Shown: in pieces, positions 1 through 64,000 of the stretch | Numbering within the stretch: the first letter of the stretch is position 1 | Layout of the letters: each line of letters opens with the position of its first letter | Source of the DNA: Nannocystis bainbridge | GTDB taxonomy: Bacteria > Myxococcota_A > Polyangia > Nannocystales > Nannocystaceae | NCBI RefSeq assembly: GCF_028368995.1 | Contig: NZ_JAQNDL010000002.1 | Location: forward strand, 481,724 to 545,723 | DNA length: 64,000 nt | Direction of reading: 5' to 3' | Program-made: the position numbers and the translations under genes | Notes under the pieces: model-generated | What the model was told of the DNA's origin: nothing | Seen by the model: the letters and a program-made list of their open reading frames with translations, nothing else | The model's database searches: none

Positions 1-562
1 CAAGGGGGCGCTCGATCCGTGCACCGGCGCCGTCCACCTGGTCGACTGGTACGAGAGCAACCTGATCCGCTTCGACCCGGTCACGGAGACGATGGCCAGC
101 AAGCCGCTCGGCGATTCGCTGTGGGACCTGCGCATCGACCCGTCCGGCTCGACCCTCTACGTGACCGACCGCGGGCTCGATGTCGTGCACGTGCTCGACG
201 TCGCCACGCTCGAGGTGCAGGGGACGGTGTCGGTCGGCAACGACCCGTGGGGCATCGACATCACGTCGGACGGGGCGCTGGTGGTGGTCGCGTGCGAGGA
301 CGACGCGACCGTGCACTTCATCGACACCGCCTCGTTGACGAGCACGAGCCTGGCGCTGCCGGCCGGCGCCGACCCGCGCGACGTCGAGATTAGCCTCGAT
401 GACGCGCGCGCGTACGTGCCGACCGGCGACATCCCCGGCAACGACGGGGTCTACGAGATCGACCTCGCCACGCAGACGGTGACGGGGCTGATCGACTTCG
501 GGATCAGCGCCAACACCAACGTGGTGGCCGTGAAGCCGCAGCCGGTCGCCTGCGAGCCCTGA
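1..562 (+). CDS. YVTN/beta-propeller repeat protein, C-terminal part (5' end lies outside the window; reading frame starts at nt 2)
   Basis: Open frame from the window edge with high GC3. Repeated motifs 'LYVTDRGLDVVHVLDVAT', 'GNDPWGIDITSDG', 'VYEIDLAT' are typical of YVTN-type propeller blades. Stop at 560-562. Confidence 0.55.
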   Translation, partial: KGALDPCTGAVHLVDWYESNLIRFDPVTETMASKPLGDSLWDLRIDPSGSTLYVTDRGLDVVHVLDVATLEVQGTVSVGNDPWGIDITSDGALVVVACEDDATVHFIDTASLTSTSLALPAGADPRDVEISLDDARAYVPTGDIPGNDGVYEIDLATQTVTGLIDFGISANTNVVAVKPQPVACEP

Positions 563-579
563 GGGCCGCGGCCGGGGGT

Positions 580-3330
580 ATGCTCCCGGCCGGGATGGCC
601 GCGCCGGACGATCGTCGAGGAGCCAGCGGGCGCGTGGATGCTCTGCCGGTCGCCGCCTCGTCGTTCGTCGGCCGCGCCGCCGATCTCGAGGCGATCGCCG
701 ATCGCTTCGAGGACGGGGCGCGGCTCGTGACGATCACCGGGCTCGGCGGGATGGGCAAGACCCGCCTGGCCCAGCGCTTCGCGAAGGCGCAGGCCAGCAG
801 CTACGCGGCGCCGGGAGCCGGCGGGGTGTGGTTCTGCGATCTCACGGGGGTCCGCGGCCGGGCGGGGTGCTGCTCGGCGGTCGCGTCGGCGCTCGGCCTG
901 CAAATCACAGCGGACGAGGCCGCGCTGGTCGAGCAACTCGGGGCCGCGCTGGCGCGGTGCGGGCGGATCCTGATCGTGCTCGACAACTTCGAGCAGCTCG
1001 CCGAGGTGGCCGCGGTGACGCTCGGCGCGTGGCTGCGGGCGGCCGCGCGGGCGCGGTTCGTCGTCACTTCGCGGGTGGCGCTCGGCGTCGATGGCGAGCA
1101 CCTGTGGCCGCTGCAACCACTCGAGTTGCCGCCGCCGGAGCTGCGCGAGCCGGCGGAGCTGGCTGCGGTGGAGTCGGTCGAGCTGTTCGTCCGCCGCGCG
1201 CGCCAGCTCCGCCCCGATCTGGTGCTGCGACCGGAGGATCTGTCGGCGATCGCCGAGGTGGTTCGGCGCCTCGAGGGGATCCCGCTGGCGATCGAGCTGG
1301 CGGCGGCGCGCGTGACGGTGCTGTCGGTGATCCAGCTGCGCGACCGCCTGGTCGATCGGCTGGCGCTGCTGGTGCGCCACGGCGAGAGCGGACGCCACGC
1401 TTCGATGCGCCGGGTCATCGCCGAGACCTGGGATCAGCTCGAGGCCGGCGAGCAGGACTGCCTCGCGGGGTGCACGATCTTCGCCGGCGGCTTCACGCTC
1501 GCGACCGCCGAGGCGGTGCTCGCCGAGGACGTGGGGCCGGTGCTGCCGCGGCTCGAGTCGCTGTGCCTGCGCTCGCTGGTGCGCGCGACGCCCCGGCTCG
1601 AGCTCGAGGGCGAGCTGCGGTTCTCGCTGTTCGAGACGATCCGCGAGTTCGCGGCGGCGCGCCTGTCGGCGATGCCCGAGCTGGCGGCGCGGCTCGCCGG
1701 ACGCCACGCGAGCGTGTACGCCGGGCTCGCGCGCACGCTCGCGGCGCCCGCGGTCGGTGGCGGGCCAGCGGCGGCGCGGCTCGACCTCGAGCTCGACAAC
1801 CTGGTCGCGGCGCACGCTCACGCGCTAGCGAGCAGCGATGCCGAGGCCGCCGAGCGGGCGCTCGTCCTGGCGTGCGCGGCTCACCGGCCGTCGATGCGCC
1901 GCGGCATGGTCGGGCACGCGCTGCGCTTGCTCGACGCGGCGATCGCCAGAGCCGGGGCCACGGCCGCGCCGGCGGACCTCGCCGCGGCCGTGCTCGCGCG
2001 AGGTCGGGCGCACCGCCTGCTCGGGGCCGGGCAGGAGGCGCGCGCGGACTTCGTGGAGGGGACCGCGCTGGCGCGCTCGGCCGTCGATCCGTCGCAGGAG
2101 GCGCTCGGGCGGATGCTGCTGGGCGAGCTGGTCGAGATCGACGGCGCCACCGCGGAGGCGCGCGAGCACTTCGCGGCCGCGCTGGCGTGCCTGGTCCGCG
2201 CGCCGGACGATCCGCTGGCGCCGCTGCGCGAGGCCGAGATCCGCACGCGCCTGGCCCACGCGTACCGGCGCGAGGGCCAGCTCGATCGCGCGGAGCAGGA
2301 GATCGATCGCGCGCTGGCGCTGCACCGCGCGGCCGAACACTGCGAGGAGCTGCCGCTGGTGCTCTACGAGGCGGGGGTGATCGCGTGGTTCCGCGGCCGT
2401 CACGAGGAGGCGCTGGCGCGCTACGACGAAGGGCTCGCGCGGGTCGAGGCGAGCGATCCACGGCACGCCCGCGGCGCGCTGTCGTACGTCCGCGCGATCC
2501 TGCTGCAGGAGCGGGGCGACCTCGACGCCGCGTTCGACCACTACGTCCGCGCGCTCGCGCTGATCCGCGTCAGCGGCAACCTCCACCTCGAGGCCAGCGC
2601 GCTCTATTACTTCGCGGGCGCGCACCTCGAGCGCGGCCAGCGTGACGACGCGGCGCGGTTGCTCGAGCGCGCGCTGAGGATGTTCCACGAGCTCGAGATC
2701 CCCCGCTACCAGGCGCTGACCGAGAGCTGTCGCGCGACGGTGTTCGCGCTCGCCGGCGAGGTCGAGGCGGCGCGTCGCTGTCTCACCGCCGCCGAGCGGG
2801 CCGCCGCGGCGTGTCGCTCCGAGGGCGCGCTGACGGCCACGGTGGCGATCCACGGGCTCCACGTGCGCATGACGACCGCCGCCCCGGCGGCCCGTGCGGG
2901 GCTGTTCGAGGAGGCGCGCGCGCTGGCCGAGGCGTACCCGAGCGACGACTCTCGCTTCGCGCTGCGGGTCGCGCTCGCCAGCGTGGCGCACGGCGAGCCG
3001 CCGGGAGCGCCGCTGATCGTGCGCGCCGGCGGCCAGGCGTTGCGCCTGCCGGGCGCCGCGGTGGACGTCGATCTGCGTCGCCGGGTGCCGCTGCAGCGGA
3101 TCGTCCTGGCGCTGGCTCGCAAGCGGATCGAGGCGCCCGGCGAGGCGCTCGCGCTCGAGGAGCTGCTGGCCGCCGGTTGGCCCGGCGAGCGCGTCGGCGA
3201 CAGCGCCGGGACCAATCGCGTGCACGTCGCGCTGTCGACCCTGCGCAACCTCGGGCTGCGCGCGGTCCTCGTCAGCAGCCGCGAGGGCTATGCGCTGACT
3301 TCGGCGAGCCCGTGCGTGCTCGAGCAGTGA
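580..3330 (+). CDS. STAND-type NTPase (NB-ARC/AAA) with TPR repeats and a C-terminal winged-helix (OmpR/BTAD-type) DNA-binding domain; probable transcriptional regulator
   Basis: Walker A 'ITGLGGMGKTRLA' and NB-ARC-like downstream motifs, then TPR-like helical repeats. C-terminus 'ALSTLRNLGLRAVLVSSREGYAL' resembles the trans_reg_C winged helix. Starts 18 nt after the upstream gene, so likely co-transcribed. Confidence 0.7.
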   Translation: MLPAGMAAPDDRRGASGRVDALPVAASSFVGRAADLEAIADRFEDGARLVTITGLGGMGKTRLAQRFAKAQASSYAAPGAGGVWFCDLTGVRGRAGCCSAVASALGLQITADEAALVEQLGAALARCGRILIVLDNFEQLAEVAAVTLGAWLRAAARARFVVTSRVALGVDGEHLWPLQPLELPPPELREPAELAAVESVELFVRRARQLRPDLVLRPEDLSAIAEVVRRLEGIPLAIELAAARVTVLSVIQLRDRLVDRLALLVRHGESGRHASMRRVIAETWDQLEAGEQDCLAGCTIFAGGFTLATAEAVLAEDVGPVLPRLESLCLRSLVRATPRLELEGELRFSLFETIREFAAARLSAMPELAARLAGRHASVYAGLARTLAAPAVGGGPAAARLDLELDNLVAAHAHALASSDAEAAERALVLACAAHRPSMRRGMVGHALRLLDAAIARAGATAAPADLAAAVLARGRAHRLLGAGQEARADFVEGTALARSAVDPSQEALGRMLLGELVEIDGATAEAREHFAAALACLVRAPDDPLAPLREAEIRTRLAHAYRREGQLDRAEQEIDRALALHRAAEHCEELPLVLYEAGVIAWFRGRHEEALARYDEGLARVEASDPRHARGALSYVRAILLQERGDLDAAFDHYVRALALIRVSGNLHLEASALYYFAGAHLERGQRDDAARLLERALRMFHELEIPRYQALTESCRATVFALAGEVEAARRCLTAAERAAAACRSEGALTATVAIHGLHVRMTTAAPAARAGLFEEARALAEAYPSDDSRFALRVALASVAHGEPPGAPLIVRAGGQALRLPGAAVDVDLRRRVPLQRIVLALARKRIEAPGEALALEELLAAGWPGERVGDSAGTNRVHVALSTLRNLGLRAVLVSSREGYALTSASPCVLEQ

Positions 3331-3497
3331 TTCGGACGCATCGAGATCGAGTGATGCGCGACCGGTCCTCTCTGCGGAATTTCGAGGCGACTGCCTTAAG
3401 CGGAGCCGCGAACATTTAAGAGCTCGCGGCGATTGTTTAAGCGCTACGGGCGAGGCGCGCCGCGGCCCGGCTCATGGCGATCGGATAGGCTCGCCGG

Positions 3498-4970
3498 ATG
3501 TTTCGTGACGAATTGATTGCGTTCTCCTGCGTGCTCGCGCTGGCCGCGTGCGGCCCGATCGCAGGCGACTCCACCGGGAGCAGCAGCACCGATGCCAGCG
3601 CTGGCTCGACCACGACCGGCGAGCCGACCTCGACCGGCGTGCAGCCGACCACCGGCGAGGCGACGAGCACGACCGGCGAGCCCACCACGCTGACGAGCAC
3701 GACCGAGGCGAGCACGACCACGGGTGAGCCCGGCCTGTGCGACGTCGTCCAGGGCGATCACGCCGCCGCCTGCCGCGAGCCGGATTGTGCCATCACGGTC
3801 GACCTCGAGATCCGCTGTCAGGACGGCGGGCTCGGGGTGCCCGGGATGGGCGTCGCCGCGGCCCCCGACGCGACCTGGCTGGTGACCGCGAGCTGGAACG
3901 AGGCGCTGCTGTTCCGCGCCGACGCCGACGGCGCCGAATCGATCGGCGGCGTGATCGATGCTTACCCGGGCAAGCAATTCCAGATGACCCTGGGCCCCGA
4001 CGGGGCGCCGCACATCGTCGTCGATGCCACGGCGATCCCGAACTACACGGACGGGCTGCGCCACCTCGGGCTGGTCGGAGGGTCCTGGACCGACACGCTC
4101 GTCACCGACGGCGAGCAGTACGTGCCGGCCTTCGACGTCAAGGTCGACAGCGCGGGCCGCCCGCACGTGTTCTTCGACGGGCCGAAGAACGCCGACTACG
4201 CCGCGGCCGTGCGCGAGGGCGAGACGTGGACGACCCATGACATCGCCTCGGCGGGGTCGTGGGCGCGCTTCGTGCTCGGGCCCGACGACCAGGAGATCGC
4301 GCTCGGCGTCGCCGACGATCATCTGCATGCGCTCGTCGACGGCGAGGCGGTGCCGCTCGGATCGAGCTTGCCGCTGACCGTGCGCTACCAGGCCGCCTCT
4401 GCCCCCGTCGGTCCGACGATCGCGGCGGCGCTGCAGCTCGGCGACGCGCTCGAGGTGGCGTGGGGACCGAACGGCGGCGCGGCGGGGATCGCCGGCACGG
4501 CGCCGGTCGGCAACCCCTGTGGATCGATCGACGCCGACGGGCCGGACGCCACGTGCCCGGGCCCGTGTCAGGACGATAGTGTCGGCATGCAGCCCGAGGC
4601 GTTCTCGTTCGCGCGCACCGCCGACGGCGTCGGCTGGCTCGCGTGGGTGGTGACGCATCGCGATGTCGCGTCCCACTACGAGCTGGGGCAGATCGAAGGC
4701 GATTATTTCTGCGTGGGCCAGGTGGACAGCGATGCGACCACCGGGGTGCTGCACCTCGCCCGCGTGCCGCTCGGCGCCGGCGCGCCGACCGAGGTCCTGG
4801 TCCTGCCGGTCGCCGACGTCGTCCCCTCGGGACCGCCTCAGGGCGGCCCTCGCCTCAGCGCGGTGACGCTCGAAGCTTTTGATCGTGACCTCGCGCTGGC
4901 GCTGCGCCTGCGCGACGACGTGGACTCGTACATCCGCGTGATCCGCCTGGACACGCTGGCGCTGCCGTAG
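3498..4970 (+). CDS. Hypothetical secreted lipoprotein with a Thr/Ser/Gly/Glu-rich linker
   Basis: Signal/lipobox 'VLALAACG', then a low-complexity 'STTTGEPTSTG' linker, then a globular domain with coding-like GC3. The antisense 532-aa ORF is Arg-rich nonsense. Confidence 0.6.
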   Translation: MFRDELIAFSCVLALAACGPIAGDSTGSSSTDASAGSTTTGEPTSTGVQPTTGEATSTTGEPTTLTSTTEASTTTGEPGLCDVVQGDHAAACREPDCAITVDLEIRCQDGGLGVPGMGVAAAPDATWLVTASWNEALLFRADADGAESIGGVIDAYPGKQFQMTLGPDGAPHIVVDATAIPNYTDGLRHLGLVGGSWTDTLVTDGEQYVPAFDVKVDSAGRPHVFFDGPKNADYAAAVREGETWTTHDIASAGSWARFVLGPDDQEIALGVADDHLHALVDGEAVPLGSSLPLTVRYQAASAPVGPTIAAALQLGDALEVAWGPNGGAAGIAGTAPVGNPCGSIDADGPDATCPGPCQDDSVGMQPEAFSFARTADGVGWLAWVVTHRDVASHYELGQIEGDYFCVGQVDSDATTGVLHLARVPLGAGAPTEVLVLPVADVVPSGPPQGGPRLSAVTLEAFDRDLALALRLRDDVDSYIRVIRLDTLALP

Positions 4971-5129
4971 CCGGCGAGCGTGAGGCTCCCGCTCGCGGAG
5001 GCCGCATGCAAAGGGCGAGATGCGGAGGCTCGCAATATCCATCGATGGACGGCGCTGGAGGAGCGCCGCGAGCCTTCGCGTCCGCGCGACGGCTCGCCGT
5101 GATGACGCGCCTATCTTGCGACGCTGCGG

Positions 5130-5420
5130 TCAGTCGTGGACGCAGCCGTGGCGGCCGTCGAAGCGGGCGTCGGCGGCCCAGAAGCCGAGGGCGACCGCGT
5201 GCACGCGCTTGTTCTCGCGGTCGATCGTGGCTCTGGCGACGTTCGGCGAGACGCGGGTCCAGGCGGCGCACTCTTGCTCGCTCAGCTCCATCACGAACAG
5301 GCAGGAGCACATCTCCTTGGCCTTCTGGCGCACGGCGAGCTCGGCGTCGTTGTTGTCGTAGGCCTCGGCGTTGCAGGCGGCGAGGGCGAGGGTGCTGGCG
5401 AGCAGGGCGCGGCGGATCAT
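5130..5420 (-). CDS. Small lipoprotein (about 96 aa), translationally coupled to the upstream hydrolase gene
   Basis: 'MIRRALLASTLALAACNA' lipoprotein signal. Its ATG overlaps the stop of the upstream gene (ATGA). Confidence 0.5.
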   Translation of the reverse strand: MIRRALLASTLALAACNAEAYDNNDAELAVRQKAKEMCSCLFVMELSEQECAAWTRVSPNVARATIDRENKRVHAVALGFWAADARFDGRHGCVHD

Positions 5421-6565
5421 GGCGAGTCCTCGGCGGCGAGGGCGAGGGCGAGCTCGAGGTAGCGGTTCTGGTCGAAGCCCGCCTCGCGGTCGTCGGCGGT
5501 GCGCACGAGGACGAGGTCGGCGGAGGGGATGACGAAGATCGTCTGACCCCAGTGACCGAGCCCGGCGAAGGTGTCGGGCGGCGCGGCCGGCCAGCGGCGC
5601 TCGTGCGCGAGGTCGGGGACCGGCAGGTTGAGCCACCAGTGGCGCCCGGGCACGGCGTCGCCGTCGCGCAGGAAATGATCATAGGACTCGCCGACCTGAA
5701 ACGAGGGGTTCGGCTGGGTGCTGGCGGCGATCCAGCCCTCGGGCAGCAGCTGCTCACCGGCCCAGCAGCCCTCGCGCAGGGCCAGATAGCCGAAGCGGGC
5801 CAGGTCGCGCGGGGTCGCGTAGACGTAGGACGAGCCGACGTAGGTGCCGGCCAGGTCGCGCTCGAACATCGCGCTGGTCATGCCGATCGGGTCGAACACG
5901 AACTCCCACGGATAATCGCCGGCGAGGCCGGGGCCGAGGGCGCTGGCGAGCACGGCGGACAGCAGCACGGAGTCGCCGGAGCTGTAGCGATAGACGGTGC
6001 CGGGCGTCTCGGCGAGGCCCTGCGAAGCCACGAAGGCGGCCATGTCGCCGGAGCCGATGCCGTAAAGCATGGCGATCACCGACGACAAATAATAAGGGTC
6101 GTCCTCGTAGCCCTCGTTCCAGTCGATCCCGGAGCCCCAGTCGAGCAGGTCGCCGACAGTGACGTCGCACAGCTCCGGGCCCGGGTCGTAATGATCGCAG
6201 ATCGAGTCGTCGACGGTGAGCGCGCCGCGGCCGACGCCGACGCCGACCATCGCGTTGAGGAAGCTCTTGGACACCGACCAGGCGAGGTGGCGGTTGTGCC
6301 GGGCGTAGCCGCGAGCGTAGCGCTCGTAGACGATGCGGCCGCGGTGGACGATGACGACGCCGTCGGTGCGGATGCCCTTGCGATCTTCGTCGCGGCCGGT
6401 GAGCGTGAAGAGGTAGTCGTCGGCGGCGTCGGCCGTGGGACCGCGGACGAGCGCCTCGGGCCAGTCGGCCGCGGGCCAGGTGACGCCGGTGGGACAGGCC
6501 GCGGCGGCCTCGCGGGCGACGAGCAGCGACGCGACGGTGCAACAGGAAAGGACCAGCCGCTGCAT
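5417..6565 (-). CDS. Beta-lactamase-family serine hydrolase / penicillin-binding-protein-like esterase
   Basis: SxxK motif 'SVSKS' and beta-lactamase-fold-like sequence. Paralogue of the 23677..25107 gene ('SMAKS'). Confidence 0.7.
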   Translation of the reverse strand: MQRLVLSCCTVASLLVAREAAAACPTGVTWPAADWPEALVRGPTADAADDYLFTLTGRDEDRKGIRTDGVVIVHRGRIVYERYARGYARHNRHLAWSVSKSFLNAMVGVGVGRGALTVDDSICDHYDPGPELCDVTVGDLLDWGSGIDWNEGYEDDPYYLSSVIAMLYGIGSGDMAAFVASQGLAETPGTVYRYSSGDSVLLSAVLASALGPGLAGDYPWEFVFDPIGMTSAMFERDLAGTYVGSSYVYATPRDLARFGYLALREGCWAGEQLLPEGWIAASTQPNPSFQVGESYDHFLRDGDAVPGRHWWLNLPVPDLAHERRWPAAPPDTFAGLGHWGQTIFVIPSADLVLVRTADDREAGFDQNRYLELALALAAEDSP

Positions 6566-7216
6566 CAGAACTTGAACTCCAGGACCGGGACGATCATCTC
6601 GTTCGCGGCGGTCGGGGTCGGGTTGCGCGGCCGCCGGGTCAGCTCGGCGGTGATCGTCGCCAGGCCGCTGTTGAGGAACGCCTCGCCGAGCACGATCGCG
6701 GTGGCGTGGCCGAGGTTGCGGAAGTCGGCGCCGCCGACGACCGCGCCGATGAAGATGCCGAGGTGCGAGATCTGGTTGACGAGGAAGCCGGGCCAGAAGC
6801 GATCGCGGCCCGGCGCGATGGTCCGCCCGACCGCCCACTGCACGGTGTAGTTGAGGATCGGCGGCAAGAAGGCGCCGAGCATCAGGGCGCCGATCGCCGG
6901 GCCGAGGCCGTGGCCGGTCTCGCCGACGCGGGTGGCGACGAAGTAGGTCGCCGGCTGGATGATGATGGTGCTGAACACGCCGGCGCTGAAGTGCGAGAAC
7001 ACGAAGTTGCCGTCGGTCGGGCCGCGCTCGCGGCGACGGCGTTCGCGGCGGGTGGTCGCGGGCGCCGGGGCCGGCTCGCTGGCGGCGGCTTCGGGGGTGG
7101 CGACGGCGGCGGTGGAGGTCGGCGGCGTCGCGGTCGGGCCCGGCTCGCGCAGTTCGCCGGCGCACGCGACGAGCGCGAGGCAGCCGGCGAGGAGGGTGGG
7201 ACGGTGCCCCTGCATG
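6566..7216 (-). CDS. Outer-membrane beta-barrel protein (OmpW/porin-like), lipoprotein-type signal
   Basis: 'MQGHRPTLLAGCLALVACAG' signal, alternating amphipathic strands and C-terminal '...VPVLEFKF' aromatic terminus typical of outer-membrane barrels. Stop directly abuts the ATG of the downstream hydrolase. Confidence 0.55.
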
Positions 7217-7485
7217 CGGCCGAGGATACCGCAGGCGGCGGCGGGCCAGAAGGACCGCGGGAGCCCGTGCGAGGCCGGCCCGCGAAGGGCGTCAGGGACT
7301 TCGGGAGCGCGCGGTCGGCGGGTCACGAGGTCTGCGCCGGCCCAGGGCCACCGCGAGCGCGGGCGAGAAAAAAAATCGAGGGCCCACGAACCACCCCGCG
7401 GAGTCCCATCACTAAGCCTCGGACGGTGATGGCCGCGTGTCTGCTCGACTCGGGCCCCGTCACACGCCCCTTGGAGGAGTCCGCC

Positions 7486-9402
7486 ATGAGTCCGCGCATT
7501 GTCACTGCCCGAAGTGTTTCTTTCGCCATCCTCTTCGTAATGATGGGACCCACAGTGGTCCAGGCCGAGCCGCTGGTGTGGCCGACCCGCGGGGAGGCGC
7601 TTCCCCCCGACACCTATATCACCACGTCCGGCCACGCCTTCACGACCAACGCGATCGACTTCTCGGCGCTGCGCTGGGACGCGAGCGCCGGTCAGTATTC
7701 GATCTGGAGGGCCGACGCGACCTCGCCGCTGACCGTCGACGATCACGCGGCGTTCGGCACCGCGCTGTTCGCCCCGGAGGACGGCTTCGTGGTCGCGTGC
7801 TTCCACAATCACCCGGACAGCCAGGATCCGACCGTCAATCAGTGCCCCGGCGGGAACTGTCCGGCGGGCCTCAACGAGGGCGGCAACTTCATCATGATCG
7901 TCGGGGCCGACGGCGATCACGCCGTCACCCTCGCGCACCTGCAAGAGGACTCGATCCCGCCCGGACTGTGCCCCAACGCCTCGACGCCGCCGGTCGCCAA
8001 CGCGGGCTCTTGCAGCATCTCGGGCATGGACGCGATCCGCGACGAGTTCCGCCTCGACATCCAGAACCCCGGCCAGCCGTATCCGCTGGTGTTCAAGGGC
8101 GATCTCGTGGGCAGGCTGGGCCACAACGGCAACTCGACCGGGCCGCACACCCACGTGCACTGGAAGCCGTTCGCGTTCGACGGCTCCGACAATCCTTGTG
8201 AGGGCGATTCGGAGCCGATCGAGTGGTTCGAGGGCTACCGGCAGAGCCGCACGCCGGGCGTGGCGCCGACTTCCACCTGGACGCAGATGGACGGCCACGA
8301 GGTCGTCGACGGGGTCAGCCTGCTCGTCTGGCCGGACCCGGTCGGCTGGGCCTTCAGCCCGCTCGCGTACGGCCACGACGCCTCGAACCTGCACCTGTAC
8401 TCGTATGGGGCCGGCGGCGTCGGGGCCTACCAGGACGCCACGGGCAACCTCGACATCCGCACGTGGACGGTGTCGACCGCCGGCGTGGTGACCGACCAGG
8501 ACCTGCGCGAAGAGGGCGCCGTCCTGGACGTCGCGCTCGCCGGGCCGATGAGCTCGCGCGACGTGATCGCGGTGATCCGCGGCTCCAACGGCGACCTGAA
8601 GCTCATCCCGTACGACGTCGACAGCAGCGGCAACATCACGCGCCTGACCGGCCAGGAAGAGGACGGCGGCGCGGTCAGCCAGGTCGCGGCGGTGAAGTCG
8701 CCGACGCACATGGGCGTGGTGGTGGCGGTCCGGGACGGCAGCGGCAACCTCGAGGTGATCGACTACACCTCCGACATCTCGCTGAACCTCACCAAGGAGG
8801 TCGACGAGGGCAGCGGCGGGGCGATCCGCGACATGGCGATCACGAGCGTCCAGGTCGAGTTCCAGGGCGTGGTGACGGCGGAGCTCAAGCAGTCGAACGG
8901 CGAGCTGATCGTGCGCAGCTTCGACGTGCCGACCGGCGGCGGGGTGTTCGCGGCCGACGACTTCGCGTCCGGCGTGCTGGCGACCGCGGTCGACATCGAC
9001 ACGGTCCCGGTCGGCCTCGGCGAACAAGTCGTGACCAGCGTGCAGCTCGCCAGCGGGGTGCTGCGCCTCGATACGTGGGAGGTCGATGTCGCCGGCACGA
9101 TCGTGCACAACGAGACGATCTCGACCGACGGCACCGTCAGCGCGCACTCGGGCACCCACGGGGGCAATGGCGATTTCCTGACGGCCGTCGTCGACTCCAC
9201 CGACCACGCGCGCCTGATCAGCTGGCAGGTCGCGAGCGACGGCCAGCTCCGCCGCAGCGGCACCCGCCTCGGCCGCGAGACGACGGCGCTCGCCGTCATG
9301 CGGGCGAACGATTCGGTCGGGCACGTCACGCTCCTCTACACCGATGAGAATGACGCGCTGAACCTGCGGGTCTACGATCGCAACTACGATTCGAACCTGT
9401 GA
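7486..9402 (+). CDS. Secreted M23 (LytM-type) metallopeptidase fused to about 7 beta-propeller-like repeats
   Basis: RBS GGAGGAG 7 nt upstream. Signal peptide present. M23 signature 'LVGRLGHNGNSTGPHTHVHW'. C-terminal repeats 'DLKLIPYDVDSSGNITRL', 'NLEVIDYTSDISLNL', 'ELIVRSFDVPTGGG', 'VLRLDTWEVDVAGTIV', 'ALNLRVYDRNYDSNL'. Confidence 0.7.
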   Translation: MSPRIVTARSVSFAILFVMMGPTVVQAEPLVWPTRGEALPPDTYITTSGHAFTTNAIDFSALRWDASAGQYSIWRADATSPLTVDDHAAFGTALFAPEDGFVVACFHNHPDSQDPTVNQCPGGNCPAGLNEGGNFIMIVGADGDHAVTLAHLQEDSIPPGLCPNASTPPVANAGSCSISGMDAIRDEFRLDIQNPGQPYPLVFKGDLVGRLGHNGNSTGPHTHVHWKPFAFDGSDNPCEGDSEPIEWFEGYRQSRTPGVAPTSTWTQMDGHEVVDGVSLLVWPDPVGWAFSPLAYGHDASNLHLYSYGAGGVGAYQDATGNLDIRTWTVSTAGVVTDQDLREEGAVLDVALAGPMSSRDVIAVIRGSNGDLKLIPYDVDSSGNITRLTGQEEDGGAVSQVAAVKSPTHMGVVVAVRDGSGNLEVIDYTSDISLNLTKEVDEGSGGAIRDMAITSVQVEFQGVVTAELKQSNGELIVRSFDVPTGGGVFAADDFASGVLATAVDIDTVPVGLGEQVVTSVQLASGVLRLDTWEVDVAGTIVHNETISTDGTVSAHSGTHGGNGDFLTAVVDSTDHARLISWQVASDGQLRRSGTRLGRETTALAVMRANDSVGHVTLLYTDENDALNLRVYDRNYDSNL

Positions 9403-9765
9403 GGGCGCGCGGCGAGCGGCGAGGTCGTGACCGTCGCCGCTCGGTCCGCGAGTTTCACGAGCGGGCGGACGCATACCGGCTGCCTCGATGCGCGGCGCCG
9501 CGAATGGCGTGTCATGACCGCGAGTCATCCGAGCGGTTCCGCGAGGGAGCAGGTGCCTCCGCAGTTCACGGGTGGATACCCTCGTGGGGCCTGGTGTCCT
9601 CGATTGTCCTGCGCGATTCGTGGGAGGGCGCCGGCGAATGAGCCGTGTCGATTGTCGGCGATACGATGATTCGCGGTGTCGTGATTTTATCGGTGACAGC
9701 GATATCGATATCGACAGTCGCACCCGTATGCGCTGCCGACATATCGTGCGTGGCGAAGGATGGGA

Positions 9766-12700
9766 TCAGCCGCCGTGATCCGCCAGCCAGGCCGCGACGC
9801 GTGCGGCGTCGGCGTCGCCGGCCGGGGTGGCGAGCGCGCGGAAGCCCTGCGCGGCGCTCGTGGCCAGGCGCAGCGCCTCGTCCTGGCGCTGGTCGGTGTC
9901 GGCCAGGGCGCGCGCCAGCAGGAAGCGCACCTTCGCCAGCAGCGAAGGCAGCACCTGGTGCCGCTCGAGCAGCGCCTGCGCCCGCTCGAGCGGTGGGATC
10001 GCCGTCGCCGGCGCGCCGCGCATGACGTGCGCCTCACCGATGCCCGCGAGCGCGAACGCGTTGTCGATGAATTCCGCGCCGTGGGCCCTCTCTTTGAGGG
10101 CGAGCGCTCGCTCGTGGTGGTCCAGCGCGGCCGCGAAGTCGCCGCTGCGCAGGAACACGTTGCCGAGGTTCTCGAGCGCGTTGCCGATCTGCTCGTGGTC
10201 CGCGCCGAACACCTCCTCGTAGAGCGCGCGCGCCTGCTCGTGGGCGGCGAGGGCCGCTGCGAAGTTCCCGAGCTCGCTCTCGGCGTTGCCGAGCGCCGAC
10301 AGGGCGTCGGCCGCGAGCGGGCCGGCCCCCGCGGTGGCGGCGAAGATGCGGTGCGCTCGCTTCGCCGCGTCGACGGCCTCGTGCAGCCGGCCCAGTCGGC
10401 GCAGCGCGCTGCTGTGATGCTCGAGGATGAGCGCGACCTGCGGGTGGTCCGGCCCGCGCGCTGCCTCGACGATGGCGAGCGCCTCGGCGAACGACGCCTC
10501 GGCCTCGGCGGCGCGATCCTCGAGCATCGACTGATTTCCGACCCGCACCAGCAGCGCGCCGTGGGCCGGGTGTTTGGCGCCGAACAGCCGCAGCGACAGC
10601 GCCGTCGCGCGCGCCAGGTAGTCGCGGGCCGCCGCGGCGTCGCCCTCGGCGCTGGCGGCCATGGCAAGGAGCTCGAGCGACTGCGCGGTCTGGCGGTGCT
10701 CCGCGCCGAGCCCCTGCTCGCGGGCGGCCAGCGCCGCCGCGTACTCGGCCCGCGCGCCGGCGAAATCGCCGTCATTGTAGCGCAGGCTGCCGAGGTTGGC
10801 GTGCAGCGCCCCTTCGAGCTCCGGGTCGGCGCCCCAGCGCGCGAGCGCGGCCTCGGCGTGGAAGGCCCACTCGCGGCCGGCCTCGAGCTGGAACAGCTGC
10901 GAGCCGACCACGAACACCAGATCGATGGCCGCGCGCGCGGCCGTGCGATCGTGGCGGCCGGCCTGGGCCGCCGCATAGGCCGCGCGCAACGTGGCCTGCG
11001 CCGCCGCGGGATCGACGGCCTGCAGCTGCACGGAGCCGAGAGTCTCGAGCGCCTCGGCCTCGGTCGAGGGGTGGCCGAGCGCGCGCGCCCGCGTGACCGC
11101 CCGCGTGGCCTCGACGAGCCCCTCCTGGTGGCGCCCGAGCGAGGCCAGGAACTTGGCCTGGGCCAGCACGGCCTCGATGGCGCGCGCCTCGGCGGCCTGC
11201 TGGGTGCCTTCGGGGGCCCGCACGGGCAGGCGCAGCGCCTCGAGGTTGGCGCAGGCGGTGATGCTCGGCAGCTGGAAGGCGGCGTCGACGGCCTTGGTGA
11301 CCCCGTCGGCGTCGGCGGTGCCGAGCAGGGCCGTCAACGTCCGCACCTCTGTGAGGCGGCGATCGAGGCAGAGCATGCGCAGCGACAACAATTCGTCCGA
11401 TTGTTCCCCGCGCACGCGGGTGGCCTCGCACGCCTCGGTGTGCATGGCCGACCACGCGCGCTCGTAGGCGTCGAGCGTGCGCGCGACGGTGTGCCAGTCG
11501 TCCTCGGCGTGGGCCAGGCCGCTGGCCGCGAAGCGCTCGTGGATCGCCTGGCGCGCCGGCTCGCTCCACACCGCGGCGAACCTGGCCGCGCTGCCCTGAC
11601 ACAGCGGCGCCGGCTCGCCGGCGAGGCGCGTCGCGGCGACGACCGAGAGCCCGAGAGCGACCGCGCCGAGCCCGACGAACGCGCCGCGCCGCCAGGTCTG
11701 CCGCGGGTCGCGGGACAGCGCGTCGAGCAGGGCGTCCATCGACGGGAACCGCTCCTCCGGGGCCAGGCGGAGGCCGCGTTCCAGGACCCGGCGGACGAAC
11801 GCGGGCACCGGCGGATCGCCGGGCAACGCGGGCAGCTTGCCGCGCTGGGCCTCGGCGCGCAGGACCTCGCGGGTGTTGATCGAGAACGGGCGCCGCTGGT
11901 ACAGCGCGGCGAACAGGGCGACGCAGAAGCTGAACTGATCGGCGCTGGCATCGACCACGCTGCGCTCGAACTGCTCCGGCGCCATGAAGGCGGGGGTCCC
12001 GAGGAACGCGCCCGCCTGGGTGATCGTGTGGCCCGGCCCGGCGAGCTCCGCGGCGACCTCGACCTCGGGCTCGGTCCGCGCGGCGCTCGAGCGGACCAGG
12101 CCGAAATCGACCACGCAGACGCGCCCGTCGCGGCCGACGAGCACGTTGGCCGGCTTGAAGTCGCGGTGGATGAGCCCCTCGGCGTGGGCCGCCGCCAGGC
12201 CGCGGCCGACCTGCTTGAACACCTCGACGACGGCGCGCCACGGGTGCTGCCGCTGCGCCAGCCAGGCGCCGAGAGTGACGCCGTCGATCAGCTCCATGGC
12301 GATGAAGACGCTGGCCCCGAAGGTGCCGACGTCGTACACGGCGACCACGTTGGGATGGGACAGCCGCGCGAGCGCCTGGGCCTCGCGCATCAAGCGACCG
12401 CGCAGCTCGTGCGAGCGGGCGAACGCGGCGCTGCGCAGCAGCTTGAGCGCGACCTTGCGGCTCAGCTCCGGATCGTAGGCGGCATAGACGACGCCGGTGC
12501 CGCCGACGCCGAGCGTCTCCAGGACGACGTAGCGGCCGACGAGGGCGCCGCGCAGGAGCAGCCGCGGCGACGCGGCGTCGGCGTCGGCGGCATCGGTGGC
12601 GGACGCCGACGAGGTGCTCTTCGCGAGCGCGGACAGCAGCCGGCGACACGCGCCACAGCCGGCCGCGTGGGCCTCGACGCGGCCGCTCTCCTCCGGCCCG

Positions 12701-12789
12701 AGCAGCCCCGCGACGAACTCGGTGATGGTGTTCTCTTGCGGACAGACCATCGCCGGCAAGAGATAGGGCGGCCGGGCGAGCGTGTCCAC
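9766..12789 (-). CDS. Ser/Thr protein kinase with an N-terminal zinc-finger anti-sigma-like region and C-terminal TPR repeats
   Basis: N-terminal 'HAAGCGACRRLL' (ChrR/anti-sigma zinc-finger-like HxxxCxxC). Hanks kinase motifs 'VALKLL', 'HRDFKPANVL', 'DFGL', 'APEQ'. Long TPR-like C-terminus. Confidence 0.8.
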   Translation of the reverse strand: MDTLARPPYLLPAMVCPQENTITEFVAGLLGPEESGRVEAHAAGCGACRRLLSALAKSTSSASATDAADADAASPRLLLRGALVGRYVVLETLGVGGTGVVYAAYDPELSRKVALKLLRSAAFARSHELRGRLMREAQALARLSHPNVVAVYDVGTFGASVFIAMELIDGVTLGAWLAQRQHPWRAVVEVFKQVGRGLAAAHAEGLIHRDFKPANVLVGRDGRVCVVDFGLVRSSAARTEPEVEVAAELAGPGHTITQAGAFLGTPAFMAPEQFERSVVDASADQFSFCVALFAALYQRRPFSINTREVLRAEAQRGKLPALPGDPPVPAFVRRVLERGLRLAPEERFPSMDALLDALSRDPRQTWRRGAFVGLGAVALGLSVVAATRLAGEPAPLCQGSAARFAAVWSEPARQAIHERFAASGLAHAEDDWHTVARTLDAYERAWSAMHTEACEATRVRGEQSDELLSLRMLCLDRRLTEVRTLTALLGTADADGVTKAVDAAFQLPSITACANLEALRLPVRAPEGTQQAAEARAIEAVLAQAKFLASLGRHQEGLVEATRAVTRARALGHPSTEAEALETLGSVQLQAVDPAAAQATLRAAYAAAQAGRHDRTAARAAIDLVFVVGSQLFQLEAGREWAFHAEAALARWGADPELEGALHANLGSLRYNDGDFAGARAEYAAALAAREQGLGAEHRQTAQSLELLAMAASAEGDAAAARDYLARATALSLRLFGAKHPAHGALLVRVGNQSMLEDRAAEAEASFAEALAIVEAARGPDHPQVALILEHHSSALRRLGRLHEAVDAAKRAHRIFAATAGAGPLAADALSALGNAESELGNFAAALAAHEQARALYEEVFGADHEQIGNALENLGNVFLRSGDFAAALDHHERALALKERAHGAEFIDNAFALAGIGEAHVMRGAPATAIPPLERAQALLERHQVLPSLLAKVRFLLARALADTDQRQDEALRLATSAAQGFRALATPAGDADAARVAAWLADHGG

Positions 12790-12860
12790 AGCCGCGAGGC
12801 CCCGCGCCGGTCGTCGTCACCGAGGACCGGAGCGCCGTCACTGCGCGCACCGGCGCCGGC

Positions 12861-13700
12861 TCAGGTGCGATCGATGACGCCGACGCTGAGCTGGCTCTGG
12901 GCGAACTCGAGGAGCCGCTCGAGCTCGTCGCCCCACAGCTTGTGATGGGACATCAACGACCGCCGCACCTGCGCCAGCAGGCCGCCGCGGATCCGCGCCA
13001 GGCTGCGGCTGATGGTCGACGGCGCCACGTCGTAGAGGCGGCCGAGCTCGACGACCCCGACGCCGTCGAGGTGATACTGGAGCAAGAGCATGCGGTCGCG
13101 CGCCGGCAGGGCCGCGATCGCCCCGTTGAGGGCCGCCTGCACGATCTTGCGGGCGTCCTGCTTGAGCTGCGCCAGCTCCGGGCTGTGCCCCGGATCGACG
13201 CTGAGCGCGTCGAGCAGGTCGTCGTCCGTGGGCTGCTCCCGCTCCGGCCGCGCGCCGTCGATGACGATGCGCGTGGCGACCGTGCGGACCCAGCGGCCGA
13301 GCTCGCCGCGCCCGCCGTAGCGCGCGATCCGGGCCGGCGTGTCGCCCTGGGCCAGGAACAACTTCTGGCGCAGCAGCTGCTTCTGATCGTCGGTGGTCCG
13401 GCGGTCGCGGGCGATGAACTCGGCGTCGAACGCGGCGATCGCCGCCGTCGAGCCGCCGGCGCACGCACACGTGAGGGCCAGCTCCGCGAGGCGCAGGCCC
13501 GCGAGCGCGGCCTCGACCGGCTCGGGGCCCGCGGGCAAGCGCGCGGCGACCCAGGCCGCGTAAGCCTCCGCGTCGACGGCGACGCCTGGCCAGCGGCGGT
13601 CGGCGTCCGCGAGGGCCGCGACGAGCAGCCGCTCGACGGCCTCCGCGTCGTGGTCGCGCTGCCCGTCGAGCAGCGACAGCAGGCGCGTGGCCGGGCGCAT
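12861..13700 (-). CDS. ECF-type RNA polymerase sigma factor
   Basis: Sigma-70 region 4 helix-turn-helix 'LPARDRMLLLQYHLDGVGVVELGRLYDVAPSTISRSLARIR'. Lies 72 bp upstream of the kinase gene on the same strand. Confidence 0.75.
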   Translation of the reverse strand: MRPATRLLSLLDGQRDHDAEAVERLLVAALADADRRWPGVAVDAEAYAAWVAARLPAGPEPVEAALAGLRLAELALTCACAGGSTAAIAAFDAEFIARDRRTTDDQKQLLRQKLFLAQGDTPARIARYGGRGELGRWVRTVATRIVIDGARPEREQPTDDDLLDALSVDPGHSPELAQLKQDARKIVQAALNGAIAALPARDRMLLLQYHLDGVGVVELGRLYDVAPSTISRSLARIRGGLLAQVRRSLMSHHKLWGDELERLLEFAQSQLSVGVIDRT

Positions 13701-13915
13701 GGCCGCGATCCTAAGCCTTCGCGGGAGGATCGCCGAGACCCTCCGGCGAGCCCCGGCGACAAATCACCGGGGGATGCCGGACCTCCGGCGCGGAGGTCGA
13801 CCGCCGCCGCGACGCCGGACAATCGGCCGCGCACGGGCTCGAAAAAAATCCGCAAAACGCCGGAGCGACCCCCGTCCTCCTGTCGGACCGGGCGCAAGCA
13901 CCCGGACGAGCGAAC

Positions 13916-15037
13916 ATGTCCTTCTCATCTTTTCGAACGACGGCCCGCCCTTCCTCTCTCTTTTGCGCAGTGCTGATCGCAGCGGCTTGCGGCGAAGATC
14001 CGCAGATCACCAGCGCGACCGGGGCTTCGGCCGCGGACTCCGAGACCTCCGGTGACACCTCCGGCGGCGATCCGACCGGGGGGACCGAATCGACGGCGAC
14101 GTCGGCGGACACCTCCGTCCCGACCTCGACCTCGCCCGCGACGACGGAAGGCACCGAAGGCACGACGCCCGGCACCTCGACGGACACCGGTCCGATGGCG
14201 ACCAGCCTGGCCACTGACACGACCACGGAGACCGACACCACGGTCGCCACGACCGGCGAGACGAGCGAGACCGGCGTGACGAGCGAGACCGGCGAGACGA
14301 GCGAGACCGGCGAGACCGGCGAGACCGGCGTCGATCCGTGCGGGCCCGACAGCGAGGGGCCGCTGCTGAACTGCTTCACCGGCTGTCCGCCCGAGCTGTT
14401 CGCGGTCCCGCCCTACGTCGAGGAGTTCGACGATCCGGCGCAGTACGAGGCTCACTGGAACGGCACCTGGGCGGCGCCGACGGTGGCAGGTGGCTCGCTG
14501 AATTTCGGCCCGCACCCGATGACGGACGACTGGTGGGACAACTACAGCCCGACCTGGTCGAAGGAGACCTACGGCGACGCGCTGCTGTGCGCGCGCATCC
14601 GCCTGACGCCGCCGATGATCGCCGTCCCGGACGAGGAGATGTTCGAGATCACGTCGCGCGTGCCGGCCGACGCCGCGTTCGAGAGCGGGGCGATGTCGCT
14701 GGGGCTGCTCACCGCAGACGCGCGGCTGGTGTTCCGCACCCGCATCGACGAGGCCGAGTGGCAGGAGCACGCCGAGGCGACCTTCCCGCTCGACCGCGGC
14801 ACCGAGAACACGCTCGACGTGCTGATCTACGCCCAGGGCGACAAGTACGTGGCCGAGCTGCGCAACGCCGCGTACCCGGGCGAGATCACGGTGCTGCCGG
14901 CCTCGGCGCAGTTCAGCCCGACCGGCCTGGTGACGCTGCTCGGGTGGCGCAACAGCATGGCGCTCCACGTCGATCGCCTGGTGCTCGGCGGACCCGCCGC
15001 GGACGTGCTGCCCCGCCTCGTGGCCGAGCTGCCGTGA
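13916..15037 (+). CDS. Hypothetical secreted lipoprotein with a Thr/Ser/Glu/Gly-rich linker (possible concanavalin/LamG-like C-terminal domain)
   Basis: Lipobox 'LIAAACG'. Long low-complexity linker with internal DNA tandem repeats (14251-14332, 'GETSETGETSETGETGETG'). C-terminal globular domain. Confidence 0.55.
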   Translation: MSFSSFRTTARPSSLFCAVLIAAACGEDPQITSATGASAADSETSGDTSGGDPTGGTESTATSADTSVPTSTSPATTEGTEGTTPGTSTDTGPMATSLATDTTTETDTTVATTGETSETGVTSETGETSETGETGETGVDPCGPDSEGPLLNCFTGCPPELFAVPPYVEEFDDPAQYEAHWNGTWAAPTVAGGSLNFGPHPMTDDWWDNYSPTWSKETYGDALLCARIRLTPPMIAVPDEEMFEITSRVPADAAFESGAMSLGLLTADARLVFRTRIDEAEWQEHAEATFPLDRGTENTLDVLIYAQGDKYVAELRNAAYPGEITVLPASAQFSPTGLVTLLGWRNSMALHVDRLVLGGPAADVLPRLVAELP

Positions 15038-15114
15038 GGGCCGGCGAGGCCGCGCGAGCGAACGGGCGATCGCGGTGAGAGACGCGCGCTCGCGGCCCAA
15101 GGTCGCGGGCGTCG

Positions 15115-15290
15115 ATCGCGGGCCTTCGGGGCCCTTTCTCGAGGGACAAGTCGAGGCGTGCCGGATCTTCGCGGCGCGAGGCGCCGAGCGGCCGACGCGG
15201 GCTTGTCGCGGCTCGGTGATCACCGGTGGTGATGCGCGGCGAAGATCATCGCGGGCCTTCGAAAACCTGTCTCGAGGGACATGTCGATTT
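15115..15290. repeat. Direct repeat (about 45 bp x2) containing CATG-core palindrome variants (TCGAGGGACAAGTCGA / TCGAGGGACATGTCGA)
   Basis: 'ATCGCGGGCCTTCG...CTCGAGGGACA(A/T)GTCGA' appears at about 15115-15158 and again at 15246-15290. Confidence 0.6.
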
Positions 15291-15323
15291 GCGGGCCGCT
15301 CGCGGGGCCGCGCCCGGCCTCAT

Positions 15324-15342
15324 TGTAAACTCCCGGTTTACA
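15324..15342. promoter_or_regulatory. Perfect 7-bp inverted repeat TGTAAAC-N5-GTTTACA, candidate regulator-binding site upstream of the 15417 gene
   Basis: AT-rich dyad in a 70% GC background, about 75 bp upstream of the start codon. Confidence 0.3.
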
Positions 15343-15416
15343 GCGCAGCCAATGCAAGATCGCTTCCTTCTGCCTCGCGGCCGCGTCATCGTCGAGGTGG
15401 GAGGATGGTTTTGGAC

Positions 15417-16016
15417 ATGACCTTAAAGACATCTCATCACGAGCACGCCCTGAGGACCGCGGCGGGGTTGGTCGGACGGCCGCGGCTGCGGTTCGGGCTG
15501 ATGTTGACGCTGGTCGCCGCCTGCGGGCCCGGCCTGGGCGAGGGCAGCGACGGCGCGAGCGATGGTTCGACGGCCACCACCGGGGCCGACGCGGCCACGC
15601 TGGCGACCACGAGCGCTGGCGCGAGCGCGACCGGCGACGACGCTTCGACGGGGGAGGCGACCACGACGGCGACGACCAGCGGCGAGGCGAGCACCACCAC
15701 CGGCGCCGACACGCTGCTGACCGACGCCACGACCTTCGCCACCACCACCTCGACGAGCTCGGGCACCAGCGAGACCGGCGAGACCACCGGCGAGACCACC
15801 GGCGATACGACCGGCACTGATACCGACACCGGCACCAGCACCGGCGAGCTCGACGACTGCGTCGATCGGCGCTCCGGCGAGATCGATTTCCGGTGCTGCG
15901 AGGCCCAGGACTGGCGGCCGCAGCCGCAGTGCACCCCGTGGGGTCCGCCGGCGCCGCCGGCCGCGGGGCACGATCGCCTGCAGCGGGCGCGGGCGGCCCG
16001 CGGGAGGTTCGTATGA
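15417..16016 (+). CDS. Hypothetical lipoprotein with a Thr/Ser-rich linker
   Basis: GGGAGGA RBS upstream. 'LMLTLVAACG' lipobox. Cys-containing C-terminal segment. Stop overlaps the next ATG (ATGA). Confidence 0.5.
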   Translation: MTLKTSHHEHALRTAAGLVGRPRLRFGLMLTLVAACGPGLGEGSDGASDGSTATTGADAATLATTSAGASATGDDASTGEATTTATTSGEASTTTGADTLLTDATTFATTTSTSSGTSETGETTGETTGDTTGTDTDTGTSTGELDDCVDRRSGEIDFRCCEAQDWRPQPQCTPWGPPAPPAAGHDRLQRARAARGRFV

Positions 16017-16843
16017 CAAGCCTCGATCTGCGCGGCGCGGCCGACCGCGCCGACCTGCGGCTCGGCGCTGGCGCGCTGGCGGGCCTCGACGAATTCGATC
16101 GTCAGTCGGCGATCCTCACCTGGCGCGGGCGCATGCTCAACGAGCACGTCTCGGCCCGCGTGTTCTCGACGCTGGCGCGCCAGCTCGAGCGCGCGGGCGT
16201 GCGCGGCGATCGCCCGGCCCGCGTCGGGGCGATGGTCGCCGAGGAGTGGCGCCACGCCGATCGCTGCGCCGCGGTCGTCGAGGTGCTCGGCGGCGATCCG
16301 GTGGTCGCGCTGCCGGCCCTGCCGCCGGTGCCCGAGCACGAGGACGCGGACGCGATCGAGGCGGTGCTGCGCAACGTGATCAGCGTGTCGTGCCTGAGCG
16401 AGACGGTGGCGGTGGCGCTGATCGACGCCGAGCGGCGCGCGGCCGGGCCGCCGGCGCTGCAGCGGCTGCTGGCGGAGATCCTCGCCGACGAGGTCGGGCA
16501 CGCGCGGTTCGGCTGGCGGCTGGTCGAGGAGTACGCGCCCTCGCTGTCGCCGACCCTGCGCGAGCGCCTCGGCGACTACCTGGTGATCGCGCTCGACGAC
16601 CTGGCGACCCACGAGCTGTCGCACTTGCCGGCCCGCCCGAGCCCGTCGAGCGCGGCGGAGGCGGTCGGGGTGTGCGACGGCCACGCGGCCCGCCGGCTGT
16701 TCTTCGCCACGGTGAACGAGGTCATCGTGCCGGGCCTGGAGGCGTCGGGGCTGCCGGCTCTGTCGGCGTGGCGCGCGGCGCAGGAGCTCGGCGCCTGGGC
16801 GAGCGCGCAGAAGGTCGACCCGCGGGCCCGCATGACCGCCTGA
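16013..16843 (+). CDS. Ferritin-like diiron-carboxylate family protein
   Basis: Two ExxH motifs ('VAEEWRHA', 'LADEVGHARF') in helical context. Translationally coupled to the upstream lipoprotein gene. Confidence 0.5.
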   Translation: MTSLDLRGAADRADLRLGAGALAGLDEFDRQSAILTWRGRMLNEHVSARVFSTLARQLERAGVRGDRPARVGAMVAEEWRHADRCAAVVEVLGGDPVVALPALPPVPEHEDADAIEAVLRNVISVSCLSETVAVALIDAERRAAGPPALQRLLAEILADEVGHARFGWRLVEEYAPSLSPTLRERLGDYLVIALDDLATHELSHLPARPSPSSAAEAVGVCDGHAARRLFFATVNEVIVPGLEASGLPALSAWRAAQELGAWASAQKVDPRARMTA

Positions 16844-16865
16844 GCGCGGCGATCGAGGGGGCGAG

Positions 16866-17175
16866 TCGACGTGTCGCGGCGGACATGTCGTCGCTGAAGG
16901 TGCGCGAAGGGACATGTCGTGACGGGCATGTCCTTTCGTGGTTCAGCGGACATGTCCTCGCAGAAGGTGGCGAATGGACATGTCGTAAAGGGCATGTCCG
17001 TTCGTGCTGCAGCGGACATGTCGGCGCAGAAGGTGTGCGAATGGACATGTCGTAAAGGGCATGTCCTCTCGTGGTTCAGCGCGCGCTGGACGGCCGTCGC
17101 GGTCACCTTCATGGACATGCCCGATCGGGCATGTCCTCGGGAGCATGTCCGTATCGACATGTCCGCGAGGACATG
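16866..17175. repeat. Array of CATG-core palindromes (GGACATGTCC family) containing a 67-bp higher-order tandem repeat x3 (16881-17080)
   Basis: Three near-identical 67-bp units of the form [GGACATGTCN-(18 nt)-GGACATGTCGTNAAGGGCATGTCC-(15 nt)]. Five further palindromes follow up to 17175. Lies between convergent genes. Confidence 0.85.
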
Positions 17176-17183
17176 CCGCTTCG

Positions 17184-18107
17184 TCAGGCGATCGGCGTGC
17201 GCGCCAGCTCGCCGGCCAGGGCGCGGTAGACCGCCTGGCGGGGGTCGTGGTCGCGGTACAGCAGGCGGAAGTAGTCGATCAGCAGGGCGACGCCGGGGAA
17301 CAGGCGGCGCAGGCGGCCGGCTCGCAGCTCGGCCTCGATCAGGTAGAGCGGCAGCACGGCGACGCCCTCGCCGGCGAGCACCTGGACCTTGACGGCGGCG
17401 CCGAGGCCGAGCCAGCGGTGGCCGCCGAAGCGGGGCAGGGCCGGGGCCGCGGGGGCGCCGCTGAAGTAGTGGAAAAGGGGCGTGCGGGCGTCGATGTCGA
17501 GCAGGACGTGGCGCGGGACGTCCTCGGGGCGGGTCAGCGGCAGGCGGTCGAGCAGCTCGGGCGCGCCGACGAACGCGTAGCGCTCCTCGTGCAGGCGCTC
17601 GGCCAGCAGGCGGCTGTCCTCGAGCTTGGCCGAGGTGACGGCGCAGTCGACCAGGCCGCTGCGCAGGCGGTCGACGATCTCCTGACCTGACCCGAAGAAC
17701 AGGTGCATCGTCACCCGCGGCAGGGCGGCGCGCAGCTGCGGCAGGGTGGGGACGATCCACGACATGCCGAGCTCGAAGCGGGTGCCGAGGGTGAGCTCGA
17801 TCGGCGGCGGGTCGTCCTCGCCGCGGACCACGCGGACGCACGCGGCCGCCTCGCCGAGGCAGGCGCGCGCGCGCGGCAGCAGCGACAGGCCGGCGTCGGT
17901 GAGGCGCACCGAGCGGGTGGTGCGGACGAACAGGCTCGCGCCGAGCTGCTGCTCGAGCAGGCGGATCCGCTGACCGACGGCGGCGGGGGTCAGGGCGAGC
18001 GCGCGGGCGGCTGTCCTGAAGTTCAGGTGCTCGGCGGCGGCGACGAAGCAGCGCAGGCTGTCGATCGCGGGCAGGTCGCTGGCGGCCGGCGGCGCGGGCC
18101 GGTTCAC
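17184..18107 (-). CDS. LysR-family transcriptional regulator
   Basis: N-terminal HTH 'LRCFVAAAEHLNFRTAARALALTPAAVGQRIRLLEQQLGASLFVR' and LysR substrate-binding region. GTG start overlaps the stop of the upstream gene. Confidence 0.75.
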   Translation of the reverse strand: MNRPAPPAASDLPAIDSLRCFVAAAEHLNFRTAARALALTPAAVGQRIRLLEQQLGASLFVRTTRSVRLTDAGLSLLPRARACLGEAAACVRVVRGEDDPPPIELTLGTRFELGMSWIVPTLPQLRAALPRVTMHLFFGSGQEIVDRLRSGLVDCAVTSAKLEDSRLLAERLHEERYAFVGAPELLDRLPLTRPEDVPRHVLLDIDARTPLFHYFSGAPAAPALPRFGGHRWLGLGAAVKVQVLAGEGVAVLPLYLIEAELRAGRLRRLFPGVALLIDYFRLLYRDHDPRQAVYRALAGELARTPIA

Positions 18108-19084
18108 GGGTGGTCCTGGCGGTACGACAGCAGCGCCGCCGCGTGCGCGCGCTCGGCCCGGGCCTGGGCCCGCTCGCGCGGCTCGTCCCAGGCGGCGGCG
18201 GCCAGCCAGTCGGCCAGCGGATCGATGGCCGCGGCCAGGCTGCGAGCGCGACGCAGCAGGGCGATCCGGTCGGACAGCCACGGCTCGCGGATCGCCCGCG
18301 TGGCCTGCATCGTGTCGGCTCGTGGATCGATGGTCACGGTCACCGGCGGCAGCGCGGCCAGGTCGAGCGCCGGATCGCCGAGGCGCAGCGCGTCCCAGCC
18401 GAGCACGTACCACGCCCCCGCCGGCGTCACGCACAGGTTGCCGGGCCGCAGCAGGGCGCCGTGGACCGGCAGGTCGGCCGGCACGGCGAACGAGTTCGAG
18501 GCGCGCACCTGGGCGGTCACGCGGTCGACCTCGGCGGCCAGCCAGGCGAGCGTGGCGGTGTCGACAAAGGCCGGGCCGGCGGCGCGAGCGGCCCGCAGGG
18601 ACGCGGTGCAGCGGACGAACTGGTCGACGAGGTAGGCCTCGCAGCAGGTCGGCGCCGGCCCGGGCAGGCGCGAGGCGAGGTCGCGGTCGGCGTGCAAGCG
18701 GCCGATCATGGTGGTGAGGACCCGGGCCAGATCTGGCGCTTCGGACAGGTCGCGCACGACCACGCCGTCGACGTGCTCGCGCAGCAGCCCGGCGTACGGC
18801 GTGTCGACGATCTCGAGCCAGCCGCAGATCCGCGGCGCGTGGTAGCGGGTGGCCAGCGTCGCGCCGAGGTCGTGCCAGCGGCGCAGGGCCGCGTGGCCGG
18901 CCGGGTCGGCGGCGAGCTCGAGGTCGAAGCGCGCGCCGGCGTCGGCGATCGAGAACGAGGCCCGCGAGGCGGCGGCCCGCTCTGCCACGTGACGCACCGT
19001 GAGCGTCGCCGGGTCGAGCGCGAGTCCGGCCGCGAGCATGCGGAACTGGGCCGTGACGCGCGGGATGAGCTCGGACAAGATCAT
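18104..19084 (-). CDS. Aminoglycoside-phosphotransferase (APH)-fold kinase-like protein
   Basis: APH-like catalytic segment 'VHGALLRPGNLCV' (similar to HGDLHPGN). About 326 aa. Confidence 0.55.
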   Translation of the reverse strand: MILSELIPRVTAQFRMLAAGLALDPATLTVRHVAERAAASRASFSIADAGARFDLELAADPAGHAALRRWHDLGATLATRYHAPRICGWLEIVDTPYAGLLREHVDGVVVRDLSEAPDLARVLTTMIGRLHADRDLASRLPGPAPTCCEAYLVDQFVRCTASLRAARAAGPAFVDTATLAWLAAEVDRVTAQVRASNSFAVPADLPVHGALLRPGNLCVTPAGAWYVLGWDALRLGDPALDLAALPPVTVTIDPRADTMQATRAIREPWLSDRIALLRRARSLAAAIDPLADWLAAAAWDEPRERAQARAERAHAAALLSYRQDHP

Positions 19085-19222
19085 CGAGGCGGGACACTAT
19101 ACGCCCGCCCGGGCCGCGGCAGGAGGGCCCCCGCAGATCGGCCGCTGCGCCCGGGATCGCGCGGCCCAGGCGGGTCGCCCGGCGCGCGCCTCGGGGCCGG
19201 CCGGCGTGTTAGCCTGGCGAAC

Positions 19223-19471
19223 ATGCCCACGTCCGACCCGATGCAGCGGCTGGCCTCGCGGGGCGTCGCCGCGGCCGCCGTGATGGTCCTCCTCGGCGGC
19301 GCCGCCCTGCTCGCCCTCGAGAGCTGCGCCCAGACCGGCGGCAGCAAGCCGATCCAGGCGGCCGAGCCCCGCCCCGCGCAGGACCCGGGCCCCGCGCCGC
19401 AGCCCGAGCCCGAGCCGCAGCCGGATCCGATCGTGCCCCGTCCAGAGGACCACCCGCCGCCGGTGACGTGA
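19223..19471 (+). CDS. Small proline-rich lipoprotein (PQPEPEPQP repeats)
   Basis: 'VMVLLGGAALLALESCA' signal, then a P/Q/E-rich tail. Paralogue of 19631..19936. Confidence 0.5.
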   Translation: MPTSDPMQRLASRGVAAAAVMVLLGGAALLALESCAQTGGSKPIQAAEPRPAQDPGPAPQPEPEPQPDPIVPRPEDHPPPVT

Positions 19472-19487
19472 GCGCGGGCGGGAGCCG

Positions 19488-19575
19488 AAAGGACATGTCC
19501 ATGAGGACATGCCGCAAAGGGCATGTCTCCACGGACTTGTCCATGAGGACATGTCGTTTCAGGCATGTCCTCCGG
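19488..19575. repeat. CATG-core palindrome cluster (6 units)
   Basis: GGACATGTCC, GACATGCC, GGCATGTC, GGACTTGTCC, GACATGTC, GGCATGTCC at about 15-bp spacing, 17 bp after a stop codon. Confidence 0.8.
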
Positions 19576-19630
19576 GACAGAGCGGCCGCGCGCGGTGTGG
19601 CCGGGGCGGCGGCGTGGTAGCGTGAGGTCG

Positions 19631-19936
19631 ATGTCGAAGCCGCCCGAACCACCCGCCACCGCACTCCCGTCCCGTCGCACGCCGCTGGCGCTCGCGGCTC
19701 TGGTGCTCTCGCTCGCGGCGGCCGGCTGCACCGGCACCGCCCCGGCGCCGAAGACCGGCGAGAAGGAAGCTGCGCCCAAACAGCCCGGCGACCAGCCCTA
19801 CGCCCCGCCGCCCGACGCCAGGGTCGAGCCGCGGCCGCAGCCCGTGCCGCAGCCGGAGCCGCAGCCGGAGCCGCAGCCCAGGACCGACCCCGAGCCGCAG
19901 CCGGTCCCGCGGCCCCACCTGCCGCCGCCGACCTGA
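19631..19936 (+). CDS. Small proline-rich lipoprotein (PQPEPQPEPQP repeats)
   Basis: 'LALAALVLSLAAAGCTG' lipobox followed by a PQPEP repeat tract. Confidence 0.5.
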   Translation: MSKPPEPPATALPSRRTPLALAALVLSLAAAGCTGTAPAPKTGEKEAAPKQPGDQPYAPPPDARVEPRPQPVPQPEPQPEPQPRTDPEPQPVPRPHLPPPT

Positions 19937-19941
19937 GCGGG

Positions 19942-20964
19942 ATGCGGGAGCCTGCGCACGAGCCCCACGGATCTGCCGACTGGCTCCGCGGGCCGCGCTT
20001 CGATCTTTCGCTGATCGTCGGCGTGCTGGCGCTGGCGCTGGTGCTCGGCGGGGCGGCGTGCGCCTCGCCGGCGCTGTTCGCCGCGGTGCTCGCCCTCGAC
20101 TTCTGGCTGCTGGCCTACCCGCACGCGGCCTCGACCTTCACGCGCATCGCGTTCGATCGCCAGGCGGCGCGCGCCCACGGATTCTTGCTGTTCGGGCTGC
20201 CGCTGCTGGTGTTCGCGGGCACGGCCGGGGCGGTGGCGCTCGGCGGAGTGCTCGCGCTCAACACGATCTACTTCTATTGGCAATCGTGGCACTATACCCG
20301 CCAGAGCTACGGGATCGCCCGCGCCTATCACCGCCATGCAGGGGCCGATCCGGGGGGTGATCGGCTCAGTGATCTGGTGGTGTTCGCCTGGCCGCTGTGG
20401 GGCCTGCTGCACCGCGCGCACCAGGAGCCGCGGCTGTTCTACGGCGGGCCGATCTGGATGCCGCCGGCGCCGCGGTTGCTGGTGATCGTCGCCGGGGCGC
20501 TGGCCGTCGGGGCGCTGGCGCTGTGGACGGTCCGGCACGTGCGAGCTGCCGGCGCCGGCCGGCCGCGCAGCACCGGGCACGCGCTGTTCGTGCTGTCGCA
20601 CGTGGTGATCACGGCGGTCAGCTACCTCGTGGTCCGCGAGATCACCCTCGGCTGGCTCTTCATCAATATCTGGCACAACGCGCAGTACCTGCTGTTCGTG
20701 TGGGCGATGAACGCCCGCCGGTTCCGCGGCGGGATCGACCCGCGCCGGCCGTTCCTGTCGCGCCTGTGCCAGCCCGACCAGGTGCTGCGCTATGTGCTGG
20801 TGTGCCTGGCGCTGTCGTCGGCCTTCTACTTCGCGCTCGGGCAGGCGACGGGGCGGATGACGTGGGAGGTGCTGCCGCTGGTGCTGGTGTGCCATCAGAC
20901 TGTCAACTTTCACCATTACGTGGTCGACGCGGTGATCTGGCGCTCGCGCGGCCGGGCCGCATGA
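19942..20964 (+). CDS. Hypothetical polytopic integral membrane protein
   Basis: About 8 hydrophobic segments, Trp/Tyr-rich loops. Coding GC3. Confidence 0.6.
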   Translation: MREPAHEPHGSADWLRGPRFDLSLIVGVLALALVLGGAACASPALFAAVLALDFWLLAYPHAASTFTRIAFDRQAARAHGFLLFGLPLLVFAGTAGAVALGGVLALNTIYFYWQSWHYTRQSYGIARAYHRHAGADPGGDRLSDLVVFAWPLWGLLHRAHQEPRLFYGGPIWMPPAPRLLVIVAGALAVGALALWTVRHVRAAGAGRPRSTGHALFVLSHVVITAVSYLVVREITLGWLFINIWHNAQYLLFVWAMNARRFRGGIDPRRPFLSRLCQPDQVLRYVLVCLALSSAFYFALGQATGRMTWEVLPLVLVCHQTVNFHHYVVDAVIWRSRGRAA

Positions 20965-21045
20965 TGCTTGGGGCATGCCTGATGAGTCATGTCCTCGAGG
21001 GCATGTCTCGCGGGGCATGTCCCGGAGGTCATGCCTCGTCGAGCG
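20955..21045. repeat. CATG-core palindrome cluster overlapping the ends of two convergent genes
   Basis: GGCATGCC, GTCATGTCC, GGCATGTC, GGGCATGTCC, GTCATGCC. Confidence 0.75.
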
Positions 21046-21666
21046 CGGCGGCGCGGGCCAGGTGCTCGCGGACGCGGCGGACGTCGCGGCCGAGGGCGGC
21101 GGCGCGCTCGCGGTGGGCGAAGGCGACGAAGCGGCGCAGCTCGGCGTCGTCGGGCCGCTCGCGCACGAGCGCCTCGTAGACGGCGAACACGCCCGGCCAG
21201 TCGGGCTCGGGGCAGCGCCAGCGCCGGACCTCGGCGCAGCCCTCGGCGAGGGTGTACTCGTCGAGCCAGCGGTCGTCGCCGTCGCCGGTCGAGCGCACGA
21301 ACAGGCGCGCGTCCGCGAGGTGCACGGCCAGGCGATCGAGCGCCCAGTGGAGGTTGCGCGCGTCGATGTAGCAGACGTCCGACAGCAGCTCGAGCGACAG
21401 CAGGTCCTGACCGGGCTCGCCGTGGTCGAGCGACCACCCCCACGCGTGGGCGTCGCGGTTGATGCGTCGGAGCGGCCAGTGCTGCGCCGGCAGGGCCTCG
21501 ATCGCGGCGTCGAGCTCGGCGGTGGCGCCCGCTCGCACGGGGATCAGGGCCCGGTAGTCGTCGAGCCACGGCGTGACCTGCTGGAACCACAGGCGATAGC
21601 GGCCGTAGAAGGCCGGGTCCTGGTCGCGGACAAAGGCGCGGACGACGGGGAGAGGCTGCGGGTGCA
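21029..21666 (-). CDS. Hypothetical cytoplasmic protein (212 aa)
   Basis: ORF starting 'MHPQPLPVVRAFVRDQDPAFYGRY' with coding GC3. No recognisable motif. Confidence 0.45.
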
Positions 21667-21869
21667 TGCGGGCCCGGGGCCAGCATGGCACGCGCGGGCG
21701 CATCGGGGCGAGCGAACCCGAAAGCGGAGGGGACAATCGCGGGCGGTGGCGGTCGTGGGCCGAGTTCGAGGTCGCGGGTTCGGGCGGCGGGGCGTCGGCG
21801 AACTCGGGGTCGTGCGAGCCGCGGCGACCGATCGTGACAGCGAGGCGGGGCGCGTGCGAGGATGCTCGC

Positions 21870-23120
21870 ATGCGCGGGAACGGGCTGCTGTGCGGGGTGT
21901 TGTGCGGGGTGCTGGGGCTGCCGGCGTGCGGCGAGCCGAGCCCGGGCGGGGCGAGCGAGACGGGGACCTCGACCGGCACGGGCCCGGGGAGCACGAGCAG
22001 CACGGGCACGACGGGCGAGGCGCCCACGACTTCCGTGGCGCCGACGTCGGGCAGCGGCACCGGCGGCGAGACCTCCTCGACGACCGGCACGACCACCGCG
22101 GAGACCACGACCACCGAGGCGCTGACCTCGACGAGCACGAGCACGAGCACGAGCACGTCCACGACCACGACCACCGGCGACACCACCGACGGCGACACCA
22201 CCGACGGCGACTCGCTCGACGACCTGCTCACCCTGCAGCACGTGCAGGTCAAGGGCACCCACAACAGCTATCACGTCGAGCCGCTGCTGCCGTTCGATCC
22301 GAGCCACGAGTACAGCCACGCCCCGCTCGACATCCAGCTCGGCCAGCAGGGCGTGCGGGCCTTCGAGCTCGACGTCCACAAGGGCATCGGCGAGTTCGAG
22401 GTCTATCACATCACCGTGATCGACTCGTCCGCGACCTGCACCGACATCCCGGAGTGCCTCGGCATCGTGCGCGACTGGTCGCTGGCGCACCCGGGCCACC
22501 TGCCGATCGTGGTGTGGATCGAGATCAAGGACTCGACCGGCGGGCTGCCGATCGGCGCGTCGGACCTCGACGCGCTCGACGACACCATCCGCGAGGTTCT
22601 GCCGCCCGAGCAGCTGTTCACGCCCGACGACCTGCAGGCCGGGCACCCGAGCGTGCGGGCGGCGCTCGAGGCCGACGGCTGGCCGACGCTGGGGCAGCTG
22701 CGCGGGCAGGTGCTGATGGTGCTGCTCAACGTCGAGGACGGCCACGCGGAGAATTACACCGACGGGTTCACGTCGCTGGCCGGGCGGGCGATGTTCGCCC
22801 GGGCGACGCCGAATCAGTTCTCGGCCGGGTGGGCTGCGATCGCCAAGCTCGGGGTCGATCAGGACGGGCCGATCGCGGCGGCCCATGCGGCGTCGATGCT
22901 GATCGCCACCAACGTATGCGGGGCGGGCGACGCTGACGCCGCGTGCGCGGCCAAGGCGGAGCTCGCCAGGGCCGCGGGGATCCACATGCTCAAGGACGAC
23001 TTCCCGGCGCCCGTCGACGGGATGGGGTATTTCCTCGATTTCGCCGACGGCAACCCGGCCCGCTGCAACCCGGTGACGGCCCCGCCGGAGTGCACGAGCG
23101 TGGCGCTGGAGGACCTGTGA
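21870..23120 (+). CDS. Lipoprotein with Thr/Ser-rich linker and a phosphoinositide-phospholipase-C-like (PLC-like phosphodiesterase) domain
   Basis: Lipobox 'VLGLPACG'. Linker with STSTSTSTS and DTTDGDTTDGD DNA tandem repeats. 'VKGTHNSYH' motif typical of Ca-dependent PI-PLC-like phosphodiesterases. Confidence 0.55.
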   Translation: MRGNGLLCGVLCGVLGLPACGEPSPGGASETGTSTGTGPGSTSSTGTTGEAPTTSVAPTSGSGTGGETSSTTGTTTAETTTTEALTSTSTSTSTSTSTTTTTGDTTDGDTTDGDSLDDLLTLQHVQVKGTHNSYHVEPLLPFDPSHEYSHAPLDIQLGQQGVRAFELDVHKGIGEFEVYHITVIDSSATCTDIPECLGIVRDWSLAHPGHLPIVVWIEIKDSTGGLPIGASDLDALDDTIREVLPPEQLFTPDDLQAGHPSVRAALEADGWPTLGQLRGQVLMVLLNVEDGHAENYTDGFTSLAGRAMFARATPNQFSAGWAAIAKLGVDQDGPIAAAHAASMLIATNVCGAGDADAACAAKAELARAAGIHMLKDDFPAPVDGMGYFLDFADGNPARCNPVTAPPECTSVALEDL

Positions 23121-23494
23121 GGTCGGTGGTCGTGATCGTCGGGTTGCTGCTGGGCGGCTGCGGGCGCGGCGAACCGGCGCCGAGCCGGCCGGGTGGCGAG
23201 GCGGCGGGGAGCGTGGACGCGGCGGGGGCGACGAGGTCGGTGGACCCGGCGGCCACGATCCCGGATACGGTGTCGACCGCGGGCGAGGCCGCGAGCGGCG
23301 AGGGGCCGCCGGCGCAGCAGCGAGGCGTCGACGGTCGCTGCGAGCCGACGCCGAAGTCCGGCGCGCCGTGCCGCGAGGGCGACGGGTACTGCGTGCTGTC
23401 GTGGGGCGAGCCGGGCGGCCACAGCGAGGCGCTGTGGTGCCGCGGCGGGCGCTGGGTGCTGGAGCAGGAGGTCAACCTGCCGCGCGGCGGCTGA
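23117..23494 (+). CDS. Small lipoprotein; GTG start overlapping the upstream stop (GTGA)
   Basis: 'VVVIVGLLLGGCG' lipobox. 125 aa. Confidence 0.45.
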   Translation: MRSVVVIVGLLLGGCGRGEPAPSRPGGEAAGSVDAAGATRSVDPAATIPDTVSTAGEAASGEGPPAQQRGVDGRCEPTPKSGAPCREGDGYCVLSWGEPGGHSEALWCRGGRWVLEQEVNLPRGG

Positions 23495-23502
23495 TCGCCG
23501 GG

Positions 23503-23585
23503 GACATGTCGCAGAGGACATGTCCGAACGGGAATGACCTCGACGACATGCTCTATGGAGCATGTCCTGATGGACATGTCGAAGT
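23503..23585. repeat. CATG-core palindrome cluster
   Basis: GACATGTC, GACATGTCC, GGAATGACC, GACATGC, GCATGTCC, GGACATGTC starting 9 bp after a stop. Confidence 0.75.
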
Positions 23586-23676
23586 GCGGCTCGCGCGCGA
23601 CCGACGGTGCCGCCGCCTGGTCTCGTCTCGGCGCGTCTCCGCGTGACGCCCTGCGCCCCGCGTCTCGGCGCTCCGC

Positions 23677-25107
23677 TCAGGCCGGCGGGAGGGCGGCGAG
23701 CACCGACGCGGCGAAGCCGTCGAGGTCCCACGCGGCGCGGTCGTGGGTCATGCCGAGGCGGACGATCACGGCGTCGCGCGAGGGCACGACCAGCACGGCC
23801 TGGCCCTGGAAGCCGGAGGCCTGGAAGGCGTCGGCGGGCACGTGCGGCAGGCGGCGCTTGGCCGGGTCGGCCGGGTCGGGGGCGTTGGCCCAGAAGTGGG
23901 CCGCGTAGTCGCCGGGGCCGGTGCGGGTCGGCGTGCGGCTGTACGCGACCCAGCCCTCGGGCAGGATCCGCGCGCCGTCCCACACGCCGTCGCGCAGGTA
24001 CAGCAGGCCGAAGCGGGCCCAGTCGCGCGCGGTCGCGTGCACGAACGAGGACCCGAGGAAAGTGCCGGCGGCGTCGGTCTCGAACACGGCCGAGCGCATG
24101 CCGATCGGCGCAAACAGGGCCTCGTGGGGGAAGCGGTGGTAGTCCGCCAGCGCGGCGAACTGGTTACGCACGATCCAGCTGAGGATGTTGCTGGTGCCGC
24201 TCGAGTAGGCGAACGCGGTGTCGGGGTCGCGCGCGAGCGGGCGCGCGAGGGCGACGTCGGCGGCGTTGGTGACCTCGAACAGCATGTGGGTGGCGTCGGC
24301 GAGCGGGCCGTAGCGCTCCTCGAATTGCAGGCCGCTGCTCATGCGCAGCAGCTGATCGAGGGTGATCGCGCGGCGGGCGTCGCCGGCCCACGCGGGCACC
24401 GGCGCGGGCGCTTCGCGGGCGAGCAGGCCGCGGCCGACGAGGATCCCGACCAGCGCGCCGGTGATGCTCTTGGCCATCGACCAGCCGAGGTGACGGGTGT
24501 CGCGGTCGAAGCCGTCGGCGTAGCGCTCGGCGACGATGGCCCCGCCGTGCACGACGACGACGGCGCGGGTGCGACGCAGCGCTTCGGGGTTCGGCTCGGT
24601 GAAGGCGGCGGCGACGGCCGCGTCGAGCGCGGCGCGATCGAGGCCGGGTGGATCGGCGGCGATCCGCTCGCCCTCGCCGGCGGGCCACGGCGCGTCCGCG
24701 GCCGCAGCGTGAGTCACGGCGAGGGTCTGGGCCTGCAGGGCGTCGGGCTCGACGCCGATGGCGAGGGCGCAGCCGAGGCCGTCGCGGTGGACGGCGGTGC
24801 GCCCGGCCAGCCCGAGCACGCTGGCGTGGACGCGCCGGCGCTCGCGGTCGACGGTGAAGGACACGTACCACTGCGGCGCGAGGTCCTCGGCGCCGACGCG
24901 GTCGGGATCGCGGCCGGCGACGAACACGGCCGAGCAGGCGTTCTTGGCCACGTAGCCGGTCGCGGTCGGGAGGATCCAGCCGGCCGCGAACACCAGCGCG
25001 GCCAGCAGCACGAGGACGAGGCCGACGAGGAGCCGCCGACGCAGGCGAGAGGGTGCAGGCGTGGCGGTCACGTGCAGGCGAGTGTACCGCCTCGGCGCGT
25101 CATGCAT
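23677..25107 (-). CDS. Beta-lactamase-family serine hydrolase, membrane-anchored
   Basis: N-terminal TM helix. SxxK 'SMAKS'. Paralogue of 5417..6565 with extensive shared motifs ('VVHGG.IV.ERYA', 'LPEGW.A.S'). Confidence 0.7.
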   Translation of the reverse strand: MHDAPRRYTRLHVTATPAPSRLRRRLLVGLVLVLLAALVFAAGWILPTATGYVAKNACSAVFVAGRDPDRVGAEDLAPQWYVSFTVDRERRRVHASVLGLAGRTAVHRDGLGCALAIGVEPDALQAQTLAVTHAAAADAPWPAGEGERIAADPPGLDRAALDAAVAAAFTEPNPEALRRTRAVVVVHGGAIVAERYADGFDRDTRHLGWSMAKSITGALVGILVGRGLLAREAPAPVPAWAGDARRAITLDQLLRMSSGLQFEERYGPLADATHMLFEVTNAADVALARPLARDPDTAFAYSSGTSNILSWIVRNQFAALADYHRFPHEALFAPIGMRSAVFETDAAGTFLGSSFVHATARDWARFGLLYLRDGVWDGARILPEGWVAYSRTPTRTGPGDYAAHFWANAPDPADPAKRRLPHVPADAFQASGFQGQAVLVVPSRDAVIVRLGMTHDRAAWDLDGFAASVLAALPPA

Positions 25108-25199
25108 GCGCGGACAGGCGAGTCGGTGCGGCAGGCGGGCCGCGAGTGACTTGAGGCATCCGTGCTCGCGGCGCGCGGGCGCGCGAGGGCTGGCGGGGC

Positions 25200-26375
25200 G
25201 TGATACGGTGCGGACCGATGCGATCTTCGGCTTGGCAGGGACTGCTGGGGGCCTCCGTGGCGGTGCAGGTGTTGGCGTGCGGCGACGTGGGCAGCGGCGC
25301 GGACACGAGCGCGACGGGGGTGACGGGGGCGACCTCGCTGACGACGACGACGTCAGGCGAGCCGACCACCGGCGGGACGCCGACGTCGTCGGGCGAGGCG
25401 AGCGCGACGAGCGTCGACGACAGCACGGGCGCGGCGACCTCGACGAGCACCGCGACGGGCGGTCCGGCGCTCGACCTCGGCATGCCGGATTTCGGCGGCC
25501 CGAGCGAGTGCGCGGCGCAGCAGCACGTCGCCTGCGACGCGGTCGACGGCGATCCGCTGCAGGCGATCGGGCTCAACTGCCCCGGCGAGCTGGCGGTCAC
25601 GGGCGGCTTCGACGGCCACCCGGACGGGCTGCGGGTGATCTCGCAGTGGGGCCAGGCGGACACGTTCACGCCGCGCGAGGGCGACAGCTTCCTCGTGCTC
25701 AGCACCGGCGACCTGGCGGAGATGCACGACGCGCCGGCCGACGCGGGCGACGTGTCGTATCACTGCAACTCGTGGTTCTCGCCGGGCGACGGCATGGACA
25801 CGACCAAGTTCCCGCCGCCGATCACCAAGCAGCCGGTCCAGGGCGACTGCCTGAGCGACCCGTCGCTGGTCGGCACCGGCGACTGCTCGAAGACGGTCAA
25901 GAACCAGTTCGACCAGAGCGGCTTCAAGTACGACTATCAGGAGCTGCGCTTCACCGCGGTGGTGCCGGACGGGGCGGAGTCGTTCAGCTTCGATCTGGCG
26001 TTCTTCACCAAGGAGTACCCGATCTGGCAGGACCAGCCGTATAACGACATGTTCATCGGCTGGCTCGAGTCGGAGCACTGGACCGGCAACATCTCGTTCG
26101 ACGCCCAGGGCAAGGCGCTGTCGCTCAACGCGGCGTTCCTCGAGCTCTACGACGACGGCGGCGACCTGCCGGAATTCGCCGGCACTTGCATGCGCTACAG
26201 CGCCGGCACCAAGTGGTTGACGACCACGGCCGACGTGGTGCCGGGCGAGACGATCGAGCTGGTGCTGGCGATCTTCGACCTCGACGACGTCAACTGGGAC
26301 AGCTTCGTGCTGGTCGACAACTTCCAGTGGCACTGCGGCGACGCGACCGGTCCGGTGACCGAGCCGGTGGGCTGA
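25200..26375 (+). CDS. Hypothetical secreted lipoprotein with Thr/Ser-rich linker (alternative start at 25218)
   Basis: 'AVQVLACG' lipobox, TTTSGEPTTGG linker, conserved-looking C-terminal domain rich in Asp/Trp/Cys. Confidence 0.55.
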   Translation: MIRCGPMRSSAWQGLLGASVAVQVLACGDVGSGADTSATGVTGATSLTTTTSGEPTTGGTPTSSGEASATSVDDSTGAATSTSTATGGPALDLGMPDFGGPSECAAQQHVACDAVDGDPLQAIGLNCPGELAVTGGFDGHPDGLRVISQWGQADTFTPREGDSFLVLSTGDLAEMHDAPADAGDVSYHCNSWFSPGDGMDTTKFPPPITKQPVQGDCLSDPSLVGTGDCSKTVKNQFDQSGFKYDYQELRFTAVVPDGAESFSFDLAFFTKEYPIWQDQPYNDMFIGWLESEHWTGNISFDAQGKALSLNAAFLELYDDGGDLPEFAGTCMRYSAGTKWLTTTADVVPGETIELVLAIFDLDDVNWDSFVLVDNFQWHCGDATGPVTEPVG

Positions 26376-26431
26376 GGTCGCATTGACAGGGCGCGGCGCG
26401 GTCGGTAGGAACCAGGGCTCGCCCGCCCGCC

Positions 26432-27124
26432 ATGACGATCGCATCGACGCTGCTTGACGAACTCGAGGCGCGGATGATCGCGCTGCCGGCGGCGTCGGTG
26501 ACCCTGCGCGACGAGGGCTCGAAGACGAACTGGAGCGTCGCGGTGGCGGCGTTTCGCCTGGCGGCGGTGCCGGTGACCCGCGAGCTGTACGCGGCGGTGC
26601 ACGGCGAGGCGCCGCCGTCGCCTGCGGGGCCGCGCACGCCGGTGACCGAGGTGTCGTGGAACGACGCGGTCCGGTTCTGCAACGCGCTGTCGCTGCAGGC
26701 GGGGCTGCGGCCGTGCTACGCGATCGGCGGCGACCCGGAGGCGCGCGACGTGACGTGCGACCCGGCGGCGGGCGGCTACCGCCTGCCGTCGGAGGCGGAG
26801 TGGGAGTACGCGTGCCGGGCTGGGACGACGGGCGAGCGCTATGGCGAGCTCGACGCGATCGCGTGGCACCGCGACAACTCGGGCGGCGCGCCGCACGAGG
26901 TGGCGACCCGCGAGCCCAACGCGTGGGGCTTCTTCGACACGATCGGCAACGCCTGGGAGTGGTGCTGGGACGTCTACGATCCGAAGGTCTACGGGCCGTA
27001 TCGGGTGTTCCGCGGCGGGGGCTGGAACGACCGCCCGCGCGGCCTGCGGGCCTCGTGCCGGCGCAAGAGCCACCCGACCTTCCGCGTCGACGACCTCGGA
27101 TTTCGCGTGGCGCGCTCGATCTGA
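26432..27124 (+). CDS. Formylglycine-generating-enzyme (FGE/SUMF1/EgtB-type) domain protein
   Basis: 'WEYACRAGT', 'GNAWEWCWD', 'RGGGWNDRPRGLRASCR', 'GFRVARS' match the FGE-sulfatase domain. Confidence 0.75.
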   Translation: MTIASTLLDELEARMIALPAASVTLRDEGSKTNWSVAVAAFRLAAVPVTRELYAAVHGEAPPSPAGPRTPVTEVSWNDAVRFCNALSLQAGLRPCYAIGGDPEARDVTCDPAAGGYRLPSEAEWEYACRAGTTGERYGELDAIAWHRDNSGGAPHEVATREPNAWGFFDTIGNAWEWCWDVYDPKVYGPYRVFRGGGWNDRPRGLRASCRRKSHPTFRVDDLGFRVARSI

Positions 27125-27140
27125 GGCGATCGGCTGGCGA

Positions 27141-27240
27141 AATGGACATGTCCTTGGGGACATGTCATTCTTCGGAGTCGGGGCCGCGTGAACGTGGTTC
27201 CTGGTGGACATGACTGTTTCGACATGTCCCAAGAGACATG
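27141..27240. repeat. CATG-core palindrome cluster
   Basis: GGACATGTCC, GGACATGTCA, GGACATGAC, GACATGTCC, GACATGG starting 17 bp after a stop. Confidence 0.8.
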
Positions 27241-27330
27241 GGCGGTGCAGCACGGACGCGCGCCTCCTGGGTCCACGGGCGGCGTGCGATCGCGGCGCGC
27301 GATGGGCGAGTCATGGGCTATGCTCGGAAG

Positions 27331-29121
27331 ATGCGAAACTATTTTTGGCTTGGCTCCCCGCGGAAATTTGGCTTGTGGATGGCGATGGCGGCGGCCCCGG
27401 GCTGCACCGAGCGCGACCCTGGCGGTGACACGGACAGCGACGGCGACACGGGGGGGCCCGCGACCGCCGGGACGATGACGGACGGGTCGATGACGGATCC
27501 GGCGACGACCGCTCCGACGACGGTCGCTCCGACGACGACCGATCCGACCGACGGGCCGACGTCGGACAGCGAGGGCACGACGGACGGGCCCGAGCCGGCG
27601 CAGACGGTGCTGATCGCCGGCAGCAACGACGCCGACATCCTGTTCGTGATCGACAACTCGGTGTCGATGGCGACCCGGCAGGCCAAGCTGGCCGCGGCCA
27701 TGCCGGCGTTCGTCGACGCGCTCGGCAGCCTGCGCTACCGCATCGGCATCACCACCACCGACGACGGCAACCCGCGCTGCGCCGAGGCGTCCACCGGCCC
27801 GGAGCACGGCGAGCTGGTGCTCACGAGCTGCCTCGAGCGCGTGGCGGCCGGCGAGTTCGAGGTGCCAGGGGTGCTCGAAGACGTGTCGGCCGCGTGCACC
27901 GCGACGTGCGAGCTCGGCGACGCGCAGCTGCCGATCAAGCCCACGGCCACCCACGCGTCGGGCGGCGAGCTGGCGCCGCGCAAGTGGGTCGAGGTCGACG
28001 GCCTGCACACCAACCTGCCCGACGGGGTGACGCCGGCGCAGGCGCTGCAGTGCTTCATGCCGCAGGGGGTGACGGGCTGCGGCTTCGAGTCGCACCTCGA
28101 CTCGATGTTCCGGGCGATCGCGCGGACCACCGACGCGGGCTCGCCGAGCAACTTCGGGTTCTTGCGCCCGCAGGCGAGCCTGACGGTGGTGGTGTTCAGC
28201 GACGAGACCGACTGCTCGCGCCAGGTCGACGAGATCTTCACCACCAACAAGGTGTTCTGGGAGGACCCCGACGGAGTGGTGCCGACGAGCGCCCTGTGCT
28301 GGAACGCTGGCGTGCGCTGCGACGGGCCCGGGCCGGTGTTCGCGGGCTGCGCGGCGGACAACCACGACATCACGGGTGCGGTCGGGGTGGCCGACGAGGC
28401 GGCGGTGCTGCCATCGGTGACGCAGTACGTCGCGTTCTTGCAGGCGATCGAGGACGACAAGCGCAAGCTCGACCCGCTGGCCGAGGTGCGGATGATGATG
28501 ATCGCCGGGGTGCCGCCCGGCTACGAGTCGCACCAGGCCGAGATCGTGTACGCGGACGCGGCCGACCCCGAGGTCCAGAACAGCTTCGGCATCGGCTTCG
28601 GCTGCGTCGACGGCGACGCGCTCGGCTCGGTCCCGCCGGTGCGCGAGCGCGAGGTCGCCGAGGCGTTCGCGGTCGGCGACGGGCGCGACATCTTCTCGAT
28701 CTGCGAGGACGACTACAGCGCCGCGCTGGCCGCGATCGCGTCGCGGATCGCCGACCAGATCCGCCCGGCCTGCATGCCGCTGTGCGTCGCCGACGTCGAT
28801 CCCAATACGGCGGTGCTCGATCCGCTCTGTGAGGTGTTCGAGGTCGATGACGCGGCCCAGACCCGCGTGGGGCTGCTCCCGTGCGAGTCGCTCGACGACA
28901 ACTGGGTCGTGCCCGCCGGGGTGACGGCCTGCTTCGCCCCATTGCTCGACCCGGACGGCAGCACGCCGAGCCCCATTGACGACATGTCGAGCGTGTGCGT
29001 CGACCAGGGCTGGAACCTCGAGTTCTTGCTCCTGCGCTCGGCGCCGGCGCCGCTGGGCGTGACGATCGAGGCGACGTGCGAGGTCGCTACGAACCCGGCC
29101 GCCCAGTGCCCGCTGCTGTGA
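27331..29121 (+). CDS. von Willebrand factor A (vWA) domain lipoprotein
   Basis: Signal/lipobox, Thr/Asp-rich linker, MIDAS motif 'ILFVIDNSVSMA'. Paralogue of 42212..43255 ('VLFVVDISASM'). Confidence 0.65.
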   Translation: MRNYFWLGSPRKFGLWMAMAAAPGCTERDPGGDTDSDGDTGGPATAGTMTDGSMTDPATTAPTTVAPTTTDPTDGPTSDSEGTTDGPEPAQTVLIAGSNDADILFVIDNSVSMATRQAKLAAAMPAFVDALGSLRYRIGITTTDDGNPRCAEASTGPEHGELVLTSCLERVAAGEFEVPGVLEDVSAACTATCELGDAQLPIKPTATHASGGELAPRKWVEVDGLHTNLPDGVTPAQALQCFMPQGVTGCGFESHLDSMFRAIARTTDAGSPSNFGFLRPQASLTVVVFSDETDCSRQVDEIFTTNKVFWEDPDGVVPTSALCWNAGVRCDGPGPVFAGCAADNHDITGAVGVADEAAVLPSVTQYVAFLQAIEDDKRKLDPLAEVRMMMIAGVPPGYESHQAEIVYADAADPEVQNSFGIGFGCVDGDALGSVPPVREREVAEAFAVGDGRDIFSICEDDYSAALAAIASRIADQIRPACMPLCVADVDPNTAVLDPLCEVFEVDDAAQTRVGLLPCESLDDNWVVPAGVTACFAPLLDPDGSTPSPIDDMSSVCVDQGWNLEFLLLRSAPAPLGVTIEATCEVATNPAAQCPLL

Positions 29122-29349
29122 CGGCAGGCGCCGAGCTGCCTCGTCGTCGATCGCGGCGGTGACGGGCGGCCCGGCGGGTGGCCATGCACGAAGCGTCGCA
29201 GTTCCGGAGACGGACGGATGTCGGGCTGGCCACGCGGCGCGCCCGTGATCGCCGACACGCCCTGCGGAGACGGACGACCCGCGCCCCGGCCACTGCAACG
29301 ATCAGGGGCGCGAGCGCGGGTCGGCGGAGCGATCGGCGGCGGGCGTCGC

Positions 29350-29395
29350 GGAGGATTTTATGGAGATGTCTCGAGGGCCATGTGACGACATTCGC
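29350..29395. repeat. Degenerate CATG-core palindrome cluster
   Basis: GGAGATGTCTC, GGCCATGTGAC, GACATTC. Weaker copies upstream of the radical-SAM-like gene. Confidence 0.45.
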
Positions 29396-29418
29396 CGCGG
29401 CGGCGCGGAGGTGCGGTC

Positions 29419-30447
29419 ATGACGGGGGTCGCACCTGCGGACGGTCTGCTGGCGCGGGCCCGGCGGATGGTGGCGCGCTCGCCGACGGCGGTGGCGCTGG
29501 CGGAGCAGGTCTATCGCTCGCCGCGGCTGCAGCGGACTCCCGTGTTCCGCCGCTTCGTCCACCAGCGCGTGGCGGGGGCCGAGGCGGCGGTGCAGGCCGG
29601 GGCGCCGCCGCTGCTGTGGCTCGAGACGGTCTCGCTGGGCAAAGGCCGCGGCGCGCGGTGCGACCCCAGCACGATGGCGGAGGTGATGGCGATGGACCTG
29701 TTCCGCCGCCTGGTCGACGAGGCGTCGGCGTGGGGCGTCGATTCGGTGGGCCTCAGCATCCACGGCGAGCCGATGATCGACGCGCGCTGGATCGAGCGGC
29801 TGCAGTACGTGCGCATGGCGGGGATGACGTACCGATTCTCCTCCGACGCGAGCATGCTGACGCCCGCGCTGGCGGCGACGATGCTCGAGCTCGGCGGCTG
29901 GGCGGAGGTCGAATTCAGCGTCCAAGGGCGCTCGAAGCCGGTCCACGAGGCCACGATGCCGCCGCGGCCGCGCGACCTCGTGCACGCCAACATCGAGCAG
30001 TTCCTGGCGCTGCGGCGGGCCCACGTGGGCGAGGTGCCGCAGGTGACGGTGTCGTGCGTGACGCTGGCCGAGGACGAGCTGCCCGAGTTCGTGCGCTACT
30101 GGCGGCCGCGCGTCGATCGGGTCAGGGCCGGCTGGCCCGGTGAGGCGCAGCAGACGGACCGGTCGGTGCCGGTGCGCGGGCACCTGCCGGTGGTGGATGA
30201 CGCGGGGCCGCAGATGCCGTGCCCGGCGCCGTGGCGCAAGATGTATGTGTACGCCGACGGGCGGGTGTCGCCGTGCAGCGAGGACGCGGCGCTGCGCGAG
30301 CTGATCCTCGGCGACGCGAATGCTCAGACGCTGCGCCAGATCTTCCACGGGCCCGCCTACGCGGGGTTGCGCGAGCGTCACCGCGAGGAGCGCCGTCACG
30401 AGCACCGGATCTGCGGCGGCTGTCACGTCAATCCGCCGTGGATCTGA
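29419..30447 (+). CDS. Radical-SAM-fold protein with C-terminal twitch/SPASM-type cysteine cluster but no canonical CX3CX2C motif
   Basis: 'SIHGEPMID' (GGEP SAM-binding motif). C-terminal 'CPAPWRKMYVYADGRVSPC...CGGCHV' (C-x17-C with G-x4-C, then CxxC). The expected CX3CX2C position reads 'LGKGRGARCDP' in all frames. Confidence 0.55.
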   Translation: MTGVAPADGLLARARRMVARSPTAVALAEQVYRSPRLQRTPVFRRFVHQRVAGAEAAVQAGAPPLLWLETVSLGKGRGARCDPSTMAEVMAMDLFRRLVDEASAWGVDSVGLSIHGEPMIDARWIERLQYVRMAGMTYRFSSDASMLTPALAATMLELGGWAEVEFSVQGRSKPVHEATMPPRPRDLVHANIEQFLALRRAHVGEVPQVTVSCVTLAEDELPEFVRYWRPRVDRVRAGWPGEAQQTDRSVPVRGHLPVVDDAGPQMPCPAPWRKMYVYADGRVSPCSEDAALRELILGDANAQTLRQIFHGPAYAGLRERHREERRHEHRICGGCHVNPPWI

Positions 30448-30619
30448 CTGCGCAATTTCATGGGACTCGCTTTGAGGTGAGGCGAAGCCGCGGGCGGCTC
30501 GGGTCATGTGATTTCGTGACGCGGCAGCGAGGCGTAAATCAGCAGCGCCGTGTACTCGCACGAGGGCGGCGCGGCAGGGTGAGGTCGGGCGCGGAATCGA
30601 GCTGCGGAGGCGGCTGTGG

Positions 30620-30665
30620 GGCGAAATTCGCGCCTTGACGGTGATATTGAAATTCGTTATCAAAT
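30620..30665. promoter_or_regulatory. AT-rich promoter-like element (TTGACG-N17-TATCAA) upstream of the methyltransferase gene
   Basis: 'cttgacggtgatattgaaattcgttatcaaataatc' is about 30% GC in a 70% GC background, 30-70 bp upstream of the ATG at 30693. Confidence 0.3.
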
Positions 30666-30692
30666 AATCATGCGCACGAAAGAAGTGGAAGC

Positions 30693-31391
30693 ATGAGCCA
30701 CGCAGCCTTCGACCTGCTCGACAGTCGGACCGCGCGCGTCCTCCAGCGGCTTCACGCCGAGGCGGACCGGCAGATGCCGCGGCTCCTATTACAGTACCTG
30801 CCGGTGCTGCCGCGGCTGCTCCTGGGTCAGCGGATCGATTTCAAGGACGAGCACCTCGGGTTTTACGCGGACAAGTTCATCGCCCTCGACCGCGATCAGG
30901 CGGCCTTCTGCTATTTGCAGGTGCGGGCGCTCCGGGCCCGTCAGGTCGTCGAATTCGGGACTTCGTTCGGGGTCTCGACGATCTGGCTGGCGGCCGCGGT
31001 CCGCGACAACGGCGGGGGCAAGGTGATCGGCACCGAGATGGTGCCGGCGAAGGCGCAGCGGGCCCGCGAGCACGTCGCGGAGGCGGGGCTCACGGAATAT
31101 GTCGAGATCCGCGAGGGCGACGCCAACGAGACGCTGCGGTCGATCGACGGCGAGGTCGATTTCTTCCTCAACGACGGGTTCCCGATGCTCGCGCTCGACA
31201 TCCTCAGGCTGGTCGCGCCGCACATTCGCCCGGGGGCGGTGGTCCTGACGGACAACGTCGGTCACTTTCGCGGCAACTACCGCGAATACCACGCCTACCT
31301 GCGAGACCCCCGGAACGGCTTCCAGACGATCACGATGCCGCTCCGCTCCGGGACCGAATATTCGGTGCGCACGGCCGAGGCCCCGCGCTGA
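30693..31391 (+). CDS. Class I SAM-dependent O-methyltransferase (caffeoyl-CoA OMT-like, family 3)
   Basis: Motif I 'VVEFGTSFGVSTIWLA', 'KVIGTEM', 'DFFLND'. Length and layout of cation-dependent OMTs. Confidence 0.7.
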   Translation: MSHAAFDLLDSRTARVLQRLHAEADRQMPRLLLQYLPVLPRLLLGQRIDFKDEHLGFYADKFIALDRDQAAFCYLQVRALRARQVVEFGTSFGVSTIWLAAAVRDNGGGKVIGTEMVPAKAQRAREHVAEAGLTEYVEIREGDANETLRSIDGEVDFFLNDGFPMLALDILRLVAPHIRPGAVVLTDNVGHFRGNYREYHAYLRDPRNGFQTITMPLRSGTEYSVRTAEAPR

Positions 31392-31504
31392 GCGGGCGAT
31401 CGGGCGCGCGCCCGCGAGGCCGAAGTCCTCGCGGTGTGGTGAATGCCGGATCGGAGGGTGGAGCGATCGGCGGAGGTGGGCGGCGTCGTTCGCCGGCCGC
31501 GTGA

Positions 31505-32770
31505 TCAGGTGCCGGAGCGCCAGCCGGCGAGGTAGTCGCGCTGCGCGTCGCTCAGGACGTCGAACTCGACCCCGAGCGCGCGCAGCTTGAGGCGCGCGAC
31601 CTGTTCGTCGAGCGCGTGCGGGAGGGTGTGCACGTCGGGGGCGAGCGCGCGGCCGGACTGCAGCACGTACTCGGCGGCGAGCGCCTGGTCGGCGAAGCTG
31701 AGGTCCATGACCGCGGCGGGGTGGCCCTCGGCGGCGGCGAGGTTGACGAGGCGGCCCTCGGCGAGCAGGTAGATCCGGCGGCCGTCGGGGCGCACGAATT
31801 CGTCGAGGGACGGGCGGATCCGCCGCTGCTGTGGGGCCGCGGCGGCCAGCGCGGCGAGGTCGATCTCGACGTCGAAGTGGCCGGCGTTGGCGATCACGGC
31901 GCCGTCCTTCATGGCCGCGAACTCGGGGCCGCCGATGACGTCGCGGTTGCCGGTGACGGTGCAGAAGATGTCGCCGACGGCGGCAGCGTGGGCGATCGGC
32001 AGCACCTGGAAGCCGTCCATGGTCGCCTCGAGCGCGCGCAGCGGGTCGACCTCGGTGACGATGACGCGCGCGCCCATGCCGGCGGCGCGCGCAGCCAGGC
32101 CGCGGCCGCACCAGCCGTAGCCGCAGACGACGAAGCAGGCGCCGGCGAGCAGGCGGTTGGTGGCGCGCAGGATGCCGTCGATGGTGCTCTGGCCGGTGCC
32201 GTGGCGGTTGTCGAACATGTGCTTGGTGGCGGCGTCGTTGACGGCGATCACGGGGTAGCGCAGGGCGCCGTCGCGGGCCATCGCGCGCAGGCGGGTGACG
32301 CCGCTGGTGGTCTCCTCGGTGCCGCCGACGATGGCGTCGCCGAGCGCGGCGTGGCGGGTGTGCACGAGCGTGGCGAGGTCGGCTCCGTCGTCCATGACGA
32401 GCTGCGGCCGGTGGGCCAGCGCCGCGGCCAGGTGCGCGAAGTAGGTCGGGCGATCCTCGCCGGCGCGGGCGTAGACGGCGATGCCGTCGTCGAGCGCGAG
32501 CGAGGCGGCGACGTCGTCCTGGGTGCTGAGCGGGTTGCTGGCGCACAGGCGCAGGTCGGCGCCGCCGGCCTGGAGGGTGCGCACGAGCGCGGCGGTCTCG
32601 GCGGTGACGTGTAGGCAGGCCGCGACGCGCACGCCCGCGAGCGGGCGCTCGCGGGCGAACCGCTCGCGCACGGCGGCGAGCACGGGCATGGCCCGCTCGG
32701 CCCAGTCGATCTTGTCACGCCCACGCGGGGCCAGGGTGTCGTCGCTGATGTCTCTCGTGGTGGTCGTCAT
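31505..32770 (-). CDS. ahcY: Adenosylhomocysteinase (S-adenosyl-L-homocysteine hydrolase)
   Basis: Strongly conserved AdoHcyase motifs 'HMFDNRHGTGQS', 'CGYGWCGRG', 'VTEVDP', 'VNLAAAEGHPAAVMDLSFA'. 421 aa. Confidence 0.85.
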   Translation of the reverse strand: MTTTTRDISDDTLAPRGRDKIDWAERAMPVLAAVRERFARERPLAGVRVAACLHVTAETAALVRTLQAGGADLRLCASNPLSTQDDVAASLALDDGIAVYARAGEDRPTYFAHLAAALAHRPQLVMDDGADLATLVHTRHAALGDAIVGGTEETTSGVTRLRAMARDGALRYPVIAVNDAATKHMFDNRHGTGQSTIDGILRATNRLLAGACFVVCGYGWCGRGLAARAAGMGARVIVTEVDPLRALEATMDGFQVLPIAHAAAVGDIFCTVTGNRDVIGGPEFAAMKDGAVIANAGHFDVEIDLAALAAAAPQQRRIRPSLDEFVRPDGRRIYLLAEGRLVNLAAAEGHPAAVMDLSFADQALAAEYVLQSGRALAPDVHTLPHALDEQVARLKLRALGVEFDVLSDAQRDYLAGWRSGT

Positions 32771-32872
32771 GTCCCGGTCCCCGCGGTGCGCGGGGCCTCC
32801 TGCCAGCGAAGATGCGGGAGGGCGATGCATCAGTCACGTTCGGGTTTTTTCGAGATGGTATAAGTCGAGCTA

Positions 32873-33805
32873 ATGCTGCCGGACTTCAACCGCCTGCGGG
32901 TGTTCTTCCACGTCCACGAGGCACGCAGCGTCAGCGCGGCCGCGGCGGCGCTGCACGTGACGCAGTCGGCGGTGAGCCAGAGCCTGGCCAAGCTCGAGGA
33001 CGAGCTGAAGGCGCAGCTGTTCGTCCGCCGCCACCGCGCGATCGTGCCGACGGCGGCAGGCGAGGCGCTGTTCGCCGTGGTCGCGCCGTTCGTCGCGGGG
33101 CTGCAGGAGGGGGTCGGGCAGATCCACCGGGCGCGCCACGAGCTGGCAGGGACGCTGCAGATCGGGGCGCCGGTGGAGTTCGGGTCGCATCGGCTGCCGG
33201 AGGTGCTGGCGAGGTTCGCCCGCGCACACCCGGGGGCGCGCTTCTCGCTGCGCCTGGGCCACCCGTCGGAGATCGTGCCGCTGCTCGAGGAGGGCCGGCT
33301 CGACCTGGGTTTCGCGGACTTGTTCGAAGGGACAGGCGCTTCGGAGCGCCGACTGGCGGGCTTCGAGGTGGCGGAGGTGATGGAGGAGGCGCTGGTGCTG
33401 GTGGCGAGCGCGGAGGTCGAGGCGGCGGCGCTGCAGGGCAGCGGGGCGTTCACAAAGTTGTCGCGGCTGCGCTTCGTCGACTACCACCCGAGCGCGCCGG
33501 CGGTGCGCGGGTGGTTCCGCCACCACTTCGGGCGGGTGCCGCCGCGGCTCGAGCCGACGCTGGCGGTGGAGAGCGTGCAGGCGGTGATCGCCGCGACGAG
33601 CCACGGGATGGGCTTCGGGGTGGTGCCGGCCCACACGGTGGCGCGGGCGCTGGCAGAGGGCGAGCTGGTGGCAGTGACGACGCGCAAGCGAGCGCTGACG
33701 AACCGGATCTCGCTGGTCCGCCTGCTCGACCGGGTGCCGAGCCGATTGGAGCGGACGTTCGTGGCGTTCGTGACGCAGGCGCTCGGGAAGCGCGCGGCGG
33801 GGTGA
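32873..33805 (+). CDS. LysR-family transcriptional regulator (divergent from ahcY)
   Basis: HTH 'LHVTQSAVSQSLAKLEDELKAQLFVR' plus LysR substrate-binding domain. Confidence 0.8.
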   Translation: MLPDFNRLRVFFHVHEARSVSAAAAALHVTQSAVSQSLAKLEDELKAQLFVRRHRAIVPTAAGEALFAVVAPFVAGLQEGVGQIHRARHELAGTLQIGAPVEFGSHRLPEVLARFARAHPGARFSLRLGHPSEIVPLLEEGRLDLGFADLFEGTGASERRLAGFEVAEVMEEALVLVASAEVEAAALQGSGAFTKLSRLRFVDYHPSAPAVRGWFRHHFGRVPPRLEPTLAVESVQAVIAATSHGMGFGVVPAHTVARALAEGELVAVTTRKRALTNRISLVRLLDRVPSRLERTFVAFVTQALGKRAAG

Positions 33806-33965
33806 GGCGGAGTCATGCATGACTCGATCGGGACGAGGCGGAGGATGAGCCCGATCGGAATGCGGATGCTCGACCGGCCGAAGATTCGAGATGTCTCTCG
33901 GGTCATGTCGGCCGGTTGCCGTGAGCACAGGACGAATCAGGAGCGCTGGGCTATGCTCGCCGCGC

Positions 33966-34538
33966 ATGCTCGGTGCTCGGATCGATCTCGAGGGGCTGCG
34001 GACCGGTGGGCCGCGGCAGCAGCGGGCGTACGCGGTGCTGCGGTCGCTGGCGATCTTCGAGCGGCTGGCGGCGTTTCGCCCGGCGCTGGCGGGCACGTTG
34101 CCGCTGCCGATCCATACCGAGGCGAGCGACCTCGACGTGCTGTGCGAGGTGCACGATCCGGGGGCGTTCGTGGCCGCGTGCTCGGTCTACGCGGCGTGGC
34201 CCGGGTTCAAGACATCGCAAGCCGAAGTGCGCGGGGTGTCGTCGACGATCGTGCGCTTCACGGCCGAGGAGTTCCCGGTCGAGCTGTTCGGGCAGCCGCA
34301 GCCGGTGGCGCAGCAGCACGGCTGGCGTCACCTGCAGGTCGAGGCGCGGGTGTTGGCGCTGGCGGGTGAGGCGGCGGTAGCGACGATCACGCGATGGAAG
34401 CGCGAGGGCATGAAGACCGAGCCGGCGTTCGCGCGGTGGTTGCAGCTGCCCGGCGACGATCCGTACCTGGCCGTGCTCGCGCTCGAGGGGCTCGACGACG
34501 AGGCGCTGCGGCGGCTGGTGGCGCGGGCCGGGCGGTGA
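33966..34538 (+). CDS. Hypothetical protein (DUF4269-like)
   Basis: 190-aa ORF with coding GC3. No catalytic motif recognised. Confidence 0.45.
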   Translation: MLGARIDLEGLRTGGPRQQRAYAVLRSLAIFERLAAFRPALAGTLPLPIHTEASDLDVLCEVHDPGAFVAACSVYAAWPGFKTSQAEVRGVSSTIVRFTAEEFPVELFGQPQPVAQQHGWRHLQVEARVLALAGEAAVATITRWKREGMKTEPAFARWLQLPGDDPYLAVLALEGLDDEALRRLVARAGR

Positions 34539-34802
34539 GCCGCGGCTGATCGGGTCGCGGTCCCCGCGGGTGTGTCGCAATGCCTCCGTCGGCGGGGAGG
34601 TCACGCGTCGCAATCAGCGCGCGTGGCTGCGGTCGAGCTCGCTCGGCGCCGCGCGGGCGCCCTGCTGGCGGCCTCGGCGGCGGTTTGTCGCCGGCGCGGC
34701 GAAACCAGGGCGCGGGTCGCTTGCCGAGGGCGGTGGTCGTCGACAGATAGGAAGAGCACGGTTCGCCTGGCGAGCCGGCGAATCCGAAGGAGATCCAGCT
34801 TC

Positions 34803-35006
34803 ATGACGCAGCCCCTCAAAGTCCCGGTAGGCACGCGAGTCACGACCCCTTCAGGCGAGGAGGGCGACATCATCGAGGCGCTCGGGCGCGACGGCACGGC
34901 GCCGTACCGGGTGAAGTACGCGGACGGGCGCGAGTTCGTGTGGACGCCGCCGCCGGACTACGCCCTCGGCGACGAGCCGGCCCCGGAGAACGCGCCGCTG
35001 CCCTAG
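34803..35006 (+). CDS. Small hypothetical protein (DUF1918-like, 67 aa)
   Basis: 'VTTPSGEEGDIIEALGRDGTAPYRVKYADGREFVW' resembles the small beta-barrel DUF1918 family. Confidence 0.45.
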   Translation: MTQPLKVPVGTRVTTPSGEEGDIIEALGRDGTAPYRVKYADGREFVWTPPPDYALGDEPAPENAPLP

Positions 35007-35014
35007 ACGCCGTC

Positions 35015-35100
35015 TGTCTCGTGAGACATGCATGAAGGGACATGTCCTCGGGTTTATGCGCATAAGCGCAGGTACGAAGGGACATGTCCTCGGGTTCATG
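35015..35100. repeat. CATG-core palindrome cluster with a duplicated 'GAAGGGACATGTCCTCGGGTT' unit flanking a TTTATGCGCATAA palindrome
   Basis: GACATGCATG, GGGACATGTCC x2. Starts 9 bp after the stop of the 34803 gene. Confidence 0.8.
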
Positions 35101-35220
35101 TGCCGGGGTACAGGCGCTGACCTCGGCGGGCAGCCACGGCGCGGGCCGCTAGTTCGGCCCAGCGGACGGCTTCTCGAACACCACGGCGCCTTCTTTGACG
35201 ACCCGCGACCACGTTGTGGG

Positions 35221-36525
35221 CTAGTTCGGCCCGGCGGACGGCTTCTCGAACACCACGGCGCCTTCTTTGACCACCGCGACCACGTTGTGGATGTGCTCGA
35301 TCTGCGACAGGTCGCCGTCGATCACCACGAAATCGGCCAGGAACTCGGGGCGGATCGCGCCGATGCGGTCGTCGGCTCGCAGCAGCTTGGCGGCGTCGGT
35401 GGTGGCGGTGGCGAGCGCCTCCATCGGCGTCATGCCGACGTCGTGGACGAACACGTCGAGCTCGCGGGTGCTCTCGCTGAAGGCGGTGTAGACGGCGTCG
35501 GAGCCCATGACGATGGTGACGCCGGCGGCGTGGGCGGCCCGGGCGGTGGCGACGTTGTCGGCGATGAATGCGTCGAAGGCGGCCCGCTTGTCGGGGGAGA
35601 AGCCGAAGCGCTCGATGTTGTCGCGGTAGTAGCGGTTGTGATGGATGGTCGGCACGTAGGCGACGCCGCGCTCGCGCATGGCGGCGAGGGTCTCGGGCGA
35701 GAGCGTGCGCGGGTGCTCGACGCTGTCGGCGCCGGCGCGCACGATGTCGGGGGTGACGGTGCCGAGGGTGTCGTGCACGGCGACGGGGATGCCGTGGGCG
35801 TGGGCGATGTCGACGGCGGTCTTGATCTCGTCGAAGGAGTAGGTGCGCTCGCCGGTGAGGTCGTCGTCGCTGCCGGTCGAGGCCCACAGCTTGACGACCT
35901 TGACGCCGGCGGCGATCTCCCGCCGCACGGTGGCGGCGACCTGCTCGGTGCCGTCGGCCTGGCCGGGGCGTGTCGACTCCGTGGGCGTGAGCCGCGACGA
36001 CCACACGCCATCGGCGGCGCCGAAGATCCGCGGGCCGACGAGCTCGCCGGCCTCGATGCGCGCGGCGGTCTCGAGGTCGAGGTGATTGTCGGAGCCGAGG
36101 TCGCGGATGGTGGTGACGCCGAGCGAGAGCAGGGTGCGGCCGTTGGCCTCGACCAGCGGGACGAGGCGGTCCTTGGGCTGGGAGATCTGGAACGGGTCGT
36201 TCGGGGCGCGCTCGCCCCACGCGGGATCCCAGCAGAAGGTGATGTGCGTGTGGGCGTCGATGAGGCCGGGGATCGCGGTGTAGCGGCCGTGGTCGACGAC
36301 GCGGGCGCCGGCCGGCAGCGGCTCGCCGGCCGCGAGCACGCTGTGGAAGCGCTTGCCCTCGACGACGACGGCGCCGCCCTCGACGACCTGGTGCGGGGCG
36401 GTGACGACGCGCGCGAACTTGTAGACGGTGAGGCTGGAGGCGGGGATGTCCGCAGGGACAGGTCGGTCGGGGACCGCCTGCTCGGGCTTGCAGCCGAGGC
36501 CGGTCGCGGCGAGGAGGCCGAGCAT
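35221..36525 (-). CDS. Amidohydrolase-family metal-dependent hydrolase, lipoprotein
   Basis: 'GLIDAHTHI' metal-binding HxH motif, 'DAVYTAF', 'VAVHD'. 'MLGLLAATGLGCK' lipobox. Confidence 0.7.
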   Translation of the reverse strand: MLGLLAATGLGCKPEQAVPDRPVPADIPASSLTVYKFARVVTAPHQVVEGGAVVVEGKRFHSVLAAGEPLPAGARVVDHGRYTAIPGLIDAHTHITFCWDPAWGERAPNDPFQISQPKDRLVPLVEANGRTLLSLGVTTIRDLGSDNHLDLETAARIEAGELVGPRIFGAADGVWSSRLTPTESTRPGQADGTEQVAATVRREIAAGVKVVKLWASTGSDDDLTGERTYSFDEIKTAVDIAHAHGIPVAVHDTLGTVTPDIVRAGADSVEHPRTLSPETLAAMRERGVAYVPTIHHNRYYRDNIERFGFSPDKRAAFDAFIADNVATARAAHAAGVTIVMGSDAVYTAFSESTRELDVFVHDVGMTPMEALATATTDAAKLLRADDRIGAIRPEFLADFVVIDGDLSQIEHIHNVVAVVKEGAVVFEKPSAGPN

Positions 36526-36817
36526 GGCCCACGCGCGCGGCCGCGCGTACTCGCGGGGCCGACCGCCGGCGCTGTCCGGGGGCCGCAGACGACCACGCAA
36601 GACCATGCCCGGCCGAGGATGCCGGAGGCGCCCCGGGTTGTCGAGGCGACGTCGACGCGCGCCAGGCCCAGGGAGCGCCGGTCCCAGGGTCGCAGGGAGT
36701 GGGCGCAGGCATCACGGGCGCGAGGCTGGGAGGCGCGAGGGCGCGGGCGTCACCCGCGGGGCGGATGCAGGACAGAGGGATCGGGCATCACCGGCGCGAG
36801 GAGCGTGGACGCGGGCA

Positions 36818-37983
36818 TCACATGCGCGGGGCCGGGACGCGCAGGACGAAGGTCGAGCCGCGCCCGGGGGCGCTGGTGACTTCGATGTCGCCGCCGAGCA
36901 GGCGGGCGAACCGATGGGCCAGCGCGAGGCTGACGCCGCTGCCTTCGTGGGAGCGCGTGGGCCCGTCGTCGAGCGGCTGGAAGGCGACGAACAGGCGCGG
37001 CAGGTCGGCGGCCGCGATGCCGACGCCGGTGTCGGCGACCCGCAGCTCGAGCCACGGGAGGTCGTGCACGGCGATCGCGGCGAGGCGGACCTCGACGCGG
37101 CCGCGGTCGGTGAAGCGGACCGCGTTGTCGACGAGGGTGTGCACACAGTGGGCGAGCATCGCGGGATCGGTCAGGCAGACGAAGGCCGTCGGCAAGGGCG
37201 CGAGCGTGAGCGCGTCGCCGCGCGCGCGGGCCTCGAGCTCGCAGTGGGCCACGGCCTCGCGCACCAGCGTTGCGACGTCGACGGGGACGCGCGCGGGCTG
37301 GACGACGTCGGCCTCGACGCGCGACAGCTCGAGGATATGCGTCAGCGTGCGGACCAGGCGCGCGGCGGCCCGCCGGATTCGCTCGGTGTCGCCGTCGATC
37401 GCCGCCAGGTCGCCCTCGGCCGCCGACTCGCGGATCAGCTCGGCGTAGCCGACCACGGCGTTGAGCGGGGTCCGCAGCTCGTGGCTCATGTTGAGAAGGA
37501 AGCGGGTCTTGAGCCGATCGGCGCGCACGGCCGCGTCGCGGGCGCGGGCCAGGTCCTCGTAGAGGCGGGCGTTGTCGATCGAGGTGGCGATCTGGGCGGC
37601 GAGGTGGCGCAGCAGCGCGAGCCGGCCGCTGCCGAAGGTGTGCGGGGCGAGGTCGTTGTCGAGGTAGAGGACGCCGAGCAGCTCGCCGTGGCCGAGGATC
37701 GGCGCGCACAGGACCGAGCGCACGCCGGCCAATGCGGGGTCGCCGGCGAAGTCGTGGTCGACGGCGACGTCGCCGAGGACGACGTCGCGGCGGGTGCGAG
37801 CGACGAAGTGGACCAGCGACTGCGGTAGACCTGGCTCTTCGGACATGGCCCGAGATTGCAAGACGTCGAGCCGCTCGCGGGCGACGTCGGCGGCGGCGGC
37901 GATCTGCAGGCCGCCGTCGCCGTTCAGCAGGACGAAGCAGCGGCGGGCGCCGGCGACCTCGAGCACGGTGCGGACGAGCGCGC

Positions 37984-37990
<7 letters not shown>
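36818..37990 (-). CDS. GAF-histidine kinase (HisKA+HATPase_c) module; C-terminal fragment of the frameshifted giant kinase gene
   Basis: GAF-like 'CAPILGHGELLGVLYLDN'. H-box 'NMSHELRTPLNAV'. G-boxes 'DTGVGI', 'GSGVSLAL'. Frame differs by 1 from the upstream fragment. Confidence 0.6.
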
Positions 37991-41861
<3,871 letters not shown>

Positions 41862-42149
41862 GTGGGGCCCAGTGTGCCTTGCCGCGCGGGCGACAGACAC
41901 TGCGACGTGAGGGCTCGCTTCCGCGCCGACGCTGCGGCGGCGCGAGCGACCTCCGGCGGCGCCGCCCCGGTCGCCTCGCAGCGCCGATGCGGCGCCCGGG
42001 GTCGGGCGCGGGCGGCGGGATCACGGGCGCGTCGTGAGGCTCGTCGCGCGGCGCCGCCGTCGGTGACGTCGTGGCGCGCGAGCCGGCGATCTCTGTGCGG
42101 CGACTGGACCTCGCGTCCGGCGGGGCGGAGCGCTGCTGTCCCGGGGAGC

Positions 42150-42197
42150 ATGACTTTTCAGTCATGTTCGCGGGGACATGTCCTTTGCAGCTTCTCG
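42150..42197. repeat. CATG-core palindrome cluster
   Basis: GCATGAC, GTCATGTTC, GGGGACATGTCC immediately downstream of the stop of the vWA gene (minus strand). Confidence 0.7.
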
Positions 42198-42211
42198 CAG
42201 GTGGGTGCGGC

Positions 42212-43255
42212 TCAGCCGACCGGCGGCGGGAGGGTGTCGCACGACAGCTGGATGAGGGTGAGGGCCTGGTCGAGGGCCTGGGCCAGGTCGCCCTGGCAGA
42301 TGTCGCCCATCAGGCCGTTGGCGGCCATGGACGTGAAGTCGTGCAGGGTCGGGGCCGGGTCGGCGCTGCCGAACACCGAGTCGCAGGCGGCCGCCTGCGG
42401 GCCGGCGATGGTGACGACGACGTAGCGCTGGTCGCCGCCGACGAACGCGTCGAGCGCGGCCCGGGTCGCGGCCGGCGTGGTGGTGGTGTTGGCGAGGTCG
42501 TCGTCCTCGTCGGTCAAGAGGACGATCACCAGCAGCGAGGCCTCGCCGCGGTAGAAGCCGTCGTTGGCGCCGCCGAGCGCGGCCTTGGCGAGGAACATCT
42601 CGATGGCGTCGAGCGGCCGCTCGCGCCCGAGGTCGGTGCACAGGTTGCAACTCGATCTCGGGTCGGTAGCGAGGCAGCTGAAGGTGGCAGAGACGCCCGG
42701 CGCGGGGCCGTCGATCCACAGCTTGCCGTCCATGTCGCAGTCGTCGTCGAACTGGTTGTCGCCGTCGAACAGGGCGCCGTCGAGGCCCATGGTCGACTTG
42801 CCGTCCTTGTTGGCGACGATCGAGGAGTTGGTGACGCCGAGGCGGTAGCCGAGGGCCGCGGTCTGGCTGTCGCCGACGTAGGCGTCGAGCACGGCGACGA
42901 AGTCGGGGAAGTTGGCGTCGAGGTTGGCCTTCTCCTCGTTCATCGAGGCCGAGATGTCGACGACGAACAGGACGTCGATGGTCTCGCAGCCGACCTCGAG
43001 CGAGCTGCCGAAGTCGGCGGCGACCCCGAGGTCGAGCTTGAGGGCGTCGGTGGGGCCGCCGGGCCGATCGCCGGTGCTGGTGTCGTCGCCGCCGGTCGGC
43101 AACAGATCTTGCAAAGTCGTGCCGACCCCGGCGTGCATGACGGTGGTGATCCCGAGGGGGGCGGTCGCGCTGGCCCCGTCGCCGCCGCCCTCGCCCACGC
43201 AAGCGCACACGAGCGACGACGACGAGAGGGCGACCGAGACGAGGCGAAGCTGCAT
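42212..43255 (-). CDS. vWA-domain lipoprotein (paralogue of 27331..29121)
   Basis: 'LVCACVG' lipobox, MIDAS 'VLFVVDISASM', 'LLVIVLLTDEDDD'. Confidence 0.6.
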   Translation of the reverse strand: MQLRLVSVALSSSSLVCACVGEGGGDGASATAPLGITTVMHAGVGTTLQDLLPTGGDDTSTGDRPGGPTDALKLDLGVAADFGSSLEVGCETIDVLFVVDISASMNEEKANLDANFPDFVAVLDAYVGDSQTAALGYRLGVTNSSIVANKDGKSTMGLDGALFDGDNQFDDDCDMDGKLWIDGPAPGVSATFSCLATDPRSSCNLCTDLGRERPLDAIEMFLAKAALGGANDGFYRGEASLLVIVLLTDEDDDLANTTTTPAATRAALDAFVGGDQRYVVVTIAGPQAAACDSVFGSADPAPTLHDFTSMAANGLMGDICQGDLAQALDQALTLIQLSCDTLPPPVG

Positions 43256-43343
43256 GCGCTGTTCTTGACCGCCGACGCCACGAACGGCACGCGAGCGACG
43301 TGCACGGCGTCTCACCGGCGCGCGCGCGGCCTGGTACTGTCGC

Positions 43344-44339
43344 GTGGTGCCGAAGCGTCCGCGTGTCGTCGTCCTGCTCACCCTCGTGATCGCGTGCACG
43401 CCCAGCAAAGCGCCGGTGACGGCGCCGACGAGCGCGGCGAAGACGACGCCCGCGGCGAAGGACACGCCGGCGGTGGCCGTGACGTTCGACGACCTGATCA
43501 TCGGCGGCCGCGACCTCGAGCTGGTACGCACCGAGGCGATGACGCGCGCGCTGCTGGGGCACTTCCAGGCGGGCGCGGTGCCGGTGGTCGGGTTCGTCAA
43601 CGGGTCCAAGCTGGAGGACGGGCCGGCGAAGACGGAGCGCCTGAAGATCTTGAAGCTGTGGACGGACGCCGGCATCGAGCTCGGCAACCACACGTTCTCG
43701 CACCCGTCGCTGCACGCGACGCCGGTGAACGAGTACGAGGCCGACATCGTGCGCGGCGAGCCGGACATCCGGGCGCTCAACGCGACGCTCGGGCTGGGGC
43801 TGCGGTGGTTCCGGCACCCGTACCTGCACACGGGCACGTCGCTCGAGATCCGCGCGGAGATCGATCGCTTCCTCGCCGAACGCGGCTACACGGTCGCGCC
43901 GGTGACGGTCGACAACGCGGACTGGCTCTACAACTTCGTCTATACCGACGCGAAGACGCGCGGCGACGAGGAGACGATGGCCCGGGTCGGGGCGGCGTAC
44001 GTGGCGTCGATGGAGGCCGCGCTGGAGTTCCACGAGCGCGCGACCGAGGCGCTGTTCGGCCGGCCGATCCGCCACGTGCTGCTGCTGCACGCCAACGAGA
44101 TCAACGCGGCGCACTTCGACGAGGTGGTGGCGATCTATCGACGCCGCGACTATCGCTTCATCACGCTGGAGGAGGCGCTGAAAGACCCGGCGTACCAGGA
44201 GGCCGACCGCTTCGTCGGCAAGGGCGGGGTGTCGTGGCTGTACCGCTGGGACTGGACGCGCGGGCGCAACCAGGTCGACTGGAAGACGCAGCCGGAGCCG
44301 CCGGCGTTCGTGCAGGAGCTGTTCGCGGCCAGCCAGTGA
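43344..44339 (+). CDS. Polysaccharide deacetylase (NodB-homology, CE4) family lipoprotein
   Basis: 'VAVTFDDL' (TFDD motif 1), 'GNHTFSH' (motif 2), 'LLLHAN'. Confidence 0.75.
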   Translation: MVPKRPRVVVLLTLVIACTPSKAPVTAPTSAAKTTPAAKDTPAVAVTFDDLIIGGRDLELVRTEAMTRALLGHFQAGAVPVVGFVNGSKLEDGPAKTERLKILKLWTDAGIELGNHTFSHPSLHATPVNEYEADIVRGEPDIRALNATLGLGLRWFRHPYLHTGTSLEIRAEIDRFLAERGYTVAPVTVDNADWLYNFVYTDAKTRGDEETMARVGAAYVASMEAALEFHERATEALFGRPIRHVLLLHANEINAAHFDEVVAIYRRRDYRFITLEEALKDPAYQEADRFVGKGGVSWLYRWDWTRGRNQVDWKTQPEPPAFVQELFAASQ

Positions 44340-44373
44340 CCGGCGCGCGACAATGAGTGGTGCTGACATTCGA

Positions 44374-44458
44374 CGGAAGAGACAGGAATCGAACCTGCTA
44401 CGGTGTCACCCGCGACGGTTTTCGGGACCGTTTGCCAAACCAAATGGCCGCTCTTCCA
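44374..44458 (-). tRNA. tRNA-Ser (anticodon CGA, tentative), class II with long variable arm
   Basis: Acceptor GGAAGAG/CTCTTCC. Anticodon stem ACGGT/ACCGT with loop CCCGAAA. T-arm GGTTCGATTCC. No encoded CCA. Confidence 0.8.
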
Positions 44459-44462
44459 GGTG

Positions 44463-44550
44463 TGCGGAGCGGGAGGGATTCGAACCCCCGCAGGCTTGCG
44501 CCCTCCAGCTTTCCAGGCTGGTGTCCTAAGCCGCTGGACGACCGCTCCGC
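44463..44550 (-). tRNA. tRNA-Ser (anticodon GGA), class II
   Basis: Acceptor GCGGAGC/GCTCCGC. Anticodon stem CCAGC/GCTGG with loop CTGGAAA. T-loop GGTTCGAATCC. Long variable arm. Confidence 0.85.
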
Positions 44551-44587
44551 AATGGACAATGGGCGCCGCTGGCTCGCGCTGAAATGA

Positions 44588-44674
44588 CGGAAGGAGCGCG
44601 GATCGAACGCGCGCGGGTTTTCAGGCCCGTCCACGGGTTAGCACCCCGGAGCCTTGCCTCTCGGCCATCCTTCC
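44588..44674 (-). tRNA. tRNA-Ser (anticodon GCU, tentative), class II
   Basis: Acceptor GGAAGGA/TCCTTCC. Loop GTGCTAA. T-arm GCGCGTTCGATCCGCGC. Long variable arm. Confidence 0.8.
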
Positions 44675-45527
44675 ATATCGCGCGAGCCGGTGCGGCGATT
44701 CGAGCGCAGCCCGTGCGATTCGCAAATCACACAGGTGCGGACTTCCACGAGTGTTTGGCGTGACCCTGTCGCCCGCTCATGCGCAATCGCATGAGGACCG
44801 ACCTGGCCCGCGAAACCCCGCGTAGAGCCCTTGCGCCGCCTCCGGAGCCGCTGGTGCGTGAACGCCCGTAGGCGCCCACGCTAGCGTGAACTCGAACTGG
44901 AGCGCCCGAATCCGCTGACGGATCGAGGACTCCGGGTCCGGTCGGTGCGACGAGGCAACATACGGACGATGTATCATGGGGTCGCCGGGGCGTCAAGCGA
45001 CCTTCGCATAATTCGACGATGAATGATGCGAGCGACAATGCGAGGGGAGGCGGCACGCACTGCGATGATTGACGGCCCGCCGCGGGCGCGCGGACAGGGG
45101 CCGCACGGGCGCGCACGATCGAGCGCATGGCGGCGAGGGCCGGGCGCGTCGTCGAGTTCGTCCGTGCCTCCACGCGCCACGCGCCGGAGATTCTCGTCGT
45201 CGGGCGTGACGGCAGACGCCTGCGTCCCCGCAGGTCAGCGCCGATCTACCCAGGGCGCGGGCGTTGACGCCGCCGGGGCCGGTGAGGTACGCATGGGGCC
45301 GCATGGCAGTCCACGGCGGCGGATCGCCCGGGCCCAAGGCGGGCGAACGCGCCGGCGGCGTGGCGGGCCGCCGCGACATGGGCCTTGAGGCGACCGTCGA
45401 CTCCGACACCGTCGACGGCCCGAGCGCGGGCATGACCGGCGGCCCCTCGACCGGCCGGGCGCGGATGCCCGCGCACCTCGACTCGACGTCGTCACAGGAC
45501 GCGTCGAGCGTGTTCGACGCGCGGTCG

Positions 45528-48500
45528 ATGCCGATGAACATCGGCCGCCACGAGCTGGTGCGGCCGCTCGGGATGGGCGGCATGGGCCAGGTGTTCGAGG
45601 CGCGCGCGCCCGACGGCACCACGGTGGCGCTGAAGATCATTCGCGGCACCAGCCCCGAGCGGCTCTACCGGTTCAAGCGGGAGTTTCGCTCGCTGTCGGC
45701 GGTGGTCCACCCGAACATCGTCGCGCTCTACGACCTCGTCCACGTCGACGACGGCGGCGGCCAGGGCCTGGCGTTCTTCACGATGGAGCTGCTGCGTGGG
45801 GCCCACTTCGTGTCCGCGGTGCGCGACGAGCTGGCCGAGGGCGCGCTCGACGAGCCGGCGCTGCGACGATTGCAGGACGCGATGGTCGGCCTGGCGTGCG
45901 GGCTGTCGTGCGTGCATCGCCATGGCCTGGTCCACCGCGACATCAAGCCGTCGAACGTGATGATCACGCCGACCGGCCGCGTGGTGGTGCTCGACCTCGG
46001 CCTCGTGCGCGAGAGCCGGGTCGCCTCGTTCGACAGCGTCGGCGAGAACCACGCGCTGCTCGGGACGCCGCTCTACATGGCGCCGGAGCAGGTGATCCGC
46101 TCCGACGACGCCGGCCCGGCCGCCGACTGGTACGCCGCCGGCGAGGTGCTGTGGGAGTGCCTGCACGGCGAGTCGCGCCACGCCGGGCGCACGCTGGTCG
46201 AGGTGTTCGAGCGCAAGCTGATGGAGCCGCCGACGCTGCCGCGGCGCGCCGGCGTGCCGCCGCACCTGGCGCAGCTGTGCCTCGACCTGCTGGCGCGCGA
46301 GCCCGCGGCGCGGCCGAGCGCCGGCGACGTGCTGGTGCGGCTCGGTCGCGGCGATCTGGTTGCGATCGAGCTCACGGTCCAGGGGCTGCTCGGGCGCGAG
46401 CACGAGGCCCGGCTGCTGCGCGATCAACTGGCGCAGACCGGCCGCACCAACGCGGTGTTCGTCAGCGGGCCGTCGGGCTTCGGCAAGACCACGCTGGTCG
46501 AGCACGTGCTCGACGTGGCCCGCCGCGAGGACGCGGTGGTCGCGTTCACCGGCAGCTGCTCGGAGCGCGAGTCGATCCCGTTCAAGGCGCTCGACTCGGC
46601 GATCGACGCGCTCAGCCTCTACCTCTGCAACACCGACGCCGACGCGACCGCGATCGCCCGCCCCGACGATCTGGCGGCGCTGGCCCGCCTGTTCCCGATC
46701 TTGCGCACGGTGCCGGCGATCCGCGATCTCGACGACGCGTGGCTCGAGGGCTGCGATCCGATCGAGATCCGCCGCCGCGCCGCCGATTCGCTGGCCGCAT
46801 TGTTGACGCGGATCGCCACGCGCCGGCCGGTGGTGCTGGCGCTCGACGACCTGCAGTGGGCCGACCTCGACAGCGTGCTGCTGCTCGAGTCGATCCTGCT
46901 GCGCAAGCACCCGCCGCCGATCACGCTGCTCGGCAGCCACCGCGAGGGCACCGAGACCACGCGCGCGCCGCTGTCACACCTGTGGAAGGCGCTCGAGGCG
47001 GCCGAGTTCATCGGCCTGCGCCGGGTATTGGTCGGGCCGCTGTCGGACGAGCAGTCGCTGGCTCTGGCCGCACGCCTGCTCGGCGGGCCGGTCGACGATC
47101 CGGTGGCCGCGCGGATCGCCCGCGAGGCCGGTGGCAGCCCGTTCTTCATCGGCGAGCTGGTCCGCCACGCGCTCGCCCACGGCGGCCTCGACGAGGCCGG
47201 CCTCAGCCTCGACAGCCTGCTGCGCGCGCACCTGCAGCGGCTGCCGCCGTCGGCCAAGCGGCTGGTCGAGGTGCTCGCGGTCGCCGGCGGTCGGCTGCCG
47301 CGCACGCTCGCGGTCGACATCGTCGCCGCCGCGGCCGGCCCGGTCGATCGCGGCACGCTGGCCCGCCTGCGCGCCGAGCATTTGATCCGCATCGCCGACG
47401 CGTCGCAGGACGACGTGCTCGAGACCTACCACGATCGCGTGCGCGAGGCCGCGGCGCAGGAGGCCGCCGAGTCGCAGGGCTCCGAGCTGGCGGCGATCCA
47501 CCTGGCGATCGGCGAGGCGCTGCTGAGCAGCGGCGCGGCCGACACGGCCACCCTGGCGCACCACTTCCGCGCCGCCAACGACACCGAGCGCGCGACGCAA
47601 TTCACCCTCGCGGCCGCGCTGGAGGCCGCCCGCGCGCTGGCCTTCGATCAGGCGGCCGAGCTGTTCCGGGCCGCGCTGTCGATCGGGGGCATCGACGCCG
47701 CCACGGCCACGCACACGCGCGCGCACCTGGCCGAAGCGCTGGCCAACGCCGGGCGCCTGCACGCCGCGGCGCGCGTCTACACCGACGCCGCCCACGCCGA
47801 CGACACCTCCGCCAGCGAGGCCCAGCGGACCGAGTGGTTGCGCCTGGCGACCGCGCATTTCCTCTCGACGGGGCACCACGACGAGGGCCGCGCGGTGCTC
47901 GAGGAATTGCTGCCGCGCGTCGGCCTGTCGCTGCCGCGCGGGACCGCCTCGACGATCGTCGCGCTGCTCGGCCAGCGGGCGCTGCTCGCCACCCGCAAGC
48001 TGGTGCTGCCGCCGCCCGGCGGTCCGCGCCTGTCGGAGCGCGACGCCCAGCGCCTCGACGTCTGCTGGACGGCCACGCGCGGCCTGCTCTACAGCGACGG
48101 CATCAGCTCGACGCTGTTCCACGCCCGCCACTTGCGGCTGGCGCTGGCGAGCGGCGATCCGCTGCGGGCCGCGCGGGCGATCGGCTACGAGGCCTACCTG
48201 CGGGCCTTGATGGAGGGCGGGGCCGCCGACGCGGCCGCGACCGCGATCTTCGACAGCCTCGAGGCCTCGGCGCCGATCCAGGCCAGCCCGTACGTGCTGG
48301 GAATGCTGGCACAGTACCGGGCGGGCGCGCATCAGATGCTGTGTCGATTCGAGCCGGCGATGGCCTCGTACGAGCGCGGCATCGCCATCCTGCGCGAGCA
48401 GTGCACCGGCGTGATGGACGAGATCGCGCAGATGGACGCGCATCGCATGATGGTCCTGCTGTACCTCGGCCGGATCGGCGAGCTCGGCGACGTCGCGTTC

Positions 48501-49199
48501 CGGCTGCTGCGCGAGTGCGCCGAGCGGCCCAACCCGTACGTCGAGGGCTTCGCTCGCGGCGTGCTCGGCAACCACGTCCACCTCGCGCAAGATCAGGCCG
48601 ACGCCGCTCACGAGCAGCTCGAGCTGTACCGTCGCAACGCACCCAAGAAATTCGAGGCGCATTTCTTCAACTGCGCGTCGAAGCAGACCGAGCTGCTGCG
48701 CTACCGCGGCCTGGCCGAGGAGGCGTGGCGGCAGAACCAGGCCGACTCGGCGATCGTCGAGAAGTTCCCGTTCTTCCGCGTGCCGTACGTGAAGGCCGAG
48801 TTCTACCGCTCGCGCGCCGCCAATGCGCTGGCCCTGGCCGCGCGCTCGCGGGACCCGGAGCCGCTGCTGAAGATCGCCCGCGCGGCCGCCAAGCAGTGCT
48901 TCCGCGTGCCGCTGCCGATGGCGGACGCCTACGGCCACCTCACGCTCGCCAGCGTCGCCGCGCTCGAGGGCAAGCTCGAGCTCGCGGCCACCGAGCTGCG
49001 CCGCACCGTCGCCGTGTTCGAGCGCCTGAACATGGCCAGCGACCTCGCGGCGTGCCGGCGCCGGCTGGCGGCGCTGCTCGGCGGCGACGAGGGTCGCGCC
49101 CAGCAGCAGGCCGCCGACGCCTGGATGGCCGAGCAGCAGATCCTGCGCCCCGATCGCTTCACCGACATGATCGCGCCGGGCTTCGACCGGCACACCTAG
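45528..49199 (+). CDS. Ser/Thr protein kinase - AAA/STAND NTPase - TPR multidomain signalling protein (an upstream in-frame start at 45378 is possible)
   Basis: Kinase 'GMGGMGQVFEA', 'VALKII', 'HRDIKPSNVMI', 'DLGL', 'APEQ'. Walker A 'GPSGFGKTTLV'. Long TPR-like C-terminus. GC3 stays high upstream to about 45378. Confidence 0.75.
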   Translation: MPMNIGRHELVRPLGMGGMGQVFEARAPDGTTVALKIIRGTSPERLYRFKREFRSLSAVVHPNIVALYDLVHVDDGGGQGLAFFTMELLRGAHFVSAVRDELAEGALDEPALRRLQDAMVGLACGLSCVHRHGLVHRDIKPSNVMITPTGRVVVLDLGLVRESRVASFDSVGENHALLGTPLYMAPEQVIRSDDAGPAADWYAAGEVLWECLHGESRHAGRTLVEVFERKLMEPPTLPRRAGVPPHLAQLCLDLLAREPAARPSAGDVLVRLGRGDLVAIELTVQGLLGREHEARLLRDQLAQTGRTNAVFVSGPSGFGKTTLVEHVLDVARREDAVVAFTGSCSERESIPFKALDSAIDALSLYLCNTDADATAIARPDDLAALARLFPILRTVPAIRDLDDAWLEGCDPIEIRRRAADSLAALLTRIATRRPVVLALDDLQWADLDSVLLLESILLRKHPPPITLLGSHREGTETTRAPLSHLWKALEAAEFIGLRRVLVGPLSDEQSLALAARLLGGPVDDPVAARIAREAGGSPFFIGELVRHALAHGGLDEAGLSLDSLLRAHLQRLPPSAKRLVEVLAVAGGRLPRTLAVDIVAAAAGPVDRGTLARLRAEHLIRIADASQDDVLETYHDRVREAAAQEAAESQGSELAAIHLAIGEALLSSGAADTATLAHHFRAANDTERATQFTLAAALEAARALAFDQAAELFRAALSIGGIDAATATHTRAHLAEALANAGRLHAAARVYTDAAHADDTSASEAQRTEWLRLATAHFLSTGHHDEGRAVLEELLPRVGLSLPRGTASTIVALLGQRALLATRKLVLPPPGGPRLSERDAQRLDVCWTATRGLLYSDGISSTLFHARHLRLALASGDPLRAARAIGYEAYLRALMEGGAADAAATAIFDSLEASAPIQASPYVLGMLAQYRAGAHQMLCRFEPAMASYERGIAILREQCTGVMDEIAQMDAHRMMVLLYLGRIGELGDVAFRLLRECAERPNPYVEGFARGVLGNHVHLAQDQADAAHEQLELYRRNAPKKFEAHFFNCASKQTELLRYRGLAEEAWRQNQADSAIVEKFPFFRVPYVKAEFYRSRAANALALAARSRDPEPLLKIARAAAKQCFRVPLPMADAYGHLTLASVAALEGKLELAATELRRTVAVFERLNMASDLAACRRRLAALLGGDEGRAQQQAADAWMAEQQILRPDRFTDMIAPGFDRHT

Positions 49200-49225
49200 A
49201 CCCCACCACAATCAGGAGCTGTGCG

Positions 49226-52200
49226 ATGCAGGACCTCTCGCGTGCGCGTGAACTAGCCATTGCGCTTTCTCGAAACTCGGGCGGCACCGACGCCCACGCG
49301 CGGGCCGCCGCCCTCAGCGGCGAGCTGGCCTCGCTCTTCAATCACCCGACGGGCGCCCCGGGCACGCTGAGCGGCTATCAGGCCGAGGGCACCCTCGACG
49401 CGCGCGTCGCGGTGCTCGTATTGCCGGCGGCGACGGTGCGGCGATTGTTGCCCGCGGGGCTCGAGCTGGCGCCGCAGCCGGTCGTGCCGGCCGAGTATCA
49501 CCCGGTCTATCTGTTCTTCTCGCACGAGAACTTCCCCGCGTGGTTCGGCACCATGGATTACCATGAGCTGCTGATCGGCGTGCCGTGGGTGCAGATCGCG
49601 GATCCGAAGGCCACCTATCCCGGCCCGTTCGTCTACATGCCGCGGCTCTATCTCAATGAGCTGGCCCCGTGCGAGCTCGGCGTGCACATGTATGGGTGGG
49701 AGAAGCAGATGGGCACGCTCGACGTCGTCGGCGACGGCGCCCCGACGGTGCGGTTCACCGTCACGCCGAAGGACGGCAGCTCGCCGGCGGCGATCGGCGA
49801 GTTCACCGAGATCCCGGGCGTGGGCCCGAAGTCGTCGGCCGACTTCAAGAACTTCCTCATCGTCCGCCAATTGTTCGAGCAGCCGACCATCTCGCAGGCG
49901 CTGCACATCGTCGATCGCAACTCCTTCGACTCGAAGATCGCCGGCCCGTTTTTGGCCGCCAACAACACCCTCGAGGCCGACAAGGCGGGCGCGACGATCC
50001 AGCCGCTGGCGGCGACGATCACGATCGGCGCCTCGTTGACGCCGCCGGGCATCCCGCCGGGCACCTACCACGTGCCGAGCCTGCTCGACGCGGAGCTGGG
50101 CGCGTTCAGGATCCGCTGCCCGCAGGCCATCTCGCTGCCCGGCTCGTGCGCCGACGCCAGCTATCCGCGGCCGCCGGCCGCCCGCAAGCTCAGGGTCGCG
50201 GTGTTCGGCGGCGGGCCCTCGGCCTGCGTCGCCGCGCTGTACCTCGCGCGCCAGACCGATCGCTACCAGGTCACGCTCTACACCACCGGCTATCGCCTCG
50301 GCGGCAAGTGCCAGTCGTGGCGCAACCCGGACAAGGCCTGGCGGGTCGAGGAGCACGGCCTGCACGCGTTCCTCGGCTTCTATCACAACGCCTTCACGGC
50401 GGTGCAGGACGCCTATCACGACGGCTTCGCCAGCCCCGAGGTCGGCGAGGCGCTGTACCAGAACGCCTTCTACGCCGAGCACCACAACGGCCTGATGGTG
50501 CATCACCGCGGTGAATGGTCGTACTGTCCGCTGCCGAGCCCCTCGGCGGTGGCGCCGACGCCTTCGCCGACGGCCTCGTCGACCGGCGGGCACGCGCTGC
50601 TGATGGCCGTCGAGGCGCTGGCGCGGCGGGCCCTCGAACATTTCTCGGCGATGGCCGACGCGCACGCCGGCCTCGCCGACGGCATGGACGCGCACGCCTC
50701 GGTGCTGCAGCGGCTGCGCAGCGCGATCGTCGGGCTGGTCGTGCGCGCCGCGGAGGACATCTACGAGGCCGACCTCGGCGGCATCGACGACTTCATCGCC
50801 GCCGAGGTCGAGAAGGTGCGCGACAACCTCGCCAATCGGGTCCGCGCCACGCCTTCGCTGCCGACGTACCTGTGGTTCTTGTGGACCGGCGCCGACACGA
50901 TGCTGACGATCGCCGTCGGCCTGCTCAAGAACCCGGTGAAGAACCTGTCGGAGCTCGACGGCTCGGACTTCCGCGACTGGCTCAAGGCCAACGGCCTGCA
51001 CGAGGCCGCCGGCGAGTCGTGGGCCGTCATCGATCAGGTCTACGAGACCCTGTTCTCGCACCAGGACGCCGACCCGGCCAAGGACGCCTGCAAGCTGCTC
51101 GACACCGCCGTGCGCCCGGCCAACCTGGCCGCCGGCGTGGCCACGCGGTGGTTCTTGCTCGAGAGCCTCGGCTACCGCGGCGCGCCGGCCTACCGCTTCG
51201 AGTACAGCTGCGCGCAGACGATGATGACCCCGTACTACCTGGCGCTGCAGCGCCTGGGCGCCGAGGTCCGGTTCTTCCACACCGTCACCGGCCTCGAGCT
51301 CGCAGGCAGCGGCGAGCAGCGCGAGCTGGTGCGCGTGCACCTGCAGCGACAGGCCGAGGTCAAGGGAGGGCCCGCGGCGTATCAGCCGCTCGTCATCCCC
51401 GACCTCGCCAACAACCCGCCCGAGCTCCACGACTGGCCGCTCGATCCGGACTGGTCGCAGCTCGTCGACGGCGACTGGTACCGCGAGCACAACATCGACT
51501 TCTATGATTCGTGGCAGGCCGGTCGCAACACCCGGGCCACGCCGGTCCAGCTCGAGCGCGGCGAGGGGTTCGACCTGTGCGTGCTCGGGGTCCCGCTCGG
51601 CGCGTTGCCGCTGATCGACTCGCCGCTGACCCGGCCCACGCGGTCCGACGCCGATCCGGCGTGGAAGCGGATGATCGACGGCATCGCCGTGACGCAGACG
51701 ATGTCGTTCCAGCTGTGGCTCAAGCCCAACGCGGGGGCGCTGATCGCCGGGGCGCCGCGCGGCCTCCTTACCTGCTTCGCCCAGCCCGAGCCGAGCTACG
51801 GCGATTTTACGCCGCTCATCGCCCACGAGGAGTGGCAGGCCCCGGGGCCGCACCTGCTCTCGTACTTCACCGGGGCCTCGGTGGCCGGCAAGCCGCCGCT
51901 GCCGCCCGAGTGCGGGCCCGAATATCCGCGGCGGATCCAGGCGCAATGGGTCGCCAAGGTCACGCAGTGGCTCGGCGATCATTACGCCGAGTTCTATGAC
52001 GGCAGCAGCACGCCGGACAGCTTCGGCGGGTTCCTCGACGATCTCGTGGTCGAGGGTGAGCCGCTCATCGGCGCCGCGCGGCTCGAGTGGCAGCATTTGA
52101 TCGCCGACGTCGAGCCTTCGAACCTGTACGTCCTGAGCCAGCCGGGCTCGATCGGGCTGCGCCTCGGCCAGGCCGAGTCGGGCGTCAAGGGCCTGCTGCT

Positions 52201-52324
52201 GTGCGGCGACTGGACGCGCACCGATCTCAACTGCGGCTGCGTCGAGGCAGCGACCGCCTCGGGCATGCTGGCCGCGCGGGCGATCAGCAACGAGCCGCGC
52301 ACCGTATGGCGGCCAGGCTTCTGA
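49226..52324 (+). CDS. Fusion protein: N-terminal acetoacetate-decarboxylase-like (ADC-fold) domain plus phytoene-desaturase/amine-oxidase-like FAD oxidoreductase with a large internal insertion
   Basis: AGGAG RBS 7 nt upstream. ADC-like 'LLPAGLELAPQPVVPAEYHPVYLFFSHENF...YHELLIGVPWV'. FAD dinucleotide-binding motif 'VAVFGGGPSACVAALYLA...YRLGGK', 'EHGLHAFLGFYHN'. C-terminal 'LLLCGDWTRTDLNCGCVEAATASGMLAA' (amine-oxidase/CrtI/HpnE signature). Confidence 0.6.
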   Translation: MQDLSRARELAIALSRNSGGTDAHARAAALSGELASLFNHPTGAPGTLSGYQAEGTLDARVAVLVLPAATVRRLLPAGLELAPQPVVPAEYHPVYLFFSHENFPAWFGTMDYHELLIGVPWVQIADPKATYPGPFVYMPRLYLNELAPCELGVHMYGWEKQMGTLDVVGDGAPTVRFTVTPKDGSSPAAIGEFTEIPGVGPKSSADFKNFLIVRQLFEQPTISQALHIVDRNSFDSKIAGPFLAANNTLEADKAGATIQPLAATITIGASLTPPGIPPGTYHVPSLLDAELGAFRIRCPQAISLPGSCADASYPRPPAARKLRVAVFGGGPSACVAALYLARQTDRYQVTLYTTGYRLGGKCQSWRNPDKAWRVEEHGLHAFLGFYHNAFTAVQDAYHDGFASPEVGEALYQNAFYAEHHNGLMVHHRGEWSYCPLPSPSAVAPTPSPTASSTGGHALLMAVEALARRALEHFSAMADAHAGLADGMDAHASVLQRLRSAIVGLVVRAAEDIYEADLGGIDDFIAAEVEKVRDNLANRVRATPSLPTYLWFLWTGADTMLTIAVGLLKNPVKNLSELDGSDFRDWLKANGLHEAAGESWAVIDQVYETLFSHQDADPAKDACKLLDTAVRPANLAAGVATRWFLLESLGYRGAPAYRFEYSCAQTMMTPYYLALQRLGAEVRFFHTVTGLELAGSGEQRELVRVHLQRQAEVKGGPAAYQPLVIPDLANNPPELHDWPLDPDWSQLVDGDWYREHNIDFYDSWQAGRNTRATPVQLERGEGFDLCVLGVPLGALPLIDSPLTRPTRSDADPAWKRMIDGIAVTQTMSFQLWLKPNAGALIAGAPRGLLTCFAQPEPSYGDFTPLIAHEEWQAPGPHLLSYFTGASVAGKPPLPPECGPEYPRRIQAQWVAKVTQWLGDHYAEFYDGSSTPDSFGGFLDDLVVEGEPLIGAARLEWQHLIADVEPSNLYVLSQPGSIGLRLGQAESGVKGLLLCGDWTRTDLNCGCVEAATASGMLAARAISNEPRTVWRPGF

Positions 52325-52347
52325 GCCATCCAAAGGGAGGAAATGCC

Positions 52348-54348
52348 ATGACCGACGATCGCACCGGCAACGACATCGACCTCGCGCCCGCGGCCGCCGC
52401 CTCGCGCGACACGACCCAGAGCAACTGGTCGGAGACGATCAGCTTCACGCCCGCGACGGCCGCGTCGCCGCGCTGCCTCGTGGAGCTGCGCGAGCTCGTG
52501 CGAGCGGCCCACGCCGCGCGCAAGCAGGTGCGCGCGCGCGGCAGCGGCCACTCGTGGAACCCGGCGATCGTGACCGCCGATACCTCGGTGAACACCAGCC
52601 TGCTGGCCCCCAACGACGAGCACGTGTGCGGCGGGTCGGGGACCGGCAATTGCCTCGAGATCTTTCATTCGACGGTGACCGGCGCCGACGGTCGCACGTA
52701 TCGGCGGATCAGCGTGCCCGCCGGCATGTGCCAGGGCGATTTCGCAAGGTTGGCGCAGCAGCTCGGCGCGCCGCTGCCGACCCAGGGTCCGGCGCCCGAC
52801 ATCACCCTCAGCGGCTTCGTGGCCAACGGCTGCCACGGCACCGGCTGGTCCGAGCCGACCATCGCCGAGCTGGTCTACGGCCTCGACGTGGTGGGGCCTG
52901 ACGGCAGCGTGCTCAGCTTCACCGCCGATTCGAGCCCGCCGGGGTTCGAGGCGCTGGGGCTCGATCCGGCCGCGCTGATGAACGTCGTGCGCGTGAACCA
53001 GGGCGCGCTCGGGGTGCTGGCGCGCATCGTGTTCCAGCTGCCGGCCGAGCCGTTCAACCTGCGCGTCTCGAACGCGTTCGTGCCGGTGACCGACGTGTTC
53101 GACCGCGCCGATCCATCCAAGCTGCAGCGCCTGATCGAGGGCCACGATTACGTCGAGATTTTTTGGTTCCCCTACAATAATTATACGATGAAGGGGCTCA
53201 CCCCGGTGCCCGCGGGGCCGGAGCAGGACACGCTGTGGGTGATGATGCTCGACCGCACGAGCGAGCCGGTCAGCGGCGACGCGACCTTCGTCGATCTGTG
53301 GAACGACGCATTCGGGGTGTTGGCCCTGGCCGGTGGGGCGATCGGCCCCGTCATCGATCGCCTGCCGCGGGTGGTGCCGGCGATGTCGAACTTCGCGCTG
53401 CACACGATGAAGTGGAAGAACCACTTCAGCGACCCGGTCGTGCTGAGCCCGCCCGACGCGTTCCTGTATCAGAAACACTACTTCCGCAGCTTCCTCGACC
53501 TCGAGTTCACGCTGCCGATGGACGGGGCGCAGGGCTTCGCCGACGTGGTTGCGGCGTTCTATCAGTTGGTCGATCGCATGGAGGCGTGGCGCAGCGGCAG
53601 CGAGGGCGACGCCGAGTACCCGATCAACCTCAACGCCCACGCGCGGTTCGTCCGCAACAGCCAGGCGACGCTGTCGCCCGCGTTCGCGCCGGCCGGCTCG
53701 TCGCAGCACACCTGCTACTTCGAGTACCTCAGCTACTCGCACGGCGATCTGACCGACCACTACCTGGCGTTCAACCGCGAGTTCTACAAGCCGGCGCACG
53801 GGCTCGGCTGGAAGAAGTGGGGCGGCCTGCCCAATTGGGGCAAGTACCTGGGGAGCGTGCCGGGCATCGACGAATACGTGCACACGATCCTGGCGGCGAA
53901 GACCGGGGCGGAGCCGAGCCGACTCGAGCAGTTCCTGGCGGTGCGCGACCGCATCGATCCGGACGGGGCGACGTTCACCAACGATTACCTGCGCGGCTTC
54001 TTCAGCGGGCAGGCGGTGGCCGGCGAGACGCGGCTGCGCGGGGCGCCTGCGGGGCGCTTTTTGGCCATGCCGGCCGTGCCGCCGCGCCGGGCGTTCCCGC
54101 TGGCCAACGTCGAACACGCGACGCCGACGCGGCCGATGCAGGCGGAGAGCATGGAGCTCTATCACGACCTGGCGGCCGGGGCGGCGTTCCTGCTCAACGA
54201 GCACGGCGAGGTCAACCTGCTGGCGCTCGAGCACGATCCTTCGACGGGGCTGCTGCACTACGTGCCGGCGTCGCCGTCGCAGCACCTGGGCTTCGAGGAG
54301 ATCCTCGACCGGGTGGCGCGGTTCCATGCGCCGCTGCGGGCGGTGTGA
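52348..54348 (+). CDS. FAD-linked oxidase of the PCMH-type / D-arabinono-1,4-lactone (gulonolactone) oxidase family
   Basis: GGAGGA RBS. 'RARGSGHSWNP' (covalent-FAD GxGHS motif). ALO-type C-terminal domain. 666 aa. Confidence 0.65.
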   Translation: MTDDRTGNDIDLAPAAAASRDTTQSNWSETISFTPATAASPRCLVELRELVRAAHAARKQVRARGSGHSWNPAIVTADTSVNTSLLAPNDEHVCGGSGTGNCLEIFHSTVTGADGRTYRRISVPAGMCQGDFARLAQQLGAPLPTQGPAPDITLSGFVANGCHGTGWSEPTIAELVYGLDVVGPDGSVLSFTADSSPPGFEALGLDPAALMNVVRVNQGALGVLARIVFQLPAEPFNLRVSNAFVPVTDVFDRADPSKLQRLIEGHDYVEIFWFPYNNYTMKGLTPVPAGPEQDTLWVMMLDRTSEPVSGDATFVDLWNDAFGVLALAGGAIGPVIDRLPRVVPAMSNFALHTMKWKNHFSDPVVLSPPDAFLYQKHYFRSFLDLEFTLPMDGAQGFADVVAAFYQLVDRMEAWRSGSEGDAEYPINLNAHARFVRNSQATLSPAFAPAGSSQHTCYFEYLSYSHGDLTDHYLAFNREFYKPAHGLGWKKWGGLPNWGKYLGSVPGIDEYVHTILAAKTGAEPSRLEQFLAVRDRIDPDGATFTNDYLRGFFSGQAVAGETRLRGAPAGRFLAMPAVPPRRAFPLANVEHATPTRPMQAESMELYHDLAAGAAFLLNEHGEVNLLALEHDPSTGLLHYVPASPSQHLGFEEILDRVARFHAPLRAV

Positions 54349-54361
54349 GGACGAGTCCCGA

Positions 54362-54395
54362 AGGACATGTCGTAAAGGGCATGTCCTTGGGGGCT
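54362..54395. repeat. CATG-core palindrome pair, identical to units in the 16.9-kb array
   Basis: GGACATGTCGTAAAGGGCATGTCC begins 14 bp after the stop at 54348. The same 24-mer occurs at about 16978 and 17045. Confidence 0.85.
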
Positions 54396-54515
54396 TGTGA
54401 TTGGGGCTCCCGAACGACGCGAGGTGAAGTGGTTGTGGCGGCGAGCCGCGAAGCGGGCGGCTCCCGCGCGCGTGGCCGTGCGAAACTTCGCGGGTGGCGG
54501 GGCGTTCGCAAGGGC

Positions 54516-54824
54516 ATGCCCGTCCGCGCGCTGCTCGCCCTCGTCCTGGTCTCGATCGCCTGCGGCCACGCCCGCGGCAGAGAGGTGGCAGAGACGCCCG
54601 GGCTGGCAGAGCAGCCGCAGCCGGCGGAGGTCGAGGCCGCTGCGCCAGCGCCGGAGGTCGAGGCCGCTGGGCCGGGGTCGGAGCATGCGAGCGCGCAGGT
54701 GATCACGTTCAGCGGCGACGATGCGGATCCAGAGCCGTCGACGCAGATCCGCAGCCCGCCGAAGCGGCCGCCGATCCCGAGCTTCCAGCTGTACGGCACG
54801 CGGCCGACCGACGGGCCGCGGTGA
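54516..54824 (+). CDS. Small lipoprotein with Pro/Glu/Ala-rich tail
   Basis: 'LALVLVSIACG' lipobox. 102 aa. Confidence 0.4.
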   Translation: MPVRALLALVLVSIACGHARGREVAETPGLAEQPQPAEVEAAAPAPEVEAAGPGSEHASAQVITFSGDDADPEPSTQIRSPPKRPPIPSFQLYGTRPTDGPR

Positions 54825-54965
54825 GGCGCGCGGGGCCTTCGACCTCGAAGCGATGGGCCAGTGAGCCCCCCGTTCGCGTCGGTGGCGAACGTCCAGCCAG
54901 GGAGCTTTGCCCGAGGGCGCAGGGGAGCGGCGCGTGGGCCGGTGCGCGGCCGGGGGCTCGCGGCT

Positions 54966-56201
54966 ATGATGACGGCTCTCCTGCGCGAGCGAGCGCGCGC
55001 GCGAGGCCGAAGGAGCGACATCGTGAGCGTGTCCGTCAACCCTCCCAAGACGCCGGTGACCGCGGGCAGCAGCGGCGTGGCCGCCGCGACGGTGCCGAAC
55101 GTGTGCAAGATGCCCGGGCCGCCGGCGCCGTTCGTGCCGACGCCGCTGCCCAACATCGGCAAGAGCGGCGACTCGCCGAAGGGTTATTCGCAGCAGGTCC
55201 GGATCGCCGGCAAGAAGGTGGCGATCAAGGGCGCGAGCTTCGGCTCGACCGGCGACATGGCGAGCAAGGCGACCGGCGGCGGGATCGTGTCGAACAACAC
55301 GCACGGGCCGACGAAGTTCGTCGGGCCCGGATCGATGGACGTCAAGATCGAGGGCAAGAACGTGCAGCTGCTGAGCGACCCGATGCTCAACAACTGCGGA
55401 CCGAGCGGGACGCCCGCGAACGCGGCGACGCTGCTCGGGGTGATCCAAACCAGCGGGATGGTGACAGCGGTGGAAGCCGGGCCGTGCCCGATCTGCGAGA
55501 AGAGCCACGGAGAGCTGAGCGAGTCGCCGCAGACGAAGCTCGACGCAGGGGGGCTGGCTGCGAGATTCGAGGCGGAGGTCCGGCCGATCATCGACGAGGT
55601 GGAGGCGCGAGGCCCGGACGACAAGCTGCCCGTGAGCACGATGCTCGGAATCGTGGCGTGCAAATGCGGGAAGAAATACGCGGACCAGTCGGCGGCGACG
55701 ACCATCGAGTTCTGCAAGGCAGCCGAGGGGATGAAGCACCCGGCGGACGTGACGCTGTCGTATCGCCACGGAAGGCCGGTGCTCGACAGGGCCTATCTGG
55801 AGTCTCTCAAGACGGTGCGGGAGCGGATCGGCGCGCACCTCGGGAACTCGCCGCTCTTTCGCGAGACCTGGGAGGATGCCAGTCAGCGCGCTGCAGAGAG
55901 TGACAGGCAGCGGTCGGGGCCAGCCGCTTACCCGCCCGGCACTTGCGCAGCGCAGAAGACGCTCCTGTTGCTGATGGACGACGGCGCCCTGGCGGCGGCG
56001 ATGACGGAGAAGTGGTACAGCAGCAGGAAGAGCAAGACGCAGGCGCCGATCCGGTATGTGGATGCTCGCGGCGGCGCGCGTATGGAGGTCGTCGCAAAGT
56101 TCAAGCACGGCGACACGGTGCCGCCCTGCGGGGCATGCGAGCTGCTCGTGCCGTTGCTGCTCTGCGCGGGAGGTAAGGCGGAATGCGAACACAAGAGCTA
56201 G
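54966..56201 (+). CDS. Polymorphic toxin: N-terminal PAAR-like DUF4150 domain (T6SS-effector type) plus Cys/His-rich C-terminal putative toxin domain
   Basis: 'VSVNPPKTPVTAGSSGVAAATVPNVCKMPGPPAPFVPTPLPNIG...GSTGDMASKATGGGIVSNNTHGPTKFVGPGSMDVKIEGKNVQLLSDPMLNNCG' matches the DUF4150/PAAR-like architecture. C-terminus has 'CPICEKSHGE' and 'PPCGACELL' zinc-ligand-like motifs. Confidence 0.65.
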   Translation: MMTALLRERARARGRRSDIVSVSVNPPKTPVTAGSSGVAAATVPNVCKMPGPPAPFVPTPLPNIGKSGDSPKGYSQQVRIAGKKVAIKGASFGSTGDMASKATGGGIVSNNTHGPTKFVGPGSMDVKIEGKNVQLLSDPMLNNCGPSGTPANAATLLGVIQTSGMVTAVEAGPCPICEKSHGELSESPQTKLDAGGLAARFEAEVRPIIDEVEARGPDDKLPVSTMLGIVACKCGKKYADQSAATTIEFCKAAEGMKHPADVTLSYRHGRPVLDRAYLESLKTVRERIGAHLGNSPLFRETWEDASQRAAESDRQRSGPAAYPPGTCAAQKTLLLLMDDGALAAAMTEKWYSSRKSKTQAPIRYVDARGGARMEVVAKFKHGDTVPPCGACELLVPLLLCAGGKAECEHKS

Positions 56202-56938
56202 AGCCGGAGATGGAAGCGCTGTACCGCAGCCTCGTGCCTGACTTCGAAGCGCAGGTGGTCGGGGCGACGGAAGGCGAGGTGGAACATATCGAGGCGCTCG
56301 CCGGTCGGCCCTTGCCGCGGTTCTATCGCTGGTTCTTGCTGCGCATGGGAGGCCATATGGGCCCCTTCGAGTATCCGACGATCGACTTCACGGCCAAGGC
56401 GGTGCTCGCTGCCTATTCCAAACGGCTTGTTCATCCGGATTCGCGGTTCCTGATGATTGGCCATGAGGGGGACGAGATGATGCCCCTGCACGTGTTCTAC
56501 GATCTCGATTGCCTTGCACGGGACGATGCTCGCGTGACCAAGAACCACGTGCTCGGCGGCGAATTTCACCATCAGTTCGAGACCCTGCGAGAGATGTTCG
56601 CGTGGGGAAATGTCCTGGCGCTGCACGTCGAGGAGCTCGGGCAACGTTGCGTCGGCAACTTCTATGATCCCGAAGGCGATGTCCTGGCGCGCCTCGTGCC
56701 CGTCCTGACCAACCTCGGCTTCGCCAGCCCGATTGCGACCGGCTCGCATTGCGGCTTGTTTCGCGGACCGCGAGGGGCCGTGGTGACTCGCGCCACTCCC
56801 GGTCTCGAGACCGATATTCACACGTTTCGCATGGGCGCCGCCGATGCGGGCGGCCTGCGCCGGATCCTGGGCGCGATCGCTTGCGAGACGGCCCTGAAGG
56901 TCAACGTGAGAGAATGGTTCCCTCCGCTTGCGCCATAG
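56183..56938 (+). CDS. SUKH (SMI1/KNR4)-family putative immunity protein (true start may be the ATG at 56210)
   Basis: 'VEHIEALAGRPLPRFYRWFLLRMGG' resembles the SUKH N-terminal motif. Gene overlaps the 3' end of the toxin gene, as in toxin-immunity pairs. Confidence 0.5.
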   Translation: MRTQELEPEMEALYRSLVPDFEAQVVGATEGEVEHIEALAGRPLPRFYRWFLLRMGGHMGPFEYPTIDFTAKAVLAAYSKRLVHPDSRFLMIGHEGDEMMPLHVFYDLDCLARDDARVTKNHVLGGEFHHQFETLREMFAWGNVLALHVEELGQRCVGNFYDPEGDVLARLVPVLTNLGFASPIATGSHCGLFRGPRGAVVTRATPGLETDIHTFRMGAADAGGLRRILGAIACETALKVNVREWFPPLAP

Positions 56939-57177
56939 CGCGGGCGTGAAAGGCAGAATCCTGCCGGCGCCATCTCATCCTGGCGTCATGTAAGGCCGCC
57001 GCACCGTGTGCAGACCCACCATGGAACGCTGGCCCGCGTCGCTGCGGTGGGGACGTGCATTCGCGGGCCCGGCGATGCCCGCGTTTGAGCGACGTTTGCG
57101 CGCATGTGACCTGCGGATGGTGACGGCGGTGATGGCTGCGTCCGCTGGGGCGCCGGCTTGTGTATGGTGGGGGTTGT

Positions 57178-58839
57178 ATGTCCGCGCGCCGCCTCGCCCC
57201 GGTCCTCGTCTTGTTCGCCGCTTGTAGCCCGCCCACGGCCGGCGGGACCGACGACGCCAGCAGCGGCAGCGAGGCGACCGGCACGACGGCGCCGACGGGC
57301 ACCACCACGACTTCGAGCGGCGAGCTGCCCGATCCGACTACCACCGGCACCACGGGCGACGACAGCACCACCAGCACCAGCGAGCCGCTGCCCGAGCCGC
57401 TGGCGCCGCTCGAGGGGCCGGTGCCGCTGACCGACGAGGTGGTGCGCGTGCCGACGCACCCGGTCGACGAGGACAAGCTGCTCGACCTGCGGCTGCCGGC
57501 CGACGTGGCGACCGCGCTGGCCGAGGGCTACGGCGACGTCATGCTCGCGGCGGGCGAGCCGGTGCTGCCGCGCACGCTCGACGACGCGGAGCCGCCGACG
57601 CCGGGCGCGGCGCCGAAGCTGCTGGTGCGCTTCGTCCATCTGGCCGACACCCAGCTCGCGGACGACGAGTCGCCGGCGCGGCTGGCCTCGTTCGACGAGG
57701 TCTCGGGCGGCGCGTTTCGGCCGCAGGAGGGCCACGTGTGCCGCATGCTCAACGCGGGGGTGCGCACGATCAACGCCCTGCACGTCGACGACCCGCTCGA
57801 CTTCGTGCTGCTCGGCGGTGACAACACCGACAACGCCCAGACCAATGAGCTCGAGTGGTTCCTTGGGATCTTGAACGGGGCGCCGGCGGTCGAGTGCGAC
57901 TCGGCGATCGACGACGATCCGCTGCCGGGGCCCGACAACGATCCGAAGGACCGGTTCGCGCCGGTGGGCCTCGACGTGCCGTGGCGGTGGGTGGCCGGCA
58001 ATCATGACGTGCTGCGCCAGGGCACGTTTGGGATCCTCGACTTCAGCGAGCCGATCGGCGACGCGTCGGTCGGAGGGACCCGGGATTACGGGCAGCCGGG
58101 GGCGCCGATCGTCAAGGGCATGGTGCCGGCCGACCCGGCGCGGGCGTTCCTCACCGAGCCGGAGCAGGTCGCGTGGGTCGCGGGCGACGGCGACGGCCAC
58201 GGGCTCGACGCGGCGGCGGTCGAGCTCGGGCGGGCGTTTTACACCTTCGACGTCGCGGGCACGCCGCTGCGCTTCTTCGTCCTCAACACGTCGTCGCTGA
58301 AGGGATCGAGCCAGGGGCTGATCCGGGCGGTCGACCTCGAGGCGATCATCGGGCCGACGCTCGACCAGGCGGTGGCCGACGACAAGTGGGTGATCGTGAC
58401 GTCGCACCACCGCTCGGGCAGCCTCGGCGACGGCCAGGAGTTCGGCATCGGCACCAAGTACGACGACGCGCTGACGGCGGTGCAATGGCAGGAGTTCCTC
58501 GGCAGCTACGACAACGTGATCCTGCACCTTGCCGCGCACACGCACCGGCTGATGGTCGAGGCGATGCAGCCGGCCGGGGGCCACGCGTACTGGGAGATGG
58601 TGACGCCGTCGCTCAACGATTTCCCGTCGCAGATGCGGGTGCTCGAGGTGTGGGATCAGGACAACGGCGCGCTGACGATCCAGGCCCGCGCGTTCGACAT
58701 GATCACCGACGACGATCCGGTGGCCGAGATGGGCCGGACGCTGGCGATCGCCGACTTCACGTCGGGCTGGGAGAACGACGGCCGCGGCACCGGGCCCGAT
58801 CAGCGCAACGTGGCGCTGTGGATCGCGGCGCCGGAGTGA
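57178..58839 (+). CDS. Calcineurin-like metallophosphoesterase lipoprotein with Thr/Ser-rich linker
   Basis: 'LVLFAACS' lipobox. 'LLGGDNTDN', 'VAGNHD', 'LAAHTH' metallophosphoesterase motifs. Confidence 0.7.
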   Translation: MSARRLAPVLVLFAACSPPTAGGTDDASSGSEATGTTAPTGTTTTSSGELPDPTTTGTTGDDSTTSTSEPLPEPLAPLEGPVPLTDEVVRVPTHPVDEDKLLDLRLPADVATALAEGYGDVMLAAGEPVLPRTLDDAEPPTPGAAPKLLVRFVHLADTQLADDESPARLASFDEVSGGAFRPQEGHVCRMLNAGVRTINALHVDDPLDFVLLGGDNTDNAQTNELEWFLGILNGAPAVECDSAIDDDPLPGPDNDPKDRFAPVGLDVPWRWVAGNHDVLRQGTFGILDFSEPIGDASVGGTRDYGQPGAPIVKGMVPADPARAFLTEPEQVAWVAGDGDGHGLDAAAVELGRAFYTFDVAGTPLRFFVLNTSSLKGSSQGLIRAVDLEAIIGPTLDQAVADDKWVIVTSHHRSGSLGDGQEFGIGTKYDDALTAVQWQEFLGSYDNVILHLAAHTHRLMVEAMQPAGGHAYWEMVTPSLNDFPSQMRVLEVWDQDNGALTIQARAFDMITDDDPVAEMGRTLAIADFTSGWENDGRGTGPDQRNVALWIAAPE

Positions 58840-58988
58840 CGGCGAGTCTGTCCTGAAGGACATGTGCCTCGTCCCGCCGGGCTTCGAGCGCTCCGCCGGT
58901 GCATCGGCGCGCGGTTCGGCCCACCTCGCTCTACCGAGGTTCGCTGGCCGCGATTGCGCGTCCGTGGCATCTTGAGCGAGAGGTCGTG

Positions 58989-60104
58989 ATGCGAGTCCTG
59001 CACGCCATTCGCACCCCGTGGGCGCCCTATTCGCTGATGTTCGCCAACGACGGGACGCGGCTCGCGGTCGGGGGCGGGGCCTGGTACGGGGAGGGTGGGA
59101 TCTCGCTCGCGCGCCTCGACAGCGGGGAGGTGGCGGTCACGCCGATGGGGCCGCAGCGCGGCTACGGGCCGCCGTCGGTCGCCGGTGTCTATTTTTCGGC
59201 CGACGATCGCTACCTGGTGGCGGTGACCCGTGGATCGAGCTTGGGGCCGGGTCCGACGATCCTGTTCGCCGTCGACGGGCTGTCGATCGGCCGCGCGGCC
59301 GCGTTCGAGCCCGCCGGACAGCGGAGGATGGGAGACCCCTGCGCGACGGGGGCGATGATGGCGGGCGAATCGACGATCGTGCGCCACTGGGCGAGCTCGG
59401 TCGAGCAGTGCATCGCCGTGCGGCGGTTCTCGCCGCGCTTCGCCTGCCGCGCCGACGATCGCCGGCATCACCTCACGCACAGCCGCGTGGTGGTGCGGCG
59501 CGGGCGGGCGCTCACCGGCGGCGGCGGCTCGCTCGCGCTGGCCGAGTGGCGCGCGGACAGCGGGTTGCGCGAGTCGGGGAGAGCCGCAGAGGGATTGATC
59601 TCGGCGCCGCTCGCCGGCGAGGGGCCGTGCGAGACCATCCCCATCGAAGGTTGTCCGCGGGTGACGGCGATCGCGGCGCTGCCGGGCGAGGACGGGTTTC
59701 TGACCGGCGGCCTGCGGGGCGAGCTCGATCGCTGGTCGTGGGCCGAGACGCTGCGACAGGAGCGGCTGGCGGTCCCGGGCGCGCCGCTCGCGAACATCGA
59801 GCCGGCGCTGCCGACGACGCCGAAGGTGCAGGAGGCTGTGGCGGCGTTGGCGTGGGCGACGTACACCCGCGACAGCGTGGTGGCGATCTGCACGCTGCAC
59901 GACGAGACGCGGTGGGTCAGCGTCGACGCGGGCGGGCGGCTGCGGCTGTGGCAGGGCGCGCAGCAGCTCGGGGCGTGGACGCTGCCGGCTCCGGGCACGC
60001 CGAGGTCGCTGGCCGCCCACCCGAGCGAGCCTTGGATCGCGGTGGGCATCAAGCAGGGCGGCTTCGGCCACCCGAGCTCGCTGGTGCTGGTCCTGGAGCT
60101 CTGA
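58989..60104 (+). CDS. Hypothetical cytoplasmic protein, possibly WD40/beta-propeller-like
   Basis: 371-aa ORF with coding GC3 and repeated 'RLAVGGG / LVAVT / WVSVDAGGRLRLW' strand-like segments. Confidence 0.45.
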   Translation: MRVLHAIRTPWAPYSLMFANDGTRLAVGGGAWYGEGGISLARLDSGEVAVTPMGPQRGYGPPSVAGVYFSADDRYLVAVTRGSSLGPGPTILFAVDGLSIGRAAAFEPAGQRRMGDPCATGAMMAGESTIVRHWASSVEQCIAVRRFSPRFACRADDRRHHLTHSRVVVRRGRALTGGGGSLALAEWRADSGLRESGRAAEGLISAPLAGEGPCETIPIEGCPRVTAIAALPGEDGFLTGGLRGELDRWSWAETLRQERLAVPGAPLANIEPALPTTPKVQEAVAALAWATYTRDSVVAICTLHDETRWVSVDAGGRLRLWQGAQQLGAWTLPAPGTPRSLAAHPSEPWIAVGIKQGGFGHPSSLVLVLEL

Positions 60105-60139
60105 GCGCCGAGGCTCGTCGGCGACGGACGACGCGGATG

Positions 60140-60215
60140 ACATGGCGATTCGGACATGCTTATTCGAGCATGTCCGAATCGACATGGTTTCGAGGGCATG
60201 TCCTTCGGGACATTC
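60140..60215. repeat. CATG-core palindrome cluster including a perfect 28-bp palindrome TCGGACATGCTtattcGAGCATGTCCGA
   Basis: GACATGGC, GGACATGC, GCATGTCC, GACATGGT, GGCATGTCC, GGACATTC between convergent genes. Confidence 0.8.
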
Positions 60216-60309
60216 GACGCTCGCGGCGAGAACGAGCCGAGGAGCAGGTCGTGCTGGCCCTTGGAGCTCTTGGGGCCGCCGCCGCGGGTCGCGGGCGCGA
60301 CGACGGGCG

Positions 60310-61671
60310 TCACGCAGGATCGGTGACGCGGCCGTAGAACAGCAGCACGCCGCTCCGCACGTCGCGGATGTAGAACAGGAACGGGCGGTCGACCAGGAAC
60401 GGGGTCGGGCTGGTCGGTGCGCCGCCCACGGCGATCTCGATCGCGCTGGGCGGCGAGCCGTCGGCGCCGCGCTCCTCGACGGTGAGGCGCGCCCGGTGGT
60501 GCACGGCTTCGAGCGCCAGCTTCTTCTCGCTGGCCATCGCGTCGAGCTCCGCGCGGCGGGCGTCGAACACCCGCGCGGCCCCGAGCTTGGCGACCACCGG
60601 GGCCAGGTCGAGGGTGCTGTCGAGGCTGAAGCGCGGCATTTGGAGGTCGATCGGGGCCGGCTTGGCGGCGTCGATCCAGCCCTGCAGCCGCTCGTAGTCG
60701 AAGCCCTTCTCGACGTCCTCGAGGCCGCCGCGGGTCGAGGGCAGGAGGATGATCATGCTGTACTCGCCGCCCCGGTACGGCAGCTCGAGCAAGCGCAGCT
60801 TGCCGGCCAGGCCCAAAGTGGTGGAGAGGCGCTGGACGCTGCGCATCATCGGCACCGGCTCCTTGCGTTGGTGGCCGTAGAACAGCACCGGCTCGGTCGC
60901 CTTCGGGTCGAAGGGCTCGAGCCAGTCGGCCTTGAAGGCGGCGACGTCGGTGACGAGCAGGCGGGTGGCGGCGGTCAGGGCCTCGGGGCTGAGGATCTGG
61001 TCGATCGCGGCGTCGGTCTCCTCGCGGGCCCAGCCGTTGATGTGATCGCGCGCGCCGACGAGGTCGCCGGCGAAGTCGAGCGTGCCGAGCGGCGATGCGA
61101 AGACCTTGCGGGTGAGGTCGAGGTACTCGGGCTTGAAGTCGTGGCTGCGATCGCCGAACACCCGGCTGGCGGTGACGAGGCTGACGTGAGCGCTGGGGTG
61201 ATTCCAGCGAGCGGCGAGGTGGGCCAGGGCGGTGTGGACATCGCCGGTCAGGCCGTCGAGGTGGAGGACGTCGGCCAGTTCGCGCTCGGTGGCCCCGCTG
61301 GCGCCGGCGTGCAACATCGCCAGGGCGACCGAGACGCTCATGCCCGAGAAGAGCAGGTTGCCGGGCTGCTTGGCGAGCTTGCGCTGGAGGTCGATGGTGA
61401 GCTCGTTGATGCTGCGACCGAGAGCCTGCTTGAGCTCGGCGTTGTGGCCCTTGACGACCGGCGCAGGCGCGGGCTTGACCGGCTCGGAGGGCGGGGCCTC
61501 GGCGGCGAGCACGGTCCTGTCGGCGGCCGGCGTGGGGGTCGGCGGCGCGGTGGGGATGGCGGCCGGGGCGGCGACGGTGGCGAGCGGGGCGGGCTCCGAG
61601 GGCGCCGCCGTGGTGTCGCAAGCGACCAGGGCGACGCAGACGAACAAGAGGCGGGGGTCTCGCTGCGACAT
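60310..61671 (-). CDS. Serpin (serine protease inhibitor) family lipoprotein
   Basis: C-terminal serpin signature 'FLVDRPFLFYIRDVRSGVLLFYGRVTDP'. Hinge/reactive-centre-loop region 'GADGSPPSAIEIAVGGAP'. 'LLFVCVALVACD' lipobox. Confidence 0.75.
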   Translation of the reverse strand: MSQRDPRLLFVCVALVACDTTAAPSEPAPLATVAAPAAIPTAPPTPTPAADRTVLAAEAPPSEPVKPAPAPVVKGHNAELKQALGRSINELTIDLQRKLAKQPGNLLFSGMSVSVALAMLHAGASGATERELADVLHLDGLTGDVHTALAHLAARWNHPSAHVSLVTASRVFGDRSHDFKPEYLDLTRKVFASPLGTLDFAGDLVGARDHINGWAREETDAAIDQILSPEALTAATRLLVTDVAAFKADWLEPFDPKATEPVLFYGHQRKEPVPMMRSVQRLSTTLGLAGKLRLLELPYRGGEYSMIILLPSTRGGLEDVEKGFDYERLQGWIDAAKPAPIDLQMPRFSLDSTLDLAPVVAKLGAARVFDARRAELDAMASEKKLALEAVHHRARLTVEERGADGSPPSAIEIAVGGAPTSPTPFLVDRPFLFYIRDVRSGVLLFYGRVTDPA

Positions 61672-61944
61672 GAAGAAGGATGGTGCCGCAAGTCGCCGCG
61701 CACGAGCGCGCCTGCGAGGGGCTGTCGCCTGGCAGGACGGCGACGGGGGGCTGCGCGCCCAGGCGCGGGCGACAGGGCGCCAGGTCACCGGACTCAGCCG
61801 CGCGCGGCCATCGTGCGTGGGGGCGTGCAGCCTCGAAGGTCGCGATTGCGCGTGCGGCCGCCGGGCCTTTTAAACGGCCGATCGGGGCCGATCCGGGTGA
61901 TCGCGCCGTGAGGACCTCGGCGTGGGATCATGGCTTTTTGGACA

Positions 61945-62010
61945 GGTTGAGGCGAGCGGGAAGACCTGGCCTTCTGGACATGCTGTCTCATGGGACATGT
62001 CGATCGTCGG
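61945..62010. repeat. CATG-core palindrome cluster (degenerate)
   Basis: GGACAGGT, GACCTGGCC, GGACATGC, GGGACATGTC immediately downstream of the stop of the 62013..62999 gene (minus strand). Confidence 0.6.
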
Positions 62011-62012
62011 GC

Positions 62013-62999
62013 CTAGAAGTGATAGTCGAGCTGATAGGGGACGCAGGCGAGGCTGTCCGGGGTGTCGACGCGGATCCAAATCTTGGCGCTGTCGTCGAGG
62101 CCGTCGCAGTCGAGCTTGGGGGCGACGGAGGTGGTGCTGCAGCAGCCCTTCTGGCCCAGGGGGGCGGTGTCGGGGGTGGCGCCGCTGCAGTTGATCGAGG
62201 TGCCGCCGCTGTTGCATTGCAGGTAGACGCAGACGCGGCCGCCGCTGCCGTTCTGCTGGACCAGGCTGCGCACGGGATCGACGTAGTTGAGGAAGGCGTC
62301 GTCGCCGGCGAAGGTGTACCAGTCGACGTCGTTTTTGCCCTTGATGGTGGCGCACACGAAGGAGCCGTCCTTGTCGTCGTCGGAGATGGTGCCGAGGTTC
62401 TGCGCGGTCTCCTGGTTCTCGTGCGGCTCCTGGCCGTAGTCCTCGCAGGCGTCGGTGACCTGCTTGCAGGGGCGGCAGGCGCCGTCGGTGTGGCAATACT
62501 GGGCGAGGCCGGGGCCGCAGGCGGTGTGCATGGCCCGGGGCGTGTGCGTGGGGACGTCGCCCTCGCAGGTGTCGTCGGTGCAGTCGTTGTCGTCGTCGGG
62601 GAGGTCGGTGGGGTCGGGCTCGACGCCGGCGACGCCGGCGTCGCAGATGAACCGCCGACAGTCGCCCTTGACCTGGTGCGGCGGATCGTCGGCGATCTCG
62701 GTCTGGAGGCCGCCCTGGCCGTCGCACACGTTCTGCTGACAGTCACCGGAGGCGCTGGGCCAGACGCTGCCCGCGGGCAATTCGGCGACGCCGCAGACGT
62801 CGCCGTCACAGGTGACCTCCTGGCAGAGGCCCGGCCAGGGACAGCTGTCGGGGCAGACGGCGGCGCCGGTGGTGGGGACGACGTCGGTGGTGGAACCGGC
62901 CGAGGTGGCGGTGTCGGTCACCGGGCCAGTCGGATCGTCGCTGAGACACGCGCCCGCGAGCGCCGTGAGGATGATGATCGCCGCCGCGTCGCTTCGCAT
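62013..62999 (-). CDS. Cys-rich secreted lipoprotein (about 30 Cys; EGF/disulfide-rich N-terminal half)
   Basis: 'LTALAGACLSD' lipobox. Thr-rich linker. Multiple CxxC/CxC clusters. C-terminal beta-rich domain. Confidence 0.55.
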   Translation of the reverse strand: MRSDAAAIIILTALAGACLSDDPTGPVTDTATSAGSTTDVVPTTGAAVCPDSCPWPGLCQEVTCDGDVCGVAELPAGSVWPSASGDCQQNVCDGQGGLQTEIADDPPHQVKGDCRRFICDAGVAGVEPDPTDLPDDDNDCTDDTCEGDVPTHTPRAMHTACGPGLAQYCHTDGACRPCKQVTDACEDYGQEPHENQETAQNLGTISDDDKDGSFVCATIKGKNDVDWYTFAGDDAFLNYVDPVRSLVQQNGSGGRVCVYLQCNSGGTSINCSGATPDTAPLGQKGCCSTTSVAPKLDCDGLDDSAKIWIRVDTPDSLACVPYQLDYHF

Positions 63000-63143
63000 C
63001 GCCTGGGACTCCTCGTCGTCGAGGATGCCCGGGCAGGCGAGGGAGCGCGAGGGCTACGTCGAGAGACGGTGGACGAGCGTGAGCGCGCGCGGTGCTGCGG
63101 CAAGAGATGAGCGGCGCTGGCGTCGCCGCGCCCCCGGCCGGCC

Positions 63144-64000
<857 letters not shown>

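Follow-up and report, generated by a model that had tools for sequence, protein, structure and literature searches.

The window, a stretch of 64,000 nucleotides of Nannocystis bainbridge DNA, harbors a dispersed family of short palindromic repeats that is non-random and extragenic, is restricted to the genus Nannocystis and is apparently undescribed so far. With moderate confidence, it is read as a genus-specific REP/BIME-like family whose hairpins would serve as bidirectional transcript 3'-end elements. The building block is the near-palindromic decamer GGRCATGYCC with a spacer of exactly 4 nt and of variable sequence. The gaps between successive units, drawn from the window and 76 Nannocystis loci, are 14 bp (174 cases), 28 bp (34), 42 bp (9) and 13 bp (2), with none of 15–17 bp, and the true period is therefore exactly 14 bp instead of the approximately 15 bp of the initial annotation. 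Of 178 multi-unit arrays, 122 are two-unit modules, the most frequent form, and the working module is a pair of adjacent units with a 9–11 bp stem closed by a tetraloop, as indicated by covariation between units and anti-correlation within them; the stem is often lengthened by flanking bases. The decamer is self-complementary, so that transcripts of both strands form the same hairpin, and several folding registers are available to longer arrays.

GGRCATGYCC occurs 16 times in the window against 0.38 expected, a number reached by 0 of 100 shuffles, which bears out the over-representation claimed at the outset, and exact GGACATGTCC matches amount to 7, where at least 8 had been counted before, against 0.06 expected from shuffles. 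The CATG-centred decamers with at most one mismatch from the consensus number 47, and 43 of them fall within the non-coding 13% of the window (43 units per 8.5 kb), a 70-fold difference in density between non-coding DNA and CDS. The remaining 4 lie in CDS and are all isolated one-mismatch decamers. A pair with two mismatches within a kinase ORF (38208-38231) is probably not a member of the family. True in-CDS copies are rare in other Nannocystis genomes, rimM being an example, and a methylmalonyl-CoA mutase-like gene possibly carries a further one.

The clusters at 16.9, 17.1, 19.5, 21.0, 23.5, 27.2, 35.0, 42.2, 54.4, 60.2 and 62.0 kb were graded strong, and those at 15.1-15.3, 29.4 and 58.9 kb weak or degenerate (Table 1). 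On a redrawn gene map, the clusters begin 7–48 bp past a stop codon, except those at 15.1-15.3 and 29.4 kb, in agreement with the stop-proximal placement, and its two exceptions, noted in the initial annotation. The arrays comprise 102 in convergent, 41 in tandem and 6 in divergent gaps, and in tandem gaps the median distances are 20 bp from the preceding stop and 217 bp to the next start. With ascertained gaps removed, and with a crude codon-usage caller supplying the gene maps of the comparison loci, arrays occupy 17/41 convergent (41%), 16/254 tandem (6%) and 4/71 divergent gaps (6%). The family prefers above all convergent gaps (odds ratio 10.8, p = 8e-9), where a frequent placement between convergent genes had been remarked from the window alone.

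Table 1. Repeat arrays and associated duplications in the window (positions are those of the window).
Position	Strand	Feature	Context and folding
15115..15286	.	two degenerate modules of type CCTGTCTCGAG-GGACATGTCG (eroded unit, spacer, good unit)	far from stop; variant type also present in locus L028
16770..16808	+	diverged duplicate of the 17184-17213 segment (alignment)	17184-17213 is the ferritin-like/LysR 3' overlap region in relatives; the two copies flank a ~340-bp repeat-filled insert
16881..17066	.	nine-unit array; 67-bp higher-order tandem repeat, 3 copies, 88% matches, each with one lone unit and one unit-TAAA/TGAC-unit hairpin	convergent gap, ferritin-like gene (stop 16843)/LysR gene (stop 17184); 16905-16945 fold -23.2 kcal/mol, z = -5.5
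17113..17178	.	five-unit array, strict 14-bp register; spacers gatc, tcgg, gtat, gcga	nested hairpins on both strands, -41.5 and -41.3 kcal/mol, z = -4.4 and -4.6
19491..19570	.	six-unit array, 14-bp register; one unit degenerate (ggacttGTCC)	starts 20 bp past stop of small lipoprotein-like ORF (19241-19471); fold -55.3 kcal/mol, z = -7.8
20971..21036	.	five-unit array (frame plot)	fills whole gap from gene 19942-20964 (+) to minus-strand gene ending 21029; fold z = -5.0
23502..23581	.	six-unit array, one unit degenerate	convergent gap, 23126-23494 (+)/beta-lactamase-family gene 23677-25011 (-)
27144..27243	.	two unit pairs (27144/27158, 27206/27220) and degenerate unit at 27234	tandem gap; begins 20 bp after stop of FGE-sulfatase gene
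29358-29385, 33888-33912		degenerate modules similar to those at 15115..15286	upstream of genes
35024..35089	.	two perfect GGACATGTCC units 42 bp apart and a degenerate unit	convergent gap; follows DUF1918 gene
35148..35290	-	72-bp tandem duplication, 2 copies, 95% matches	duplicates 3'-terminal coding sequence and stop codon of amidohydrolase gene; adjoins 35.0-kb array
42160..42183	.	one perfect and one degenerate unit	29 bp downstream of stop of minus-strand gene ending at 42212
54363..54386	.	single hairpin module GGACATGTCG-TAAA-GGGCATGTCC, identical to modules at 16976 and 17043	15 bp past stop of gene 52348-54348
58858..58867	.	lone one-mismatch unit, weak member	19 bp past stop at 58839
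60138..60203	.	five-unit array, two units degenerate, 14-bp register	convergent gap, 58986-60104 (+)/serpin gene 60310-61671 (-); fold -40.1 kcal/mol, z = -7.5
61976..62002	.	two units (one two-mismatch, one one-mismatch) 17 bp apart, not the canonical 14	ends 11 bp downstream of stop of minus-strand gene 62013-62999

Covariation was observed between neighboring units: changes at position 8 are linked to changes at position 3 of the following unit (odds ratio 2.3, p = 0.0025), and changes at position 3 to those at position 8 of the following unit (odds ratio 3.0, p = 8e-5). Inside a single unit, positions 3 and 8 show the opposite, an anti-correlation with odds ratios of 0.46 and 0.29. For the 122 two-unit modules, none of 500 shuffles and none of the slid controls reached the observed covariation score or count of double-sided changes, and in an orthologous array a T-to-C change in one unit is matched by an A-to-G change in the unit it pairs with. 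RNA folds of both strands gave z values of about -3 to -9 in 11 of 12 stretches tested, upholding the hairpin proposed in the initial annotation, and only the short 42.2-kb stretch, folded alone, was not significant. The compound 24-mer GGACATGTCGTAAAGGGCATGTCC is indeed identical at its three sites (16976, 17043 and 54363), although the coordinates first reported were 2 bases off and its stem measures 9–11 bp, not 7 bp; a longer stem is seen at 54352-54400 (-34.6 kcal/mol, z = -8.9). As the co-variation runs between neighboring units and not within a unit, the hairpin is favored over a dimer-binding site, and the earlier alternative of an operator array is weakened by this pattern and by the location of the arrays at 3' ends rather than promoters. 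Template switching inside a palindrome can also give covariation of inverted-repeat arms without selection, which counts against the 3'-end reading.

The same data bear on a reading of the arrays as phased binding platforms. Under that reading, a sequence-specific protein would recognize the decamer, in duplex DNA or in the identical hairpin stem, and the sites might provide a transcriptional roadblock or insulator between convergent genes, a supercoil-absorbing site for gyrase or nucleoid proteins, or a site for a hairpin-processing enzyme. We regard such platforms as unlikely, because anti-correlated half-sites with co-varying neighbors are the opposite of independent symmetric dimer sites, arrays are almost missing from the promoter-containing divergent gaps, no candidate binding protein consistently encoded beside the arrays was found, and most multi-unit arrays are two-unit modules rather than long arrays. 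In their favor, rigid 14-bp spacing with free spacer sequence is typical of a geometric constraint of protein binding, one decamer consensus is shared by all sampled Nannocystis species and a related metagenome contig, a plain need for a hairpin would fix neither stem sequence nor loop length, and the BIMEs of E. coli bind gyrase and IHF.

As transcript 3'-end elements, the hairpins would be transcribed as the ends of 3' UTRs and would act in both directions; without need of a U-tract they may cause RNA polymerase to stall or terminate, like the hairpin-only terminators proposed for high-GC bacteria, and they may also block 3'-to-5' exonucleases. In E. coli, one REP has been shown to be both a partial terminator and an mRNA stabilizer, and the expression of both genes is higher where REPs lie between convergent genes (bioRxiv 10.64898/2026.03.23.713779). 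The sense strand of tandem gaps contains 55 G-U versus 32 A-C mispairs (p = 0.018), with 90 versus 89 in convergent gaps, a modest hint of action at the RNA level, although transcription-coupled C-to-T mutation of the non-template strand could yield the same asymmetry. Read in the sense direction, the arrays are not followed by a U-tract (T fraction 0.17), which weighs against the 3'-end reading and means that the arrays are not canonical intrinsic terminators; in line with the scarcity of such terminators supposed earlier, these are not enriched, 3 being found versus 3.2 expected in 20 kb. Hairpin function alone also leaves the conservation of stem sequence across loci and species and the rigid 4-nt loop unexplained, and the uniformity of the decamer over thousands of copies could reflect a RAYT-like hairpin-recognizing enzyme or concerted evolution among self-templating palindromes. 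Hairpin-only ('I-shaped') terminators have been reported in high-GC Actinobacteria, and TRIT is a conserved terminator motif of Mycobacterium tuberculosis. These resemble the Nannocystis repeats in being GC-rich stem-loops that lack a U-tract and lie a few tens of bases past stops, in genomes where canonical intrinsic terminators are scarce, and TRIT is likewise a repeated 3' element of conserved sequence; however, most 'I-shaped' hairpins are unique in sequence, TRIT is present in far fewer copies and lacks phased palindromic units, and termination by U-less hairpins alone is disputed.

Turnover is much faster in the arrays than in the DNA flanking them. Five relatives have a ~46-55 bp overlap of the ferritin-like and LysR genes, and in the window and locus L104 array-filled gaps of 320-340 bp with duplicated gene-end segments are found at this pair. 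Species differ in array density, with one array per 4.6 kb at the upper end and one per 32 kb at the lower. Comparison of orthologues gave differences at 36% of spacer sites, against 10.1% for units, 9.8% for other intergenic DNA and 5.4% for CDS; units diverge no slower than other intergenic DNA, which argues against strong purifying selection on each copy and tells against the 3'-end reading. Both perfect units of the 35.0-kb array are the same in two strains, with 13 differences in the surrounding ~110 bp, and the unit pairs of the 27.2-kb cluster are unchanged in the second strain (98.9% identical overall). Local tandem duplication involves modules of 67, 72 and about 116 bp, with gene-end sequence dragged along, and the arrays grow in this manner. 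Identical 24-bp modules at non-orthologous loci are very rare and neighboring spacers are mutually unrelated in sequence, so recent whole-module copy-and-paste is not evident.

These observed dynamics resemble those of semi-selfish repeat DNA, and the repeats might, though this is somewhat doubtful, be purely selfish or neutral: palindromic DNA of no host benefit, spread by a RAYT/IS200-like single-strand transposase, by fold-back or template-switch replication or by slippage, all hairpin-dependent, and surviving where insertions harm least, after stop codons and between convergent genes. Such an origin is consistent with the several-fold differences in copy density among species of one genus, the presence or absence of arrays at the same gene junction among close relatives, the local tandem amplification, the general intergenic rate of unit change and the rare in-gene copies (rimM and possibly the mutase-like gene), and purifying selection that removes insertions from promoters and CDS would produce just this positional bias. 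It fits less well with the rarity of identical non-orthologous modules beside unrelated spacers, with the two perfect units shared by strains inside an otherwise fast-diverging gap, and with ~40% occupancy of convergent gaps and gap-filling arrays, which are high for a merely tolerated passenger; furthermore, no transposase or RAYT/RayT homologue was found in the window, as first noted, or in ~730 kb of Nannocystis and related sequence (~1% of the genomes).

When 185,579 species genomes were scanned for the pattern, 90 loci were retrieved, 76 in Nannocystis and the others singletons. An Rfam search gave no match and a literature search no description of the family, in keeping with the initial failure to recognize the motif. 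The REP/BIME-type reading first offered is supported in part, as the repeats are extragenic, stop-adjacent and hairpin-forming. Like the REP/BIME elements of E. coli and other Gammaproteobacteria, they are short imperfect extragenic palindromes that number in the hundreds to thousands, lie downstream of stop codons and between convergent genes at locations that differ between strains and species, and are clustered in arrays whose adjoining copies are mutually complementary, with conserved stems and variable loops. Roles as partial terminators and mRNA 3' stabilizers are documented for REPs. Unlike REP/BIME elements, the unit is just 10 bp and itself a palindrome, so that only R/Y variants reveal its orientation, the period is a rigid 14 bp with a tetraloop of free sequence, GTAG-type heads and linker motifs are lacking, a RAYT has not been found so far, and the host is a 72% GC myxobacterium. 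With the REPIN-RAYT systems of Pseudomonas and E. coli, the family shares an inverted doublet making one hairpin as its commonest form, lineage-specific vertical inheritance and copy numbers that differ between related species; however, REPINs are about 70-110 bp, with two REPs of roughly 25 bp and a spacer conserved among copies, whereas the Nannocystis module is 24-30 bp, identical modules at different loci are rare and the defining RAYT gene has so far not been found.

A short, strongly over-represented, lineage-specific oligomer, often in inverted pairs downstream of genes, also recalls the uptake signals for natural transformation, Neisseria DUS and Haemophilus USS, which are likewise found as inverted pairs after genes. 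A role of the decamer as such a signal is highly improbable: DUS and USS are asymmetric and common within coding regions, whereas the Nannocystis motif is palindromic and ~70-fold depleted from CDS, its strict 14-bp arrays have no counterpart in uptake sequences, and we know of no competence in Nannocystis. Neisseria DUS pairs and Correia elements are similarly lineage-specific, and their inverted pairs form terminator-like hairpins after genes, but DUS are asymmetric, frequent within genes and tied to DNA uptake, and Correia elements are MITEs of 100-155 bp that carry terminal inverted repeats and target-site duplications.

The exact decamer GGACATGTCC was found seven times in the window (72% GC), against 0.06 expected from dinucleotide-preserving shuffles, which upholds the over-representation reported in the initial annotation but not its count of at least eight copies, and the form GGRCATGYCC was found 16 times (0.38 expected). 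With at most one mismatch to this consensus, 47 decamers centred on CATG were detected in the window, and the "invariant" CATG core previously described is partly true by construction, because the unit finder required CATG by definition. A gene map built with a codon-usage model, refined with six-frame plots and checked against Pfam divides the window into 55.5 kb of coding sequence, where just four of the 47 units occur, all of them isolated one-mismatch decamers, and 8.5 kb of non-coding DNA that contains the other 43, a 70-fold density ratio in keeping with the extragenic placement first described. Every cluster first listed is real, three of them (15.1-15.3, 29.4 and 58.9 kb) being weak or degenerate, and the compound 24-mer GGACATGTCGTAAAGGGCATGTCC does occur three times in identical form, at starts that correct those originally assigned (see table). 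Degenerate copies of the type (C/A)CTGTCTC-GAG/TCG-GG(A/C/T)CATGTC, at four places in the window and at a comparison locus, are situated upstream of genes rather than just past stop codons and resemble a good unit preceded by an eroded one, and related hairpins that lack CATG, CCTGTCC-N4-GGACAGG, were observed on the comparison contig L045.

In the printed clusters, a 10-bp unit and four variable bases are repeated head-to-tail, and Tandem Repeats Finder reported arrays of period 14 and period 28 in the window. Across the enlarged data set of the window and 76 Nannocystis loci, successive units were spaced by 14 bp in 174 cases, by 28 bp in 34, by 42 bp in nine and by 13 bp in two, with none at 15-17 bp, and the centre-to-centre spacing of about 15 bp proposed initially is thus replaced by a period of exactly 14 bp. 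Arrays in strict 14-bp register comprise two to six units, the 67-bp repeat at 16.9 kb having nine in a looser arrangement, and at the array ends there are usually eroded units without CATG, the consensus of alignment A2 being G.CC....[unit]....[unit]....C. The spacers are near-random in sequence, with GATC, GCGA, CGAG and TCTC in excess, and adjacent spacers display a mean identity of 1.20 of 4 and a mean reverse-complementarity of 1.15 of 4, compared with 1.08 for random pairs; since neighbouring spacers are therefore unrelated and non-complementary, both recent simple 14-bp slippage and a hairpin with CATG in its loop were rejected. Only nine 24-mers recur among the 277 adjacent pairs, mostly as local tandem copies or orthologues, and identical 24-bp modules (two adjacent units) are rarely carried by unrelated loci, so there is no sign of recent whole-module copy-and-paste, and the many near-identical copies of a whole doublet with its spacer that mark REPIN-RAYT systems are not seen.

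Coordinates of arrays, duplications, gaps and neighbouring features (window numbering unless a comparison locus is named)
Location	Strand	Feature	Detail
16976; 17043; 54363		Starts of the compound 24-mer	GGACATGTCGTAAAGGGCATGTCC
16879-17081		67-bp higher-order repeat	3 copies, 88% matches (Tandem Repeats Finder)
17113-17178		Array reading	GGACATGCCC gatc GGGCATGTCC tcgg GAGCATGTCC gtat CGACATGTCC gcga GGACATGCCG
16770-16808; 17184-17213		Diverged copies of a former overlap segment	One on each side of the array (alignment A1)
35148-35290		72-bp tandem duplication, 95% identical	3' end of amidohydrolase gene (35221-36525, minus), stop included; adjoins 35.0-kb array
16.8-17.2; 20.96-21.03; 23.5-23.7; 35.0-35.2; 60.1-60.3 kb		Convergent gaps	Filled or nearly filled by arrays
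4.97-5.13 (4971-5129); 9.40-9.77 (9403-9765); 31.39-31.50 kb		Convergent gaps	Without arrays
44.34-44.46 kb		Gap ahead of tRNA genes	Without arrays
44465-44548; 44588-44674	minus	Two tRNA genes	Sole Rfam matches in the window
15128-15152; 15262-15286; 29358-29385; 33888-33912; L028 6530-6620		Degenerate copies	(C/A)CTGTCTC type
L018 5575-5598 (N. punicea); L061 7793-7816 (N. exedens)		Perfect module GGACATGCCC gatc GGACATGTCC	In frame, RimM N-terminal domain coding region
L067 666-689 (Nannocystis sp. RBIL2)		One-mismatch unit pair	Within methylmalonyl-CoA-mutase-like ORF
L015 1355-7200 (N. pusilla)		About 5.8 kb of extra genes	Include a repeat-domain protein; window has a 233-bp gap (41973-42206) with the 42.17-kb units
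36750-41861	minus	Ser/Thr kinase-AAA16 ORF and GAF-HisKA-HATPase ORF (36818-38227)	In different frames
37880-37901		(GGC)7 run	Near coding-potential frame switch, about 37880-37960
54966-56201; 56210-56938		ORF with Tox-PAAR-like domain; small ORFs	A few hundred bases after the 54.36-kb module

Each unit is almost self-complementary and can therefore pair with the next one to form a 10-bp stem with a 4-nt loop, and the competing models were discriminated at the variable positions 3 (A/G) and 8 (T/C) of the 277 adjacent pairs. Covariation was observed between position 8 and position 3 of the next unit (odds ratio 2.3, p = 0.0025) and between position 3 and position 8 of the next unit (odds ratio 3.0, p = 8e-5), while the two positions of a single unit show anti-correlation (odds ratios 0.46 and 0.29). 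The variants GGACATGCCC and GGGCATGTCC, which are asymmetric, accordingly alternate as REPs do in a BIME. It is the complementarity between neighbouring units that is preserved, not the symmetry of the single decamer. For 122 distinct two-unit modules, the hairpin covariation score and the number of double-sided changes exceeded 500 of 500 shuffles and all slid controls, and the four flanking bases on each side paired somewhat more frequently than in the slid controls. The hairpin-forming ability foreseen for the compound units is borne out by this inter-unit covariation and by RNA folds on either strand, in which the stability of 11 of 12 stretches exceeded that of shuffles by 3 to 9 standard deviations; the short stretch at 42.2 kb gave no significant fold (z = 0.4), and the 54.36-kb module extended into a long stem of -34.6 kcal/mol. 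Pair-preserving changes were also seen in orthologous arrays, such as a T-to-C change in a unit matched by A to G in its partner, as well as G-U to G-C, and an ungapped count of compensatory changes in orthologous hairpins had very few usable sites.

When genes were called with the same codon model on the window and the 76 Nannocystis loci (674 kb), 102 multi-unit arrays fell in convergent gaps, 41 in tandem gaps and six in divergent gaps, and 14 apparently lay inside ORFs, most of them at the ORF margins, with a crude caller that over-extended some ORFs. In tandem gaps the arrays lie close behind stop codons, as first noticed, with medians of 20 bp from the upstream stop and 217 bp to the start that follows. 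Since each locus was found through one array, ascertained gaps were removed before occupancy was recounted, and arrays then occupied 17 of 41 convergent gaps (41%), 16 of 254 tandem gaps (6%) and 4 of 71 divergent gaps (6%), a roughly ten-fold preference for convergent junctions (odds ratio 10.8, p = 8e-9, convergent versus tandem plus divergent) that gives a measure to the remark that clusters often lie between convergent genes. Occupancy is patchy along the chromosome, because the first 15 kb (1-15000) are array-free despite two convergent gaps. Occurrences within coding regions were seen in rimM of two species, where the flanks of the in-frame module are conserved and a 9-bp indel lies close by, and possibly in the methylmalonyl-CoA-mutase-like ORF of Nannocystis sp. 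RBIL2, where about 65 residues appear to be inserted when the stretch is aligned to the Pfam profile.

The arrays are not canonical intrinsic terminators, because no T-run follows them in the sense direction (T fraction 0.17 in the next 8 nt), leaving their hairpins without a U-tract, and because a consensus scan of 20 kb for hairpin-plus-T-tract terminators returned three sites against 3.2 in shuffles, a result that also agrees with the suspected scarcity of canonical U-tract terminators, none being evident in the scanned region. Among stems in tandem gaps, read on the sense strand, 55 mispairs were of the G-U type and 32 of the A-C type (p = 0.018), compared with 90 and 89 in convergent gaps, whose two strands would both be transcribed; in this small sample the asymmetry agrees with RNA-level selection, with a transcription-associated C-to-T bias as the alternative. 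Myxobacterial genomes are large, very GC-rich and have few recognisable terminators, and hairpin-only terminators have been proposed in other high-GC bacteria. By analogy with those terminators and with REP elements, the array hairpins, which would be transcribed from either strand as the last part of 3' UTRs, probably act as bidirectional 3'-end elements, halting polymerase or exonucleases. Published work on REP elements describes a dual terminator/stabiliser role as well as an effect between convergent genes (bioRxiv 10.64898/2026.03.23.713779).

Local duplication and turnover make the repeat family change fast. Five relatives (L092, L094, L095/L096, L102/L103 and L106) have an overlap of about 46-55 bp between the ferritin-like gene and the convergent LysR gene, and in the window a 340-bp gap packed with units separates the two; overlapping genes have been pulled apart at this junction, each keeping its own copy of the overlap segment. 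At the same junction in L104/L105 a 320-bp gap holds three copies of a module of about 116 bp, each with units and a gene-end segment. Local tandem duplication is recurrent, as in the 67-bp repeat at 16.9 kb and the 72-bp duplication at 35.0 kb, the latter resembling the duplicated gene-end segments around the 16.8-17.2 kb array. Between orthologous loci of different species, 5.4% of sites differ in coding sequence, 9.8% in other intergenic DNA, 10.1% in units and 36% in spacers (p = 3e-10 for spacers versus other intergenic DNA), and the spacer divergence reflects either mutational hot spots in the loops or gain and loss of whole units that aligns non-orthologous ones. The Logan contig L001 shares 98.9% identity with window 24695-35191 and is thus taken as a second strain; between it and the window no change is seen in the unit pairs of the 27.14-kb array, nor in the two perfect units at 35038 and 35080, although the 110 bp or so around the latter hold 13 differences. 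A bidirectional 3'-end role accounts for neither the neutral-like substitution rate of the units, nor the stem identity across the genus, nor the rigid 4-nt loop, and for this reason two rival explanations are kept alive, namely a largely selfish palindromic repeat and a sequence-specific factor as reader or builder of the arrays.

Regarding a selfish or mobilised origin, no Pfam transposase domain was found in the window ORFs, in line with the earlier statement that no RAYT/Y1 transposase is present there, and searches with E. coli RayT (tblastn, phmmer) against about 730 kb of Nannocystis and related DNA, about 1% of the genomes, gave nothing better than E = 0.5, so a single-copy RAYT may lie in the remainder. 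No insertion sequence, terminal inverted repeat or target-site duplication structure was seen at the arrays, the adjacent duplications consisting of 30-116 bp of gene-end sequence, and in lacking terminal inverted repeats, target-site duplications and a related IS the arrays differ from MITEs. Clustering of the called proteins neighbouring arrays revealed no recurrent family beside them, only kinase-like and regulator-like paralogue clusters. We consider it unlikely that the arrays are the recognition platform of a Nannocystis-specific trans-acting factor reading GGRCATGYCC at a fixed 14-bp phase, whose target may be the decamer as duplex DNA or the same stem in hairpins of RNA or single-stranded DNA; such a factor would explain the fixed length and free sequence of the spacers, the genus-wide stem identity and the hypervariable loops, which a plain hairpin model does not. 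If true, it would mean a dedicated, sequence-addressed system that ends or insulates transcription between convergent genes or, alternatively, a new hairpin-processing enzyme that builds arrays unit by unit.

The arrays constitute a lineage-specific extragenic repeat family whose module is a hairpin between two adjacent decamers, and REP/BIME elements are the closest known kind, with which they share a short imperfect palindrome with a stable stem-loop, extragenic placement at gene 3' ends and convergent junctions with rarity in promoter regions, clusters of mutually complementary, alternating variants, and variable loops. They differ in having no GTAG/GT(A/G)G at the hairpin base, the flank profile showing a weak aaR...Ytt preference, and they vary the theme with a minimal 10-bp palindromic unit, a strict 14-bp phase and occurrence in a phylum for which no described REP-like family was found. 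From the DUS/USS uptake signals, which are asymmetric and occur also inside genes, the motif differs in being palindromic and strongly depleted in coding sequence. The initial impression that the motif belongs to no described repeat family is sustained, as Rfam 15 at the gathering score matched two tRNAs only in the window and not the arrays, the literature on GGACATGTCC yielded only p53 response-element papers and incidental primers, and no relevant published REPs, RAYTs or intergenic repeats were found for Nannocystis or myxobacteria.

The ferritin-like protein encoded in the window has 100% identity to an NCBI protein named from Nannocystis bainbridge. A pattern scan with GGRCATGYCCNNNNGGRCATGYCC across 185,579 species-representative genomes returned at least 90 loci, and 76 of the 90 matches listed were from Nannocystis, namely N. 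exedens, N. pusilla, N. punicea, N. radixulma, Nannocystis sp. RBIL2 and three metagenome-assembled genomes (MAGs), with the remainder of those listed being singletons in unrelated taxa at about the chance number. A scan of viral contigs gave four singleton matches, which is chance level, and metagenome contigs with 68-90% identical orthologues of one window gene nearly lacked the motif, one of them bearing a single motif pair, in a convergent gap. Two short contigs (L040 and L079; 69-70% GC), both from one MAG labelled Actinomycetota, carry one motif pair each and may be mis-binned Nannocystis-like DNA rather than independent occurrences. The window holds 14 arrays in 64 kb (one per 4.6 kb, all arrays counted) and the other loci 80 non-ascertained arrays in 610 kb, with non-ascertained densities of one per 5.8 kb in RBIL2 and N. 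pusilla, 9 kb in N. radixulma, 16 kb in N. punicea and 32 kb in N. exedens, which by arithmetic from the sampled loci rather than a whole-genome count extrapolates, according to species, to about 400-2,800 arrays in a genome of 11-13 Mb.

One motif at roughly 40% of convergent junctions provides a testable handle on transcript 3'-end formation in Nannocystis and could aid the annotation of operon ends, and for the engineering of Nannocystis strains that make natural products the arrays are candidate bidirectional terminator or insulator parts. For repeat biology they offer a minimal REP/BIME analogue and instances of gene-end remodelling by repeats, such as the un-overlapping of convergent genes, terminus duplication and the in-frame insertion in rimM, and the combination of a uniform stem with loops that are hypervariable in sequence but fixed in length raises the question of how short palindromic repeats arise and homogenise. 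Among the other features of the window, a repeat insertion at 38208-38231 splitting the kinase/GAF-histidine-kinase gene was considered and rejected, as the frame change sits near 37.9 kb, where the switch may represent a frameshifted fusion gene, a slippage-prone tract or a sequencing error, and the Tox-PAAR-like ORF with the small ORFs behind it may form a toxin/immunity pair.

Follow-up and report, generated by a model that had tools for sequence, protein, structure and literature searches.

Extragenic palindromes and hairpins at gene ends

The closest described counterparts of the element considered here are the REP and BIME sequences of enterobacteria and the REPINs of Pseudomonas. Like it, they are short extragenic palindromes concentrated behind the 3′ ends of genes and in convergent gaps, and they form inverted doublets able to fold into hairpins in single-stranded DNA or in mRNA. 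Near-identical doublets are occasionally repeated in tandem together with their flanks (PMC3116915), and in P. fluorescens no other higher-order arrangement of REPINs is as common as this one (Bertels and Rainey, PMC3116915). A role of these sequences in 3′-UTRs as terminators or stabilizers has been proposed or demonstrated, E. coli REP325 being both a partly Rho-dependent terminator and an mRNA stabilizer (bioRxiv 10.64898/2026.03.23.713779). Intrinsic bidirectional terminators are a second point of comparison, being G+C-rich stem-loops that are the same on both strands and directly follow convergent stop codons. Minisatellites or VNTRs, such as the mycobacterial MIRUs, consist of intergenic head-to-tail units of 40-100 bp, and the length of a locus varies between related genomes. 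In the inverted DUS pairs of Neisseria and the stem-loop motifs of mycobacterial 3′ regions, a short conserved sequence is reused genome-wide and forms a hairpin after genes.

Genomes of Nannocystis are large (11-13 Mb in the assemblies compared), contain about 72% G+C and are rich in natural-product gene clusters. In the window, i.e. the whole stretch of 64,000 nucleotides of Nannocystis bainbridge DNA analysed here, three units of 67 bp are arrayed between a ferritin-like gene and a LysR-family gene (Table 1). This array very probably arose by tandem triplication, at this one locus, of a module that belongs to a Nannocystis-wide family of extragenic palindromes. The 10-bp palindrome GGRCATGYCC and a 4-nt spacer after it make up the family unit, and units succeed each other in exact 14-bp phase, in runs of 2-7 and typically 5-6.

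The likeness to REPs and REPINs has limits. There is no sequence similarity, and no Rfam match was obtained at E <= 1 over 15-24 kb of the window. REPs are imperfect palindromes of 20-40 nt with variable spacing, whereas the Nannocystis element combines a perfect-consensus 10-bp palindrome, a rigid 14-bp phase and an invariant CATG. This tetranucleotide lies inside the stem, whereas the conserved tetranucleotide of REPs and REPINs is 5′ of it. Nannocystis copies, moreover, persist at orthologous sites from one species to the next, in contrast to strain-variable REPs. Unlike intrinsic terminators, the Nannocystis arrays have no U-tract, place several hairpins in series and share a conserved stem sequence, where terminator stems are normally idiosyncratic. 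Unlike VNTRs of the MIRU type, the 67-bp units originate from a genome-wide palindrome family and have diverged by 10-13%. In contrast with DUS pairs and the mycobacterial motifs, the Nannocystis motif is self-complementary, tandemly phased and virtually absent from coding DNA, and a part in DNA uptake finds no support. Finally, GGACATGTCC is a literal match to the half-site RRRCATGYYY of p53 response elements. This is a coincidence of sequence in a bacterial genome that implies no p53-family protein, and p53 elements have variable spacers of 0-13 bp versus 4 bp in the Nannocystis arrays. Literature searches for the motif in bacteria and for repeats of Nannocystis or myxobacteria returned nothing relevant, and the string GGACATGTCC retrieves only p53 among binding-site papers; the palindrome family is apparently undescribed.

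The 67-bp array of N. bainbridge

TRF detects a tandem array of period 67 at 16879-17081 (3.0 copies, 88% matches, score 322), in agreement with the threefold higher-order repeat of CATG palindromes reported in the initial annotation. Pairwise global alignment gives 86.6% identity for units A-B and 89.6% for both B-C and A-C, with a single 1-nt indel, in B. Since the units differ by ∼10%, the array cannot be an artefact of assembly collapse or expansion. Each unit contains three GGRCATGYCS palindromes, in the order single palindrome (GGACATGTCS), linker of 18-19 nt, palindrome pair 14 bp apart and tail of 14 nt. The composition had been described correctly, and the corrections are trivial: linkers are of 18-19 and 14 nt, not 18 and 15, and unit A reads GTGACGGG where a consensus GTNAAGGG had been given. 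CATG spacings in the array are 29, 14 and 24, so that the 14-bp phase is broken and the hairpin pair remains intact. The five further palindromes announced downstream are present, in exact 14-bp spacing.

The array sits in a 340-bp spacer (16844-17183), 37 nt downstream of the ferritin-like stop codon, and gene calls and Pfam matches bear out the convergent setting that had been assigned to it. With head-to-tail units in the range of 10-100 bp and 3.0 copies of a period of 67, where two suffice, it is formally a minisatellite and corresponds to an ‘ordered REPIN cluster’. As 67 is not a multiple of 3, consecutive units are in different frames and the array is non-coding. A coding repeat is thereby ruled out, and the minus-strand ‘MSxRTCP’ open reading frames are by-products, as already suspected. 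A CRISPR array is dismissed as well, given repeats of 10 bp and spacers of 4 bp (versus repeats of 23-50 bp and unique spacers of similar length) and 67-bp units that copy one another. Derivation of the unit from a decayed five-slot module (5 x 14) is conjecture, as no more than 2-3 of the 10 positions in either ‘degenerate slot’ agree with the consensus. No promoter-like site was found in or around the array in a scan of 15000-24000, and a promoter is dismissed accordingly.

Table 1. Genes, repeat units, hairpins and palindrome arrays of the window
Feature	Coordinates	Strand	Remarks
Ferritin-like gene, 276 aa	16013-16843	+	100% identical to NCBI Nannocystis bainbridge ferritin-like domain protein; weak Pfam Ferritin match; GC-frame gene call
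Repeat unit A, 67 bp	16881-16947		Palindrome 16881-16890, 19-nt linker, palindrome pair 16910-16933, 14-nt tail
Hairpin of unit A	16903-16940	+	Palindrome pair and flanking GAAG/CTTTC; 16-bp stem, 6-nt loop; -27.9 kcal/mol in plus-strand RNA, -14.0 in minus-strand RNA (ViennaRNA)
Repeat unit B, 66 bp	16948-17013		Linker shortened by 1-nt deletion
Hairpin of unit B	about 16970-17006	+	-25.5 kcal/mol
Repeat unit C, 67 bp	17014-17080
Hairpin of unit C	about 17037-17073	+	-20.8 kcal/mol
Five palindromes	17113-17178		Exact 14-bp phase, typical family member; ends 5 nt before LysR stop codon
LysR-family regulator	17184-18107	-	Pfam HTH_1 (1.4e-20) and LysR_substrate (4.8e-25)
Family array X, 6 slots	19491-19573		23 nt after stop of small putative lipoprotein gene (19223-19471); orthologous in all six Nannocystis genomes
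Family array Y	20957-21039		Occupies whole convergent gap between two stop codons; orthologous in five genomes
Family array Z, 5-6 slots	23502-23584		Convergent junction
Family arrays, 2 + 3 units	27144-27246		Follow stop of FGE-sulfatase-domain gene
Family cluster	35024-35106		42-bp internal duplication; convergent junction
Family array, 3 units	42146-42186		32 nt beyond 3′ end of gene 42212-43837 (-)
Two-unit hairpin	54363-54389		18 nt past stop codon; 25-mer identical to hairpin of units B and C
Family array, 5 units	60138-60206		Convergent junction

A phased palindrome family

At no more than one mismatch, GGACATGTCC occurs 35 times in the window, compared with 2.0 +/- 1.4 times in shuffled sequences, and 34 of the 35 matches fall outside called genes, which occupy 79% of the window. 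Thus, the palindrome is both over-represented (35 versus 2 expected) and extragenic, as is typical of sequences of the REP/REPIN type. The phase is strict. A count over 168 kb from Nannocystis gives 110, 70, 47, 29 and 12 CATG-to-CATG distances of 14, 28, 42, 56 and 70 bp, respectively, against one of 13 bp and two of 15 bp. Positions around the palindromes are enriched in A/T for a genome of 72% G+C, with A at frequencies of 0.37-0.39 before and T at 0.36-0.45 after.

About 15 array loci are found in the 64-kb window, a density that would amount to a few thousand copies in a whole genome. Loci of five Nannocystis species contain 13-20 CATG pairs in 14-bp phase per 20 kb, versus 0-1 in each of 10 outgroup loci (Nannocystaceae/Polyangia). 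A metagenome scan with a two-unit pattern retrieved at least 120 contigs, mostly of 69-77% G+C; one array-bearing contig encodes a protein whose named relatives all belong to Nannocystis or to unclassified Myxococcales MAGs. On these counts, the family is restricted to Nannocystis and close relatives. Phage origin is rejected, as even a two-unit match is present in only 4 of 2.9 million viral contigs.

The triplication had been taken for the only place where the element is amplified. It is the sole higher-order palindrome array (period >28) within the window, but arrays of 36, 37 and 50 bp exist at other loci in Nannocystis-like metagenome contigs (37 bp x4, 36 bp x4.5, 50 bp x2.5 and 36 bp x2.5 among the matches listed). 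Hence, local amplification is a recurrent property of the family, and the repeat as an event is ordinary, namely the local amplification of an extragenic palindromic element. Perfect 14-bp runs, evidently recent expansions, are also found among the matches listed (x8, x7 and x4 in contigs L067, L073 and L092). Within the window, a 42-bp duplication of the palindrome motif is seen at 35038/35080, and an identical 25-mer is shared by two unlinked loci, 16976/17043 and 54363.

Location of arrays relative to genes

Array loci in six Nannocystis genomes, 34 in number, were classified with the GC-frame gene caller. Convergent junctions account for 21, tandem junctions after an upstream stop for 10 and apparently divergent ones for 3; none is inside a gene. 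Two of the three apparent exceptions are orthologues of the window array behind a small lipoprotein gene that the caller missed. Tandem arrays mostly lie 4-40 nt past the upstream stop and at most 146 nt. In metagenome contigs, which are randomly oriented, the contexts among the matches listed are convergent (71), tandem (28), divergent (4), inside called genes (12) or at contig ends (12). The preference for convergent over tandem junctions is about 2.5:1. In most arrays, the first CATG comes about 10-30 nt after the stop codon, a 3′-end location of the kind expected of terminators. Some arrays fill the entire gap between two genes, and their outer CATG overlaps both stop codons (TGA within CATGA), e.g. 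array Y and its orthologues.

Hairpins and pairing between neighbouring units

The spacer between the ferritin-like and LysR genes folds exceptionally well on both strands, at -197 kcal/mol (z = -10.4) for plus and -156 kcal/mol (z = -9.1) for minus. Within the 67-bp units, hairpins have stems of 14-16 bp and a 6-nt loop, with about -14 kcal/mol on the minus strand, and units A and B differ in one stem pair by a switch from G·U to U·G. The five-palindrome array that follows folds equally on both strands (-40.8 and -41.0 kcal/mol).

Pairing in the family at large was assessed by shuffling arms and spacers among units; since orthologous loci are not independent, the resulting statistics, like those of covariation, are indicative rather than exact. 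Complementarity is above the shuffles for neighbouring units (z = +3.1) and below them for units two apart (z = -3.5), while palindromy within the unit is below them too (z = -2.3). The spacers on either side of a unit pair are also complementary to each other (z = +2.5), and units three apart give no signal of nested pairing in the shuffle test (z = 0.3), though RNAalifold draws nested structures. Neighbouring units such as GGACATGCTC/GAGCATGTCC are mutual reverse complements. Such complementarity beyond the consensus indicates that adjacent units form a hairpin with the spacer as loop. RNAalifold further finds, in orthologous arrays, 5 and 6 pairs kept through changes on both sides. Thus, the inverted doublet and hairpin typical of REPs and REPINs are found here too (z = +3.1 and +2.5; -21 to -28 kcal/mol per doublet). 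Each 10-bp palindrome as an independent site for a protein dimer is rejected, palindromy within units being below the shuffles. No clear fixed folding register emerges in 10 arrays of five units.

Non-Watson-Crick stem positions carry G·T rather than A·C in 68-72% of cases, on the G-rich strand, as could result from mutational skew or from one DNA strand folding on itself. As for the strand that matters, hairpins of the 67-bp repeat are twice as stable on the plus strand, and this strand folds better in 36 of 44 arrays of genome loci; these loci, however, are syntenic and share one orientation. In tandem contexts (n=23), the antisense strand is slightly better folded (mean difference +3.2 kcal/mol, not significant). 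In metagenome contigs, hairpin strength tracks the strand with G-rich flanks (GC skew; Spearman rho = -0.49, p = 4e-9). The plus-strand bias is therefore rejected as evidence that selection acts on sense-strand RNA: in randomly oriented contigs the better-folding strand follows the GC skew of the flanks, not the upstream gene.

An intrinsic terminator, taken as a G+C-rich hairpin directly before a U-tract (five or more T among 8 nt), is not found in 16881-17180. The scan of 15000-24000 gave three sites, so canonical U-tract terminators are rare in this part of the window; a single one, at 19538, touches a family array. With no U-tract after its stems, the 67-bp array is not a canonical intrinsic terminator, and family members that extend from stop to stop in compact convergent gaps leave no room for a U-tract.

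Conservation of arrays and history of the spacer

Arrays X, Y and Z were aligned slot by slot over five or six Nannocystis species. Pairwise identity is 0.97 in CATG, 0.58 in the arms and 0.32 in the spacers, compared with 0.81 at four-fold degenerate sites of the adjacent gene. Orthologous arrays have the same unit number in all species and keep their position, and there is little conservation beyond the last unit. Position, core, phase and length are thus held while the remainder is near-random, which points to constraint or to continual unit-wise regeneration and argues against decaying junk.

The ferritin-like/LysR locus was compared with its orthologues in five other Nannocystis species and in ten other Nannocystaceae/Polyangia genomes. 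A ferritin-like gene followed by a convergent LysR gene is common to the whole genus and to two outgroups. The spacer is hypervariable, from gene overlap up to ∼480 bp, with independent segmental duplications in relatives. Both genes overlap by ∼50 bp, with no array, in N. radixulma and two metagenomic lineages, and a gap of 9 bp separates them in one outgroup (L010). In N. exedens, RBIL2, N. punicea, N. pusilla and two metagenomic lineages the spacer measures 210-480 bp, and its palindromes differ in number and arrangement; in N. pusilla and L023/L024 this state is accompanied by duplicated copies of the gene 3′ end. Among the Nannocystis species compared, the 67-bp unit is found at this locus in N. 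bainbridge only, and its junction has no match in the scan of the metagenome collection. At least ∼28 bp of the overlap-state sequence are present twice in the window, at the 3′ ends of the ferritin-like and LysR genes, bracketing the array region. This doubling suggests that the spacer was born from duplication of a segment formerly shared by both genes. As the genes overlap and lack an array in three lineages, this gene pair can do without one.

The locus had been flagged as a likely hotspot of copy-number variation. Structural instability over evolutionary time is indeed seen, in spacers ranging from overlap to ∼480 bp and in independent duplications, but two findings argue against a currently active slippage or contingency locus, namely 67-bp units that are 10-13% diverged and have not been re-homogenized, and a unit number that does not change between species in orthologous 14-bp arrays.

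A proposed REP-like 3′-end element

What best accounts for the locus is a local triplication of a hairpin-forming family module that acts as a REP-like 3′-end element. As a whole, this statement is on balance probable. Its functional part, REP-like action at 3′ ends, is by itself more tentative and falls a little short of probable. The relevant molecule would be RNA and the effect termination or stabilization. Wherever either strand is single-stranded, as DNA or RNA, units next to each other would fold into stem-loops of 10-16 bp with the spacer as loop. As pairing is possible on either strand, transcripts entering the spacer from either gene would end in a series of stable hairpins. These could, in REP-like fashion, shield mRNA 3′ ends from 3′-to-5′ exonucleases. 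They could also attenuate read-through into the convergent gene by pausing, collision or factor-dependent termination, instead of release by a hairpin plus U-tract. The triplication would postdate the separation of the N. bainbridge lineage and be due to palindromes that either mispaired on slipped strands or recombined unequally. The triplicated units would since have diverged, adding redundant hairpins and no new function.

Several observations count against the REP-like reading. The arrays have no U-tract and their hairpin strength has no sense-strand bias. An RNA hairpin has no obvious need for an invariant CATG or for spacers of exactly 4 nt. At the ferritin-like/LysR locus, three lineages do without an array, and the convergent bias is what would also be given by a harmless repeat accumulating in promoter-free DNA.

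Alternative explanations

A first alternative is that the arrays are not RNA elements but a phased binding platform for a sequence-specific factor, which would bind GGRCATGYCC every 14 bp and load at convergent gene ends. Each site would be turned by 120 degrees relative to the last, so that one face of the helix is presented again after 42 bp. Such a factor might be a nucleoid-associated protein, gyrase, a transcription roadblock or a CATG-specific methyltransferase or reader, among others. The platform could, for example, handle positive supercoiling or block read-through, and the 67-bp repeat would merely multiply sites. Such a platform would account for a CATG that is nearly invariant and a phase that is exact while spacers are randomized between species, for the unit number kept in orthologous arrays, for the strong preference for convergent junctions and for hairpin strength not biased to the transcribed sense strand. 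Nevertheless, it is unlikely. Defects of a palindrome are compensated in the neighbour and not within the unit, the opposite of what a dimer per palindrome predicts; non-Watson-Crick stem positions are mostly G·T on one strand, a trait of single-stranded folding and not of duplex recognition; and the 67-bp units break the 14-bp phase yet preserve the hairpin pair. Furthermore, the factor itself is hypothetical.

Selfish or neutral repeat DNA devoid of host function, whether REPIN- or MITE-like or made of 14-bp minisatellites generated by slippage, could likewise persist in promoter-free convergent gaps, and the 67-bp triplication would then be one more neutral duplication. The perfect recent 14-bp expansions, recurrent higher-order duplications, enrichment at convergent junctions, the three lineages without an array between the ferritin-like and LysR genes and the 25-mer identical at unlinked loci all agree with this. 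The stability of arrays at orthologous positions in six species, where polymorphism would be expected, makes it improbable, and so does the retention of CATG, phase and unit number beside near-random spacers, since junk would lose phase through indels. Moreover, REPs and REPINs are accompanied by a cognate RAYT (Y1 transposase) gene with repeats on its flanks, and domain scans of 24 neighbouring proteins of the window revealed no transposase or other mobile-element gene.

The initial annotation had envisaged a strong bidirectional terminator or insulator, and its hairpins, very stable on both strands, its convergent setting, the A/T-enriched palindrome flanks and the large interspecies differences in spacer length are to the credit of a canonical intrinsic terminator/insulator that is also a slippage-prone contingency locus, with copy number tuning both genes, but this combination is very unlikely given the absence of a hairpin with T-run anywhere in the array, units too diverged for homogenization by ongoing slippage, an array that overlaps neither promoter nor coding sequence (so that it is hard to see what switch a gain or loss of copies would operate) and relatives that function with overlapping genes and no array.

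Significance

The family is more interesting than the repeat. It is apparently undescribed, should by extrapolation number thousands of copies in each genome, and its 14-bp architecture is unusually rigid. The 67-bp triplication is mainly a possible typing marker and is an example of the local duplications to which hairpin clusters give rise. Sequence-specific recognition could be what keeps the phase strictly at 14 bp and CATG invariant. Along this line, it is tempting, if rather doubtful, to regard the arrays as a genus-specific ‘gene-end punctuation’ read by a dedicated factor, either a binder of duplex or hairpin DNA or of RNA at 14-bp/120-degree intervals, or a CATG-directed modification system. 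Were this so, the factor would impose the invariant core, exact phase and unit number and act preferentially where transcription converges, and the arrays would represent a new class of chromosomal cis-element together with a new trans-factor.

The family would also offer a clean natural system for the study of constraint on repeats, core and phase being frozen while the intervening sequence is free. As an abundant and recognizable 3′-end element, it would help to define transcription units and would supply portable terminator or stabilizer parts for myxobacterial engineering.

Origin of the ferritin-like/LysR spacer

In lineages without an array, the genes for the ferritin-like protein and the LysR regulator overlap by ~50 bp. 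At least ~28 bp of the segment shared in this overlap state is found twice in the window, on both sides of the array region. Because this stretch is doubled around the array region, the spacer looks, from sequence comparison, like a resolved gene overlap made by duplication.

Duplication of a gene 3′ end beside palindromes also occurs at the amidohydrolase locus, where a 72-bp tandem repeat (×2, 95% identical) copies the final ~70 nt of the gene, stop codon included. The duplication has left a relic 3′ end that adjoins a palindrome cluster, itself containing a 42-bp duplication. N. pusilla and L023/L024 share this arrangement at their ferritin/LysR locus, where a duplicated gene 3′ end adjoins palindromes.

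A frameshift past ~codon 58 disrupts the ferritin-like gene of N. pusilla Na p29, which points either to a pseudogene or to an error in the long-read assembly. Upstream of the window's ferritin-like gene, two genes for putative secreted proteins or lipoproteins carry in-frame repeats (9/18 bp and 6/12 bp) encoding Thr/Gly/Glu/Ser-rich low-complexity stretches. Across the window, cumulative GC skew rises steadily until ~46 kb, then is flat or slightly reversed to ~53 kb; gene orientation or a replication feature may lie behind this change.

Coordinates of the repeats, genes and compared regions
Feature	Sequence	Positions	Strand
Overlap-segment comparison regions	Window	16785-16843; 17184-17240
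	L016	3197-3225
Frameshifted ferritin-like gene	L005	10001-10800
72-bp repeat	Window	35148-35290
Amidohydrolase gene	Window	35221-36525	-
42-bp duplication	Window	35038/35080
In-frame repeats	Window	14251-14330; 15656-15845
GC-skew regions	Window	1-46000; 46000-54000
14-bp palindrome run ×8	L067	1-117
14-bp palindrome run ×7	L073	2036-2142
37 bp ×4	L097 (= L115)	1615-1766 (= 3436-3587)
36 bp ×4.5	L046	197-357
50 bp ×2.5	L105	484-609
25-mer	Window	16976-17000; 17043-17067; 54363-54387

Amplification and strand bias of the palindromes

Amplified palindromes are found in metagenome contigs, either as perfect 14-bp runs or as further higher-order arrays. A stop codon immediately precedes the array in 4/4 inspected amplified loci (L067, L073, L097 and L105). 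Within the window, the 25-mer GGACATGTCGTAAAGGGCATGTCCT is present in identical copies at two unlinked loci. The copies could stem from exchange between arrays, by ectopic conversion or transposition, or from convergence towards a hairpin that is favoured.

The hairpins are strand-biased. Over all arrays, including those of metagenome loci L029-L148 among the matches listed, folding is better on whichever strand has G-rich flanks (Spearman rho = -0.49). Read on this strand, G·T, and not A·C, occupies 68-72% of the non-Watson-Crick stem positions. The bias does not depend on the orientation of the upstream gene and may stem from replication-strand mutational skew or from the folding of one DNA strand.

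Follow-up and report, generated by a model that had tools for sequence, protein, structure and literature searches.

The ORF at 29419..30447 (+) of the window (the whole stretch of Nannocystis bainbridge DNA that was analysed, 64 kb) encodes a BtrN-like twitch radical-SAM orthologue without the Cys triad, and judging from its sequence the protein has almost certainly lost its radical-SAM activity. The radical-SAM cluster requires three Cys ligands, two of which are gone here, so neither cluster binding nor SAM cleavage would be expected. On the homologues compared, the lesion appears as a derived state confined to the N. bainbridge lineage, i.e. to two strains, because every homologue examined has an intact CX3CX2C. 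What we see is an enzyme decaying, or a pseudo-enzyme being born, in one lineage; no new kind of enzyme is involved. The first-pass annotation had proposed a possible pseudo-enzyme, which is a fair description of a catalytically dead protein, although with every homologue intact it applies to this lineage and not to the family. It had also named intact homologues, with a lesion particular to one copy, as the finding that would speak against it, and this is what the comparison shows, the homologues all being intact and the lesion being confined to one lineage of two strains.

Lost cluster site and degenerate core

The ORF starts with ATG and encodes 342 aa followed by a stop, and its product is 100% identical to the NCBI entry 'radical SAM/SPASM domain-containing protein [Nannocystis bainbridge]'. 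The sole Pfam match of the protein is SPASM PF13186 (aa 268-336, E 6.4e-12, 46 bits vs a gathering cutoff of 21.5). PF04055 gives no match even at E<=10, as opposed to 49.7 bits (cutoff 29.5) on the intact orthologue P0002. The former cluster-binding loop (aa 69-89, 29623..29685, + strand), which has low pLDDT, reads VSLGKGRGARCDPS--TMAE in place of VLTCNARCSMCVHSERKMVG. There is one Cys in the segment aa 68-83, LETVSLGKGRGARCDP, namely C81 (29659-29661); the other two were replaced by Gly (C74G and C78G, both TGC->GGC), and a 6-nt in-frame deletion follows position 29670. The missing triad and the single Cys had been noticed at first pass, as had the lack of an alternative frame that restores the triad, and both observations are borne out: CX3CX2C is absent from the other two frames between 29590 and 29720, and the changes are point substitutions and a 6-nt deletion. 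Apart from C81 the core contains only the conserved C213, i.e. no replacement Cys was gained.

The damage extends over the rest of the degenerate radical-SAM core (aa 65-259, 29611..30195, + strand), a predicted (beta/alpha)6 partial barrel. The GGE-type SAM motif IHGEP (aa 114-118, 29758..29772, + strand) lies in the IHGEPMID segment (aa 114-121) to which the first-pass annotation had drawn attention; G116, E117 and P118 are kept, and the family-invariant Tyr at 115 has become His (Y115H). The family-invariant residues F141, N143, N165, N169, Y176, N219, I235 and D238 are also changed or deleted and, like Y115, may contact SAM, to judge from their strand positions. Two more in-frame deletions, common to the second strain, are found in the region 30073..30135 (+), one of 6 nt after 30075 and one of 12 nt after 30123, and take out conserved ENVHE and RVSIADRTDW residues. 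All three deletions are multiples of 3 and keep the frame. Among the 122 positions that are invariant in the family down to 40% identity, 23 are changed, 22 of 82 in the core vs 1 of 40 elsewhere (Fisher p=0.0009), the sites being the cluster loop and the strand ends. A second count gives the same picture: at 189 positions invariant in seven other copies (six from Nannocystis and the 52% MAG copy L007) the Cys-less copy departs by 34 unique substitutions and 3 gaps, vs 0-6 unique changes in each other Nannocystis copy.

The AF2 model of the Cys-less protein (pLDDT 82.8) contains six beta-alpha units, and its best PDB neighbours in Foldseek are SuiB, BtrN, BlsE, PqqE and anSME (anSMEcpe), the top ones all being radical-SAM enzymes. 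Since the protein is a syntenic orthologue of PF04055-positive proteins and its predicted structure gives these matches, it is assigned to the radical-SAM superfamily by descent and by modelled fold, in agreement with the fold originally proposed.

N-terminal extension and twitch domain

The two flanking parts of the protein are far better preserved. In the N-terminal helical extension (aa 1-64, 29419..29610, + strand), which is family-specific and absent from BtrN, none of the family-invariant positions is altered and the two strains do not differ at all. In the twitch (truncated SPASM) domain (aa 260-342, 30196..30444, + strand) one invariant position is altered, C287S; at least 90% of the family have C287, yet it is gone in N. 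bainbridge. The domain retains C268, C286, C332 and C335 in the pattern C268-x17-C286, C268-x12-G281-x4-C286 and C332-G-G-C335 (C332-x2-C335), and the protein ends at residue 342. The four Cys do not vary among 54 relatives and align with the auxiliary-cluster Cys region of BtrN, the twitch region as a whole being aligned to BtrN residues 181-256. Because the domain stops right after CX2C, its sequence identifies it as a one-cluster twitch of the BtrN type and not as the seven-Cys SPASM/anSME type. The auxiliary motif recognised at first pass is thus present, both as a Cys arrangement and as a PF13186 match, but its ascription to the anSME-like type has to be replaced. The auxiliary cluster of BtrN has four Cys ligands and persists once the RS Cys are mutated (PMC9012708). 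By analogy with the BtrN C16A/C20A/C23A variant, the Cys-less protein could carry at most one auxiliary [4Fe-4S] cluster.

Genomic surroundings

A Shine-Dalgarno-like GGAGG (29407..29411, + strand) is kept 8 nt upstream of the ATG, as in the orthologues. The 5' region (29270..29418, + strand) has blocks conserved across Nannocystis species, i.e. GGCCACTGCAACGATC, GCGTCGCGGAGGATTT and the palindrome ATGTCTC-N2-GAGACAT at 29366-29381, the right arm of which is GGGCCAT in N. bainbridge; an Rfam search of the region gave no riboswitch or known RNA match at E<=1. No second copy or paralogue of the ORF is present within the 64-kb window. An adjacent gene encodes an FGE-sulfatase domain, which is common in myxobacteria.

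The neighbours reported at first pass, a class-I SAM O-methyltransferase (30693-31391), an AdoHcy hydrolase (31505-32830, - strand) and a LysR regulator (32873-33805), are all in place. The functional context that was read from them, however, does not survive comparison: the O-methyltransferase is served by a conserved promoter of its own, adjoins an intact rSAM copy both in RBIL2 and in exedens, and is missing beside the intact gene of N. pusilla; moreover, the loci of Nannocystis, of the delta-MAG and of the alphaproteobacteria have no neighbour in common. As to a precursor peptide, none had been seen in the 245-bp gap downstream of the ORF, and we find there only ORFs of 26 and 31 aa; no conserved small ORF was found on either flank, and the protein has no Pfam match to a PqqD/RRE domain; a precursor gene nearby, such a domain, or both would mark a RiPP maturase. 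The missing precursor is expected rather than puzzling, because BtrN, the closest characterised relative, is a small-molecule dehydrogenase and not a peptide maturase.

Orthologues and family

Syntenic orthologues were found in six other Nannocystis genomes, all with TCNARCxMCVH and a PF04055 match. The relatives down to 40% identity (MAG relatives at 40-52%) all have an intact TCNARCxMCVH and likewise match PF04055, and among 244 retrieved proteins the full-length matches all contain CX3CX2C except for one unrelated, spiro-SPASM-like protein (P0057). N. pusilla, RBIL2, exedens, punicea and radixulma have a common gene order: choice-of-anchor-L, FGE-sulfatase, a 580-630-aa protein, rSAM ... 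AdoHcyase, LysR, DUF4269. Their intact copies (N. pusilla, exedens, punicea, radixulma and sp. RBIL2) are syntenic with the Cys-less gene and have the same three-part architecture; they differ from it in having TCNARCSMCVH, YGEP, FFSNAS, NFSVNG and RVSIADRTDW, in being 8 residues longer and in evolving slowly. They are annotated merely as 'radical SAM/SPASM domain-containing protein', and none of them reaches an NCBIfam cutoff, the best being TIGR04317 with 75 bits vs 380. The family, which comprises 19 representative clusters at E<=1e-30, is small and conserved; its members combine a radical-SAM core with a helical extension at the N-terminus and a one-cluster twitch domain at the C-terminus. 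Homologues from Riflebacteria (25-30% identity) adjoin another large gene.

The Cys-less copy is 68-74% identical to the other Nannocystis copies, vs 80-98% among those copies; of the neighbouring proteins, five out of seven are at 79-93% identity across Nannocystis species and the 627-aa protein at 60-72%. In the ML tree the Cys-less copy is sister to the pusilla/exedens clade. A xenologous or recombinant origin of its long branch was considered and rejected, since the neighbour genes are placed alike. Between the two strains divergence is locally raised from ~29612 to 30620, where a recombination tract is possible.

The second strain and selection

Every lesion of the N. bainbridge copy, and the length of 342 codons as well, recurs in a second strain (L023), which comes from an independent Logan assembly and has 98.9% nt identity over 10.5 kb. 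As the lesions are common to both, the Cys-less state predates the split of the two sequenced strains. The gene has continued to change since then: amino acid divergence is 3.5% in the Cys-less protein vs 0-1.3% in seven neighbours. Moreover, 8 of the 12 differences (V214G, I308L and P340S among them) are on positions that are invariant in the intact copies L005-L007, vs 2 of 12 and 6 of 30 in pairs of intact copies (p=0.003-0.009), and Asn169 and Asp238 are replaced differently in each strain.

Omega was estimated with our own GY94-F3x4 ML codon model; NG86 dN/dS was set aside because a GC3 of ~0.97 inflates its omegas for all pairs. The model assumes stationary codon frequencies, which the Cys-less gene violates, so the following omegas may be underestimates: over the whole gene 0.25 in the Cys-less copy vs 0.13 in the background (p=0.011), the former being different from 1 (p=2e-8); in the core 0.44 vs 0.096 (p=2e-5); in the twitch domain 0.15 vs 0.13 and in the N-terminal part 0.12 vs 0.26, neither being significant. 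Selection is relaxed in the core, and relaxation is not detectable in the N-terminal and twitch parts. The composition has moved too, GC3 from 0.97 to 0.94 and 0.93 in the two strains and GC1 from 0.675 to 0.75, and the synonymous branch of the Cys-less copy is ~2x its expected length. Intergenic DNA was also tried as a neutral yardstick between the strains and was rejected, its divergence being heterogeneous, mostly 0.4-1.7% with two patches at 12-14%.

Alternative explanations

We lean, with some reserve, towards a young pseudoenzyme-like remnant in which the catalytic core is drifting but purifying selection on the N-terminal and twitch parts has stayed near its ancestral level. Point substitutions (the two TGC->GGC changes among them) and three in-frame deletions would have removed two of the three [4Fe-4S] ligands, and would also have altered many residues where the barrel strands end C-terminally, whose role in the active site or in SAM binding is suggested by their strand positions. 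What is left is an intact ORF that is probably still translated, in which the N-terminal extension and the twitch domain with its four auxiliary-cluster Cys may be retained under selection as the core drifts. Any residual role may be on its way out.

A serious competitor, which we nevertheless consider the less probable outcome, is a plain relic: inactivation in the N. bainbridge lineage would have ended selection on every part of the gene, and the frame would be open only because stops are rare at 72% GC and the time was short. The replacements made after the strains split disregard earlier conservation (the 8 of 12 on invariant sites), invariant sites are still eroding in both strains, in the twitch domain too, amino acid divergence is ~8 times that of the neighbours, and the GC of the codon positions drifts towards the genome mean. 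The count-based omega between the strains (~0.36-0.48) is marginally below 1 (p=0.02-0.075), i.e. not clearly so. In a neutral simulation the probability of no stop was 0.31 after 60 substitutions (range 0.08-0.31), and at this GC content the open frame is weak evidence for selection. Against a relic, however, all three deletions are in frame, for which neutrality would give a probability of at most (1/3)^3 = 0.04, and the length of the ORF is identical in the two strains. The invariant positions were kept in 39 of 40 cases outside the core vs 60 of 82 inside it (p=0.0009), and one common relaxation fraction for the whole gene is rejected (p=0.003). By ML, the tips have an omega of 0.21 (p=9e-4 against 1) and the stem one of 0.23 (p=4e-9), and the ORF is ~5 times less diverged between the strains than the adjacent non-coding patch, intergenic divergence being heterogeneous.

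We can also speculate that the protein is a pseudoenzyme near its birth, the N-terminal extension and the twitch domain being selected for a non-radical role as an electron-transfer, sensing or binding module. This is conceivable, and we regard it as rather doubtful.

A neofunctionalised protein, i.e. a Cys-less form selected for a new non-radical role, for example as an Fe-S scaffold or partner of the O-methyltransferase, the AdoHcyase or LysR, seems improbable. In its favour, both the N-terminal extension and the auxiliary-cluster Cys have been conserved, the former active site has accumulated a dense cluster of changes that remodelling could explain, and Cys-less rSAM-like/SPASM families do exist (the TIGR04347 model and the spiro-SPASM-like P0057). 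On the other hand, omega exceeds 1 on no branch or partition in the GY94-F3x4 ML analysis, substitutions in the core have raised GC (34 W->S vs 20 S->W), as drift predicts, the active-site positions are still changing, in a different manner in each strain, the state is limited to one shallow lineage, and the O-methyltransferase has the independent promoter and the distribution among RBIL2, exedens and N. pusilla described above. Finally, that the enzyme is still active with non-canonical cluster ligands, or that errors of sequencing or assembly produced the lesion, is very hard to believe: C81, G116-E117-P118 and the barrel are kept and spacings other than CX3CX2C do occur in the superfamily, but no Cys was gained beside C81 and C213, conserved polar residues are lost at several strand ends, the cluster loop is shortened and of low confidence in the AF2 model, and the changes are substitutions and 3n deletions, not homopolymer indels, in a PacBio HGAP consensus (PMC10435759) and again in the independent Logan assembly.

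The annotation 'radical SAM/SPASM domain-containing protein' is misleading for the N. bainbridge gene, because radical-SAM chemistry would be impossible for a protein of this sequence. The locus offers a natural comparison between the intact enzyme in six sister genomes and the Cys-less form in two strains. It could be used to explore which constraints act on a twitch Fe-S domain after loss of the catalytic cluster, and by what route Cys-less rSAM-like/SPASM families might arise. It reveals no new enzyme class, RiPP system or functional tie to the methyl-cycle neighbours, and its biological value is modest; the intact BtrN-like family with its conserved N-terminal extension is uncharacterised and arguably the more useful target.

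Comparison with known systems

It is instructive to set the protein beside BtrN (2-deoxy-scyllo-inosamine dehydrogenase, PDB 4M7T/4M7S), the founding twitch-domain radical-SAM enzyme, which acts on a small-molecule substrate. When the family profile is compared with PDB sequences, BtrN comes out first (E 3e-17), with an alignment that spans the core as well as the Cys-bearing C-terminal domain. The two have in common the arrangement C-x(n)-G-x4-C ... C-x2-C, after which the protein soon stops, and the predicted fold (TM 0.69-0.74 normalised to BtrN). As for the differences, the structural alignment gives only ~14% identity, the family carries a helical extension of 64 aa at the N-terminus together with an additional conserved Cys (CC, aa 286-287), the gene context is not one of aminoglycoside genes, and the N. 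bainbridge copy is without two of the three RS-cluster Cys. With the anSME-type SPASM maturases the Cys-less protein has the superfamily and the first half of the SPASM motif in common, and anSMEcpe is among its fold matches; it has no CX2CX5CX3C segment, no second auxiliary-cluster site and no sulfatase or peptide substrate gene.

The loss of the cluster site as such has parallels. A search of the literature at hand on 'pseudo-SAM' proteins and radical-SAM pseudoenzymes found nothing relevant. The haloarchaeal 'pseudo-SAM/SPASM protein' TIGR04347 is, going by the name of the model alone, a similar concept, an rSAM-like N-terminus with a retained SPASM-type C-terminus. The same concept is seen in the spiro-SPASM-like proteins (TIGR04321), where the sequence of P0057 was confirmed to be without CX3CX2C. 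The Cys-less protein is a member of neither family (14.9 bits vs a cutoff of 525 for TIGR04347, 21.3 vs 250 for TIGR04321). If it is indeed a pseudoenzyme near its birth, the locus, which can be compared between intact orthologues of sister species and two diverged Cys-less strains, would illustrate the origin of families such as the 'pseudo-SAM/SPASM' proteins; TIGR04347 and TIGR04321 are NCBIfam families with curated cut-offs, whereas the N. bainbridge case is one shallow lineage in a canonical family.

Domain content and family assignment

The open reading frame at 29419-30447 (+ strand, 342 aa) is real: it starts with an ATG that has GGAGG 8 nt 5' of it, in a window of about 72% GC, and its product is identical to the NCBI Nannocystis bainbridge entry 'radical SAM/SPASM domain-containing protein'. 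The first-pass annotation described a protein that lacks the CX3CX2C triad and keeps auxiliary-cluster cysteines, and this observation is confirmed, i.e. the former cluster loop reads LETVSLGKGRGARCDP with C81 as its single Cys, and IHGEPMID, C268-x17-C286, G281-x4-C286 and C332GGC335 are all in place. In Pfam, SPASM is the only domain detected (46 bits, E 6e-12), Radical_SAM giving no match, and the triad is absent from both other frames as well. With NCBIfam, aa 88-218 match rSAM/SPASM maturases weakly, below threshold.

The assignment to a radical-SAM fold with a twitch domain is based on three lines of evidence. Firstly, the best PDB match of the family profile is BtrN (E 3e-17), the alignment spanning the radical-SAM core and the C-terminal domain with the four Cys. 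Secondly, the AF2 model (pLDDT 82.8, pTM 0.84) predicts four N-terminal helices, six beta-alpha units and a C-terminal beta-hairpin/helical domain, with low confidence restricted to the former cluster loop (aa 70-89) and aa 240-259. Thirdly, the PDB folds closest to this model are SuiB, BtrN, BlsE, PqqE, DesII, EpeE and anSME, in agreement with the radical-SAM fold predicted for the N-terminal region. Of the twitch/SPASM domain proposed earlier, the twitch part holds: the C-terminal domain is of the twitch kind and is not a full SPASM domain. The four C-terminal Cys, C81 and G116-E117-P118 are invariant across 54 relatives, and the intact orthologue reaches no family cutoff in NCBIfam. BtrN is the prototype twitch enzyme, with a single auxiliary [4Fe-4S] cluster held by four Cys ligands, and this cluster is still present in the C16A/C20A/C23A variant (PMC9012708). 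The ancestor of the window copy was thus a canonical twitch radical-SAM enzyme.

Homologues and lesions

A database search gave only six close relatives, all with PF04055 and PF13186 and all reading ...ETVLTCNA(R/K)C(S/T)MCVHSERKMVG... Species-representative genomes were scanned as well, and the gene occurs in those of N. pusilla, N. sp. RBIL2, N. exedens, N. punicea and N. radixulma, in one deltaproteobacterial MAG (52% identity) and in three alphaproteobacterial MAGs (40%), with TCNARCxMCVH in every copy. The Nannocystis copies share with the window the genes for a choice-of-anchor-L, an FGE-sulfatase-domain and a 580-630-aa protein on the 5' side, and AdoHcyase, LysR and DUF4269 on the 3' side. 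Among 95 relatives from a profile search, PF04055 is absent from the window protein only; the others without CX3CX2C among 244 retrieved proteins are N-terminally truncated fragments, bar one 542-aa spiro-SPASM-like protein. Since homologues across the searches otherwise carry CX3CX2C, the earlier reading does not stand as it was made, and the missing triad is a lineage-specific lesion of the window copy.

Identity of the window copy to the other Nannocystis copies is 68-74%, and among those copies themselves it is 80-98%; in the same species, five of seven neighbouring proteins are at 79-93% and the 627-aa protein is at 60-72%. At 189 positions invariant in seven other copies (six from Nannocystis and the 52% MAG copy), the unique substitutions of the window copy number 34 and its gaps 3, as opposed to 0-6 for every other Nannocystis copy. 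Positions that stay invariant down to 40% identity number 122, and the window copy departs at 23 of them. Eleven lie in the cluster loop, C74G and C78G (each TGC->GGC) among them; the others are Y115H, F141S, N143D, N165E, N169Q, Y176H, L183R, Y189H, N219D, a deleted I235, D238G and C287S. The core (aa 65-259) holds 22 changes at 82 such positions, as opposed to 1 at 40 elsewhere (Fisher p=0.0009). All three deletions (6, 6 and 12 nt) are in frame, and GC1 has moved from 0.675 to 0.746, GC2 from 0.49 to 0.52 and GC3 from 0.97 to 0.94. The assembly is a PacBio consensus (PMC10435759), so the lesions are not typical sequencing errors. One shallow lineage has therefore lost two of the three ligands of the cluster along with many of the conserved residues of the core.

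Selection and the second strain

Branch omegas were obtained by maximum likelihood with a GY94-F3x4 branch model of our own writing. For the whole gene, omega is 0.25 on the window copy against a background of 0.13 (p=0.011; against 1, p=2e-8), although the model presumes stationary codon frequencies, which the window copy violates. Its synonymous branch has about double the length seen in the sister clade, whereas the branch-length ratio of neighbouring genes is ~0.7-1.5. On the same branch no departure of omega from background is seen in five of six neighbours (p=0.22-0.91), and AdoHcyase is the borderline case (omega 0.058 against 0.029, p=0.058). In the core, omega is 0.44 against 0.096 (p=2e-5; against 1, p=0.02); the twitch domain (0.15 against 0.13) and the N-terminal extension (0.12 against 0.26) show no significant difference. 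With relaxation expressed in the model as the share f of the branch that evolved at omega=1, f is ~0.4 in the core and 0 in the rest, and one common f is rejected (p=0.003). Constraint has thus been relaxed mainly in the core.

The 90% protein cluster has one further member, from a Logan assembly of SRR28201026. This 10.5 kb contig of a second strain (L023) is 98.9% identical to window 24695-35191 with unchanged gene order, and its ORF has 342 codons, all the lesions and 12 differing residues. The Cys-less state is therefore older than the strain split and not an assembly artefact. Between the strains, synonymous and non-synonymous codon differences number 8/12 in the ORF and 25/10 in seven neighbours pooled (10/35 non-synonymous), and differences at the three codon positions are 2.0/1.5/2.9% and 0.26/0.13/1.12% per site, respectively. 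The ML omega of the tips is 0.21 (p=9e-4 against 1), indistinguishable from background; conditioned on the mutation spectrum, 13 of 22 changes are non-synonymous where 75-80% are expected (p=0.02-0.075), i.e. omega ~0.36-0.48. Of the 12 replacements, eight fall where three intact reference copies do not vary; comparing intact copies in pairs gives 2/12 and 6/30 (p=0.003-0.009). N169 and D238 are replaced differently in each strain, and V214G, I308L and P340S occur in L023 only.

Non-coding DNA differs by 0.4-1.7% in most stretches and by 12-14% in two patches, a heterogeneity that makes it unfit as a neutral yardstick. The patches (30448-30619 and 35004-35137; ~1% at neighbours' third codon positions) may represent hypervariable stretches between genes or tracts of recombination, and the second, near the contig end, could be assembly noise. 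The first 193 nt of the ORF (29419-29611) have no differences and the following 836 nt have 22; together with the downstream patch, this suggests either that recombination had a boundary near 29612 or that the N-terminal extension is strongly constrained.

Gene neighbourhood

A conserved sigma70-like promoter of its own precedes the O-methyltransferase at 30635-30663 (TTGACG, 17-nt spacer, TATCAA), with counterparts in L002 (~7148-7175), the N. exedens locus L004 (~8024-8051) and L023. It is (near-)identical in three species and the second strain, the remaining intergenic region being unconserved, and contains a dyad GATA-N11-TATC (30643-30661) resembling the LysR-type T-N11-A box. The methyltransferase lies 3' of the intact gene in RBIL2 and N. 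exedens, and unrelated genes take its place in N. pusilla; AdoHcyase and LysR are conserved neighbours whose distance varies, and nothing ties them to the radical-SAM gene. The functional context hinted at earlier for these three genes is not borne out, given the separate promoter of the methyltransferase and its absence in N. pusilla. The locus contains no precursor-like ORF or RRE, as the first-pass annotation had noted for the precursor, which would fit a BtrN-like small-molecule enzyme. No gene neighbour common to the Nannocystis and MAG loci was found, so context does not give the substrate.

In N. exedens, a ~1 kb insert (L004 7054-8030; absent in the window and RBIL2) separates the radical-SAM gene from the methyltransferase; its DNA has many repeated TGC/GAC codons, such as a Cys-rich D-C-G-G...C-P-x-C repeat protein would show. 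On the 5' side, five to six Nannocystis species have conserved blocks in common within 29270-29418. One element is a near-perfect palindrome, ATGTCTC-N2-GAGACAT (29366-29381; right arm GGGCCAT in the window), ~40 nt before the start, which may be an operator; Rfam has no match for the blocks or the palindrome. The 627-aa protein (27238-29121) keeps synteny with the gene in all Nannocystis genomes, has no Pfam match and is fast-evolving (60-72% identity across species; omega ~0.2, not relaxed on the window branch). Choice-of-anchor-L-like and FGE-sulfatase-domain (PF03781, E 1e-35) proteins at 25200-27124 are conserved 5' neighbours of the locus across Nannocystis. Distant Riflebacteria-type homologues (25-30% identity) are directly followed by a ~490-aa ORF (L014 6813-8303, L020 6813-8285) that starts ...VNPPFLPDYSRGQRSPA..., is absent in Nannocystis and is possibly a partner gene of that branch.

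Pseudoenzyme or relic

We infer that the window protein is unable to perform reductive SAM cleavage and may still bind one auxiliary cluster at most. The somewhat favoured reading is a dead enzyme whose ORF is still under some selection, which would make it a young pseudoenzyme. We count for selection the three in-frame deletions, the equal ORF length in two strains, the conserved non-core invariants, omega below 1, and the kept SD and upstream blocks. The second reading, a plain relic whose ORF is simply unbroken so far, we hold possible but doubtful. It draws on recent replacements blind to conservation, drifting codon-position GC, a raised synonymous rate and the ease with which a frame stays open at this GC (with 60 neutral substitutions, P(no stop) is 0.31). 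A specific new function is improbable, and about all that is left, a very slight chance, goes to residual activity or an artefact.

One precedent, by its name, is the NCBIfam model TIGR04347 ('pseudo-SAM/SPASM'). Another is the spiro-SPASM-like protein P0057 (Planctomycetes MAG, 542 aa), a full-length relative with an extra N-terminal domain; it has no Cys at all at the cluster-loop position, as checked in its sequence. The model that P0057 matches best is TIGR04321 (spiro-SPASM; 128 bits, short of the cutoff of 250), and this protein is an independent Cys-less rSAM-like/SPASM architecture. The window protein is below the cutoffs of both models and is therefore a member of neither family. Cys-less rSAM-like/SPASM proteins are thus known already, and the window protein is a further, independent and very young case of such an event, or simply gene decay.

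Follow-up and report, generated by a model that had tools for sequence, protein, structure and literature searches.

The fusion gene and its neighbours

The window, a 64,000-nucleotide stretch of the Nannocystis bainbridge genome, carries at 49226..52324 (+) a stop-free reading frame of 1032 aa in which an acetoacetate decarboxylase (ADC)-like domain is fused to a flavoprotein resembling the carotene desaturase PDS. The translated product is 100% identical to the RefSeq protein WP_272087664.1 from Nannocystis bainbridge, annotated as 'NAD(P)-binding protein'. Direct reading of the sequence places a ribosome-binding site, AGGAG (49214..49218, +), 7 nt 5' of the ATG.

Immediately upstream on the same strand lies a STAND gene (45264..49199, +), which ends 26 nt before the fusion gene. 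According to Pfam, its product combines a Ser/Thr kinase (Pkinase, 120 bits) with an AAA_16 STAND ATPase (79 bits) and continues into a helical C-terminal region. The protein has up to 1311 aa, its exact start being uncertain; the exact product of the TTG start is absent from the database. A second kinase-AAA_16 STAND gene (36753..41900, −; 1716 aa; Pfam Pkinase, AAA_16 and nSTAND1) is located further upstream. In phmmer comparisons it scored 362 bits against the Nostoc partner and 320 bits against the Pseudomonas partner of the oxidase, and by sequence similarity it is of the subtype found with oxidase genes in cyanobacteria and Pseudomonas; a link to the fusion gene is conjectural.

Downstream, a gene for a 667 aa oxidase with FAD_binding_4 and ALO-type domains (Pfam; 52345..54348, +) begins 20 nt past the stop of the fusion gene and is probably co-transcribed with it. 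Among related loci this gene recurred only in Nannocystis sp. RBIL2 (L010) and was absent from L005. We set it aside as a component of the system, since its conservation does not reach beyond the closest Nannocystis relative; its membership is doubtful and it appears to be a lineage-specific neighbour. A known anti-phage system was also considered and rejected: PADLOC returned nothing for the fusion gene and the ALO-like gene, and generic kinase-domain matches only for the upstream gene. No carotenoid or hopanoid genes were found near the fusion gene.

The sequence-only reading had described the gene as an ADC-like domain fused to a CrtI/HpnE-type flavoprotein, and had allowed that it might be two adjacent genes separated by a missed stop or frameshift. 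The frame is continuous, codon-position GC (0.68/0.49/0.94) is like that of the adjoining genes, and coding statistics are even across the domain junction. When we looked for the same fusion in other genomes, we found full-length colinear homologues in ~87 clusters, covering 95–100% of the length and stemming from independent assemblies; two genes joined through a sequencing error are thus ruled out. The AlphaFold model of the whole chain (pLDDT 92.3, pTM 0.94) implies a fixed arrangement of the domains relative to each other. With no point found in its favour, an annotation or assembly artefact has a negligible probability, and we treat the fusion as a real single gene.

Two well-known folds with retained active-site residues

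Residues ~46–318 (49361..50179, +) form the beta-cone (double-barrel) fold of the ADC superfamily. On its own, the fusion protein scored 23.0 bits (E 6.4e-5) against Pfam PF06314, under the gathering score of 29.8, and a single-sequence search of solved structures returned N-terminal Rossmann matches only. A precomputed PF06314 match exists for many of the close homologues, and the unfused ADC-like partner in L024 scored 40.7 bits. A profile built from 17 ADC-like partner domains matched the solved structures of Sbi00515 (E 2.4e-7) and ADC (2e-5). With a profile of fused N-domains only, the ADC match was marginal (E 1.9), and the broader profile including unfused partners was required for the assignment from solved structures. 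The ADC assignment of the sequence-only reading stands on the fold, the partner-profile matches and the lysine described below; the single-sequence Pfam score does not reach the cut-off. An exhaustive scan with the N-domain profile yielded 863 representatives, and a word-indexed homologue search with it 10 proteins only.

The predicted Schiff-base lysine of the superfamily, K160 (codon 49703..49705, +), lies in the motif YGWEK and aligns with the catalytic lysine of the 'GFPK' motif of Sbi00515 and the Chromobacterium violaceum ADC. It is conserved in 93% of 71 fused homologues and invariant in 17 diverse ADC-like partners. The active-site glutamate is likewise retained: E114 (codon 49565..49567, +) in the 'Y.E' motif is conserved in 93% of the 71 fused homologues and nearly invariant in the 17 partners, and ADC-family structures also have a Glu at the aligned position; we take E114 to be the counterpart of ADC Glu76. 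R140 and H92 are conserved alongside both residues (fused forms, 93%). The earlier idea that the domain might handle a Schiff base is compatible with this conserved lysine, as judged from alignment. K160 is replaced in ~7% of the fused homologues, for example by YGWEE in P0084 and YGFER in P0077, and the second ADC copy of P0088 is without the lysine.

A true acetoacetate decarboxylase (EC 4.1.1.4) was rejected, as the motif reads YGWEKQ instead of GFPKK, with Glu in place of proline and no second lysine. This motif sets the domain apart from Sbi00515, Swit_4259, MppR and the clostridial and Chromobacterium ADCs, and fusion to a flavoprotein together with a 45-residue N-terminal helical extension further distinguishes it from other ADC-like superfamily enzymes. 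Sbi00515 and Swit_4259 are presumably pyruvate aldolase-dehydratases; MppR belongs to the enduracididine pathway.

The remainder of the protein has the two-domain fold of the PF01593/PF13450 flavoproteins, with the dinucleotide and FAD motifs that had been noted from the sequence. A dinucleotide-binding beta-alpha-beta unit at residues 322–391 (50189..50398, +; NAD_binding_8 at 326–391, 39.9 bits) aligns with rice PDS residues 11–80 and contains the motifs GGGPSA, RLGGK and RVEEHGLHAFLGFYHN, whose residues are invariant in 82 homologues. At the C-terminus, residues 982–1020 (52169..52285, +) carry the FAD-binding motif LLLCGDWT...GCVEAATASGMLAA, matched by Pfam Amino_oxidase (36 bits, cut-off 19.8) and aligned with PDS 433–469.

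Between these motifs, a single block of about 350 non-homologous residues at 500–850 had been proposed. We found instead a helical insertion of ~125 aa at residues 447–570 (50564..50935, +) and ~115 further extra residues scattered through 705–988, while profile alignment anchors residues 596–705 to PDS 165–267. The insertion has helices at 450–479, 481–510, 522–540 and 547–568 in the model, and nothing in PDS between residues 80 and 165 corresponds to it. It also occurs in unfused homologues, though with poor conservation (13–22% identity), and the extra sequence as a whole is family-wide, being found in unfused homologues of 670–790 aa. Thus, the claimed insertion is mostly ordinary substrate-binding domain plus the helical insertion.

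By sequence and fold, the nearest characterised families are PDS and ZDS, the plant/cyanobacterial-type carotene desaturases, and the hydroxysqualene dehydroxylase HpnE. The fusion oxidase shares 14–17% identity with them and differs in its ~250–280 extra residues, including the helical insertion, and in its ADC-like partner and STAND neighbours. NCBIfam scores were far below the equivalog cut-offs (HpnE 45.3 vs 283, PDS 21.6 vs 569, ZDS 20.8 vs 622) and were confined to the first ~70 residues. Family members are annotated as 'NAD(P)-binding protein' or 'FAD-dependent oxidoreductase' in their source databases. An iron–sulfur cluster, suggested by the JGI name "NAD-binding domain and iron-sulfur cluster" (a COG label), was dismissed because C1005 is the only invariant cysteine.

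The classification as a CrtI/HpnE-type amine oxidase holds for the CrtI/PDS/HpnE-type flavoprotein, whereas 'amine oxidase' is a Pfam family label only; carotene desaturases are nearer relatives of this oxidase than amine oxidases are. Amine oxidases of the MAO/PAO/LSD1 type keep a lysine hydrogen-bonded through water to the flavin N5. In the oxidase part only one lysine, K361 in the GGK motif, is invariant across the 82 homologues, so that, on the alignment, the protein would have no equivalent of the N5 lysine.

ADC-like/oxidase pairs and their STAND partners across bacteria

The fusion represents one version of an ADC-like/oxidase gene pair that is widespread in bacteria. Relatives of the oxidase occur in at least 589 species genomes, including those of Leptospira interrogans, Pseudomonas, Azospirillum, Nostoc, Synechococcus and many uncultured lineages. 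We detected neighbours with our own HMMs on stop-to-stop ORFs. An ADC-like gene, adjacent or fused, was found within 3 kb in 57 of the 86 oxidase loci, mostly within 100 bp; about a third had none inside that distance. The two adjoin in most of the loci examined, across many phyla, and separate neighbouring genes are among the arrangements seen. The reverse search from the ADC side, in which loci were retrieved with a subset of 13 aligned sequences, again found oxidase genes adjoining ADC-like genes; two unfused ADC-like representatives sit on contigs of 1–2 kb. The partners fall into two divergent subtypes (a and b), both of which pair with the oxidase, and the 17 diverse partners, drawn from both, share 15–57% identity with the fusion protein of the window. 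Tandem oxidase paralogues are common at the loci.

Fused forms come in at least three arrangements: ADC–oxidase in Nannocystales (the ~87 clusters), oxidase–ADC in Rhodobacterales (L035, L051, L074 and L140) as well as in P0089 and P0097, and ADC–oxidase–ADC in P0088. Such repeated independent fusion is strong genomic evidence that both enzymes work together. The fusion had been called unusual; the gene combination is not, as ADC-like and oxidase genes are paired across many phyla. In agreement with the earlier remark that no enzyme of this kind was known, none was found in NCBIfam (sub-threshold matches only), protein databases or the literature, and literature searches on the architecture, COG3349 and the domain pair gave nothing relevant. 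Both domain families are well known, but we found their obligate partnership described neither in Pfam, NCBIfam, PADLOC and the PDB nor in the searchable literature.

A STAND gene lies within 5 kb in 61 of the 86 oxidase loci (~70%); ~30% have none. A separate tally of large STAND ORFs only gave 38/86 loci with one within 1 kb; of the 60 detected, just 9 lay at a distance of 3–10 kb. As the best matches to the window protein, the 80 genome loci do not sample the family at random. Since myxobacterial genomes are rich in kinase genes, a STAND gene beside the oxidase at any one locus counts for little. The gene order, STAND then fusion, is the same in all Nannocystales loci; in Qingshengfaniella the fusion gene is followed by a cyclase-STAND gene and then a Crp/Fnr regulator. 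A neighbour group termed 'Cluster 1' was discarded as an artefact, since single linkage had built it from generic histidine-kinase and receiver domains.

We define a module of an ADC-like domain, an oxidase of ~700 aa with the helical insertion, and a STAND gene nearby. The window locus has the enzyme parts and, within a few kb, the kinase-AAA_16 STAND gene. The partners share AAA_16 and carry interchangeable outputs: kinase alone, kinase-GAF-histidine kinase, kinase-GAF-PP2C, kinase-GAF-cyclase or cyclase-AAA_16. Compared with kinase/cyclase STAND proteins and class-X histidine kinases, the Nannocystis partner consists of Pkinase, AAA_16 and the helical region, which in other phyla is followed by TPR_CHK1-like repeats, GAF and histidine kinase, PP2C phosphatase or cyclase. 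In domain architecture it presumably resembles the PknK-type kinases of M. tuberculosis and the mycobacterial cyclase-AAA-TPR proteins. Chk1p of Candida albicans, a fungal class-X histidine kinase, also has Ser/Thr-kinase and GAF domains (PMC8274445). We found none of the PknK-type kinases, mycobacterial cyclases or Chk1p known to work with an ADC-like/oxidase pair.

Proposed function and competing readings

From these observations we infer a substrate class, an order of steps and a signalling role. The reading we favour, tentatively and at somewhat less than an even chance, is a bifunctional enzyme for a small hydrophobic carbonyl compound, tied to the STAND sensor. A complete PDS-like FAD-fold flavoprotein would be rigidly joined to an ADC-superfamily domain bearing a Schiff-base lysine, and both would most likely act in sequence on one small hydrophobic molecule that has or gains a carbonyl and is probably isoprenoid-derived. 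The flavin step may be an oxidation or desaturation, and the ADC-like step may proceed through a lysine-iminium as an aldol-type condensation or cleavage, a dehydration or a decarboxylation. In LkcE, the lankacidin amine oxidase/cyclase, both steps take place in one ~440-aa domain; in the fusion protein the iminium chemistry would fall to an ADC-fold domain of its own. The fusion enzyme would be co-transcribed with the STAND Ser/Thr kinase and linked to it in function, and the compound formed or removed by the enzyme would serve as the signal that the STAND family handles. A sensor with interchangeable outputs suggests a small-molecule signalling or regulatory circuit.

The gene might instead encode a tailoring enzyme of specialised, terpenoid-type metabolism, with the STAND kinase or cyclase as pathway-specific regulator and the product not a STAND signal. 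STAND proteins adjoining enzyme genes can be plain pathway regulators; in antibiotic gene clusters, large ATP-binding proteins play this part. Some loci do look biosynthetic, with an unknown protein of 236–316 aa, a polyprenyl diphosphate synthase, a long ADC-like-domain protein and a saccharopine-dehydrogenase-like or SDR protein, and the tandem oxidase paralogues would fit. Against this, Nannocystis and most loci have the enzyme pair and STAND gene only, lacking a scaffold-forming enzyme, and the varied outputs on one AAA_16 core, together with the downstream Crp/Fnr regulator in Rhodobacterales, make a sensory system likelier than a cluster-situated activator. We therefore consider a tailoring role rather unlikely. 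The isoprenoid hint itself comes from the short-chain polyprenyl diphosphate synthase found beside the oxidase in 16 loci, though not at the window locus, and from relatedness to PDS, ZDS and HpnE.

These neighbours and a FadL-type outer-membrane transporter at the Azospirillum locus point to lipophilic substrates and speak against a catabolic or detoxifying amine oxidase-decarboxylase, which would convert an amine or amino acid (e.g. a beta-amino acid) into a keto acid for decarboxylation or cyclisation by the ADC-like domain. This possibility is close to what the sequence-only reading had in mind. In sequence and in structure the oxidase part matches carotene desaturases and HpnE best, it has no invariant lysine beyond GGK, and no conserved amino-acid metabolism or transport genes were found near the oxidase loci, so that we regard it as improbable. 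We give similarly little credence to a non-catalytic ADC-like domain that binds a hydrophobic ligand or serves in docking, delivering substrate or contacting the STAND protein. The divergence from canonical ADC, the Pfam score under the cut-off, the E-K motif instead of P-K-K and the missing lysine in some homologues and the second P0088 copy would agree with such a module, but a lysine that is invariant in 17 very divergent partners of both subtypes, and 93% conserved in fused forms together with E114, R140 and H92, is what one would expect of an active site.

Returning to the bifunctional enzyme tied to a STAND sensor, a more far-reaching version, which we consider speculative and unlikely, is that the ADC-like/flavoprotein pair serves as an input enzyme dedicated to a so far unrecognised, very widespread class of cytoplasmic STAND signalling systems. 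The pair would produce or use up an isoprenoid-derived carbonyl compound, and the AAA_16-TPR(-GAF) protein would read it and turn the signal into protein phosphorylation, a phosphorelay or a cyclic nucleotide. In C. albicans, chk1 mutants show no response to farnesol, and Chk1p has no known stimulus (PMC8274445). If the input-enzyme reading is true, the same logic might explain the stimulus of the homologous fungal Chk1/Mak-type sensors. Identification of the compound would give a function to hundreds of proteins annotated as "NAD(P)-binding protein" and "acetoacetate decarboxylase family protein", and would show what stimulates the orphan STAND kinases, which form a large class.

One gene for an ADC-like domain and a flavoprotein oxidase

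Translation of window positions 49226-52324 (+) gave 1032 residues without an internal stop, with AGGAG on the same strand 7 nt before the ATG. GC content by codon position (0.68/0.49/0.94) was even across the domain junction and the same as in the flanking genes. The product is 100% identical to the "NAD(P)-binding protein" of Nannocystis bainbridge (WP_272087664.1 / MDC0719153.1), and independent Myxococcota/Nannocystales assemblies supply ~87 clusters of colinear homologues (1010-1090 aa, 35-87% identity). We conclude from the open frame, ribosome-binding site, even GC, identical database protein and colinear clusters that the fusion ORF is a real and single gene. The sequence-only reading was thus right to propose one gene rather than two adjacent ones, and an assembly artefact is excluded by the unbroken frame, the even codon GC and the colinear homologues in independent assemblies. 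Public annotations of the protein and its relatives are generic, and database and literature searches found no characterised member of the family.

The assignment to acetoacetate decarboxylase (ADC), named beforehand as a point at which the sequence-only reading might fail, was supported by profile comparison. Pfam ADC (PF06314) matched residues 64-179 at 23.0 bits, below the cut-off of 29.8, and a profile of 17 diverse ADC-like partner domains matched Sbi00515 (E 2.4e-7) and Chromobacterium ADC (2e-5). This profile aligned K160 (motif YGWEK), the only lysine invariant in the ADC-like family, with the catalytic GFPK lysine, and placed E114, which is almost invariant, against the glutamate of Y-x-E. 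In 71 fused homologues, conservation was 93% for K160, 97% for E159, 99% for R140 and 100% for H92. The protein belongs to the ADC-like superfamily; however, a true acetoacetate decarboxylase is ruled out, as it has P-K-K where the fusion protein has E-K-Q.

The remainder belongs to the amine-oxidase/PDS fold, with Pfam NAD_binding_8 at residues 326-391 (39.9 bits) and two Amino_oxidase segments, of which the second covers 982-1020 (36 bits; cut-off 19.8). NCBIfam matches to hydroxysqualene dehydroxylase (HpnE) and the carotene desaturases PDS and ZDS were N-terminal only. Identity with any of the three is ruled out by scores far under the equivalog cut-offs and by ~250-280 residues that these enzymes lack. 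Profile alignment anchored PDS at three places (query 305-378 to PDS 11-80, 596-705 to 165-267, and 988-1025 to 433-469), so that ~130 of the residues beyond PDS fall between the first and second anchors and ~115 are scattered over 705-988. The single insertion of ~350 aa described earlier was therefore inaccurate, being divided by the anchor at 596-705. In the structure model, the first extra block forms four long helices (450-479, 481-510, 522-540 and 547-568) after a low-confidence linker. It is the least conserved segment (22% identity in fused homologues, 13% in unfused) but occurs nonetheless in all homologues compared, fused and unfused (coverage 86-99%). By this comparison, the block is a trait of a large oxidase group of ~670-790 aa and not peculiar to the fusion gene.

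Pairing of the two enzymes and the likely substrate

Oxidase relatives are encoded in at least 589 genomes in a scan of one genome per species, with carriers including Pseudomonas, Leptospira interrogans, Nostoc, Microcoleus, Synechococcus, Janthinobacterium, Chitinophaga, Acidobacteriota and Chloroflexota. Outside Myxococcota, oxidase-only homologues (P0090-P0099, 27-32% identity) lie on contigs with the order cyclase-AAA_16 (~1370 aa), oxidase paralogue, ADC-family gene (~315 aa), oxidase. The ADC-like domain is C-terminal in homologues P0089 and P0097, Rhodobacterales have an oxidase-ADC fusion of ~970-1020 aa, and P0088 (1300 aa; locus L007, 8001-11903) carries one ADC-like domain at each end. 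The C-terminal copy of P0088 is probably degenerate, since its lysine is missing (GYGQDA). A cyclase-AAA_16 gene directly follows the P0088 gene.

When neighbouring ORFs were clustered, a second ADC-like subtype emerged that is closer to canonical ADC (motif GREvyGfPK); in Nostoc, Leptospira, Chitinophaga, Pirellula and others it directly adjoins the oxidase. Neighbours were counted with our own HMMs on stop-to-stop ORFs, in the loci most similar to the fusion protein rather than in a random draw from its family. With models of both subtypes, 57 of the 86 loci had an ADC-like domain or gene within 3 kb of the oxidase, mostly within 100 bp. Conversely, 863 representatives of the fusion gene's own subtype came out of an exhaustive profile search, most of them stand-alone (240-330 aa), and metagenome loci fetched by an ADC-side pattern almost always had the oxidase next door. 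Repeated fusion in differing orders and a conserved adjacency are classical signs that the two enzymes work together. Paralogous long-oxidase genes also occur two or three in tandem (L045, L047 and L055 of Acidobacteriaceae; L052, L088, L016, L065), and the alphaproteobacterial L001 and L003 have the order oxidase, ADC, oxidase.

In both sequence and fold, the characterised enzymes nearest to the oxidase are carotene desaturases and HpnE. In 16 loci, including Nitrospiraceae, Synechococcus and Aphanothece, four further genes follow the oxidase gene. The first encodes a 236-316-aa protein that neither Pfam nor NCBIfam matched, and the second a short-chain polyprenyl diphosphate synthase whose best NCBIfam matches are IdsA and GGPP synthase. 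The third product (650-1200 aa) has an ADC-like domain at its N-terminus, ahead of a long uncharacterised stretch, and the fourth is a saccharopine-dehydrogenase-like reductase. A STAND gene is often found 3-5 kb from them. This extended module is exemplified by L050 (12123-19929) and occurs in L033, L043, L053, L056, L063, L067, L068, L082, L084, L089, L107, L109, L111, L125, L131 and L139. A Mycobacterium plasmid locus combines polyprenyl synthetase and saccharopine-dehydrogenase-like genes with a cyclase-STAND gene and the oxidase. On the Azospirillum brasilense plasmid NZ_CP059451.1 (L138, 6609-19896), one strand carries eutBC (ethanolamine ammonia-lyase), an oxidase and a FadL-type outer-membrane transporter; the opposite strand has a second oxidase alongside an ADC family protein, and an 'AAA family ATPase' comes next. 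The oxidase part has no invariant lysine except that of GGK. Kinship, polyprenyl-synthase neighbours, FadL and the lack of a further invariant lysine point to a lipophilic substrate, probably derived from isoprenoids, rather than to a simple amine. No polyprenyl synthase lies at the window locus itself, so this substrate class is inferred.

The STAND partner and other genes in the window

A Pkinase-AAA_16 gene of up to 1311 aa (45264-49199, +) ends 26 nt upstream of the fusion gene, and this order was the same in all Nannocystales loci examined. The product from its first in-frame start (TTG, 45264) was absent from the protein collection, so the annotated start probably lies further downstream. 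Elsewhere the partner is Pkinase-AAA_16 in Acidobacteriota, Pkinase-AAA_16-GAF-HisKA-HATPase in Nostoc, the same with receiver and Hpt in Pseudomonas, Pkinase-AAA_16-GAF-SpoIIE in Leptospira interrogans, Pkinase-AAA_16-TPR_CHK1-GAF-cyclase in Chitinophagales, and cyclase-AAA_16 in Alphaproteobacteria and the Mycobacterium plasmid. A STAND gene lay within 5 kb of the oxidase in 61 of the 86 loci, and both partners were present in 41. In a separate count of large STAND ORFs, 38/86 were no more than 1 kb away and, of the 60 detected, just 9 lay at 3-10 kb, a clustering that argues against chance.

On the Qingshengfaniella alkalisoli plasmid NZ_CP042263.1 (L140, 7980-14694), the reverse-order oxidase-ADC fusion comes first, then a cyclase-AAA_16 STAND gene and after it a Crp/Fnr regulator. 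L051 likewise has a Crp/Fnr-family regulator after these two genes, and the three genes would make up a complete signalling cascade. In L074, also of Rhodobacterales, the fusion and its cyclase-AAA_16 gene have a Crp-like gene just upstream instead. A conserved NTPase core with exchangeable outputs has the look of a sensory protein, with the enzyme pair as its apparent constant companion. Database and literature searches, including PADLOC, found no description of the pair or of its STAND association.

A second Pkinase-AAA_16 gene (36753-41900, -; nSTAND1-like, 1716 aa) lies 3.3 kb from the first and is directed away from it. By phmmer, its product is of the subtype accompanying oxidase genes in Nostoc (362 bits) and Pseudomonas (320 bits); the 64-kb window holds no second oxidase or ADC-like gene. 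Starting 20 nt past the fusion gene, 52345-54348 (+) encodes a 667-aa protein of FAD_binding_4 and D-arabinono-1,4-lactone-oxidase type with a ~100-aa C-terminal extension; of the related loci, Nannocystis sp. RBIL2 (L010) alone keeps this gene downstream. In L007, the gene for the ADC-oxidase-ADC protein has an unrelated FAD_binding_4 gene upstream of it. At 54861-56201 (+) lies a gene for a protein with a PAAR-like toxin domain (PF13665), followed and overlapped by a 251-aa ORF without a Pfam match (56183-56938, +); the two may encode a toxin and its immunity protein. At 60310-61788 (-), this myxobacterial DNA also encodes a full-length serpin (PF00079, 287 bits).

Possible function of the module

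The analysis shows an intact FAD-binding PDS-like enzyme rigidly associated with an ADC-fold domain that keeps its catalytic lysine and glutamate. The flavoprotein would oxidise or desaturate a hydrophobic substrate, and the ADC-like domain would use a lysine iminium to act on a carbonyl of that molecule. Sbi00515 and Swit_4259 offer one analogy for the latter step, under which it could be aldol condensation with a keto acid or cleavage of one; MppR or ADC offers another, under which it could be dehydration, cyclisation or decarboxylation. Alternatively, the ADC-like domain might be non-catalytic. An amine or amino-acid oxidase-decarboxylase is disfavoured by the substrate hints taken together.

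The compound made or removed would further be the signal, or a precursor of it, for the neighbouring STAND kinase; the rival is a purely biosynthetic role, as a tailoring enzyme beside the regulator of its cluster. The STAND partners resemble fungal Chk1-type sensors, a likeness we take as a lead only; the stimulus of these sensors is unknown, and their loss abolishes the farnesol response (PMC8274445). The three-part module of ADC-like domain, oxidase and STAND protein may possibly represent a new kind of signalling system.
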